A DNA stretch of 36,532 nucleotides. It comes from an uncultured Rickettsiales bacterium. GTDB taxonomy: Bacteria > Pseudomonadota > Alphaproteobacteria > Rickettsiales > SXRF01. Position 1 is the first letter of the stretch; each line of letters opens with the position of its first letter. The notes below the pieces were generated by a model. That model ran no database searches, was not told where the DNA came from, and was given only the letters and a program-made list of their open reading frames with translations. The stretch is from positions 1 to 36,532 of the forward strand of contig CAZUKF010000003.1 in NCBI GenBank assembly GCA_964620765.1. Direction: 5' to 3'. The position numbers and the translations under genes were made by a program. Shown in pieces: positions 1 through 36,532 of this stretch.

Positions 1-174
1 GGCAGCAGCGAGCCGATGGCCGATTCGCTGGTGAAGGTGGGCATGCTGCTGTTGCGCTGGCACGAGCAGAATTTGAAGCGCGCCGAGCCCGGCGCGGTGC
101 AGGAGCCGCCGCTCGAGGAGGCGGATTACGACGTCATGAAACGCAACATGGAAAAGCTGCGGCCCGGCGCATGA
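1..174 (+). CDS. 3' end of a gene coupled to terL; putative GTA small terminase by position (partial)
   Basis: Frame 1 is open from base 1 (GSSEPMADSLVKVG...EKLRPGA*). Its TGA overlaps the terL ATG (ATGA, 171-174). Function inferred from position only. Confidence 0.5.
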   Translation, partial: GSSEPMADSLVKVGMLLLRWHEQNLKRAEPGAVQEPPLEEADYDVMKRNMEKLRPGA

Positions 175-1514
175 ACAGGCTGAAGCAGCGGTATTTCGAC
201 CTGCTGGCCCGTGATTTCCCGGTTTTCATCGACCGGGTGTTTGCGACGGTGAATCCCGGCACGCGTTACCTGCCGAACTGGCATATCGAGGCGCTGGCAG
301 AGAAGCTGGAGGCGGTGCGCAAGGGCGAGGTGAAGCGGTTGATTATCAACCTGCCGCCGCGGGCGCTGAAATCGCTCTGCGTGAGTGTGGCTTGGCCGGC
401 GTGGATTCTGGGGCATGACCCAACGGCGCGTGTGCTGTGCGCCAGCTACGCGGCGCCGCTGGCGCTGAAGCATTCGCTGGATACAAGGTTGGTGATGAAC
501 GCGCCCTGGTATCGTGCGGCGTTCCCGCAAACGCGGCTGGCGCGCGACCAGAACGAGAAGCATAAATTTGTAACCACCGGGCGCGGGTTCCGCTTTGCGA
601 CAAGCGTGGGCGGAACGCTGACGGGCGAGGGCGGGAATTTTTTGATTATTGATGATCCGCAGACGCCGCTGCAGGCGCTATCTGGTGATTTTCGTAATCA
701 CGTGAGCCGCTGGTTCGAGCATACGTTTGCGAGCCGGCTGGATGACAAGGAGCGTGGTGTGATTGTGCTCGTTATGCAGCGGCTGCACGCGGATGATCTT
801 TCCGGCTATTTGCTGGAAAAGGGCGCGTGGGAGCATTTGTCTTTTCCGGCGGTCGGGGAGAACGGACAGCTGTTGCACCCGGCGCGGGAGAATGCGGAAG
901 CCGTGGAGCGGGCGAAGCGCGAGCTGGGAGCGCAGGCGTTCGCGGCGCAGTATCAGCAGCAGCCGTTGCCGGAAGAGGGCGGGATTATCAAATCCGCGTG
1001 GGTGCGAAGGTATGATGCGCTGCCGGAGGGGCGGGTGGTGCAGAGCTGGGACACGGCGATCAAAAGCGGTGCGCAGCATGATGCGAGCTGTTGTCTGACC
1101 TTCGTGGAGTATGAGGGACACGCGTACTTGGTGGAGGCGTATGTGGCGCGACTGGAATATCCGGATCTCAGGCGCGCCGTGCTGGCGCGGGCGGAACGCT
1201 GGAAGCCGGAGGCGGTGCTGGTGGAAGACCGCGCGAGCGGGCAGCAGCTGCTGCAGGATTTGCGGCGCGAGAGCTGGCTGCCGCTGGTGGCCGTGCAGCC
1301 GAAGGCGGACAAGATGACGCGGATGGCGGCGGTTTCGGCGCTGGTGGAGGGCGGGCGGCTGTTTCTGCCGGTGCAGGCGGCGTGGCTCGCTGATTTCGAA
1401 GCCGAAATATTTCATTTCCCGGCCGCAAGGCATGACGACCAGGCCGATGCCCTGAGCCAGTACCTTGATTGGCTGCGCCGTGTAGCGATTAAGCCGCGTT
1501 TACGAAATCTCTAG
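171..1514 (+). CDS. terL: Terminase large subunit (GTA-like)
   Basis: Walker A-type INLPPRALKS, Walker B LIIDDP, VMQRLH, AQYQQQP, and nuclease motifs QSWDTA and HDDQADA. Confidence 0.95.
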   Translation: MNRLKQRYFDLLARDFPVFIDRVFATVNPGTRYLPNWHIEALAEKLEAVRKGEVKRLIINLPPRALKSLCVSVAWPAWILGHDPTARVLCASYAAPLALKHSLDTRLVMNAPWYRAAFPQTRLARDQNEKHKFVTTGRGFRFATSVGGTLTGEGGNFLIIDDPQTPLQALSGDFRNHVSRWFEHTFASRLDDKERGVIVLVMQRLHADDLSGYLLEKGAWEHLSFPAVGENGQLLHPARENAEAVERAKRELGAQAFAAQYQQQPLPEEGGIIKSAWVRRYDALPEGRVVQSWDTAIKSGAQHDASCCLTFVEYEGHAYLVEAYVARLEYPDLRRAVLARAERWKPEAVLVEDRASGQQLLQDLRRESWLPLVAVQPKADKMTRMAAVSALVEGGRLFLPVQAAWLADFEAEIFHFPAARHDDQADALSQYLDWLRRVAIKPRLRNL

Positions 1515-1519
1515 TAATT

Positions 1520-1534
1520 TTAACTATTATTTAA
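1520..1534. promoter_or_regulatory. CtrA-type box TTAA-N7-TTAA
   Basis: TTAA-ctattat-TTAA, an exact match to the CtrA consensus, in the AT-rich spacer upstream of ORF 1592. Confidence 0.55.
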
Positions 1535-1591
1535 ATATAGGGCCGTAAAATGGGGGTCATAGGTTAAAAATTTGTTATTAAATGGGGATTT

Positions 1592-1867
1592 ATGATGTCG
1601 GGACGTGATGACACCACTTCGGGGTTCGCATCCAGGCTCTCTGCCGGCAGGCAGGGCCCGAAGATTAATAACATGAATAACAAGAGAGTGCAGACCATGG
1701 GTGAGCTGATTCTGCAGGTGGCAGAAGCGCTGAAGCCCGGGCTGCAGGACGAGCTCGAGGGGGTGCGTGATGAAAATGGCATGCCGGTGCAGCCCGCACG
1801 TGTGCGGGGCATCGCCATCATCATCGCGCAGGAGCTCGTGAAGTCTCACATGGCTAACGCAGCATAA
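1592..1867 (+). CDS. Hypothetical protein (start uncertain)
   Basis: 91-aa ORF followed by an RBS-led ORF; no recognisable motif. Confidence 0.6.
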   Translation: MMSGRDDTTSGFASRLSAGRQGPKINNMNNKRVQTMGELILQVAEALKPGLQDELEGVRDENGMPVQPARVRGIAIIIAQELVKSHMANAA

Positions 1868-1878
1868 GGGAGGCATTT

Positions 1879-2169
1879 ATGGCCCCTACAACTTTACCTG
1901 ATGCAAGGGATGTGGTGAAAAATCCGAAGGCCCCGCAAGTGGCGCAGGATACTCTGCATAATTGCACGAAAGAACATACGCTCGCGCTTAACGGCCAGCC
2001 GTATAAGCCGAATGAGCGCAGGATGGGCACGTTGCTCACCGGTGCATACGGGCACCTGGATATGCAGGAAAAGGCTCAGAACCAGTTGAGCGAGCCGCGA
2101 TCATACCGGGAGAGGTTGCAGCGGCAGGAAAAGGATTCAAAAGATCCAAGCTGGGATATGGGTGTTTAA
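1879..2169 (+). CDS. Hypothetical protein with C-terminal SYRERL motif
   Basis: Strong RBS (AAGGGAGG), 96 aa, followed by a terminator. Confidence 0.7.
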   Translation: MAPTTLPDARDVVKNPKAPQVAQDTLHNCTKEHTLALNGQPYKPNERRMGTLLTGAYGHLDMQEKAQNQLSEPRSYRERLQRQEKDSKDPSWDMGV

Positions 2170-2227
2170 AAAAAGTTTCACTTTGCCCCTTCCGGGGTAT
2201 TGCGGTTCGTGTAATTCTCGTAAATGT

Positions 2228-2260
2228 AGGCTCCCAGAAGTGGGGGCCTTTTCTTTTTCT
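2228..2260 (+). terminator. Intrinsic terminator
   Basis: aggctccc-agaagt-gggggcct stem followed by tttctttttct. Confidence 0.7.
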
Positions 2261-2372
2261 CGTCATTGCGGCGAAAGCCGCAACCCAGTGCGCCTTGAGC
2301 CTGCCCCGGCGAAGGCCGGGGTCTGCGGCGCGTATATGTTTTTACTGGGCCCCGGCTTCCGCCGGGGTGACG
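2261..2372. repeat. REP/RPE-like palindromic element
   Basis: cgtca...tgacg ends; hairpins ttgcggc-gaaa-gccgcaa and ccccggc-ttcc-gccgggg; inner cccagt/actggg stem. Confidence 0.8.
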
Positions 2373-2398
2373 TTTAACTCTAAAAAACAGGAATCCTC

Positions 2399-3622
2399 AT
2401 GAACGCCATGCACGCGATCACGCGGTTGTTTAAAAAGCGCGCGCAAGTAAAAAGCCTGAACATCACCGGCTCGCGCACCTACATGGTGGCGCCCGGCCAG
2501 CCGGTGTGGATGGACCGTGATTACGGGCGGTTTGCGCAGGAAGCGTTCATGCGCAACGTGGTGGCGCACCGTGCCGTGAACATGGTGGCCAATGCCGCCG
2601 CGGGCGTGAAGGTAAAGGTGATAAAAGGCGGCCGGGAACTGAAAGCGCATAAGCTGTTGGATTTGCTGTCGCAGCCCAACCCGGCGCAGAACGGCGCGGC
2701 GTTTTTCGAGGCGCTGTACCAGTACCGCCTGATTGCGGGCAACGCGTTCGTGCACGCGGTGGGGCCGGCGGGCCTGCCTGCGCGAAGCCGAAGCGGCTTC
2801 GCTTCGGCGGAGGCAGGCGAGGCGCATGAGCTGCATTTGCTGCGGCCGGACCGTGTTTCCATTATCGCGGGCAAGAACGGCATGCCCGCCGCCTATCGCT
2901 ACAGCGTGGGCGAGGAGGCGCGCGACTACCCGATCAATCGCGTGACGTGGGCATCGCGCATTTTGCACATCAAAAATTTTCACCCGCTGAATGACTGGTA
3001 CGGGCTTTCGCCCATTGAGGCCGCGGCCTATAGCATCGACCAGCATAACCAGGCGGGGGCGTGGAACCAGGCGCTGCTGCAGAATGGAGCGCGGCCCTCT
3101 GGGGCGCTGGTAGTGAAGCTGGAGGGCGCGCAGGGCGGGGTGCTTTCAGAAGAGCAGTATACGCGCATCAAGCAGCAGGTGGACGAGCAGTTTGCCGGGC
3201 CGGGCAATGCCGGGCGGCCGCTGTTGCTGGAGGGCGGGCTGGAATGGAAAGAACTTTCCATGACGCCGCGCGACATGGATTTCATTGCCTGCAAGCACAG
3301 CGCTGCGCGCGACATTGCGCTGGCGTTCGGTGTGCCGCCGCAGCTTTTGGGTATTCCCGGTGATAACACGTATTCCAATCTGCAGGAGGCGCGGCTGGCG
3401 TTGTGGGAGCAGACGGTGCTGCCGCTGGTGGATTCCACGCTGGGTTCGCTGGGGAATTGGCTGGAAGCGCTATTCGGCGAGAAGCTGGCGCTGAAGGCGG
3501 ATGTGGATGGCATACTCGCGCTGGCCGCGCGCAACCAGCTGCTCTGGGAGCGAGTGGAAAAGGCGAGCTTTCTGACGCGGGATGAGAAACGCGCGGCGGT
3601 GGGCTACCCGGCGGGGGCGTGA
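2399..3622 (+). CDS. HK97-family portal protein (GTA g3-like), with a 15-aa in-frame repeat insertion
   Basis: LLSQPNP, GNAF, LRPDRV, FHPLNDWYGLSP, NGARPSGAL, LLEGGLEW, IALAFGVPPQLLGIPGDNTYSN. Confidence 0.97.
   Translation: MNAMHAITRLFKKRAQVKSLNITGSRTYMVAPGQPVWMDRDYGRFAQEAFMRNVVAHRAVNMVANAAAGVKVKVIKGGRELKAHKLLDLLSQPNPAQNGAAFFEALYQYRLIAGNAFVHAVGPAGLPARSRSGFASAEAGEAHELHLLRPDRVSIIAGKNGMPAAYRYSVGEEARDYPINRVTWASRILHIKNFHPLNDWYGLSPIEAAAYSIDQHNQAGAWNQALLQNGARPSGALVVKLEGAQGGVLSEEQYTRIKQQVDEQFAGPGNAGRPLLLEGGLEWKELSMTPRDMDFIACKHSAARDIALAFGVPPQLLGIPGDNTYSNLQEARLALWEQTVLPLVDSTLGSLGNWLEALFGEKLALKADVDGILALAARNQLLWERVEKASFLTRDEKRAAVGYPAGA
2772..2818. repeat. Palindromic element inserted in-frame in the portal gene
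   Basis: gcctgcct...aggcaggc terminal inverted repeat; internal gcgaagccg/cggcttcgc hairpin. Confidence 0.8.
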
Positions 3623-4420
3623 TTATTCATTCGGCCTGGGGCGGCGTACGCGGCGTGGTGTACCACTGACCCTGCCAAGCTGGGGGTCATCAGCTCTTTG
3701 CTGATCGATAAGATCTGTCAGGGTTTCTGTGGGCGTTTCCGCCTCTGCCGCTGGCGGTGGGGCACCACCCGCTCCAAGCGTTTCCGAGGCGGGGCTATCA
3801 TCATCAGGCATAATAGTTCCGGTAGCTTGGCCAAAGCGGGCGGAAAGCGTAGCAAAATCGATGTGCTCGGCTGTCATGACATGCAAGGTAGTCAGCGCCC
3901 TTTGTGCCTCTCTTATATCAGCCAGTTCTTTAGCGGAGAGAATAGGAACGCCTTTCATTTTTTTGCTGCCATGGTCCTCGGCGAGGCCAAACAGATCACC
4001 CACGTGCTCAATATGCTCTGCAAGAGTGGAAACGCCGTAGATCCCCGGGGGCGGCTCGGTTAAATGCGGGTTTGCAGAGTAGGCTGCTGCCGTATCAGCA
4101 GCGCCGGTCAGCATGTTCGCGCGCTCTGCAAATTCTGCAATCAGCGCCCCTCTTTCTTTCTCGGGGTGTTTTGCAGCTTTTAAAAGTTTTGCTATCCGAG
4201 AGGTATCGGCTGAAAGAATATCATCGCTCGAAATATCTACCTGCTTTGTACTGCCGGGCATGAGCATTTCAAGCACGGGTTCGATCTTGGCTTTATATTC
4301 CGCAGCTACGAACGCTTCATTCAGGTAGTTCGCGTAGCGTGCTGCAAAACCAGGTTTCTCTTCATCGCCATCACCTGGCAGGGGAAAGTCTTCGTTATCT
4401 TTTCTACCAAAAAACGCCAT
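3623..4420 (-). CDS. Hypothetical protein (ORFan; low-complexity, Arg-rich C-terminus)
   Basis: 265-aa ORF with RBS GGAGG; its stop abuts the portal stop. Confidence 0.75.
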   Translation of the reverse strand: MAFFGRKDNEDFPLPGDGDEEKPGFAARYANYLNEAFVAAEYKAKIEPVLEMLMPGSTKQVDISSDDILSADTSRIAKLLKAAKHPEKERGALIAEFAERANMLTGAADTAAAYSANPHLTEPPPGIYGVSTLAEHIEHVGDLFGLAEDHGSKKMKGVPILSAKELADIREAQRALTTLHVMTAEHIDFATLSARFGQATGTIMPDDDSPASETLGAGGAPPPAAEAETPTETLTDLIDQQRADDPQLGRVSGTPRRVRRPRPNE

Positions 4421-4485
4421 GGTTGGCCTCCATCACAGAAGTAAACAGGAGTAGACAATTTGCCATAAACCGGCGGCCGGGGAAA

Positions 4486-4503
4486 ATGACAAGTTGATGA
4501 CAC
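4486..4503 (-). promoter_or_regulatory. Pho-box-like direct repeat
   Basis: Minus strand reads GTGTCAT-CAAC-TTGTCAT, upstream of the ORF starting at 4420. Confidence 0.5.
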
Positions 4504-4533
4504 CGGTCTGCGGAAACGCTATTTTAGCGGCCT

Positions 4534-5073
4534 ATGGGCTGGAAAAACACTTCAGAAGCGTATGGCAGGGCCGCCAAGCTCTTTCACTGGATCATGGCGG
4601 CGCTGGTGATCGGCCTGCTGGCGGCGGGGCTATACATGGTGGGCATGGACCGCGTGTCTCCGGACCGGGTGAAGCTCTATGGCCTGCATAAATCCTTCGG
4701 GGCACTGGTGCTGGCGGTGGTGGCAGCCCGCCTGGCGTGGCGGCTGACCAACACGGTGCCGCCGCTGCCCGATGACATGCGCAAAATTGATAAATTCGGT
4801 GCGCACGCCGCGCACTGGGGTTTGTATGCGCTGATGTTCGCCATGCCGCTGTCCGGCTGGGCGATGTCGGCGGCGGCGGGGTTCCCGCCTTCCTTCTTCG
4901 GGCTGTTCACGCTGCCCAACATCGTGCCGGTGGATGACGGGATACGCGTTTTTGCAAAAGCATCACACTGGTGGCTTTCGCGTGCGCTGATCGTGCTGAT
5001 TGCCTTGCATGCGGGCGCGGCGCTGTGGCATCATTTCATCCGCAAGGATAATATATTGCGGAGAATGTTATGA
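4534..5073 (+). CDS. Cytochrome b561 (CybB/YceJ family)
   Basis: Heme-ligand His motifs FHW, LHKSFG, AHWGLY and LHAGAALWHH...D..L.RM; four TM helices. Confidence 0.95.
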   Translation: MGWKNTSEAYGRAAKLFHWIMAALVIGLLAAGLYMVGMDRVSPDRVKLYGLHKSFGALVLAVVAARLAWRLTNTVPPLPDDMRKIDKFGAHAAHWGLYALMFAMPLSGWAMSAAAGFPPSFFGLFTLPNIVPVDDGIRVFAKASHWWLSRALIVLIALHAGAALWHHFIRKDNILRRML

Positions 5074-5717
5074 GGAACGTCATTGCGAGCGAAGCGAAGC
5101 AATCCAGATGGTGCAAAGCTAAGCACTGGATTGCTTCGTTGCTGACGCTCCTCGCAATGACGGTAATATCGCCCGCGTTCGCGGCAGAAGAGCTGCCGCG
5201 CTACTCGGTGGCGCCGGAGGGCAGCAAGCTCAAATTCGTCGCTATCCAGAACGATGCGCCGGTGGAAGGCGCGTTCTCGCGCTACACCGCCGACATACGC
5301 TTTGACCCGAAGCGGCTGGATGAAAGCAGCATCACGGTGGAAGTGGATATGAGCAGCGTGTTTACCGCCTACCCGGAAGTGGGCACTACGCTTGCAACGG
5401 CGGACTGGTTTGACGTTGCCAGCTTCCCGAAGGCGCATTTCCGCACCATTACTATCAAAGAAATACCACCCGCCGTGGTGAGCGATGACCGCAAATATTA
5501 TTATGCGGATTCCGAGCTCAGCTTACGCGGGGTGAAGATGCCGCTGGCGCTTAACTTCGTGCTGGAAAGCCTGGATGCGAGCGGGGCGATTGCAACCGGG
5601 CATTTGACGCTGCAGCGCACGGATTTTGGCGTGGGGCAGGGTGAGTGGAAAAACACCGAGGTGGTGCAGAACCCGGTGACGGTTTCGTTCCGCATTGCGG
5701 CGAAGAGAGAGAAATAG
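5070..5717 (+). CDS. yceI: YceI-family periplasmic polyisoprenoid-binding protein
   Basis: S.L.F, G.F, DWFDVASFPKAHF, L.LRGV, RTDFGVGQGEW; signal peptide ending AFA; ATGA overlap with cytochrome b561. Confidence 0.92.
   Translation: MRNVIASEAKQSRWCKAKHWIASLLTLLAMTVISPAFAAEELPRYSVAPEGSKLKFVAIQNDAPVEGAFSRYTADIRFDPKRLDESSITVEVDMSSVFTAYPEVGTTLATADWFDVASFPKAHFRTITIKEIPPAVVSDDRKYYYADSELSLRGVKMPLALNFVLESLDASGAIATGHLTLQRTDFGVGQGEWKNTEVVQNPVTVSFRIAAKREK
5078..5162. repeat. RPE-like palindromic element within the yceI 5' end
   Basis: 12-bp IR cgtcattgcgag/ctcgcaatgacg and inner 12-bp IR gaagcaatccag/ctggattgcttc. Confidence 0.88.
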
Positions 5718-5785
5718 GCTTTGGGGATTGGGCATTGGGGATTGGGGTTTCTTCCCTAATCCCTAAAGCCCAACCCCTAATCCCA
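5715..5785. repeat. Inverted heptamer tandem array (TGGGGAT-type)
   Basis: TAGGCTT TGGGGAT TGGGCAT TGGGGAT ... ATCCCTA AAGCCCA ACCCCTA ATCCCA. Confidence 0.8.
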
Positions 5786-5796
5786 TAGGAGCTTTC

Positions 5797-6336
5797 ATGT
5801 ATTCAGAAAAAAATCACCTGGCCTGCGGGCTGGAGCTGAAGTCGCTTGACCCGTCGGGGCGTTTTGCCGGCTATGCCAGCGTCTTTAACGTGGTGGACAG
5901 CCAGCGCGATATCGTGCTGCGCGGGGCGTTCATGGAGAGTATCCGCGGGCGCGCCGCCGAGGTGAAGCTGCTGTGGCAGCACCAGCAGGATGAGCCGATC
6001 GGCACTATCACCACGCTGTTCGAGGACGAGCGCGGGCTTTACGTGGAAGGGCAGCTGCTAATGGATGTGCAGCGCGCGCGCGAGGCGTTTGCGCTCTTGA
6101 AGGCGGGCGTGATCTCGGGGCTTTCCATCGGCTATACCCCCCGCCGGTATAATGTGGACCCGGATACAGGCGTACGCGAGCTGGCGGCGGTGGATTTATG
6201 GGAGATTTCCCTCGTTACGTTCCCGGCCAACGCGGCGGCGGGGGTGACGGTGGTTAAGGCCGCCCCTCAGCAGATGATTGCGCTGAGCGATGCGCTTGAC
6301 CGCGCGATTGGAGTGCTGCGGCAACCCGGCGCATAA
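5797..6336 (+). CDS. HK97-family prohead protease (GTA g4-like)
   Basis: FAGYASVF..VD...D....GAF, LLWQH, GLSIGY, LWEISLVTFPAN; RBS AGGAG. Confidence 0.97.
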   Translation: MYSEKNHLACGLELKSLDPSGRFAGYASVFNVVDSQRDIVLRGAFMESIRGRAAEVKLLWQHQQDEPIGTITTLFEDERGLYVEGQLLMDVQRAREAFALLKAGVISGLSIGYTPRRYNVDPDTGVRELAAVDLWEISLVTFPANAAAGVTVVKAAPQQMIALSDALDRAIGVLRQPGA

Positions 6337-7387
6337 CGGGCTCCCAGACCAGCGGCTCTTCCTGACGTTCGATGGTGATGTTGTGGTACCAAGGGTTGCT
6401 TTCGCCTTCGGGCCAGCGGAAATCTCCGCCGCGCGAGAGCAGCAAGATGGACGGTGTGCCGATGGCGCCGGCGAAGTGGATGTTGGCGTTCTGCACAGTG
6501 ATGATTTCATCCAGCGCGCCGACGAGGGCGGCGAGGTTTTCAATGTCGCGGAAGGGATCAAACTGCGGGTCCACGAGAATGCGCCGGTCAATTCCAGCAG
6601 GGGTCACCTTGTGTTGCAGCGAGAAGAAATGGCAGCCGGGTGTGGAAAGCACCGGCTCCCAGACGGGCAGGGGCACGTTGCGGATGATGCCGGTGTAATC
6701 ATTCGTGGTGAACCAGGAGATGCCGATCTTGCGGCCGGGCAGGCGCGATAGCGCTTCGCGCGCCATGGTAAGGCGGGCGGGGTCCGGCACGATGCAGGGG
6801 CCGTGCTCGCGCGAGGGAATGTAGCTGGGCAGGCAGTGGACCAGCAGGTCGCCCATGGGGGCGTGGAAGTCAAAGCCGGTGTGATTTTCGTATTTTTCCT
6901 GCAGCGGCTCGAATGCGATGGCGGGGAAGGAACGTTGCAGGAGCGTGAGCATTTTTTCCGGTACGCCTGCGGTAAGCTGCGCCGGTTTCTGCGCCAGAAG
7001 GTGCGGGAAGAAACCCGCGTACATGAGAATATCGCCGATGCCCTGCTCGGCCCAGAGGAATACGCGCTTGCCGCTGATGCTTTTGCCGCGCCAGCGCGCT
7101 GCCGGGAATTCCCGCCAGTGCACCTCGGTGGCGTTGCGGAAGCGGTTTTCAAAAAGCGCGCGGCCCTCGTGGAAATGGCTCTGCTGCATGGTGAGCTGGC
7201 CGAGGGCGAGCTGTGAGAAGGAATAGCCCGGTTCAAGGGAAAGTGCGTGGCGGTAATGCGCTTCGGCACCTGCAAAATTGCCCAGCATGCGCTCGGTCTG
7301 GCCCAGCTCGTGGTGCCATGTGGGATTGTTCGGTTCAGACTGGATTTTTGCGAGTAACGCGGACTTGCGTTCAAGAAGAGGATTCAC
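6254..7387 (-). CDS. TPR-repeat / glycosyltransferase family 9-like protein
   Basis: N-terminal TPR-like helices, WRGK, EQGIGD, IGISW, SLQ, LDEIITVQNANIHFAGAIG. Confidence 0.88.
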   Translation of the reverse strand: MNPLLERKSALLAKIQSEPNNPTWHHELGQTERMLGNFAGAEAHYRHALSLEPGYSFSQLALGQLTMQQSHFHEGRALFENRFRNATEVHWREFPAARWRGKSISGKRVFLWAEQGIGDILMYAGFFPHLLAQKPAQLTAGVPEKMLTLLQRSFPAIAFEPLQEKYENHTGFDFHAPMGDLLVHCLPSYIPSREHGPCIVPDPARLTMAREALSRLPGRKIGISWFTTNDYTGIIRNVPLPVWEPVLSTPGCHFFSLQHKVTPAGIDRRILVDPQFDPFRDIENLAALVGALDEIITVQNANIHFAGAIGTPSILLLSRGGDFRWPEGESNPWYHNITIERQEEPLVWEPVMRRVAAALQSRGQAHRSAQSSAEGRP

Positions 7388-7660
7388 TTATTCCTCGAAG
7401 CCGTATTCGTCCTTCATGCGCTTTTTGACATCCGCCGGGGGATAGTCGCCATAACCGGAGATGATGATCTTGCCGTATTCGGTGAGCTGGATCTGGCCCT
7501 TCTTGGCATTGGTCTCGAACAGCTTCTTCTTCAGCTTTTCCACCTGCAGGTAATACCAAGCCGCGCGGCCGGTGCTGTCGTTGCCGCGGATGAGGTAAAT
7601 GCAGTCCGCGCGCGACGAACTTACAAGGTCGGTGAAGCTTTTTTTCTCAGGAGGCGTCAT
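7388..7660 (-). CDS. Small hypothetical protein; paralog of 10842-11201
   Basis: ATG at 7660 is coupled (TGATG) to the upstream ORF. YLIRG...AWYYL.V...YGKII.SG.G..P...EYGF pattern. Confidence 0.8.
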   Translation of the reverse strand: MTPPEKKSFTDLVSSSRADCIYLIRGNDSTGRAAWYYLQVEKLKKKLFETNAKKGQIQLTEYGKIIISGYGDYPPADVKKRMKDEYGFEE

Positions 7661-8202
7661 CAGTTCCGCTTGGCCGTGGGTACAAAACTCATGCTGTCTA
7701 CCAGCACGTGCGTGAAGGGAATAGCATGGTGTTTTGCGGGGGGCAAGGCCGGCATGCCCTCGGTGAGCATTTCCACCGCCTTTTCCAGCGCGCTCTTGCG
7801 CAGCGGCTTGCTGGCATCCACCAGGCTCAGGGCCCCATCCGGCAGGGTGCGGGGGGAGCGGAATGGCGAATCCAGCCATTTATCGATGACGTAACGGGTG
7901 TGGTCCACGTCATGTGTCACCAGCCCGACGGCGGGTTTGCGCTTGGCCGCGGCAAACGCCTCGAGGAAGGTGTGCAGGTTTTTCTGATAATCGTGCCGCC
8001 CGGGGATGCCGACATGGGCCAGCGCGACGTGCTGGCGCTCCAGCAATTCCGTGGTGCGCTCGGGGTGAGAAAGATCAAACCCGATGCGGTTGCAGGTACA
8101 GGAAGCAAAAAGGCTGCCCTTGAGCAGCAATAAATACGTTTCCGCGATGCTTTGATTGCGGCTGTCGCTGATTATCCCGATGCGAAGGTCTTTACGCGTC
8201 AT
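7660..8202 (-). CDS. Hypothetical protein (possible degenerate alpha/beta receiver-like fold)
   Basis: 180-aa ORF, first gene of a coupled three-gene minus-strand run. Confidence 0.6.
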   Translation of the reverse strand: MTRKDLRIGIISDSRNQSIAETYLLLLKGSLFASCTCNRIGFDLSHPERTTELLERQHVALAHVGIPGRHDYQKNLHTFLEAFAAAKRKPAVGLVTHDVDHTRYVIDKWLDSPFRSPRTLPDGALSLVDASKPLRKSALEKAVEMLTEGMPALPPAKHHAIPFTHVLVDSMSFVPTAKRN

Positions 8203-8288
8203 TGCCCGCCGGTACGTGTTGGTTAAAGCAGTTAGTTAACGTCTTAACCACTTTTACGAGGAAATCAATCAGTCAAAATGAGGAGAAT

Positions 8289-9476
8289 ATGTCAATAACA
8301 GAAATAGCTGACCGAGTAAATGCCCTTGGCAATGCCTGGGAACAATTTAAAAATGTTAACAACGCACGGTTGAACGAAATGGAGCGCAAAGGTGCCGCTG
8401 ATCCGCTGTACCTGGAGCATCTGGGCCGTATCTCCGGTGCGCTGGATTCCTACAAATCACGGCTCGATCAGGTGGAGACCGCGATGGCGCGGCCGGGCCT
8501 GGAAGCCGACGGCAAAAGCGCGCCGGAGTTGAGCCAGTATCGCAAGGCCTTCTGCAATTATCTGCGCAAGGGCATGGATGCAGGGCTGGAGACGCTCTCT
8601 ACCAAGGCGCTTTCCGTAGGTTCGGACCCGGATGGCGGTTATCTTGTAACCCCGACTATGTCGCAGAAAATTGTGCAGGCGGTGTTTGAAACGTCGCCGC
8701 TGCGCAGGCTGGCCTCGGTGGAAACCATTTCTTCCGATGCGCTGGAGCTGCTGGATGACCATGATTCCGCCGCTGCCGGCTGGACCGCTGAAACGGGTGC
8801 GGTTTCCGACACCACCTCTCCGCAGGTGGCCAAACGCCTGATCCCCGTGCACGAGCTTTATGCGCAGCCGAAGGCGACGCAGAAGCTGGTGGATGATTCT
8901 TCCATCGACATCGAGGGCTGGATCAGCGGCAAGGTGGCCGACATTTTCTCCCGCAAGGAGAATGATGCGTTCATCAACGGCAACGGGGTTTCGCAGCCGC
9001 GCGGCATTCTCACCTACACGGCGGGAACGACGTGGGGCAAGATCGAGCAGGTGAACTCCGGCACTTCCGCGCAGGTAACGGCGGATGGGCTGATCAAGGT
9101 GTTCTACGCGCTGAAGGACGGTTACATGAAGCGCGCCAGTTTCATCATGAACCGCAGCGTGGTGCAGGCCACACGCCTGCTGAAGGAAGCCACTACCAAC
9201 CAGTATCTCTGGCAGCCGGGCCTTGCCAGCGGCCAGCCCGACACGCTGATGGGCGTGCCGGTTTTCATGGCCGCCGACATGCCTGCGGCCGGCGCGAACT
9301 CGCTCTCCGTGGCGGTGGGGGATTTCCAGGCGGGCTACCAGATTGTCGACCGCATCGGCATACGCATTTTGCGCGATCCGTTCACGGACAAGCCGTTCGT
9401 GAAATTCTACACCACCAAGCGCGTGGGCGGCGACGTGGTGAACACGGACGCCATCAAGATTCTGAAATTAGCGTAG
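8289..9476 (+). CDS. HK97-fold major capsid protein (GTA g5-like)
   Basis: RBS AGGAG; YLRKG, DGGYLV, HELYAQPKATQKLVDDS, FINGNG, YLWQPG, LRDPFTDKPFVKFYTTKRVGGDV. Confidence 0.98.
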   Translation: MSITEIADRVNALGNAWEQFKNVNNARLNEMERKGAADPLYLEHLGRISGALDSYKSRLDQVETAMARPGLEADGKSAPELSQYRKAFCNYLRKGMDAGLETLSTKALSVGSDPDGGYLVTPTMSQKIVQAVFETSPLRRLASVETISSDALELLDDHDSAAAGWTAETGAVSDTTSPQVAKRLIPVHELYAQPKATQKLVDDSSIDIEGWISGKVADIFSRKENDAFINGNGVSQPRGILTYTAGTTWGKIEQVNSGTSAQVTADGLIKVFYALKDGYMKRASFIMNRSVVQATRLLKEATTNQYLWQPGLASGQPDTLMGVPVFMAADMPAAGANSLSVAVGDFQAGYQIVDRIGIRILRDPFTDKPFVKFYTTKRVGGDVVNTDAIKILKLA

Positions 9477-9539
9477 TGCCTGGAATCGAGTGCCTAGTGC
9501 TGAGTGATCCATGCACTAGGCACAAGGCACTCGTCACTT
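9474..9539. repeat. Inverted heptamer tandem array (TAGTGCC-type)
   Basis: TAGTGCC..GAGTGCC TAGTGCT ... GCACTA GGCACAA GGCACTC GTCACTT. Confidence 0.75.
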
Positions 9540-9558
9540 TTATCGAAAGGAAAAAGCA

Positions 9559-9978
9559 ATGAGAGACCTTTACAATAACATCAACGTGCTGCAGGCGCTC
9601 AACCCGCAGACATCGACAACGACGAAGACTTCGAGCACCATCGATTTGCAGGGCTATAACGCGGCGCTGGTGCTGTTTGCCATCGGTGCCAGCGGCGACA
9701 CGCTTTCCGGCTCCGTGTTCTGGACGCTGAAGCTGCAGCACAGCGATGATGACAGTTCGTATGCCGACGTGACCACGGCAGACCTGCTGGGTGGCGTTTC
9801 GGCCGCCCCCATCGTGGTGGATGCCCCCGGCGAGGCCCAGCTGACGTACAAGTTTGGCTATGTGGGCGCCAAACGCTACCTCAAAGGCGTGGCCACCCCC
9901 ACCGGGACCCATACCAACGGCACGCCCATTGGTATTTTAGCGCTCCGGGGTAACGCTAATTTAAGCCCTGTGAGTTAG
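9559..9978 (+). CDS. Putative capsid decoration/cement protein
   Basis: Directly after the capsid gene; beta-rich, IDLQGY, LQHSDD.SSYADV, GYVG.KRYL. Function inferred. Confidence 0.65.
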   Translation: MRDLYNNINVLQALNPQTSTTTKTSSTIDLQGYNAALVLFAIGASGDTLSGSVFWTLKLQHSDDDSSYADVTTADLLGGVSAAPIVVDAPGEAQLTYKFGYVGAKRYLKGVATPTGTHTNGTPIGILALRGNANLSPVS

Positions 9979-9989
9979 GATTACCTTAT

Positions 9990-10027
9990 GCCCGGCGGGA
10001 CGGATGTACTCCCGCCGGGCCTTTTTT
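9990..10027 (+). terminator. Intrinsic terminator
   Basis: 11-bp stem gcccggcggga/tcccgccgggc followed by a T-run. Confidence 0.88.
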
Positions 10028-10051
10028 ACAATTTCTTATTTGAGAATTTTG

Positions 10052-10067
10052 GTAAATTATGCTTAAC
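10052..10067 (+). promoter_or_regulatory. CtrA-like box GTAA-N7-TTAAC
   Basis: GTAA-attatgc-TTAAC, with a candidate -10 TAGAAT at 10089-10094. Confidence 0.5.
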
Positions 10068-10102
10068 TAATGCCGTGCAAAACAAAAATAGAATATGGTT
10101 GT

Positions 10103-10738
10103 ATGGAAAAGATATATCGGCTCGATAGCCCTGCCTTGGACGGCGTGACTCTTGATACATTTGATGTGAAGCGCGTTGAGCAGTTCCTGGGGCAAACCTT
10201 GTATAAGGATGACAAGGTAATGGCCCGTATGGAGTCTGCGCTGCCTGCCGGTTTCCAGCAACCGCGCCTGCCTGCGGGCATTGTGCCTGATCCGTCTGTG
10301 GAAATAATCGATATGCAAAGATATTGGCAGCCGGCTACCAACCTAGCGCCTGGTCTGATGCAGTTTGATTTCAAGCTGCCGTTTAAGGACGAAGAGTTTT
10401 CTTTCAAAATAATGCGCTATCTGCGTGATAATAAGGACCTGATTGGTCTTACGGGTGATTCATTGGCCAAGAGCAACAGTACTGAGGTAACACTGAGCCC
10501 GCAGATGACTACTGCGCTTGGGGCGGAGTACGCAACGGAAGGTTTCACGCTCGAAATGATGGGCATTAAGCATGCGAGCTTCCAGATGTTTATGACTGAA
10601 GAAAGCGCGGTTAGGCTTTCTGAGCACCTAGCAAGGCAGCGTCAGGCGGCACCCGCCTCCGGGCTGACAGACAACGAGCTGCACCCGAACGGGCCGGGGC
10701 AGGCTGGAGCTGTTCCTCCCCCTCCGCCACCTCCTTAA
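10103..10738 (+). CDS. Hypothetical protein ending in a poly-proline tract (alternative start 10070)
   Basis: ORF ends GAVPPPPPPP; visibly lower GC than the GTA genes. Confidence 0.7.
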   Translation: MEKIYRLDSPALDGVTLDTFDVKRVEQFLGQTLYKDDKVMARMESALPAGFQQPRLPAGIVPDPSVEIIDMQRYWQPATNLAPGLMQFDFKLPFKDEEFSFKIMRYLRDNKDLIGLTGDSLAKSNSTEVTLSPQMTTALGAEYATEGFTLEMMGIKHASFQMFMTEESAVRLSEHLARQRQAAPASGLTDNELHPNGPGQAGAVPPPPPPP

Positions 10739-10742
10739 GCGC

Positions 10743-10771
10743 TTGACACACCACGGGGCGGTGGCTATTTT
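10743..10771 (+). promoter_or_regulatory. Sigma70-type promoter
   Basis: TTGACA-17 nt-TATTTT, with GC just before the -10. Confidence 0.55.
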
Positions 10772-10841
10772 AACAAATCTTTTATAATTGAACCACATAC
10801 TGTGCGTTCAATTACCAGCAACCGCCAGCAGGGAAAAACTC

Positions 10842-11201
10842 GTGTCCAAACTTAGCCGTACCGAACAGATCATCGCCGAGAAGACCGTCTGCGTTTTGCT
10901 GGTGAGAGGTGAAAACCCCGAAGGCGGGAAAATCTACGCTTACGTGGCCGTGCGCGCCGACAAGCTGGAAGAATTCATGGAAGCGCAGAAAAAGGGCATG
11001 TTCTACCCGGAAGAGCACGGGATGATTCTTGCCGCCGGCGAAGGCGAGCCCGACCAGGCCACGCGCGACCGCATGACCAAGGAATACGGGTTCAACCACC
11101 AGGCCATGATGGACATCCCGGACCCGAAAAAGGCACATGAAATCGCCTCCGACCTAAAGGCCTATGATGCCTTAAAACCGAAGCAAGAAGGCGACGCCTA
11201 G
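10842..11201 (+). CDS. Small hypothetical protein; paralog of 7388-7660
   Basis: GTG start with AGGGA RBS (alternative TTG at 10788). LLVRG...IYAYVAV...HGMILAAGEGEP...KEYGF. Confidence 0.8.
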   Translation: MSKLSRTEQIIAEKTVCVLLVRGENPEGGKIYAYVAVRADKLEEFMEAQKKGMFYPEEHGMILAAGEGEPDQATRDRMTKEYGFNHQAMMDIPDPKKAHEIASDLKAYDALKPKQEGDA

Positions 11202-11210
11202 TCCCTCGTT

Positions 11211-11296
11211 GTCATCCCCGCCTTGAGCGGGGATCCCAAGCATCTGCACGCGCCCCTAGAGATCCCCGCTCTACGCTTTGCTTCGGCGGGGATGAC
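11211..11296. repeat. REP/RPE-like palindromic element
   Basis: 12-bp IR gtcatccccgcc/ggcggggatgac with internal agcggggatc/gatccccgct. Confidence 0.85.
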
Positions 11297-11458
11297 GGTG
11301 TTTTGTGAATTATGACAGTTTTGTTGCAGCGGCTCGTTTCCGCGGCACGGGTTTTATTCTGCGGTCACATAAACTTAACGAGACCACTGGCGGCCTCTTC
11401 CGGTAATATGTAATGGGGAAATAGTGTATTTTCCCGTAGTTTAACTATTTCGGGCGGT

Positions 11459-12208
11459 ATGTCTTACGTAGGCAAACTGTTGGCAGAAGAGGGAAAGCGC
11501 CTGAGCATGATCGGGAGCAATGGGAAGCCCATTGGCCGGAATATCGGCCTGGAGTCCCTTGGCTTTGCCGTGGCCGAAGGTGTGTCCATGCTCACGGCGC
11601 TGGGCGTGGTAGCCTGCGCCGACCAGGTGGCGCCCAAGATTGTCAACGGCACGGCCGATGTGCTGGCCAATACCGTGGTGCTGCCGCTGCTGGACCCTAT
11701 CGAACATACGTTGGACCGCGCCTGCAAGCTGGAAGAATGTAAGCGCGACCCCGATGTGCCCCGGGAAGAGCGGGCTAAACACCTGGCCAAGACGCTGGTG
11801 GTGTTCGGCGCGTCGTGGGCAACGGCGATGATCTTCAAGATTGAAACCCGCCGCTACATGAACCGCTCGTTTGATATTCCCAGCGATACACGGCCGGACG
11901 CAAAATGGTGGGAGTTCTGGAAGCTTTCACGCAAAGAATTCATGATTCTTGCGGCGGATGAAGGCGTGCATTACGGCGCGCTCGGCCTGCTCAATACCAG
12001 TGCTGCGCATACCACCGACCAGGTCATACGCTCCACCCGCAACATGCTGATGAAATGCGGTGTGCCGGAAGACAAGGCGCAGGAGCTCTCGGCCTATACG
12101 ATGATCTGGGAAATGCCCAACTTCCTCGGTCTGCTGGCGGGTCTGGGCGCCATTTACGCTACGCACAAATATCCCGGACCGCTGGGAATCAAGCCTCCCG
12201 GGCATTGA
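11459..12208 (+). CDS. Hypothetical membrane protein
   Basis: 249 aa with several hydrophobic segments. Confidence 0.8.
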   Translation: MSYVGKLLAEEGKRLSMIGSNGKPIGRNIGLESLGFAVAEGVSMLTALGVVACADQVAPKIVNGTADVLANTVVLPLLDPIEHTLDRACKLEECKRDPDVPREERAKHLAKTLVVFGASWATAMIFKIETRRYMNRSFDIPSDTRPDAKWWEFWKLSRKEFMILAADEGVHYGALGLLNTSAAHTTDQVIRSTRNMLMKCGVPEDKAQELSAYTMIWEMPNFLGLLAGLGAIYATHKYPGPLGIKPPGH

Positions 12209-12314
12209 GATCTCTTTTGATTTCATTGGTTTGCAAAAAAAATGCACGGCTAAACGCTCTGTTAAGAAAAATCGGGCACAATCAAGGGTATACACCCAAC
12301 TGGAGCGGCGGGGA

Positions 12315-12956
12315 ATGCCACATTCGTCTAAATTGGTTTTCGAGATGGCATACAACGGCACACGTTATGATGTGTCGTTGGAATGGGCTGATCATCCCAT
12401 GCACGGCAAGCGCGTGCTGTGCATCGACCTGCCGTATGCAGGCCCGGACAGTCACGGCCGCAAGGTAAGTCCGATGGATGCTGCCGTGATCCAGCCGCTG
12501 AAATGGCGCGACTGTGGTGAGTTCAATCTCAACGGGGCTTCGCGCGAAATTGAAAATGACCGCATCATCTACATGCTGCCCAAACCGGGCGGCAAATCTG
12601 AAGATGAGCTGATGTCGCTAGTGGCGCACCGCCTGATCGAAGCGGGGCTGCACGGGCACCTCAAGTCCGGCAAGATTCCTGAGGCCGATGAAGATAACGG
12701 CGCTGAAAGGCGTTCCGGCGGTGACAGGCGCGTGGAAGGTGACAGGCGGGCCAGCAACAACGGCCATCAGCATCCGGCGCCGATGCGCCTGGGCGAATGC
12801 AACGGGCATCCCAGCCTGGAGAAGATTGTTGGGGCTCTGCGCAAGACGCGCCTTGCTTTCTCCGCCGACGAGGCGGATATCCAGAATGCAGCGCAGATGG
12901 TGTATTTCGCCATCAATAATCAGAAGCCGCCGAGCAGCGGCAACAGCAACTTCTAA
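12315..12956 (+). CDS. Hypothetical protein containing ERRxxxDRRxxxDRR
   Basis: ATG at 12315 with purine-rich upstream sequence; 213 aa. Confidence 0.75.
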   Translation: MPHSSKLVFEMAYNGTRYDVSLEWADHPMHGKRVLCIDLPYAGPDSHGRKVSPMDAAVIQPLKWRDCGEFNLNGASREIENDRIIYMLPKPGGKSEDELMSLVAHRLIEAGLHGHLKSGKIPEADEDNGAERRSGGDRRVEGDRRASNNGHQHPAPMRLGECNGHPSLEKIVGALRKTRLAFSADEADIQNAAQMVYFAINNQKPPSSGNSNF

Positions 12957-12981
12957 ATCCCTTTAGCTTAAGGAGTACCCC

Positions 12982-13530
12982 ATGACCGTATTACTACGGC
13001 GCGGACTCGCGCGCGTGGCGGAACCGGCTGTTGAGCCGGTGACGCTTTCGGAAGCCATGCTCTACCTGCGTGTTGATGGCGATGCCGAGGACGATCTGAT
13101 CGAGGACCTCATCACGGCGGCGCGGGAGCAGGCGGAGGAGTATTTGCGCCGCTCGCTGATCACGCAGAGTTGGAAGCTTTCTTACAACGATTGCGCGCCG
13201 GAGGAGGTGTTCCTACCGCGTGGGCCGGTGGCCTCGGTTACGTCGGTGACGGCGTTTGACCGGCTGGGGGCGGCAACGGTGATTTCGCCGGATGTCTATT
13301 ACCTCGATGCGACGCAGGACACGCTGATATTCGACACTGGCATCCTTTCGCACCGGGTGGAGATTGTTTATGGCACCGGCTATGGCGATGCGGCGGACGT
13401 GCCGCGGCCCATCAAGGCCGGGCTGCTTGCGCACGTGGCCGAGCTTTATGACCGCCGGGGCGACGCGGAGGTGGCCATGCCGCTGCAGGTGCAGCGCCTC
13501 TATGCGCCCTACCGCGACGCGAGGGTATGA
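12982..13530 (+). CDS. Head-tail adaptor/connector (gp6-like; GTA g6)
   Basis: PAVEPVTLSEA..YLRVD...ED.LI..LI.AAR..AE.Y.RR.LITQ.W; GYG....VP; YDRRG. Confidence 0.95.
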   Translation: MTVLLRRGLARVAEPAVEPVTLSEAMLYLRVDGDAEDDLIEDLITAAREQAEEYLRRSLITQSWKLSYNDCAPEEVFLPRGPVASVTSVTAFDRLGAATVISPDVYYLDATQDTLIFDTGILSHRVEIVYGTGYGDAADVPRPIKAGLLAHVAELYDRRGDAEVAMPLQVQRLYAPYRDARV

Positions 13531-13871
13531 GTATGGAGCACCTGGCATCACGCCTTCGCCACCGGGTAACATTGCAGCAACCGGTGATGGTTTCTGATAC
13601 CGGTGGGGGGTATGTAAAAACATGGGAAGATGTGGAGGAGCTGTGGGCGGGCGTTGAGCCGCTGAACGGCCGCGACATCACCAATGAGCGCTTTATCGAC
13701 CAGCATGTGCAGGCGCTGGTTACCCACCGGGTGTATATGCGCTACCGGGAAGGGGTAACCTCCGCCATGCGGCTGCTGCACGCAGGGCGGGAGCTATACA
13801 TACACGCGGTGGTGAATGTGGAGGAGAGGGGTATTCTTCTGGAGATTTTAGCGGAAGAAGGTGGGGCTTGA
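13527..13871 (+). CDS. Head closure/stopper protein (SPP1 gp16-like; GTA g7)
   Basis: LRHRVTLQ....D.GGG....W......WA; THRVYMRYR.GVT.AMR; ATGA coupling to g6. Confidence 0.95.
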   Translation: MSMEHLASRLRHRVTLQQPVMVSDTGGGYVKTWEDVEELWAGVEPLNGRDITNERFIDQHVQALVTHRVYMRYREGVTSAMRLLHAGRELYIHAVVNVEERGILLEILAEEGGA

Positions 13872-13876
13872 TAATT

Positions 13877-14025
13877 CCCTCTCCTGCCTCGCACAATCCC
13901 AGTTATCGGAAGCGATAGAGAGGGACAAGTGCTCGGCATCCTCTCCCGATACAGCATCCTGCTTCGCAGGGATGCTGTACTTAATTTATCGGCATTCCGA
14001 AGGAATGCCGTTGGCGGGAGAGGAT
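13877..14025. repeat. Composite nested palindromic element
   Basis: Core shared with 17594-17681; outer stem atcctctcccg/cgggagaggat encloses two extra hairpins. Confidence 0.8.
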
Positions 14026-14459
14026 CAGCGAACTTTTGCGATGACCTGCTGCTGCATCAGCACACGGAAGGCGGTGCCGAGGACTTTCATGTTTTCCTTG
14101 AAGGCATAGGCCCAGTTGCCTGGGATCTTCATTTTGCAGCTGACGCAGACGTCATGCAGCATGCCCACCGCCGAATCCAGCGAAAAGAGACGCAGCGCGT
14201 CTGCCAGCTGTTTCGGGTTGCGAAGCGGGATGCGGGTGGCCACCAGGTATACGCCGTGCAGCAGGTCTTTCACCGCGCGCTGCCACGGCTGGTAGGCCTG
14301 TGAATACTGTGGCTGCACCTGCTCCATGATTTGCTCAAAATAGTGTTCCGCGGAAACAAGGGCACCCTGGTACTGGTGCAGGAACTCATGAAACACGCGA
14401 ATAGCACCGGCTGTATCGTTTTCGTCTTCCGGAGGCTTGATGGTGGTGATGTTGAGCAT
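14025..14459 (-). CDS. Hypothetical helical protein
   Basis: 144 aa from ATG 14459; the longer start would overlap DUF3168 head-to-head. Confidence 0.7.
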   Translation of the reverse strand: MLNITTIKPPEDENDTAGAIRVFHEFLHQYQGALVSAEHYFEQIMEQVQPQYSQAYQPWQRAVKDLLHGVYLVATRIPLRNPKQLADALRLFSLDSAVGMLHDVCVSCKMKIPGNWAYAFKENMKVLGTAFRVLMQQQVIAKVR

Positions 14460-14467
14460 GCCTACCC

Positions 14468-14501
14468 ATACTAGCAAATAACCATGACAGTTATGTGACA
14501 G
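14468..14501 (-). promoter_or_regulatory. Pho-box-like promoter
   Basis: CTGTCAC-ATAA-CTGTCAT, a 10-nt spacer, then -10 TAGTAT: the canonical PhoB-promoter geometry. Confidence 0.7.
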
Positions 14502-14537
14502 CTCACCGATTCCGGGAGCGAAACGAGGGAGATTCAT

Positions 14538-14939
14538 ATGAGCGGCTACGGCCAGTTCGAACTTCAAAAAGCGGTATATCAGAAGCTTACGGGGGATGCC
14601 CCGCTAATGGCCCTTATTTCAGCAGTTTATGACCAGGCGCCGCAGGATATTTCCTATCCTTATATGACTATTGGGGAGGCCCTGCTGAGGGACTGGTCTA
14701 CCACCACCACCACCGGGGCCGCCTGCAGCCTGATTGTGCGGGTCTTTTCCCGCGAGGGCGGGCGCAAGCAGGCCGCGACCATCATGGAGCGGGTGCATGC
14801 GCTACTGCACCGGGGCAGCCTGGCGGTGACCGGGCACAGTACTGTGCTTTCGCGCTTTGAATTCGCCGAGACGCGGCTGGAGGATGACGGCGCGACGTAC
14901 CAGGGCATCATGCGTTTCCGTGTACTTTTACAGGGGTAG
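14538..14939 (+). CDS. DUF3168 tail terminator/completion protein (GTA g8)
   Basis: LQKAVY..L..DA.L.AL..AVYD.AP....PY.TIG....DWST; G.K.A; YQG.MRFR. Confidence 0.95.
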   Translation: MSGYGQFELQKAVYQKLTGDAPLMALISAVYDQAPQDISYPYMTIGEALLRDWSTTTTTGAACSLIVRVFSREGGRKQAATIMERVHALLHRGSLAVTGHSTVLSRFEFAETRLEDDGATYQGIMRFRVLLQG

Positions 14940-14941
14940 TT

Positions 14942-15349
14942 ATGGCCGCACAGGATGGAGCTAATGTATTGCTGGCCGCTGGTAATGGCGGGGGGCCGGA
15001 AACTTTTGCCGCTATCGGCGGCATGCGGTTGACGGCGCTGCAGCTCGCCAACCGGCCGCTGGAGGCCACCAACCGTGAAAGCGGGGCGTGGCGCGCACTG
15101 GCGGCGGCTACGGGTGCACGTGCCGTGAGCATCAGCGGGCGGGGGTGGTTTACGGCCAGCGCCGCCGAAGAAACGCTGCGGGGTTACGCGTTTGCGGGTT
15201 CTGCGAATAACTGGCGGATTACATTTCCCGCAGGCAACACGCTGACCGGCTCGTTTATCGTGACGGCGTACAGCCGGAGCGGTGAGGTGGGAGATGAGGA
15301 AAATTTCAGTCTTACGCTGGAGAGCGCGGGTGCGCTTGTTTATATCTAA
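14942..15349 (+). CDS. Major tail tube protein, TP901-1 family (GTA g9)
   Basis: MAAQ.G...LL..G.G..PETF..IGG.R; WR.L...G.R.VSISG.G.F; FSLTLESAG. Confidence 0.92.
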   Translation: MAAQDGANVLLAAGNGGGPETFAAIGGMRLTALQLANRPLEATNRESGAWRALAAATGARAVSISGRGWFTASAAEETLRGYAFAGSANNWRITFPAGNTLTGSFIVTAYSRSGEVGDEENFSLTLESAGALVYI

Positions 15350-15364
15350 TCTCTTATTCATTCA

Positions 15365-15452
15365 TGTCGTCCCGGCGCAGGCCGGGATCCACGAACTTTC
15401 TTGTTTCTTAGGTTCAGTAAGATCGTGGATGGCGGCCTTCGCCGCCACGACA
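15365..15452. repeat. REP/RPE-like palindromic element
   Basis: tgtcgt/acgaca ends; hairpins cccggc-gcag-gccggg and ggcggc-cttc-gccgcc; atccacga/tcgtggat stem. Confidence 0.82.
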
Positions 15453-15491
15453 GTTGTCTATTGATTCCTTCTCCCGTTGCACGGGAGAAGG

Positions 15492-17525
15492 CTAGTTCAT
15501 CCGTGCATCAAGCGCGTGATCAATCTTCGCTTTTAACTCACCCGGCGTGAGGGGTTTGGCGATGTAATCATCCATCCCGGCGCGCAGGCACTTGGCACGG
15601 TCTTCAATGTAGGCAAACGCGGTCATGGCGATGATGGGTGTGTGGGGCAGGGATTTGCGCTTCTCCAGCTCGCGGATGAAATGCGTGGCCTCGTAGCCAT
15701 CCATGTCCGGCAGCTGCACGTCCATCAGCACCACGCGGAACGGGCGCGCTGCATATTTCTCCACGGCTTCGCGGCCGTTGAGCGCCACTTCGTAGCTGTA
15801 GCCGAATTCATCCAGATAGGTGGTGGCGACGAGAATGTTGGCCTGGTAATCCTCCACCAGCAGGACATTGGGCCTGTCGAATTTATGGTCCTGCCTTTCG
15901 GCGGAAAGATGTTCCAGCGCGGCAGAAAATTCCTGCCGGTCGAAGGAATGGCTGGTTTCCTCTTCGTCCAGCTGCTGCAGGGCGAGCGGGATATAGAAGC
16001 TGAATTCCGAGCCCTTGCCGGGGCTGCTGGAGACATCGATCTTGCCGCCCATGCGTTCCACCAGGCCCTTGCAGATGGCAAGGCCGAGCCCGGAGCCGCC
16101 GTAGCGGCGGGTGGTGGAGGAATTGGCCTGGGTGAATTTTTCAAAGATGGTTTTCTGCTTGTCGCGGGAAATGCCGATGCCGGTGTCGCTCACCCGGACA
16201 GCGACTTTGCGCACATTCGCGATCATGGGGGCGTGGCTGGCGATATTCACCGTGATCTGCCCCTTGTCGGTGAACTTGATGGCGTTGGACACCAGATTGA
16301 CTAACACCTGCCGGATGCGAAGCGGGTCTCCCATGAAGCGCTGCTGCAGCAAATGGCTGTATTGCAGCTCCAGCTTCAGGCTCTTTTCATTGGCCCGAAT
16401 CATCATGAGGGCCAGCACTTCTTCTGCCAGCTGCTTCAGGTTGAAGGCAATGTTTTCAAGCTCAATATTGTTGGTTTCAATCTTGGTGAAATCGAGCACT
16501 TCATTGATGAGTTTCAGCAGGGTTTCTGCGCTGAGCATGAGTGTATCGAGGTATTCTTTCTGGCGCGTGGGCGGCAGGTTGCCGGCCTGCAGAATGCTGG
16601 CGATGCCGATAACCGCGTTCATCGGGGTGCGGATTTCGTGGCTCATGTTGGCCAAGAATTCACTCTTGGCGATGGTGGCGGTTTCCGCCTGTTCCTTGGC
16701 GCGTATCAGCTCCTGTGTGCGCTTGTCTACCTGGTCTTTCAGGTGTTCGGCTAGCTTCTGTTTAATGCCTAGCGCAGCAATGGCGAAGCCCAGTATGAGC
16801 AGCGTCACGCTGCCGATGCCCAGCGCCAGCATGAAATTCTTACCGCTGAAGATGGGGTCAATGCGACAATCCGCGTAGGGTAGGAAAACAGCGGCTTCCA
16901 TGGCGGCATAATGCATGCCGCAAATGGCAGCGCCCATCACGGCGGCGCTGGAAATCTTGAAGAGAAGCTGCGAAGCCATCTGGTCCCTGGAGGTCCGGAA
17001 TGCGAGATACAGGGCGGCGGCAGAAGCACCGATGGCGATGAGTATGGAGGTGGTAAACCAGCCGGGCGTGTAGCGAAGGTCTGCCTGCATGTCCATAGCG
17101 GCCATGCCGGTGTAATGCATGCAGACAATGCCCAGGCCCAGGAAGGGAGCCGCCGTCCAGATGGTGCGGGAATTAAGTTCGCGCTTCTTGACGATGTCGA
17201 GCACGATATAGGAAAAAACCATCGGCAGGAGCAGGGACAGCAGCGTGATGCCGAAGTCGTAGTAATGCTCCATCTGCATATTGTAGGCGAGCATGCCGGT
17301 AAAATGCATCGACCAGATGCCAGCACCCATGACGATAGAGCCGCCGATATGCCAGAAGCGGGCAATGCGCGCCGAACGCTCGCGCCGGATCTGCGAAGCC
17401 ATGTCGAGTGCGACGTAGGAGGCCAGTGTGGCGATAACGTAGGAGAGCGCGACAAGGCCTAAATCGTAGGTTCCTACGATATGATTGGTGGGGAATGGCC
17501 CGGAAATAAATATTTCATCAAGCAT
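15492..17525 (-). CDS. MHYT-domain hybrid sensor histidine kinase / response regulator
   Basis: MHFTGM, MHYTGM and MHYAAM; H-box [14 protein letters not shown]; NAIKFT, DTGIG, GGSGLGL; receiver [11 protein letters not shown] and KP. Confidence 0.96.
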
Positions 17526-17593
17526 AGAACTGCTAACTGCATTGGCGCAGACCTACGGCTGACTGGCAAATAAATTTGCCATAAGTATTAATT

Positions 17594-17681
17594 CCCTCAT
17601 CCGCCTCGCACAATCCCAGTCATCGTTTAGCGAGAGAGAGGGGCAAGTGCTCGGCACCTTCTCCCACAAGTGGGAGAAGGG
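17594..17681. repeat. Palindromic element related to 13877-14025
   Basis: ccctcatccgcctcgcacaatcccagt...caagtgctcggca followed by the ccttctcccac/gtgggagaagg hairpin. Confidence 0.82.
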
Positions 17682-17685
17682 AGAA

Positions 17686-18264
17686 TTACTTTCGCCTCGC
17701 GCGAACGCTATCAAGATAAGCACGGTAATCCGGGCTCGCGTTTTTGCAGTCGGCCTTGGCATACACTTCATCATAGCTGCCGCGCGCGGCGGTGAGGATG
17801 TTCTGCTGCATGCGCGCGCCGGCTCCCGCCGATGCAAGCTCCTCGAGCAGCAATGTGTTGAGCAGGAGATAGTCATCCTGCGTGGCGGAACCGCAACGTG
17901 AATGGAAATAGTAATTCACGAATAGGTTTTCATAGCGCGTCTTGATGGTGTTCAGCGTGGCCTGCGGAACGGCGCTGTCATCAAACACCTCGGCCAGCGC
18001 TTCATCAGGCGTGGGCGGGGCGCGGAGTATAACAGGCGGAGGTGCGGCCGCGACCACAGCTGCTGCAGCGGCCTTTGCTTCAGCGGTAACGGCAGCATCC
18101 TGCGCCACTTTCGCAGCATCCTGCGCGGCCTGCAGCTGAGCGCGCAGGCCCTGCTCGGTTACGGTCAGTTCCTTAACCTGGCTGTTGAGATGCATGACAG
18201 CGGCGCCGAGTATCAGCAACAGCAGCAATACCGCCGCGGCGGCCATTTTGGCATACTTATCCAT
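17686..18264 (-). CDS. Membrane-anchored hypothetical protein (TM, coiled coil, Cys-containing domain)
   Basis: N-terminal hydrophobic helix and Ala-rich coil; TGATG coupling to the upstream gene. Confidence 0.75.
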   Translation of the reverse strand: MDKYAKMAAAAVLLLLLILGAAVMHLNSQVKELTVTEQGLRAQLQAAQDAAKVAQDAAVTAEAKAAAAAVVAAAPPPVILRAPPTPDEALAEVFDDSAVPQATLNTIKTRYENLFVNYYFHSRCGSATQDDYLLLNTLLLEELASAGAGARMQQNILTAARGSYDEVYAKADCKNASPDYRAYLDSVRARRK

Positions 18265-18734
18265 CAGTGGGGCTGCTCGACTTTTGAGCAGTCGATATCG
18301 CCCTTTTCGCTGGGCGGGACGACGAGCTTCCAGAGCCGGTCAAAGGAGTAGCAGCGGTATTCTACCACCAGCTCTTTCTCGAAGCAGGCGGGGGCGGGGT
18401 CGAAGCCCACGGCGGCCGGGGTGTTGGTGACCTGGCAGGCGGGCTTGCCCTGGCAGCGCGGTGCAACAGTTTCACGGGCGTTATCCCAGTAAAGCTTTGA
18501 TTCTGAATCACTATCAAACTCAAATTTGCCCGCCGGGGCGTTGCGCGGGACCCGCGCGGTGGCGGACCGGGGGTTGCAGTTCATGCCATAGCTCGCCCGC
18601 ACAACCTGGATCAGGTTGCCGGTGGGCACGGCGGCCACCTGTTCGCTGCGGGTAATCATACGCATAGCCTGCCAGCCTAAAAAGACGGAAGCAATGATGA
18701 TTGAAACTATGATCAGGTGAGTACGTAAGGGCAT
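18264..18734 (-). CDS. Membrane-anchored SUEL-type (galactose/rhamnose-binding) lectin-like protein
   Basis: IQVVRASYG.NC ... V...CQGK.AC.V ... DPAPAC..K.L.V.Y.C matches the SUEL cysteine pattern. Confidence 0.7.
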   Translation of the reverse strand: MPLRTHLIIVSIIIASVFLGWQAMRMITRSEQVAAVPTGNLIQVVRASYGMNCNPRSATARVPRNAPAGKFEFDSDSESKLYWDNARETVAPRCQGKPACQVTNTPAAVGFDPAPACFEKELVVEYRCYSFDRLWKLVVPPSEKGDIDCSKVEQPH

Positions 18735-18916
18735 AGAGAAAACTACCACAAAACAGGCTAACAAAGTATTGATTTCACGGCAATACCCGAATGTGACAAC
18801 CGTGTGTCATACGTAACCTAAATGTCATAAAAATCAACTATGTCAGGGGGGTGGCTGTAAGTTACTATAGTATTGACTAGCAGTGGATTTTTTAACGTTA
18901 ACCGGAGACGTGCCGC

Positions 18917-21733
18917 TTGGCCTCCCACGACGACCACAAGGACCGGGACAAGGACCACGGGGGAAGTAAATCTTCTCACGGCTCGTCGTCGCATGGTTCC
19001 GGCAAAGACTCACACGGCTTTGGCAAAGAATCCCGTGAGTACAGCGGCAGCGCGTTCTCGCCCAACAAGAGCAGCGGCAAGGCCAGCCATTACGATTCTT
19101 CAAAGCTTGTCGGTGAGGACGCGAATTTCTTCGGCCTTGAAGTAACGCAAGGAACCGCGAGCCAGTTTAACCTCTTCTACCAGACGGCTCTACCGTTCTT
19201 CCGCCGCTATCTGCAGGATAAGGGAACGTATGCGGCGCGCGAATTCGGCCAGAAATACCTTGGCCATGTCGCCAACAGCGCGCATAACATCAAATTCGGC
19301 AATGAAGCCGCAAATGTCATCGGCGTCGCTACCATCTTTAGCAAGCAGCTGTGGGAAATCGGTGATACGATTTACGATACCACCAAGCAGCTGAATACGC
19401 TGAACCAGGCTTCAGGCTCGCTGCAGAGAGCGGGGGCTTCCGGCAATGGCGGCTTGTTCGCCGCCGACGCGGATGAAGGCCTTGCCAATGCGCGTGCCAA
19501 GGTTAACCGCGTATTCGCGCACCGCATGCTGATGACCATGGCAGGCGCGGTTTCCGCCGTTCCCCAGTTCTGGATCTGGAGCAACGAAAACAAGGCCAAG
19601 CACGCCGCGCAGAAGAAGCTGGAAGAATACGCTGATATCAAGAACAAAACTCCGGAGGAACAGGCCAAGTGGTTCCAGGAGCAGATGCAGATAAAGATGC
19701 CGATGGGGCTTTCAGGCGGCAAGGCCAAGCAGGCGTTCATCGAGGCAGAAGAAAAAGAGTACCTCGCTAAGTTTAAAAAGTTCAAATCAGAGAATGAAGC
19801 GCGCATCAGCAGCGAGTTGCGCAAGGAATTACTAGACAAGAAAGGCACTGAGCGGAGCGAGTGGGATGTTGATAAGCGCGGCCGTTATGACATTCCGCAG
19901 CTGAAAAATAATAAGAAAGTTTCGGAGCTTTCTCTCAAGGATAGGCGCAGATACGAACAGGATGTAAAAAAAGCAGTTGATAAGGCGGTCGAGGAGACGA
20001 TCCGCGGCGAGTTTGTACGCAAGGAAGGTTATTTTGACGAAGGCTGGCGGAAATACCTCACGTCGGGTATGTCTACCAGCGACAAGTACGCCTACAACAA
20101 GAACAGCGGTGAGAAGTCCATCCGCTCGCGGCTTGAAGAGCAGTACGACACGATTGTCAAAGACTTCAACAAGCTGACCGATGAAGACCGCGGCGCGCAC
20201 GCCGCGGGTAAGGACGGCCACCCTAAGAAAGACGGCGAAACCAGCAAGGTGATGGACCTGTTCGCCGGCGCCATCGGCGGTGTGATGGGTGACGTCGCCA
20301 TGAATCTTTTCGGCGGCAAGAAGCTTGACCAGTTCAAACAAAAGCAGGCGCTGGACCGCGTGCTGCACCTGCAGCGCGTGTTGGAGAAGGCGGAAGGCAA
20401 CACACCGGATCTTGTTCCCGGCATCAAGCTGGATAAAGAATCTGAGCGTGATTGCTCTTACGCCCAGTATGTACACAAGATCTTCCAGCAGCACCAGCAG
20501 GACAGCATTGCGCTGGGCAAGAAGGATTTCGCGGAGATTGGCGAGCGTTATTTTGAGAAGCTGGAAAAAGCCAAGTGGAATGACGAGGCCATCCAGAAGC
20601 TGAACGATGATGAGCTGAATCCTTATGAATTCGCCATCAAGCACATGGCCAAGGATTTAAAGCTCGGCCTGGCGAACGGCAATACGGTCGGTGCGGCGGT
20701 TTTCAACAGCAAGCGCAAGTTCGTCCGCAACAGCGGCAAGGAATTCGGCCCGGAAGATATAGCGCATAAGGATGAGGCAACCGTCAAGGCGGGGATACTC
20801 GCCGAGTGGGGACGCCTTGTGCAGCATAGCGCCTCTTCGGTGGCGATGGATGAAAGGGCCGTGGGTGAAGCCCTCGGGCGGTTCTCCTTCAGCACCACGG
20901 AACTGAAACAGGCTTTCTCGTCCAACGGGCTCCAGGGCGATGAGCGCGTATTCTTCTTCGCGCTGGTCAACGCGCATATGCCGGACCCCAAGGTGCTTTG
21001 CCGCGTGACCGGCCTGACCGACAGCGAATGCGAACATCTGCGCAAGGACATGCAGGGCCGTTTCGAAAAATTCATGGATGCGGGCGTTGCCGAAATTGCA
21101 GAAATGCTGAAACAGGACCCGAAGGCGCTGGACAAGCTGCAAATCACGGAAGACGAAAAGAAGCTGCTGACCAACCTTGCCGCGCAGTCTGCGCGCGAGG
21201 GCAGGGATGTAACCGATATCATCAAAAACAAGAAAGAGATGCAGGCCGCCGAGACCGTGGTGGCCAATGTTACGATGGATGCGGACGGCCCGGGCAAGCC
21301 GGGTGGCTTCTGGCAGAAGCTGGTGGAGCGGAGCGCCAGGCCGAAGGTAATACCGCCCACGCCGCCCGCCGCTGCTACGGCGCATGCCGATGACAAGCAC
21401 CCGCACGATCATCATGATGAGACACCGAAAAAGAGCTTTGCCGAGAGGTTGCCGGAGCGCAGCAGCCGTGCAAGCCGCCACGAGGATTCAGGGGATTTTG
21501 ACCACCCGCGTGATCAGCACCGGGCGGATCACGGCAACCGCCATAACGACCACGGCAAGGACCGTGACCACGGACGAGACCACGACAGCTGGATCGACGC
21601 GCATAAGCCTTCTTCCTCTTCCTCGCATGCCAGCCGTTTCCGCGATGACGGGGACGAGGAGGGGCATTCCATGCTGGGCAAAGTGCGCCGCGGCAGCCAT
21701 GAGAACGATGGCGCCCCCACCCGCAGGGCATAG
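18917..21733 (+). CDS. Large hypothetical protein with His/Asp-rich disordered termini
   Basis: 938-aa ORF, TTG start after GGAG; charged helical core. Confidence 0.85.
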   Translation: MASHDDHKDRDKDHGGSKSSHGSSSHGSGKDSHGFGKESREYSGSAFSPNKSSGKASHYDSSKLVGEDANFFGLEVTQGTASQFNLFYQTALPFFRRYLQDKGTYAAREFGQKYLGHVANSAHNIKFGNEAANVIGVATIFSKQLWEIGDTIYDTTKQLNTLNQASGSLQRAGASGNGGLFAADADEGLANARAKVNRVFAHRMLMTMAGAVSAVPQFWIWSNENKAKHAAQKKLEEYADIKNKTPEEQAKWFQEQMQIKMPMGLSGGKAKQAFIEAEEKEYLAKFKKFKSENEARISSELRKELLDKKGTERSEWDVDKRGRYDIPQLKNNKKVSELSLKDRRRYEQDVKKAVDKAVEETIRGEFVRKEGYFDEGWRKYLTSGMSTSDKYAYNKNSGEKSIRSRLEEQYDTIVKDFNKLTDEDRGAHAAGKDGHPKKDGETSKVMDLFAGAIGGVMGDVAMNLFGGKKLDQFKQKQALDRVLHLQRVLEKAEGNTPDLVPGIKLDKESERDCSYAQYVHKIFQQHQQDSIALGKKDFAEIGERYFEKLEKAKWNDEAIQKLNDDELNPYEFAIKHMAKDLKLGLANGNTVGAAVFNSKRKFVRNSGKEFGPEDIAHKDEATVKAGILAEWGRLVQHSASSVAMDERAVGEALGRFSFSTTELKQAFSSNGLQGDERVFFFALVNAHMPDPKVLCRVTGLTDSECEHLRKDMQGRFEKFMDAGVAEIAEMLKQDPKALDKLQITEDEKKLLTNLAAQSAREGRDVTDIIKNKKEMQAAETVVANVTMDADGPGKPGGFWQKLVERSARPKVIPPTPPAAATAHADDKHPHDHHDETPKKSFAERLPERSSRASRHEDSGDFDHPRDQHRADHGNRHNDHGKDRDHGRDHDSWIDAHKPSSSSSHASRFRDDGDEEGHSMLGKVRRGSHENDGAPTRRA

Positions 21734-21903
21734 AGGCCTAAACCCCGGAAAGCGCTGGAAATGTGTGCCCTGTACCGCTGTCACAGACGAGCGAGAGAAG
21801 GCTGGGGAACTCATTGGATTGTCACAAAATATTAACATAAGACCCCTAGTTCCCGCGTTATACTGATAAAGTAGTATAAGTATAACCAGGCCTGAAACCG
21901 GGT

Positions 21904-23592
21904 ATGAAAGAGATTATAAACAAGCTGGTCGTTCAGAATTCTGACGATGTCGCCAAACTGGTGACGAACCAGCTTGTCATGCCCAATATGCCCGGGGCCA
22001 AGGACGCCAAGCACGCGCACGGCCGGGTGCATAAGACCCTGACGCAGGGTGGGCGCAGTGCGGCTTATGCTGAAGAGAAAAACGTACAGAACGGCCAGAA
22101 GCAGGTGCAGGACCTGCCGCCGCCTGAGGTCATGTTCTCGGCCGACTGGTTTGATAAGTGGCTTGGCCGCGCGAATATCGGCGTGATGGGTGCGCAATTC
22201 GGCCTGCCGATAGTAGCGGGCGGCATGGGTGCCATCGGCGCGCATGGCATTTCCAGCAATCTCAAGAAAGTCGAAGCCACCACCTTCAGCGAACTCGGCC
22301 AGATGACCGGCATGAGCGGCGTTGCACGCGGTGTTTCCGAAGCCAGCATGTCGGTGGCGGGTGCGGGCGCGAGCGTGCTCGAAAAGCTCGGCATAACCGG
22401 CCTGATGTCCCGCTACTACAGTGGCCAGTTCGACAAGCACATCGGCAGGATGGCCGACGCGGCGCAGGATGTGTTTTCGCACAGAGTAGCGGACGCAAAG
22501 CTGGGTGCATCGCTGGATGCGGTGCGCGGGCACCTTGCCGTCGCGCATCCGACGCATATCAACTACGATGGTCTGACCGAAGCGATAACGGCGGCAAAAA
22601 CACAGGCAAACGAAGTGGGGCATTCAGTGCTTGCCAAGTCGTTAGGTGGCTTGGAGAAGTCTGCGCTCAAGGCGCACAATGCCCATTACTTTGCCGACGG
22701 CACGGCCAACCTCGCGCACTACGCAAGCAACGCCACCGGCAAGATGGCCAAGGCGCCGGTAGTGCACGGGCTGATGAATGCTACCTTCATCGCGGGCGCC
22801 GCCATTGATGATTACCGCACCGGCTCTGACCTGCATACCGCGCTGAAAGACCTGAAGGCCATGCATTGCGCCATCACGGGTGAGAAGCCCGATGACGTTT
22901 CCACCTGGGGCCTGATGCTGGGCAAGGTGTCTGAACCGGTGGCCGCGGCGCGCAGCGAGATACTCAAGGAATTCGGACCGGCAAGCGTACTGAGCGCCGC
23001 CAACACCATGCTTAACCTGAAATTCGCCACCAACAGCAAGTATGGCAGCATGGGTAAGAGCATTGCCCTGCTGGTGGCCGTGCCGATGGCTAATGCCATC
23101 CTGGTGCGTGGCATGCTGGGTGGCAGGATGCTGCCGGCCTACAAGGAGCTCAAGCAGGCCGAGCATGACGGGCAGGAGCTCTCAAACGAGCAGTATGCCA
23201 AGCTGATCGGCAATGCTTCTAAGGAGCTGCATGCACGCGGTGGCCCGGATGGTAACTTTGCTAAGGCGCTGGGCGTATTCTATGCCCACCACCATGCCAG
23301 GGTGGATACCGTGCTGAAAGAGGTGTCCAACGGCACCCTGCACAAGCGTATTGAGCAGCTGCAGCACGAATTTGAGGTTTTCAAGCGCGAACACCCCGAA
23401 ATCGTGGCGGCGCACCAGCAGCAGGCGCAGGCCGCGCAGGTCCCGCATCATGAGGAAAAACAGGGCGTTTCTCACGTAGATCGCCTGAAAAACGGTGGCC
23501 ATGCCCCGCGCCGCGAAGTGGTGGGCACCCATACCGAAAAGCTGGCCAATAGGGCAGGCAGCCCCGCCGAGGGCCAGCAGCCGACGCTGTAA
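21904..23592 (+). CDS. Hypothetical Ala/Gly-rich protein with hydrophobic segments
   Basis: 562-aa ORF; C-terminal SHVDRL and THTEKL. Confidence 0.85.
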   Translation: MKEIINKLVVQNSDDVAKLVTNQLVMPNMPGAKDAKHAHGRVHKTLTQGGRSAAYAEEKNVQNGQKQVQDLPPPEVMFSADWFDKWLGRANIGVMGAQFGLPIVAGGMGAIGAHGISSNLKKVEATTFSELGQMTGMSGVARGVSEASMSVAGAGASVLEKLGITGLMSRYYSGQFDKHIGRMADAAQDVFSHRVADAKLGASLDAVRGHLAVAHPTHINYDGLTEAITAAKTQANEVGHSVLAKSLGGLEKSALKAHNAHYFADGTANLAHYASNATGKMAKAPVVHGLMNATFIAGAAIDDYRTGSDLHTALKDLKAMHCAITGEKPDDVSTWGLMLGKVSEPVAAARSEILKEFGPASVLSAANTMLNLKFATNSKYGSMGKSIALLVAVPMANAILVRGMLGGRMLPAYKELKQAEHDGQELSNEQYAKLIGNASKELHARGGPDGNFAKALGVFYAHHHARVDTVLKEVSNGTLHKRIEQLQHEFEVFKREHPEIVAAHQQQAQAAQVPHHEEKQGVSHVDRLKNGGHAPRREVVGTHTEKLANRAGSPAEGQQPTL

Positions 23593-23678
23593 TACGGCTG
23601 TAATATACGGTGTAATCGAAGGTTCCCAAGCTTTCCCAGGCTTTCCTGCTAATATTATAGCAAGGAGAAAGCCTTTTT

Positions 23679-24872
23679 ATGGCAACACGGTTTTTTAACG
23701 GCAAAATGGGGCGCGGCGCCTTGAATCAGCTGGAGGGTAATGACCCGCTGGATGATGCCGATGGCGACGGCGGGAACCTGTTATTGCAGGATGCGGACAG
23801 CGATGACCGCGTTGCCGTGGAAACCGGTATTGCACCGGTAGACGACATTCAGAATGCAACGGGCGTAACCTCTACCACCAAGGCAGCCTCGCTGCTGGTT
23901 GGGTTCATACCCGGTTATGGTAGCGTGGCTTCTGTTCTTTGCGACGGCGAGGGGGCATGCGAGGACTCGCTGGTGCCCTTCGAGAAAATGCTGGTGTACT
24001 CTAATATTACGGAGCCTTTCCGGCAGGCCTACGGCCGCATGCCCACGGCCGAAGATCTGCGTGACCTGCTGATGGCCAATAATTCAACGCTGGAAGAGAA
24101 CGCCGAGCAGAACGGTAATTTTGAAGATGGTATCTTTGAGAGCGCTGCGAGTCTGGCCGGCGGAAGTGCGTTGGCTTACCTGGTGCCCGGCGGTGGTTTA
24201 CTCCTGGGCGGCGCTAAGGTGGTTGCGGGCGGTATGGCGGGCGCCAAGTTAGCGCGCATGGGGCGCGGCGCCGATAACCATACCAACGTTCCCGCACTGG
24301 TACTGACGGCAGCGCATTATGAGAAAAACGGTGGCAGAAAAACTTCCACCTACCACGCCCTGATGCTGGCGCTGACGCGCCTTACCGAGGAAGAGCAGGC
24401 AGTCATTGAAGATATGCTGAGCAAGGCTGCAGGCAAGGATATGACTTTGGAAGGTGCGCTCGTAAAATATATCAAGGGTGAAGACGCCATCATGCATGGA
24501 GGCAAACCCAGCAAGGATTATGAAATAATCAATGCCGTGATGAACAGCAACGGCACAAAGCTGATTGCAGGCGAGGCAATGGATGTGGACATGGAACTCC
24601 GCTGCGCGACCGGTGTGACAGCAGGCCGCGAGCAGGGGCATAGACAAACGCTTTGCGGGCTCTATGCGCAAGACCAGGGAATGGGTATCGCGGATGTGGC
24701 CATGGGCGACGAGATGAAACTGAATAAGCGCCTTAAAAACGCTGCCGCACAATTACGCCAGAATGGCGTAGCGTATAGCGGAAACGGTCAGCAGAACCAG
24801 TTCCAGCAGCTGACACCGCAGGCGATACACCGCCTGCCGCCGGCCAACAACCACACCATGCATCACGCATAA
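23679..24872 (+). CDS. Hypothetical protein with a glycine-zipper-like hydrophobic segment
   Basis: 397 aa; AAGGAG upstream; SLAGGSALAYLVPGGGLLLGGAKVVAGGMAG. Confidence 0.8.
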   Translation: MATRFFNGKMGRGALNQLEGNDPLDDADGDGGNLLLQDADSDDRVAVETGIAPVDDIQNATGVTSTTKAASLLVGFIPGYGSVASVLCDGEGACEDSLVPFEKMLVYSNITEPFRQAYGRMPTAEDLRDLLMANNSTLEENAEQNGNFEDGIFESAASLAGGSALAYLVPGGGLLLGGAKVVAGGMAGAKLARMGRGADNHTNVPALVLTAAHYEKNGGRKTSTYHALMLALTRLTEEEQAVIEDMLSKAAGKDMTLEGALVKYIKGEDAIMHGGKPSKDYEIINAVMNSNGTKLIAGEAMDVDMELRCATGVTAGREQGHRQTLCGLYAQDQGMGIADVAMGDEMKLNKRLKNAAAQLRQNGVAYSGNGQQNQFQQLTPQAIHRLPPANNHTMHHA

Positions 24873-24893
24873 GAATACCGTTTAGTTGCGGTC

Positions 24894-24925
24894 ACAAGGC
24901 CCGGTTTTCCGGGCCTTGTTTTTTT
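24894..24925 (+). terminator. Intrinsic terminator
   Basis: 11-bp stem acaaggcccgg-tttt-ccgggccttgt followed by a T-run. Confidence 0.88.
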
Positions 24926-24936
24926 AAGGGGTATTT

Positions 24937-25536
24937 ATGGCATTTATTGAAACAAGATTTCCGATAGACATCGCTTACGGCTCATCCGGCGGGCCGGAGT
25001 ATTTTACCGACGTGGTGGAAACCCACGGGGGGTATGAGCAGCGCAATGCGAACTGGGCGCAATCACGCGGGCGGTGGAACGTGGCGCATGGCGTGAAAAC
25101 ACAGGCACAGCTGGATGCGCTGATTGCTTTTTTCCGTGCGCGCAAGGGCAGGGCGGATGGGTTTCGTTTCAAGGACTGGACTGATTACAGCGGCACCGCA
25201 CAGGCACTTGGCACCGGCAACGGGGTGCTGACGCAGTTCCAGCTGGTGAAGAAATATACCAGCGGCAGCGTGACGGAAACGCGCAGCATCAGCAAGCCGG
25301 TGAGCGGCACGGTGAAGGTGTACCTGAACGGCGTGGAGCAGATGAGTGGCTGGAGCGTGAATACCGGCACCGGTATGGTGACATTCAGCGCGGCGCCGGG
25401 CGGCGGCGTGGCGGTGACGGCGGATTTTGAGTTTGATGTGCCGGCGCGTTTTGATACGGACCGTTTAAGCGCAACGCTGGATGCCTATGGCGCTACCAGC
25501 TGGCGGGATATACTGATCGTGGAGATCAGGGTTTAG
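24937..25536 (+). CDS. DUF2460/TIGR02217 distal tail protein (GTA g12)
   Basis: F.E.RFP.DI.YGS.GGPE..T; G.EQRN.NW; FFRAR.G...GFRFKDW.D; FQL.K.Y; FEFDVP.RFDTD.L. Confidence 0.97.
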   Translation: MAFIETRFPIDIAYGSSGGPEYFTDVVETHGGYEQRNANWAQSRGRWNVAHGVKTQAQLDALIAFFRARKGRADGFRFKDWTDYSGTAQALGTGNGVLTQFQLVKKYTSGSVTETRSISKPVSGTVKVYLNGVEQMSGWSVNTGTGMVTFSAAPGGGVAVTADFEFDVPARFDTDRLSATLDAYGATSWRDILIVEIRV

Positions 25537-26108
25537 AATTCCAGCCTGTTATTTTGATCGCGCTCGAAGGATTTGATATCCGCTCCTTCGTCGGGTCTAT
25601 CCTGACCATGCGATGGTTTGTAGCCAGGTGGTATATGCCGCATGACTTTTTTACCTTGTAACATCCCGTCCATGACTTCTTCCAGCTTTTCCCGTTTGTC
25701 CTGCCAATCCATGGAAGCGGGAAGATCACCTAAACGCTCCCGGGTAATCTGAATAAGATCGGCAACTGTATTGTGCAGACTAGTACAGTCTGTAAGGGAT
25801 TCTTTTTCACCATTTACAAGAAAAACTACTCTCCCATTATTTGCAGGTTGCCTCTGGATCATCTCTTCTCCTCGGGGCGCACTGAAGCCGTTTGTTTTGA
25901 GCCCGACGTGCAACAGGGATTCCATCCGGTCGGCGATACCGGAAATATCAGGCGCTGAACAGGCTTCATCGGATGGTTGCAAACGTATGAGGCGGGGGAA
26001 GCCCGCGGGTTTCAAGGTAAGCTGAATATGTTTATGCGAGTCGATCCGGTTGCTGGTTGCAACCGTGATTTCAACGGGGCCGAGGGGAAAGCCTTCAGAG
26101 GTGCTCAT
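25533..26108 (-). CDS. Hypothetical protein (ORFan)
   Basis: 191 aa, lower GC; 4-bp convergent overlap with g12. Confidence 0.72.
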   Translation of the reverse strand: MSTSEGFPLGPVEITVATSNRIDSHKHIQLTLKPAGFPRLIRLQPSDEACSAPDISGIADRMESLLHVGLKTNGFSAPRGEEMIQRQPANNGRVVFLVNGEKESLTDCTSLHNTVADLIQITRERLGDLPASMDWQDKREKLEEVMDGMLQGKKVMRHIPPGYKPSHGQDRPDEGADIKSFERDQNNRLEF

Positions 26109-26150
26109 TAAATCAGTTTTCTTTTTTTTGTACGGTTTGGCAGTAGCGCC

Positions 26151-26184
26151 AGCCTAGCAGCCGAATGTTACGCGCGTATGACAA
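26151..26184 (-). promoter_or_regulatory. Pho-box-like promoter
   Basis: TTGTCAT-ACGC-GCGTAAC, a 10-nt spacer, then -10 TAGGCT. Confidence 0.55.
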
Positions 26185-26217
26185 TATATAATAAAAACAT
26201 TAACTAACGGTAACCCC

Positions 26218-27084
26218 ATGAAATCCATCAGCTCTGAACTCGCCGCGCATATCGCGGGCGAGGTGACCACGCTCGCCACCTGCTGGAAACTCACGCGGCG
26301 CGATGCAACCGTAATGGGATTTACTGATCATGACCGGGATATTTCCTTTGAAAGCATAAATTACGCGGCAGCCAGCGGTTTTACGCCCGGCGCGGTGGGT
26401 AGCACAGCGAGTCTCGCGGTGGATAACCTGGAAGTGGAGGGAATGCTTTCCGCCGGGTTCATTACCGAGGCGGACATCATGGCCGGGAAATATGATTTCG
26501 CGGAGATCAGTATTTTCATGCTCAACTACGCCGATCTCACTCAGGGCACGCTGAAGTTGCGGCGCGGCTGGTTGGGGGAGGTGTCCTTAAGCCGTAGCCA
26601 TTTCGTGGCCGAGCTGCGCGGGCTTGCGCAACGGCTTGCGCAGAATATCGGCGAGCTTTACAGCCCAAGTTGCCGCGCCACGCTGGGCGATGCGCGCTGC
26701 AAGGTGAACCTGGCGGAACACACGGTGAGTTCGGCCGTTACAACGGCAGGGGGGCGGCAGGAATTTACCGCCACGGGCGTTACGGGCACCTCCGGTATTT
26801 ACGCGCTTGGGCAGGTGAGTTTTACTTCCGGTGCGAACAACGGGCTTTCCATGGAGATCAAGGAGCACAGTTATAATGCCACCACCGGCGCGCGCGTGGT
26901 ATTGGCGCTGCCCATGCCTTATGCGATCAGCGCCGGTGACACGTTCGATATTATCAAGGGCTGCGACAAAACGCTGGCAACCTGCGAGGCGCGCTTTGCC
27001 AACGTGGTGAATTTCCGCGGCGAGCCGCACGTGCCGGGGCTGGACCGGATGCTGGAGACGGCGGGCACAAGGAGTAGTTGGTAG
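26218..27084 (+). CDS. DUF2163/TIGR02218 baseplate hub protein (GTA g13)
   Basis: TTLATCW.LTRRD...GFTDHDRD; L.VDN.EVEG; C.A.LGDARC; GCDK...TC..RF.N.VNFRGEPHVPG. Confidence 0.97.
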   Translation: MKSISSELAAHIAGEVTTLATCWKLTRRDATVMGFTDHDRDISFESINYAAASGFTPGAVGSTASLAVDNLEVEGMLSAGFITEADIMAGKYDFAEISIFMLNYADLTQGTLKLRRGWLGEVSLSRSHFVAELRGLAQRLAQNIGELYSPSCRATLGDARCKVNLAEHTVSSAVTTAGGRQEFTATGVTGTSGIYALGQVSFTSGANNGLSMEIKEHSYNATTGARVVLALPMPYAISAGDTFDIIKGCDKTLATCEARFANVVNFRGEPHVPGLDRMLETAGTRSSW

Positions 27085-27180
27085 TTGTTAGTCGTTAGTT
27101 GTTAGTTAGTGGACAGTTTTCGTGGGGATATGTATTACTACTAATGACTAATCAACTAACGACTAAGAACTAATAACTGG
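27075..27180. repeat. Inverted heptamer tandem array (TAGTTGT-type)
   Basis: TAGTTGG TAGTTGT TAGTCGT TAGTTGT ... TGACTAA CAACTAA CGACTAA GAACTAA. Confidence 0.8.
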
Positions 27181-27182
27181 CC

Positions 27183-27401
27183 ATGTCCGTCGTTGCGAAC
27201 TTCGTAAAAGGTATGCTCTCGGTGATTACCGTCACCGCCAGCCCACAGCTTTACCGCTACCCTTACCGCACGTCCTCGGAAGGCCTGCGCGGGGATATGC
27301 TGCGCGTGGGCGAAGACGTGGAAAGCGTGATCGGGCAGTTGCAGGATTGGTCGCCCGACGGTAAGCCAAGGCGGCGTAAACGGGGGAAACGGAATGCCTG
27401 A
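27183..27401 (+). CDS. Small hypothetical protein overlapping the DUF2335 gene
   Basis: 72 aa; 8-bp overlap with the next gene. Confidence 0.7.
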   Translation: MSVVANFVKGMLSVITVTASPQLYRYPYRTSSEGLRGDMLRVGEDVESVIGQLQDWSPDGKPRRRKRGKRNA

Positions 27402-27945
27402 AGAAGCCGAGTACAGCAAGGAACAGCAGGAGCGGCCCTACCGCACCGGCGGTTATCAGCAGGGCCAGCGCCCGCGCGAGAATAGAGACCGCCCGCGGGA
27501 CCGCGTGGTGGAATTCCTGCCGCACCCGGATATCCTTGAGAGCTACAACTACGTAGTGGAGGGCTCCGCCCGCATGATTCTTGCGATGTTCGAGACCGAG
27601 CAGAAACACCGGCACGAATGGGAGCGCGTTTCTTTGCGCATTTATAGCTTCAGCTCCATCCTGGGGCAGCTTTTGGGTTTCTTCATCGCCATCTCGGTGT
27701 TTGCCAGTGCCACCATGATCGGCATTTACGGCAACACCACCATCGCCGCGTTCATCTGGGTGTTCGGCATGGCCGTGGTGGTGATGGCGGGGCTGGTATG
27801 GGCCTATGCGAAGAGCATGGGGCAGCGGCCGCTGTTTGCGCGGCCCAGCATGCGCCAGCATTACCGGCCGGTGAAAGAGCGTGAGCAGGTGCAGCCGCCG
27901 CCGGAAGAGCCGCAGCAGGAACCGCAGCCGCCGCCGGCGCAATAA
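27394..27945 (+). CDS. DUF2335-family membrane protein
   Basis: LPHPDIL.SY..VV.GSA.MIL.MFE.EQKHRH.WE followed by two TM helices. Confidence 0.85.
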   Translation: MPEEAEYSKEQQERPYRTGGYQQGQRPRENRDRPRDRVVEFLPHPDILESYNYVVEGSARMILAMFETEQKHRHEWERVSLRIYSFSSILGQLLGFFIAISVFASATMIGIYGNTTIAAFIWVFGMAVVVMAGLVWAYAKSMGQRPLFARPSMRQHYRPVKEREQVQPPPEEPQQEPQPPPAQ

Positions 27946-27957
27946 TTTTGTTTAAAC

Positions 27958-28060
27958 AGTCTCCCTGCGCTAAAGCTTCGGGAGACACTCCTGCGCCTAA
28001 GATCGGCCTTCGCGCGTCAGGCCAAGTGGCCTGCCACCCGAAGCCGAAGGCGTAGGGTGG
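27958..28060. repeat. Palindromic repeat abutting the tRNA 3' end
   Basis: gtctccc...gggagac and gcctgccacccgaagccgaaggcgtagggtgg hairpins; related to the portal insertion. Confidence 0.6.
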
Positions 28061-28104
28061 CGCACCCGATTGGACTCGAACCAACAACCTTTGCCTTCGG
28101 AGGG
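28058..28104 (-). pseudogene. 3' half of tRNA-Arg(CCG); attachment-site remnant
   Basis: Minus strand CC-CTCCGAA-GGCAA-AGGTT-GTTGG-TTCGAGT-CCAAT-CGGGTGC-G-CCA. No D-arm or 5' acceptor strand upstream. Confidence 0.88.
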
Positions 28105-28124
28105 TGCCGGAAGCAACTTACTTC

Positions 28125-28251
28125 GTGCTACCCCGATTTGCAACACATTACTATATCCATTGTAATTAATTGATTTTTGACGTATGACCTTTGCCTATGG
28201 TTGAGCAAAATTACTTCGATTTACCCAAAGCGTGCTACCCCGGTGCTACCC
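28125..28251 (+). repeat. Putative integrase arm-binding direct repeats (GTGCTACCC x3)
   Basis: Copies at 28125-28133, 28232-28240 and 28243-28251, between att and int. Confidence 0.6.
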
Positions 28252-28262
28252 AGAGAGGTTTT

Positions 28263-29603
28263 ATGTCAGAAAAAGCGGAAGCCAGAAAACGCCTGTCTAA
28301 GACGATTGTCGATGACGCAAAGCCGAAAGAGAAAGATTACATCGTATGGTGCGGCAAGCTGGCTGGATTCGGCTGCCGGGTACGGACAACGGGCACGAAG
28401 TCCTTTATTGCTCAATACCGCGTTGGCGGACGCAACAGCCCGGTGCGAAAAGTCACCATCGGCACTTACGGCAAGTTGACGGTAGAGGATGCTTATAAAG
28501 CGGCATTGAAGATACTAGCGCAAGCGGAGTTAGGCGACGATGTTGCTGCCACACGCGCCAAACAACGCGCTGAAATGACTGTGGCACAACTATGCGATGA
28601 ATACTTGCGGGATGGCTGTGACCACAAAAAAGAATCGACCATTCTAAGCGATAAGGGCCGCATTGAGCGCCACATTAAGCCGCTCTTGGGCCGCAAGCGC
28701 ATCGGCGAGGTCAAGCGGGCCGATATTGAGCGCTTCTTGCGCGACGTGGCGACTGGCAAGACCGCTGTTGATGAAAAAACTAAGAAACACGGCAGGGCCA
28801 GAGTGACGGGCGGCAAGGGCACCGCCACGCGCACGGTGCGTCTGTTAGGGGGCATTTTCAGCTACGCGGTGGCGCGGGGTTATCTTGAATCCAATCCCCG
28901 TTTTGGCGTGAAGGTGTATGCCGATGGCAAGGGAGAGCGATTTTTGTCTTCCGAGGAACTGCAACGGCTTGGTGATGCGCTGCGTGAGGCAGAGACAACT
29001 GGCTTGCCGTGGCACTTCGAGGAAGGCAAAAAGGCGAAGCATCGCCCGGTAAAGGCGGAAAACACGCGGGAAATTATCTCGCCTTTCGTAGTTGCCGCCA
29101 TTCGCCTGATGATGTTCACCGGCTGCCGCACCGGGGAAATTCTAAATCTGCGCTGGAAAGAGGTCGATTTTGAGCGGGGATTTTTGCATCTTCCCGATTC
29201 TAAAACGGGTGCAAAGATGGTGCTGCTTGCCGCGCCCGCTTTGGAAGTGCTGGCGGAACTACCGCGCATCGGAGATTATGTCATCGCCGGTTCACAGCCC
29301 TATAAACCCCGCAGCGATATTAAACGCCCGTGGAACCGCATCACGCGCTATGCCGGTATGGAAAATCTGCGCTTGCATGACCTACGCCATTCCTTTGCGT
29401 CCGTGGGCGCGATGTCCGGCATGGGTTTGGGTATGGTAGGTAAGCTACTGGGCCATGCCTCCCCTGTCACCACGGCCCGTTATTCACACTTCGCCGATGA
29501 CCCGCTACGCCGCGCCTCCGAACAGATTGCCAGTACCATCGCTGCCGCGATTAAGCCAGCGGCGGGCGGCGAGAAGGTAGTGACGTTGAAAAAAGGCAGA
29601 TAG
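28263..29603 (+). CDS. int: Tyrosine recombinase/integrase with N-terminal arm-binding domain
   Basis: TGCR, DSKTG, LHDLRHSFAS, LLGH, TTARY; RBS GAGAGG before ATG 28263. Confidence 0.96.
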   Translation: MSEKAEARKRLSKTIVDDAKPKEKDYIVWCGKLAGFGCRVRTTGTKSFIAQYRVGGRNSPVRKVTIGTYGKLTVEDAYKAALKILAQAELGDDVAATRAKQRAEMTVAQLCDEYLRDGCDHKKESTILSDKGRIERHIKPLLGRKRIGEVKRADIERFLRDVATGKTAVDEKTKKHGRARVTGGKGTATRTVRLLGGIFSYAVARGYLESNPRFGVKVYADGKGERFLSSEELQRLGDALREAETTGLPWHFEEGKKAKHRPVKAENTREIISPFVVAAIRLMMFTGCRTGEILNLRWKEVDFERGFLHLPDSKTGAKMVLLAAPALEVLAELPRIGDYVIAGSQPYKPRSDIKRPWNRITRYAGMENLRLHDLRHSFASVGAMSGMGLGMVGKLLGHASPVTTARYSHFADDPLRRASEQIASTIAAAIKPAAGGEKVVTLKKGR

Positions 29604-29606
29604 AGC

Positions 29607-30224
29607 ATGGCAGAATATCAAGAATGCTCTTTATGCAGCCAAACACGCTCATGCCAATTTTGTGATTTTGAAGCGCTAAAAGCTACGGTTGAGAATCGCC
29701 TTTGGCCCCAAAAATATATTCGTACCCCGGAAGGGTACAAAAAAGTCATTTGCTTCGATGCAAGCAATGTTCCTCCCAATCCCATGAAGCCCACTAAGCG
29801 TGACGAAAAAAGAAAGTTATCGCTGAGATTTGGGGAAATTCCACGAGGATATAATTTAGAGGTATTAGCCGCATACATGCAATCTAACGCCGAAATTACG
29901 AGAGAGGCACGTTTGTGGCTCTCGGAGTTGTTTTCAAAAAAGAGTGGGTATGCGTACAAGTTGACAATATCGGGACGTGCAGACGAGGGCATTGCGGATA
30001 AGCAAGAAAATGGCGAAACACCCCACTGGTACGCCGTTAAGGACTATAAAGCGCTTCGTGAAGCAATAGGCGATACCAAGGCCAAAGAAAAAATTGTAAA
30101 GAGTTACAACATCAGTCAGCGCAAACTTAATGAAGCGATAATAGAGTATGAAGATGAAGAATCAAAAAAGGCAGGATTAGAACCAAAAAAGAGGCAACGC
30201 GGAAGACCCAAAAAATACGCATAA
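29607..30224 (+). CDS. Hypothetical protein (N-terminal CxxC...CxxC, C-terminal AT-hook-like RGRPKK)
   Basis: 205-aa ORF starting just after the int stop. Confidence 0.7.
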   Translation: MAEYQECSLCSQTRSCQFCDFEALKATVENRLWPQKYIRTPEGYKKVICFDASNVPPNPMKPTKRDEKRKLSLRFGEIPRGYNLEVLAAYMQSNAEITREARLWLSELFSKKSGYAYKLTISGRADEGIADKQENGETPHWYAVKDYKALREAIGDTKAKEKIVKSYNISQRKLNEAIIEYEDEESKKAGLEPKKRQRGRPKKYA

Positions 30225-30316
30225 GTATTTTGTTCCGGGTATTTTCCTACGCTGTCCAAGCGGAGGAATAGCAAACATATTCGAACCATCTCAGTACATG
30301 AAAAGGAGATGGTTCG

Positions 30317-30547
30317 ATGAGCCAAAAACTCAAAAAATACCTGCGCCGGAAGCAAGCCGCTGAATATCTCCAAGAGCGCTACGGCGCGTACACCAATGAC
30401 ACACTGGCAAAGCTGGCGTGTATAGGCGGCGGGCCTCTCTTTAAGAAGCTAGGGCCATACCCTGTTTATACTCCCGAAGATTTGGACGCATGGGCGGAAT
30501 CGCGCATGTCACGTCCGGTTCACAGCACCTCTGAATTATCGGTGTAG
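30317..30547 (+). CDS. Excisionase/AlpA-like HTH DNA-binding protein
   Basis: YLRRKQAAEYL...TLAKLAC.GGGP.F.K.G...Y...DLDAW; RBS AAGGAG. Confidence 0.88.
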   Translation: MSQKLKKYLRRKQAAEYLQERYGAYTNDTLAKLACIGGGPLFKKLGPYPVYTPEDLDAWAESRMSRPVHSTSELSV

Positions 30548-30550
30548 CAT

Positions 30551-32656
30551 ATGACTGATACGGCTCCCATAGCCGCTATCGCAGAGTTTCGGTCGCAATT
30601 ATGGAAGTGCGGCTATCGGCCTGTAGCTGTCTATAGCAATGATAAACGCCCTGTTGGTAATGGATGGCATGAAAGAGCACAGCAAGACCCTCCCGAAGCC
30701 GCTAGCGCAACGCCTGAAATGTCCGCACTTAATACAGGCATTATTTGCGGTGGACTTAGGGCAGTCGATATTGATGTCGATGACGAAGTGATTGCCGGGG
30801 AGATTCATGCGTTATGTATAGCGCTGTTGGGCGGAGCGCCTGTAAGATTCCGTTCAGATAGTCCACGTCGCCTATTGCTTTACAGGGCCACAGAGGGAAA
30901 ACCGCCGAAGCGGGCAGCAAAGGGAAAATACGGCAAAGTAGAAATTCTCGGTTCGGGCCAGCAATGCGTTGTAGCTGGCATCCATCCAAACGGAGCCACT
31001 TTTCAATGGAACCCATCTGATTCCCTGACTGCATATCATAGAGATTCTCTTAATTCCGTATCAGAAAAGGTGATAGACACATTTTTAGAAGCCATATCCA
31101 CGCTGCTAGAACCAGATGTGCCAGCAAAACAAGCTGTGCCATCAGGTCAATATAACACGACTTATCTTGATAAGCTGGTTAACGGCCTTGCTGAAATGAC
31201 GGATGGTACACACCGCAATAGCGCACTGTTTTACGCCGCTCGTTGTGTGGGTGAAGGTATCACGGCAGGCCTCATAGATGAAAAAACGGCGATTGAAAAG
31301 ATATGGCAAGCTGCATCAGCAAATGGGTATGTTGCGAAAGATGGCGCGTTAGTAGCATGGAAGACGCTGCAATCTGGTCTTAAAGCGGGTAAGCGGGGAT
31401 TATCAGGAACTTCCAGTATACAGGCAGCGTTTATACAGGCGTCCCCGTTTGAGTGGATGACTCCCGTTGATATTCCTCGCCGCATGTGGCTTTATGGTAA
31501 GCATTATATTATGGGCTTTGTGTCGGCTACGGTAGCACCCGGCGCAGTAGGAAAATCCTCACTTATTACTGCCGAAGCCATAGCTATTGCTATAGGGCGC
31601 AATCTTTTAGGCTACCATCCCGATTTGTCCGTTCGAGTATGGTACTGGAACGGTGAAGACCCTGCTGACGAAATTCGGCGAAAGATTACAGCGACGATGC
31701 TGCGCCATAAAGTACGATATGAAGAACTCGAAAATCGCCTATTCGTAAATTCAGGACGTGATACGGAAATCATCGTAGCGAAGACGACCAGAGATGGAGC
31801 AGTCATACAAGAACCTGTGGTGCAAGCCGTTGAAGACGCCATTATCACCAATGACATCGGCCTATTAATTATCGACCCGTTTATCACTTGCCATGAGGTT
31901 TCGGAGAACGATAACGGCGCAATTAATCAGGTTGTTAAGATATGGCGCAGAATCGCTGAAAAAACCGGATGCGCGATAGAACTGGTGCATCACTCTCGCA
32001 AAACCAATGGTAACGAAACAACGATTGATGATGCGCGTGGCGCATCATCGTTGACCTCTGCCGTACGTTCAGCACGCACACTCAACTTAATGTCAAAATC
32101 GGATGCCGAAAAACTGCAAATTGATGTGCCCCGTAGTTATGTGCGTGTTGATGAAGGTAAGCCCAACCTTGCCCTACCTGAACACGCATGGTGGTTTAAG
32201 CTAGAATCCATAGCACTTGGCAATGGCCTGATGGGTACAGACGGAGATTTGGTCGGCGTTGCAGTACCGTGGCGATGGCCGCAATCTACGTTGCATGTCT
32301 CAAATGAACAAATGCACGCATTGGGGGAAGCATTAGCTGGCAATGATTGGCGTTATGACCCGCAAGCAAAAGAATGGATAGGATATGAATTTGCGAACGT
32401 ACTCTGCCTCCATGCAAAACAACATAAGCGTTACCTCGAAAACCTAGTGAAGCAATTACTCAATTTAGGTGCATTAGAACTATTCACTACACGAAATAAG
32501 ACACGCAAAGAATGTTCGTATGTTCGCGTAAAAGATTGGTCAAAAGCACCTTGCTCCACCTCACAAGGTGCAGTGGAGCAAGGTAGCGCGGTAGTCCCCG
32601 AATCTGCGCCACCACCACCCCTATTTATGGGTGGTGGCGTGGTGGAAGACGCATAG
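30551..32656 (+). CDS. Primase-polymerase fused to an AAA_25/RepA-like helicase
   Basis: KRP..GW, NTGI, AVDIDVD, G.HP.G; PriCT-like RN.ALF; Walker A APGAVGKSS, LLIIDP, LVHHSRK, RGASSL. Confidence 0.9.
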   Translation: MTDTAPIAAIAEFRSQLWKCGYRPVAVYSNDKRPVGNGWHERAQQDPPEAASATPEMSALNTGIICGGLRAVDIDVDDEVIAGEIHALCIALLGGAPVRFRSDSPRRLLLYRATEGKPPKRAAKGKYGKVEILGSGQQCVVAGIHPNGATFQWNPSDSLTAYHRDSLNSVSEKVIDTFLEAISTLLEPDVPAKQAVPSGQYNTTYLDKLVNGLAEMTDGTHRNSALFYAARCVGEGITAGLIDEKTAIEKIWQAASANGYVAKDGALVAWKTLQSGLKAGKRGLSGTSSIQAAFIQASPFEWMTPVDIPRRMWLYGKHYIMGFVSATVAPGAVGKSSLITAEAIAIAIGRNLLGYHPDLSVRVWYWNGEDPADEIRRKITATMLRHKVRYEELENRLFVNSGRDTEIIVAKTTRDGAVIQEPVVQAVEDAIITNDIGLLIIDPFITCHEVSENDNGAINQVVKIWRRIAEKTGCAIELVHHSRKTNGNETTIDDARGASSLTSAVRSARTLNLMSKSDAEKLQIDVPRSYVRVDEGKPNLALPEHAWWFKLESIALGNGLMGTDGDLVGVAVPWRWPQSTLHVSNEQMHALGEALAGNDWRYDPQAKEWIGYEFANVLCLHAKQHKRYLENLVKQLLNLGALELFTTRNKTRKECSYVRVKDWSKAPCSTSQGAVEQGSAVVPESAPPPPLFMGGGVVEDA

Positions 32657-32667
32657 CGAAAAGGAGT

Positions 32668-33159
32668 ATGAACATGAACGATTGGCCGAACGTACCACCC
32701 CCACCCCCCATAGAAAATTCATCCCCTGATACCCATCCTGTGAAAAATACACGGGGGGCTGAAAAAAACATGGTCATTTTTTCCGGGGGGAGTTCATTTG
32801 TACCGCCTGATGTTACAGGCCAAGTACAGAATACGGCCCAGTTTCAGCCGGGGGTTAGTGGCAATCCACAAGGACGGCCCAAAGGTTCGCGCAATCGTTT
32901 CAGCGAACTATTCATGAAGACATTGGTGGATGACTTCGCGGCCAATGGAGCGGAGGCGTTAGCGAAGCTGAGAACACGCGACCCGGAAGTGTATTTCAGG
33001 TTGATTGTTTCATTGGTGCCTAAGTCGCTGATTCTCAAATACGAGGAAACACGCGGCATAGACTACGACAACATAACCGAGGAAGAATTTTTGCAATTAC
33101 TCAATGATTTGCAGCGTCGTAAGGTTATGCAGCAAGCGGTGCAGACGGTGAGTGAGTAA
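32668..33159 (+). CDS. DUF5681-domain protein (small-terminase-like)
   Basis: QFQPGVSGNPQGRPKGSRN motif; RBS AAGGAG. Confidence 0.82.
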   Translation: MNMNDWPNVPPPPPIENSSPDTHPVKNTRGAEKNMVIFSGGSSFVPPDVTGQVQNTAQFQPGVSGNPQGRPKGSRNRFSELFMKTLVDDFAANGAEALAKLRTRDPEVYFRLIVSLVPKSLILKYEETRGIDYDNITEEEFLQLLNDLQRRKVMQQAVQTVSE

Positions 33160-33538
33160 TAGCGTTTGCTTGTTCGCTTTTGCCATTCGCTTTCTCGATA
33201 TGTTTGCGTTCGGCATACTCAAACAGGCAGTATAGTTGATGCGCGGCTTCGCGCCCCTGTTCAAACATGGCGTGGCGTTCGGGTGTTAGTTTGAAATGCG
33301 GGTCTTTGCGGATAGCGAGTAAGATAGCACTGGCGGCTGCGGTCATGGAGATTGCGCCTTCCAGTGTCGCGGATTGCCGGTGGTGCTCCTGGTAAGGCGA
33401 GAAGGCTTTAACGGCGTAGCAGAGGCAGAAAGCCACTGCCGTGACAGTCCCGGCTGCTGCCAGCACAATCAACGCCTGAATCAGCGGAATGCTGGTGTGA
33501 TATTTACTGAGCGCATCCGCCCAAAAATTGTATTCCAT
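33125..33538 (-). CDS. Hypothetical membrane protein
   Basis: MEYNFWADAL... then a TM helix; start 33538 chosen to leave room for the divergent control region. Confidence 0.6.
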   Translation of the reverse strand: MEYNFWADALSKYHTSIPLIQALIVLAAAGTVTAVAFCLCYAVKAFSPYQEHHRQSATLEGAISMTAAASAILLAIRKDPHFKLTPERHAMFEQGREAAHQLYCLFEYAERKHIEKANGKSEQANAITHSPSAPLAA

Positions 33539-33606
33539 AATGACACCGATGGTATGGTTTCGATGAAGACTATAAGTGTCACGCGCTGATATTGCAAGAA
33601 AAACTC

Positions 33607-33632
33607 CACTCATAGTCGGTGGACTCATAGTC
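33607..33632 (+). promoter_or_regulatory. Tandem C-box operator
   Basis: CACTCATAGTC-GGTG-GACTCATAGTC (GACT-N3-AGTC twice, 4-nt spacer). A third box, CACTTATAGTC, lies on the minus strand at 33568-33578. Confidence 0.8.
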
Positions 33633-33655
33633 TTCATAATACAAGACTTGGCTCC

Positions 33656-33880
33656 ATGGAAAAAGCTGAGTTACAGAAAGTTAGAAAGAAGTTTGGCGAG
33701 CATGTCCGCGCTCTCCGAAAAGAGCATGGTTATTCTCAGGAAGACTTTGCCCATGAATGCGGTATCCACCGCACCTATATGGGGGACGTGGAACGCGGCG
33801 AGCGTAATATCTCAATTGATAACATCGCCCGCATTGCCAAGGCGCTTGGCGTGAAAATTCACGAACTTTTTGATTTCTAA
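33656..33880 (+). CDS. XRE-family HTH protein, R-M controller (C-protein)-like
   Basis: FG..VR.LR...G.SQE.FA..CG.HRTY...VERGERNIS..NI..IA.ALGV. Confidence 0.92.
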   Translation: MEKAELQKVRKKFGEHVRALRKEHGYSQEDFAHECGIHRTYMGDVERGERNISIDNIARIAKALGVKIHELFDF

Positions 33881-33953
33881 AAATATCTATGCGGTCGATA
33901 GATGGCAGTTGTGGGCTTTCTGCCTATTAGCTGGTTAGAATTTTGTCCTGTGG

Positions 33954-36173
33954 TTATAATTCCACATTTCGTAACCGAAGCGAATTCACAATTACCGACA
34001 CGGAACTGAGCGCCATTGCTGCGCTGGCGATGACAGGGCTTAGAAGCAGTCCAAAGAACGGATAAAGCAGCCCTGCTGCAACAGGCACACCAAACGCATT
34101 ATAAACGAACGCGAAGAACAGGTTTTGCCGAATGTTGCTCATGGTGGCGTGGCTCAGACGGCGGGCGCGAACGATGCCAATTAAATCGCCTTTTACCAGT
34201 GTAACTCCCGCGCTTTCCATTGCTACGTCGGTGCCGGTTCCCATTGCAATGCCAACATGGGCTTGCGCGAGTGCGGGCGCATCGTTCACCCCATCGCCCG
34301 CCATTGCTACCTTGCGGCCTTTTTCCTGTAATTGGCGCACCAGTTCGCTTTTGCGTTCCGGTAGCACTTCGGCTTCATAATCATCAATGCCAAGCTGCTC
34401 TGCGATTGCCTTTGCGGTGGCTTTACTGTCGCCGGTAAGCATCACGATATGCAGACCTTCGGCTTTCAGTTGCTTCAAGGCTTCGGGCGTAGTGGCCTTG
34501 ATCGGGTCGGCAACGCTAATGATTGCCGCTGGCTTGCCATCAATCGCCGCGAACATAGCGGTTTGCCCTTTGGCTCTCAACTGATCGGCGGCTTGCACAA
34601 GTGAATCGGCATTCATACCAAGCGAGGTAAGCATTGCCGCATTCCCCAGCGCGACATTGTGACCATCCACGATGCCTTGTACGCCTTTGCCAGTGGTAGA
34701 AGAAAAGTTTTGTACAGCAGAAAGCGTAATGCCTTTTTCCTGTGCGCCTTTGACAATAGCAGATGCCAAGGGATGTTCGCTGCTTTGCTCTAAACTGGCG
34801 ACTAGCCGTAATGCCTCGTTTTGGTCAAAGCCTGCCGCAGTGACCACTTCCATTAGCTTTGGCCTGCCTTCGGTCAGCGTGCCAGTTTTGTCGATAATCA
34901 ATGTATCGACTTTCTCCATGATCTCTAACGATTCGGCATTTTTAATCAGCACCCCTGCCATTGCACCGCGCCCGGTGCCAGCGATAATAGACATCGGTGT
35001 GGCCAGTCCAAGCGCACAGGGGCAAGCGATAATCAGCACAGCAACCGCATTCACGATGGCATAAGCCAGTTTGGGTTCCGGCCCCCATATGAACCATGAA
35101 ACAGCCGTGAGAATTGCCACCAGAACGACAATAGGGACGAAGTAGCTGGAAACCGTGTCGGCCATGCGCTGAATCGGTGCGCGGGTGCGCTGGGCCTTGG
35201 CCACCATGTCCACAATCTGAGCCAGCATGGTTTCGTTACCAACGCGTTCGGCCCGCATGGTGAAACCGCCGGTACCGTTCAGCGTTGCGCCTGTTACCTT
35301 ATCGCCCACACTTTTTTCTACGGGTACAGATTCGCCCGTCAGCATGGATTGATCGACGCTGCTATGGCCTTCCAGTACGACACCATCCACCGGCACTTTC
35401 TCGCCGGGACGGACTCGCAACACGTCGCCCTTATGCACTTCGGAGAGCGGTATATCTTCTTCTTTGCCGTCAGCACGGACGATTCGCGCCATCTTGGGGG
35501 CAAGGTCAAGCAAGGCTCGCATCGCGTTTCTGGACTGTTCGCGGGCTTTTAGTTCCAACACCTGTCCAAGTAGTACCAGCGCGGTAATAACCGCTGCCGC
35601 CTCAAAATATACATCCAGCATCATGCCGCCAGAGAATTGAGCCACCGTATCGGGAAAAAGGGTCAAAATAAGGCTGTAAATATACGCTACGCCTACACCT
35701 AGCGCGATGAGGGTAAACATATTCAGGCTGCGGTGCTTGACTGAATCCACCGCCCGCACGAAAAATGGCCAGCCGCCCCACAACACTACCGGCGTGGCGA
35801 CTAGCATTTGCACCACATGCGCCAGCGATGAATTCAGCCATTCATGCGGAAAATTGGGAATAAGATGCGCTCCCATGACGAACAATGCCAAAGGCGCAGA
35901 TAGCACCGCCGATACCCAGAATCGGCGCGTCATATCCATCAGTTCGTGGTTAGGGGCTGCATCCAGCGAAACTCTTTCCGGTTCCAAAGCCATACCGCAA
36001 ATCGGGCAGCTTCCCGGCTTCGGTTGCCGTATCTGCGGGTGCATTGGGCAGGTGTAGATGACTTCTGCACCCGCAGGGATTTCAGACCTTATCGCGCCTT
36101 GCTGTGCCTTTTTATGGGGGCAGCTATCGCCATGTTTTGAGTGATCTTCGGGCTGGTGGTGGGAATGATCCAT
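33954..36173 (-). CDS. copA: Copper/silver-translocating P1B-type ATPase
   Basis: [48 protein letters not shown] and MALSS motifs. Confidence 0.96.
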
Positions 36174-36181
36174 AAACTGTC

Positions 36182-36520
36182 CTATGCCGCTATTTTAACG
36201 AGCCAAAGGCCAAAGCCATAGAGGGCAGCCATTGCCGCTGCTGCCCCAGCCATCGCCGCCGGAAAGGCCAAACCCTGTTTAAGAAGGAAAGGCAGGATGA
36301 GGAAAAAGGCTAGCGAGGGGAACACCAGCCAGAATACCGAATAGGATAATTCGATAATCTTGCCGGTGTCCCCGGTATCCTTGTAAACCCAGATAAAAGC
36401 CAGAATCGAAGTCAGTGGCAGCGAGGCCAGCAATGCCGCCCAAACCGTGTACCGCCGCGCCAGTTCGGACACGGCGACAACGATTAGGGCAGTAATCAGG
36501 GTCTTTGTAATGAAATACAT
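36182..36520 (-). CDS. DUF3147-family membrane protein
   Basis: [15 protein letters not shown]...[18 protein letters not shown]...FWLV.PSL.FF. Confidence 0.85.
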
Positions 36521-36532
36521 TACTTCTTATCT

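What the first reader, a model, noticed from the sequence alone, without database searches (positions are those of the whole stretch)
1..27084. Interleaved GTA locus: colinear, intact RcGTA-type genes split into 8 modules by 20 foreign genes
Seen: terS?-terL | portal | protease | capsid-decoration | g6-g7 | g8-g9 | g12 | g13, about 8 kb of coding sequence spread over 27 kb. All are + strand, in RcGTA order and unbroken. Each of the 7 gaps holds 1-6 unrelated genes, mostly ORFans. Known: RcGTA and the Caulobacter GTA are compact ~15-kb clusters, while GTA homologues in reduced Rickettsiales are scattered. Inference: this is either an intermediate of cluster dispersal, or a scaffold that recruits cargo genes co-expressed with, or loaded into, the particle.
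Basis: partly seen in the sequence, partly recalled or inferred. Interest (0 to 1): 0.85.

Follow-up and report, generated by a model that had tools for sequence, protein, structure and literature searches.

The report
Stretched, gene-interleaved GTA cluster, clade-wide
A gene-transfer-agent (domesticated phage) gene set keeps its usual gene order but is stretched to about twice its usual length by other genes, and this is an inherited trait of a whole family of small-genome freshwater bacteria rather than an oddity of this one genome.

Summary
Ten intact RcGTA-type genes lie on the + strand in canonical order: terL, portal, protease, capsid, g6, g7, g8, g9, g12 and g13. They total 7.6 kb spread over 27.1 kb, in 8 modules, with about 20 other ORFs in 7 gaps. 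g14 and g15 lie on another contig of the same MAG and are also split by two genes.

The "20 foreign ORFans" reading is only partly right. In 15 same-family genomes, 12 of the 20 are positional orthologues. These include cytochrome b561-YceI, a small protein after the capsid, membrane proteins and large unknown proteins. They evolve under purifying selection, as the GTA genes do. Eight are specific to this genome, among them a hybrid histidine kinase sitting where g10/g10.1 lie in relatives. A tRNA-targeting integrase island separates g13-DUF2335 from g14.

Insertions are layered by order, family and genome. The tail-tube gene g9 is relocated or not found in 12 of 31 family genomes. So this is a vertically inherited, "porous" GTA cluster that is slowly expanding and partly dispersing. 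I found no evidence that it recruits cargo. It is a new variant of a known kind and of moderate interest.

The parts
171..1514 (+). terL (g2), large terminase; the frame is open from base 3
   Evidence: PF17289 and phrog_38 at 4e-100. 51-64% identical orthologues lie beside the portal gene in 9 of 15 family loci.
1592..1867 (+). Small conserved ORF between terL and portal (o1592)
   Evidence: No Pfam or PHROG match. tblastn finds an orthologue at the same junction in 8 of 15 family loci.
1879..2169 (+). Window-specific ORF (o1879)
   Evidence: No family match and no tblastn hit in any fetched locus.
2261..2375 (.). REP-like dispersed repeat (this is the listed ORF 2162-2377)
   Evidence: blastn finds copies on more than 10 other contigs of the same genome.
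2399..3622 (+). Portal (g3)
   Evidence: PF04860 at 4e-80 and TIGR01537.
3623..4420 (-). ORFan, window-specific; GC3 is 0.48
   Evidence: No family match. No homologue in 0 of 30 other family genomes.
4534..5717 (+). cytochrome b561 (4534-5073) and YceI (5070-5717), an overlapping gene pair between portal and protease
   Evidence: PF01292 and PF04264. Found at the same junction in 11 and 12 of 15 family loci. In five other families the portal>protease gap is only 16-77 bp.
5797..6336 (+). Prohead protease (g4)
   Evidence: PF04586 and TIGR01543.
6254..7387 (-). TPR protein; its placement here is window-specific
   Evidence: Weak TPR matches. Only paralogues were found elsewhere: own contig C76 at 40% identity, plus G016 and G041.
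7388..7879 (-). Paralogue of the post-capsid small protein; the conserved domain spans 7388-7660
   Evidence: 31% identical to 10788-11201. HMM match at 2.8e-31. Orthologues sit on the opposite strand between protease and capsid in G004, G013, G016 and G018.
7660..8202 (-). Unknown ORF (o7660m)
   Evidence: Weak orthologues at the same junction in G014 and G004.
8202..9476 (+). Major capsid protein (g5), HK97 type
   Evidence: PF05065 at 7e-84 and TIGR01554. 69-77% identical in 24 of 24 other family genomes.
9559..9978 (+). Probable jellyroll capsid decoration or cement protein
   Evidence: phrog_5707 at 1e-25. Profile hit to 8cjz_B 'Capsid Decoration Protein', E 0.07. AF2 model at pLDDT 68; top Foldseek hit is 3j4u_H, from an entry whose title names a jellyroll-secured capsid (Bordetella phage), E 2.3e-3, TM 0.47. 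Present in 14 of 15 family loci.
10070..10738 (+). ORFan, window-specific
   Evidence: No homologue in 0 of 30 other family genomes.
10788..11201 (+). Conserved small protein after the capsid (o10788); its roughly 95-aa domain also occurs at the C-terminus of STAND NTPases elsewhere
   Evidence: Present in 15 of 15 family loci and 3 of 7 other-family loci. 1,621 representative clusters match at E<=1e-3. Long members carry CHAT, NACHT or AAA_16 plus TPR or HEAT.
11209..11300 (.). REP-like palindromic repeat
   Evidence: More than 20 copies in the genome.
11459..12208 (+). Conserved unknown protein with hydrophobic Gly/Ala-rich segments (o11459)
   Evidence: Present in 12 of 15 family loci. No Pfam, PHROG, NCBIfam or PADLOC match.
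12231..12956 (+). ORFan, window-specific
   Evidence: No homologue in 0 of 30 other family genomes.
12982..13871 (+). g6 head-tail connector (12982-13530) and g7 head completion (13527-13871)
   Evidence: PF05135 with TIGR02215, and PF05521.
14025..14567 (-). Conserved opposite-strand gene in the g7|g8 gap
   Evidence: tblastx finds orthologues at 33-47% identity in the 467-547 bp g7|g8 gaps of 7 family genomes. No Pfam match.
14538..15349 (+). g8 tail completion (14538-14939) and g9 tail tube (14942-15349)
   Evidence: PF11367 and PF06199. g9 was found in 19 of 31 family genomes.
15492..17525 (-). MHYT hybrid histidine kinase with receiver domain; window-specific. It sits at the junction where g10/g10.1 lie in relatives.
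   Evidence: PF03707, PF00512, PF02518 and PF00072. Only paralogues at 52% identity or less in 30 family genomes. G001 has g10 and g10.1 directly after g9.
17686..18764 (-). Two conserved opposite-strand genes: an Ala-rich membrane-anchored protein (17686-18264) and a SUEL-lectin-like protein (18264-18764)
   Evidence: Present in 12 of 15 and 9 of 15 family loci. PF02140 match is below the cut-off.
18917..24872 (+). Three large unknown proteins (938, 562 and 397 aa) in the position where the tape-measure gene is expected
   Evidence: No match in Pfam, PHROGs, NCBIfam, PADLOC or the ESM Atlas. The 938-aa protein has orthologues in 6 of 15 loci and the 562-aa protein in 13 of 15, at 24-35% identity. 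The 562-aa protein has only 2 homologues among 5.8 billion proteins by the word search.
24937..25536 (+). g12 distal tail protein
   Evidence: PF09343 at 6e-75. TIGR02217 'Rcc01695 family', above its cut-off.
25533..26108 (-). ORFan, window-specific; GC3 is 0.51
   Evidence: No homologue in 0 of 30 other family genomes. g12 and g13 are 5-100 bp apart in 13 of 14 family loci.
26218..27084 (+). g13 baseplate hub
   Evidence: PF09931 plus PF09356, and TIGR02218.
27394..27945 (+). DUF2335 membrane protein, conserved between g13 and g14
   Evidence: PF10097. Present in 13 of 15 family loci and in G026 and G037.
27958..28106 (-). tRNA-trailer repeat (27958-28057) plus the 3' half of a tRNA gene (28058-28106, no complete tRNA). 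This is the attachment-site end of an integrated island.
   Evidence: Sequence reading and blastn. The repeat abuts tRNA genes on six other contigs. ARAGORN finds no complete tRNA here.
28191..33637 (+). Integrated island: tyrosine integrase (28191-29603), PrimPol-AAA_25 (30551-32656), DUF5681 and others; GC 50%. It interrupts DUF2335|g14.
   Evidence: Pfam. GC 0.50 against a genome value of 0.59. In relatives DUF2335 is followed directly by g14.

Best explanation
This is a vertically inherited RcGTA-type head-tail cluster. It qualifies as a 'large cluster' in the sense of Shakya et al. 2017. The host is an uncultured family of freshwater alphaproteobacteria with genomes of about 2 Mb.

The order of the structural genes has been held constant. 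The junctions between functional modules have taken up other genes in phylogenetic layers:
- At order level: a small protein after the capsid, and DUF2335 between g13 and g14.
- At family level: cytochrome b561-YceI between portal and protease, a decoration-like protein, several membrane, lectin-like and large unknown proteins, and opposite-strand genes.
- In this genome alone: four ORFans, a TPR protein, a hybrid histidine kinase, two genes between g14 and g15, and a tRNA-targeting integrase island between DUF2335 and g14.

Insertions fall only between modules. Overlapping or abutting pairs (g6-g7, g8-g9, cytb561-YceI) are never split. Both the GTA genes and the old inserts are under purifying selection.

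The tail tube and chaperone module is the unstable part. g9 is relocated or undetected in many relatives, and g10/g10.1 were not found here.

Shown: anatomy, conservation, layering and selective constraint. Inferred: each module keeps its own expression signals or is read through, and particles (or at least heads plus baseplates) are still made.
For: **Family assignments** for the ten GTA genes come. g14 and g15 are on contig C46, separated there by two minus-strand genes.

**Conservation.** The capsid is present in 24 of 24 other family genomes at 69-77% identity.

**Synteny** in 15 family loci and 7 loci from other families comes.
- terL to g15 spans 22.2-27.8 kb in the 8 family genomes where both lie in the fetched contig.
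- This genome spans at least 34 kb, not counting the island.
- Counts at the same junction, out of 15 family loci: o10788 15, decoration 14, big562 13, DUF2335 13, YceI 12, o11459 12, o17686m 12, cytb561 11, lectin-like 9, o1592 8, the minus-strand gene in g7|g8 7, big938 6.
- The portal>protease gap is 16-77 bp in five other families, against 0.75-2.6 kb in 13 of 14 family loci.

**Fixed chromosomal site.**
- bPH/SHOCT and a phage lysozyme lie downstream of g15 in 10 and 11 of 15 family loci, and in other families too.
- The genes upstream of terL in relatives map to own contig C164.

**Selection (NG86).**
- In the same-genus pair G009/G021, omega is 0.019-0.18 for the GTA genes.
- For the conserved inserts it is 0.03-0.30.

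**Not a recent phage.** All 522 phage capsid matches are below 60% identity, and the best is 51%.

**GC content.** GTA genes 61.4%, genome 59.1%, old inserts 58.9%, window-specific inserts 56.3%, island 50.1%.

**Tail module.**
- g9 was found in 19 of 31 family genomes. It stands alone far from the cluster in G005 and G009.
- g10 and g10.1 are Pfam-positive directly after g9 in G001.
- g10 is detectable by tblastn in only three further family loci, and neither gene is detectable anywhere in the own genome.
Against: - The genome is an 85%-complete MAG in 263 contigs with 5.8% contamination. The links C164-C3-island-C46 are inferred from synteny and were not assembled.
- dS is saturated (0.9 to above 3, some values undefined). 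The omega values show constraint only roughly.
- Several family loci are cut by contig ends or by the stretch I fetched. The k-of-15 counts are therefore lower bounds.
- No tape-measure gene could be identified in any genome, and g10/g10.1 were not found here. A working tail is therefore doubtful.
- The four ORFans have low GC3 and no homologues. They may not be genes.
- The read support is shallow (depth 2-5, contigs of 0.3-1.2 kb) and may come from the MAG's own sample.
- Nothing was measured about transcription or about particles.
Confidence: 0.8

Rival explanations
1. **Remodelled GTA.** Some conserved same-strand inserts are true, lineage-specific components or regulators of the particle rather than passengers. 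Candidates are the post-capsid small protein, o11459, the 938/562/397-aa proteins between tube and baseplate, and DUF2335. On this view the cluster is long because the machine has changed, not because it is porous.
For: - These genes keep the same strand and the same junction across the family, and some across the order.
- Omega is as low as for structural genes: DUF2335 0.039 and o10788 0.073.
- The decoration-like gene shows that unrecognised structural genes do sit among the 'inserts'.
- The large proteins occupy the slot where the tape-measure gene is expected, and no tape-measure gene was found.
- Downstream of g15 lie a DUF2793/DUF5907 protein and a phage lysozyme, both conserved.
Against: - None of these proteins matches any phage family, structure or defence family.
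- The o10788 family has about 10 small paralogues scattered over the own genome, so the family as such is not GTA-specific.
- The big proteins evolve fast (24-35% identity within the family), and the 397-aa one has no detectable orthologue.
- cytb561-YceI, the kinase, the TPR protein and the opposite-strand genes are plainly cellular.
Confidence: 0.3
2. **Cargo scaffold.** The GTA backbone recruits unrelated genes so that they are co-expressed with, or packed into, the particle.
For: Only the positional conservation of the inserts supports this.
Against: - Eight of the 20 inserts are on the opposite strand.
- Their content ranges from respiratory and periplasmic housekeeping genes to ORFans, with no common theme.
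- The window-specific inserts differ from what relatives carry at the same junctions.
- cytb561-YceI lies more than 25 kb from the capsid in G032.
Confidence: 0.05
3. **Decaying prophage or GTA remnant** with no remaining function, drifting apart before it is lost.
For: - g10/g10.1 were not found and g11 was not identified.
- g9 is lost or moved in many relatives.
- Other families of the order show heavier reduction. G040 has g6 followed directly by g12. G035 has a capsid gene full of stops.
Against: - All ten genes are intact here.
- The capsid is present in 24 of 24 other family genomes.
- Omega is far below 1 for head and baseplate genes across genera.
- GC is elevated relative to the genome, as reported for large clusters (PMC5721377 passages).
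Confidence: 0.1
4. **Assembly or binning artefact**: a chimeric MAG contig.
For: The MAG is fragmented and has 5.8% contamination. The best read holders may be its own source sample.
Against: - The same backbone and 12 of the inserts recur in 15 independently assembled genomes, some in contigs of 0.4-1.4 Mb.
- Logan contigs at 100% identity bridge the o10070|o10788|o11459 junctions, the o12231|g6 junction, and the junction from the g12-g13 spacer into g13.
Confidence: 0.03

Closest known systems
RcGTA head-tail cluster of Rhodobacter capsulatus and the roughly 14-kb CcGTA cluster of Caulobacter crescentus
   Same: The gene families and their order match: terL, portal, protease, capsid, g6, g7, g8, g9, g12, g13, g14, g15. 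There are no replication or lysogeny genes inside the conserved cluster. The chromosomal site is fixed and GC is slightly raised.
   Different: - It is two to two and a half times longer: 22-28 kb in the family and at least 34 kb here. CcGTA is given as 14 kb in PMC11150451 (passages).
- Cellular and unknown genes sit at nearly every module junction, some on the opposite strand.
- g10/g10.1 are absent here and no g11 is recognisable.
- An extra decoration-like gene is present.
GTA gene sets of Rickettsiales and Holosporaceae endosymbionts (George et al. 2022, PMC9254644; abstract and Results part 1 read)
   Same: Head/portal genes and distal tail/hub/megatron genes are retained under purifying selection, while tail-tube components are lost or undetectable. 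Terminase is sometimes displaced. NCBI labels two of the five named relatives found 'Rickettsiales bacterium'.
   Different: There the genes lie in several separate clusters in strongly reduced, low-GC endosymbiont genomes. Here they remain colinear in one stretched locus, in genomes of about 2 Mb and 59% GC from a freshwater metagenome.
Multi-locus GTA 'genomes': RcGTA's five loci (PMC5721377 Fig. 1 legend) and BaGTA, whose loci are tied together by antitermination (bioRxiv 10.1101/2024.11.20.624540; search listing only)
   Same: Both show that GTA function can survive physical separation of its genes.
   Different: In those systems accessory loci are dispersed while the head-tail core stays compact. 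Here the core itself is interleaved.
Solved capsid decoration proteins: chain 3j4u_H (Bordetella phage entry) and chain 8cjz_B ('Capsid Decoration Protein')
   Same: The protein encoded at 9559-9978 has a similar size (139 against 140 and 130 aa), a beta-sandwich model, and sits directly after the capsid gene.
   Different: The matches are weak (E 2.3e-3 with TM 0.47, and E 0.07) and the model confidence is moderate (pLDDT 68). I recall no such gene in RcGTA; this was not checked.

Membership tests
RcGTA-like 'large cluster' (Shakya et al. 2017) | At least 9 RcGTA head-tail homologues in one region, merging regions separated by fewer than 15 ORFs (PMC5721377 methods passage) | tested here: met
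   There are 10 homologues in window 171-27084 with at most 7 ORFs between neighbours. With g14 and g15 on C46 the count is 12.
RcGTA-like cluster (GTA-Hunter, Kogay et al. 2019) | At least 6 RcGTA-like genes with no more than 8,000 bp between adjacent genes, each gene called 'GTA' by the SVM (PMC6821227 passages) | tested here: inconclusive
   On spacing, terL to g9 gives 8 genes with gaps of 3.0 kb or less, which meets the rule. The g9>g12 gap of 9,587 bp exceeds it. The SVM classification was not run.
RcGTA-like GTA | Complete structural set, including tail chaperones g10/g10.1, tape measure g11, peptidase g14 and megatron g15 | tested here: not met
   PF11836 and PF09550 were not found in the 85%-complete own genome, and tblastn with G001's g10 and g10.1 also found nothing. 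No g11 candidate was recognised. g14 (weak NlpC/P60 match) and g15 (GTA_TIM, 2e-68) are present on C46.
RcGTA-like GTA | No integrase, replication or lysogeny genes within the element; conserved flanks; vertical inheritance | tested here: met
   None occur in the conserved cluster of 15 family loci. The integrase island here is a separate low-GC insertion at a tRNA fragment. Flanks are conserved. Identity follows taxonomic rank: same-genus capsids 79-96%, family 69-77%, other families 42-68%.
RcGTA-like GTA | GC content above the host genome (large-cluster trend, PMC5721377 passage) | tested here: met
   61.4% against 59.1%. The excess is modest.
RcGTA-like GTA | Produces particles that package random host DNA, under CtrA and GafA/GafYZ-type control | not testable with these tools
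   No culture and no RNA data are available. PF20057 (DUF6456) is the family I recall, unverified, as covering GafZ and the GafA C-terminus. It was not found in the own genome and was found in 9 of 31 family genomes.
Temperate prophage | Close relatives among phages, variable insertion site, own integrase and repressor | tested here: not met
   All 522 phage capsid matches are below 60% identity. The locus is fixed in the family.

The most novel reading that the evidence does not exclude
In this order of small-genome alphaproteobacteria the GTA has been rebuilt into a different machine.
- The tube, chaperone and tape-measure module is being discarded.
- Head and baseplate are kept.
- New conserved proteins have been wired in. 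One is a small post-capsid protein whose domain elsewhere caps CHAT/NACHT-TPR STAND (NLR-like) proteins. Others are membrane proteins and three large, fast-evolving proteins placed between tube and baseplate.

The embedded small protein could couple particle production to an NLR-like lysis or immunity pathway, by analogy with LypABC in Caulobacter. The large proteins could be delivered effectors or a novel tail core.
Probability: 0.2. Interest if true: 0.8.

Novelty: new variant of a known kind. Interest (0 to 1): 0.5.

Why it matters
GTA head-tail clusters are usually treated as compact, co-transcribed units of 14-15 kb. How they come apart, as in Rickettsiales or in RcGTA's multi-locus 'genome', is inferred only from end states.

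This family offers a graded natural series. The order of structural genes is frozen. Insertions can be dated to order, family and genome level. One module (tube and chaperones) can be seen leaving or being lost.

That makes three questions testable by comparative genomics and, where RNA data exist, by transcript mapping:
- Which junctions tolerate insertions.
- Whether co-transcription is dispensable.
- Which genes are needed for a retained function.

It also flags about a dozen conserved unknown genes as candidates for new GTA components. Finally, it warns that distance-based GTA detectors may split or miss such loci.

Tried and rejected
- **Function of the conserved unknowns.**
  - No usable match came from Pfam, PHROGs, NCBIfam or PADLOC, or from the ESM Atlas for the 562- and 938-aa proteins.
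  - The AF2 model of the post-capsid small protein (pLDDT 63) gave no Foldseek match at E<=1e-3 in PDB or BFVD. Its PDB profile search gave only a chance-level hit.
  - The 562-aa protein has just 2 homologues in the word-based search of 5.8 billion proteins.
- **Is the post-capsid small protein a general GTA accessory gene?** It was not found at E<=1e-10 in 120 genomes, one from each of 120 other families of the class. It is therefore restricted to this lineage within the class, although the domain is common elsewhere.
- **Paralogy test.** I asked whether the two minus-strand genes flanking g8-g9 (14025-14567 and 17686-18264) are paralogues that could drive recombination. They are not (E 15). 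Only a 76-nt element downstream of both is shared.
- **Promoter and terminator scan.** Promoter-like sites were at chance level (8 found, 8.5 expected) and terminator-like sites barely above it (27 against 20.6). I do not use this as evidence.
- **RNA genes.** Rfam found no family match in the window, and ARAGORN found no complete tRNA.
- **Regulator search.** PF20056, an accession I recalled, turned out to be DUF6455 and was irrelevant. PF20057 (DUF6456) was not found in the own genome and was patchy in the family. I could not confirm its link to GafZ in the two papers searched, so I draw no conclusion.
- **Expression.** No RNA holder was listed for the stretch.
- **Taxon name.** The search for related loci returned 5 named contigs with only vague titles: 'Rickettsiales bacterium', 'Alphaproteobacteria bacterium', 'Pseudomonadota bacterium', and one MAG titled Rickettsia typhi at 35% identity. 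I could not place the family relative to 'Clade 1' of Shakya et al.
- **Literature.** I found no description of a colinear interleaved GTA cluster, or of cytb561/YceI inside one, in four full-text searches. The supplementary tables of PMC5721377, PMC6821227 and PMC9254644 may list such clusters.

Full report
**What the window is**

The window is the whole of contig C3 (36,532 bp). It belongs to a metagenome-assembled genome of 2.08 Mb in 263 contigs, 85% complete with 5.8% contamination and 59.1% GC. Three runs of one freshwater-metagenome sample hold it.

**Checking the observation**

Pfam, PHROGs and NCBIfam identify ten genes, all on the + strand, uninterrupted and in RcGTA order:

| Gene | Coordinates | Note |
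|---|---|---|
| terL | 171-1514 | frame open from base 3 |
| portal | 2399-3622 | |
| S78 protease | 5797-6336 | |
| HK97 capsid | 8202-9476 | |
| g6 | 12982-13530 | |
| g7 | 13527-13871 | |
| g8 | 14538-14939 | |
| g9 | 14942-15349 | |
| g12 | 24937-25536 | TIGR02217, 'Rcc01695 family' |
| g13 | 26218-27084 | TIGR02218, 'phage/gene transfer agent baseplate hub' |

They add up to 7,554 bp in 27,084 bp. The seven gaps measure 884, 2174, 1865, 3003, 666, 9587 and 681 bp. I count 20 non-GTA ORFs in the gaps, not counting the decoration-like gene.

Some details need correcting.
- A terS cannot be shown.
- ORF 2162-2377 is a dispersed REP-like repeat.
- The gene in the g7|g8 gap is the minus-strand ORF 14025-14567, not the plus-strand ORF there.

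The gene after the capsid (9559-9978) matches phrog_5707.
- Its profile weakly hits a solved 'Capsid Decoration Protein', 8cjz_B, at E 0.07.
- Its AF2 model (pLDDT 68) has chain 3j4u_H as best Foldseek match, at E 2.3e-3 and TM 0.47. The title of that entry describes a Bordetella phage capsid 'secured by jellyroll'.
- 'Decoration' is therefore moderately supported.

**The locus is larger than the finding**

DUF2335 (27394-27945) follows g13 here and in 13 of 15 family loci.

g14 and g15 are on contig C46, at 86-580 and 2646-6320. They are themselves separated by two minus-strand genes: a LOG/SLOG-like protein and a putative lipoprotein.

Downstream of g15 lie three further genes:
- a bPH/SHOCT gene;
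- a DUF2793/DUF5907 protein;
- a phage lysozyme.

The bPH/SHOCT gene and the lysozyme are conserved in 10 and 11 of 15 family loci, and in other families too.

In the window, DUF2335 is followed by four things:
- a repeat that elsewhere in this genome abuts tRNA genes;
- the 3' half of a tRNA gene (28058-28106, minus strand, with no complete tRNA);
- a tyrosine integrase;
- a PrimPol-AAA_25 gene, in DNA of 50% GC.

Together these are a tRNA-targeting island that splits DUF2335 from g14. Relatives have no tRNA gene at this junction, so an earlier rearrangement must have brought one there.

**Is it peculiar to this genome? No**

The capsid occurs in 24 of 24 other genomes of the same family at 69-77% identity. 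I fetched 15 same-family loci and 7 loci from other families of the order, then mapped all window proteins on them with tblastn.

The family-wide order is:

terL - o1592 - portal - cytb561 - YceI - protease - [variable, opposite strand] - capsid - decoration - o10788 - o11459 - g6 - g7 - [minus-strand gene] - g8 - (g9 - g10 - g10.1) - [two minus-strand genes] - big938 - (a 411-aa protein) - big562 - (a roughly 300-aa protein) - g12 - g13 - DUF2335 - g14 - g15.

terL to g15 spans 22.2-27.8 kb in the 8 genomes where both are in the fetched contig.

Twelve of the window's 20 inserts have positional orthologues. Some loci are truncated, so these counts are lower bounds:

| Insert | Family loci with an orthologue at the same junction (of 15) |
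|---|---|
| o10788 | 15 |
| big562 | 13 |
| YceI | 12 |
| o11459 | 12 |
| o17686m | 12 |
| cytb561 | 11 |
| lectin-like | 9 |
| o1592 | 8 |
| minus-strand gene in g7\|g8 | 7 |
| big938 | 6 |
| o7388m type | 4 |
| o7660m | 2 |

Eight inserts are specific to this genome.
- Four are ORFans with no homologue in 30 other family genomes.
- One is a TPR protein with only paralogues elsewhere.
- One is an MHYT hybrid histidine kinase with only paralogues at 52% identity or less.
- The last two are ORF 1879-2169 and the 397-aa protein.

**The insertions are layered**

- In five other families the portal>protease gap is 16-77 bp. The protease>capsid gap there is 7-146 bp in six other families, with an overlap in G032. 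In 13 of 14 family loci the portal>protease gap is 0.75-2.6 kb and carries cytb561-YceI.
- The post-capsid small protein and DUF2335 reach beyond the family, into 3 of 7 and 2 of 7 other-family loci.
- GC content follows age: GTA genes 61.4%, old inserts 58.9% (equal to the genome), window-specific inserts 56.3%, island 50.1%.
- Insertions never split overlapping or abutting pairs (g6/g7, g8/g9, cytb561/YceI).

**The tail module is unstable**

- g9 (PF06199) was found in 19 of 31 family genomes. In G005 and G009 it stands alone, 680 and 72 kb from the cluster. In several 97-100% complete genomes (G004, G010, G012, G024) it was not found.
- G001 has Pfam-positive g10 and g10.1 directly after g9. 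tblastn detects g10 in only three further family loci, and neither gene anywhere in the own genome.
- In the window the histidine kinase occupies exactly that junction.
- No tape-measure gene was recognised in any genome. Its expected place is taken by large unknown proteins, rich in Ala, Gly, Lys and Glu, that evolve fast.
- Other families of the order show stronger reduction. G040 has g6 followed directly by g12-g15, and G026 has terL 27 kb away. This resembles what George et al. describe for Rickettsiales and Holosporaceae (PMC9254644; abstract and Results part 1 read).

**Selection and origin**

I computed Nei-Gojobori estimates on five genome pairs.
- In the same-genus pair G009/G021, omega is 0.019 (capsid) to 0.18 (g7) for the GTA genes.
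- For the conserved inserts it is 0.03-0.30.
- Window-versus-relative pairs give 0.07-0.31 for the GTA genes.
- dS is saturated everywhere (0.9 to above 3, some undefined). The values show constraint, not its exact strength.
- Capsid identity follows rank: 79-96% within genera, 69-77% within the family, 42-68% in other families.
- All 522 phage matches are below 60%, and the best is Azospirillum phage Cd at 51% over 76% of the protein.
- Both flanks of the locus are conserved.

This rules out neutral decay and a recent temperate phage.

**Assembly**

The backbone and the old inserts recur in independently assembled genomes, some in contigs of 0.4-1.4 Mb.

For the window-specific junctions the evidence is weaker. 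Logan contigs of 0.3-1.2 kb, at depth 2-5 and 100% identity, cover 9001-29000 piecewise. They bridge the o10070|o10788|o11459 junctions, the o12231|g6 junction, and the junction from the g12-g13 spacer into g13. The only 'joint' reported is a 24-nt-side artefact inside the kinase domain. The sample may be the MAG's own source.

**A lead worth noting**

- The post-capsid small protein (10788-11201) is 54-68% identical across the family and has 13 invariant residues.
- Its profile finds 1,621 representative clusters at E<=1e-3 among 1.84 billion proteins. Of the top 150, 107 are 200 aa or shorter and 36 are 300 aa or longer, mostly with the domain at the C-terminus.
- I scanned 8 long members. 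Three carry CHAT and/or NACHT/AAA_16 with TPR or HEAT repeats, three carry only TPR or HEAT, and two carry nothing.
- The own genome has about 10 small paralogues. One lies on the opposite strand between protease and capsid.
- Within the class the domain was not found at E<=1e-10 in 120 genomes, one from each of 120 other families.
- In Caulobacter a CARD-NLR-like system, LypABC, is needed for GTA release (PMC13236601; abstract read). A GTA-embedded copy of a domain that caps STAND proteins is therefore suggestive. No link is shown here.

**Comparison with what is known**

- By the rule of Shakya et al. (at least 9 homologues, regions merged across fewer than 15 ORFs; PMC5721377 passage) this is a 'large cluster'.
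- By the GTA-Hunter spacing rule (8 kb or less; PMC6821227 passage) the g9>g12 gap would split it.
- CcGTA is given as 14 kb (PMC11150451 passage).
- Processive antitermination by GafZ there, and in BaGTA (search listing only), shows one way a stretched cluster with internal terminators could still be expressed. I could not establish such a regulator here.
- Four full-text searches found no description of a colinear, interleaved GTA core or of cytb561/YceI inside one. Supplements were not available.

**Verdict**

This is not a unique intermediate and not a cargo scaffold. It is the most expanded member (at least 34 kb) of a family-wide, vertically inherited, insertion-tolerant GTA cluster whose tail-tube module is eroding.
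- It is a new variant of a known kind. I score interest at 0.5 and put confidence in the main reading at 0.8.

Noticed in passing
window 27958-33637 (and possibly to the contig end): A tRNA-targeting integrative island: the 3' half of a tRNA, a tyrosine integrase, PrimPol-AAA_25, DUF5681, at 50% GC. A heavy-metal P-type ATPase (33954-36173, minus strand) follows and may be cargo. The other end of the island is not on this contig.
   Followed up: partly
window 2261-2375, 11209-11300, 27958-28057: Three classes of short dispersed intergenic repeats, each with many copies across the genome. The third class lies directly beside the 3' ends of tRNA genes on six other contigs (C40, C47, C48, C89, C109, C114).
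   Followed up: partly
window 13872-13947 and 17589-17665: A 76-nt element, about 86-89% identical between its two copies and found nowhere else in the assembly. It lies just downstream of two unrelated minus-strand genes that flank the g8-g9 module. It could be a shared terminator or a small RNA.
   Followed up: partly
window 10788-11201 and 7388-7660; own contigs C29, C9, C80, C157, C256, C84, C5, C110: A roughly 95-aa domain family with about 10 small paralogues in this genome. The same domain sits at the C-terminus of CHAT/NACHT/TPR STAND proteins in other organisms.
   Followed up: partly
L067 (G009:C1:138000-152000) 5966-6606; L068 (G005:C3:196000-210000): The relocated, solitary tail-tube gene g9 of G009 lies 160 bp downstream of a tRNA-Lys gene. 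In G005 a weak g10.1-like match lies on the opposite strand about 480 bp upstream of the relocated g9.
   Followed up: no
L005 (own contig C46) 577-1854 (-), 7316-9223, 11129-11563: A LOG/SLOG-type (Lysine_decarbox, LDcluster4) gene is inserted between g14 and g15. Downstream of g15 lie a DUF2793/DUF5907 protein (possibly a tail fibre) and a phage lysozyme (possibly the GTA endolysin). The lysozyme is conserved in the family and in three other families.
   Followed up: partly
G035:C4:10459-11494: In one other family of the order the capsid homologue is riddled with stop codons (TGA, TAA and TAG across three fragments). It appears to be a decayed GTA capsid gene.
   Followed up: no
Family genomes: These roughly 2-Mb genomes each give 5 to 26 matches to the hybrid histidine kinase at E<=1e-20. 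That is an unusually large family for their size.
   Followed up: no
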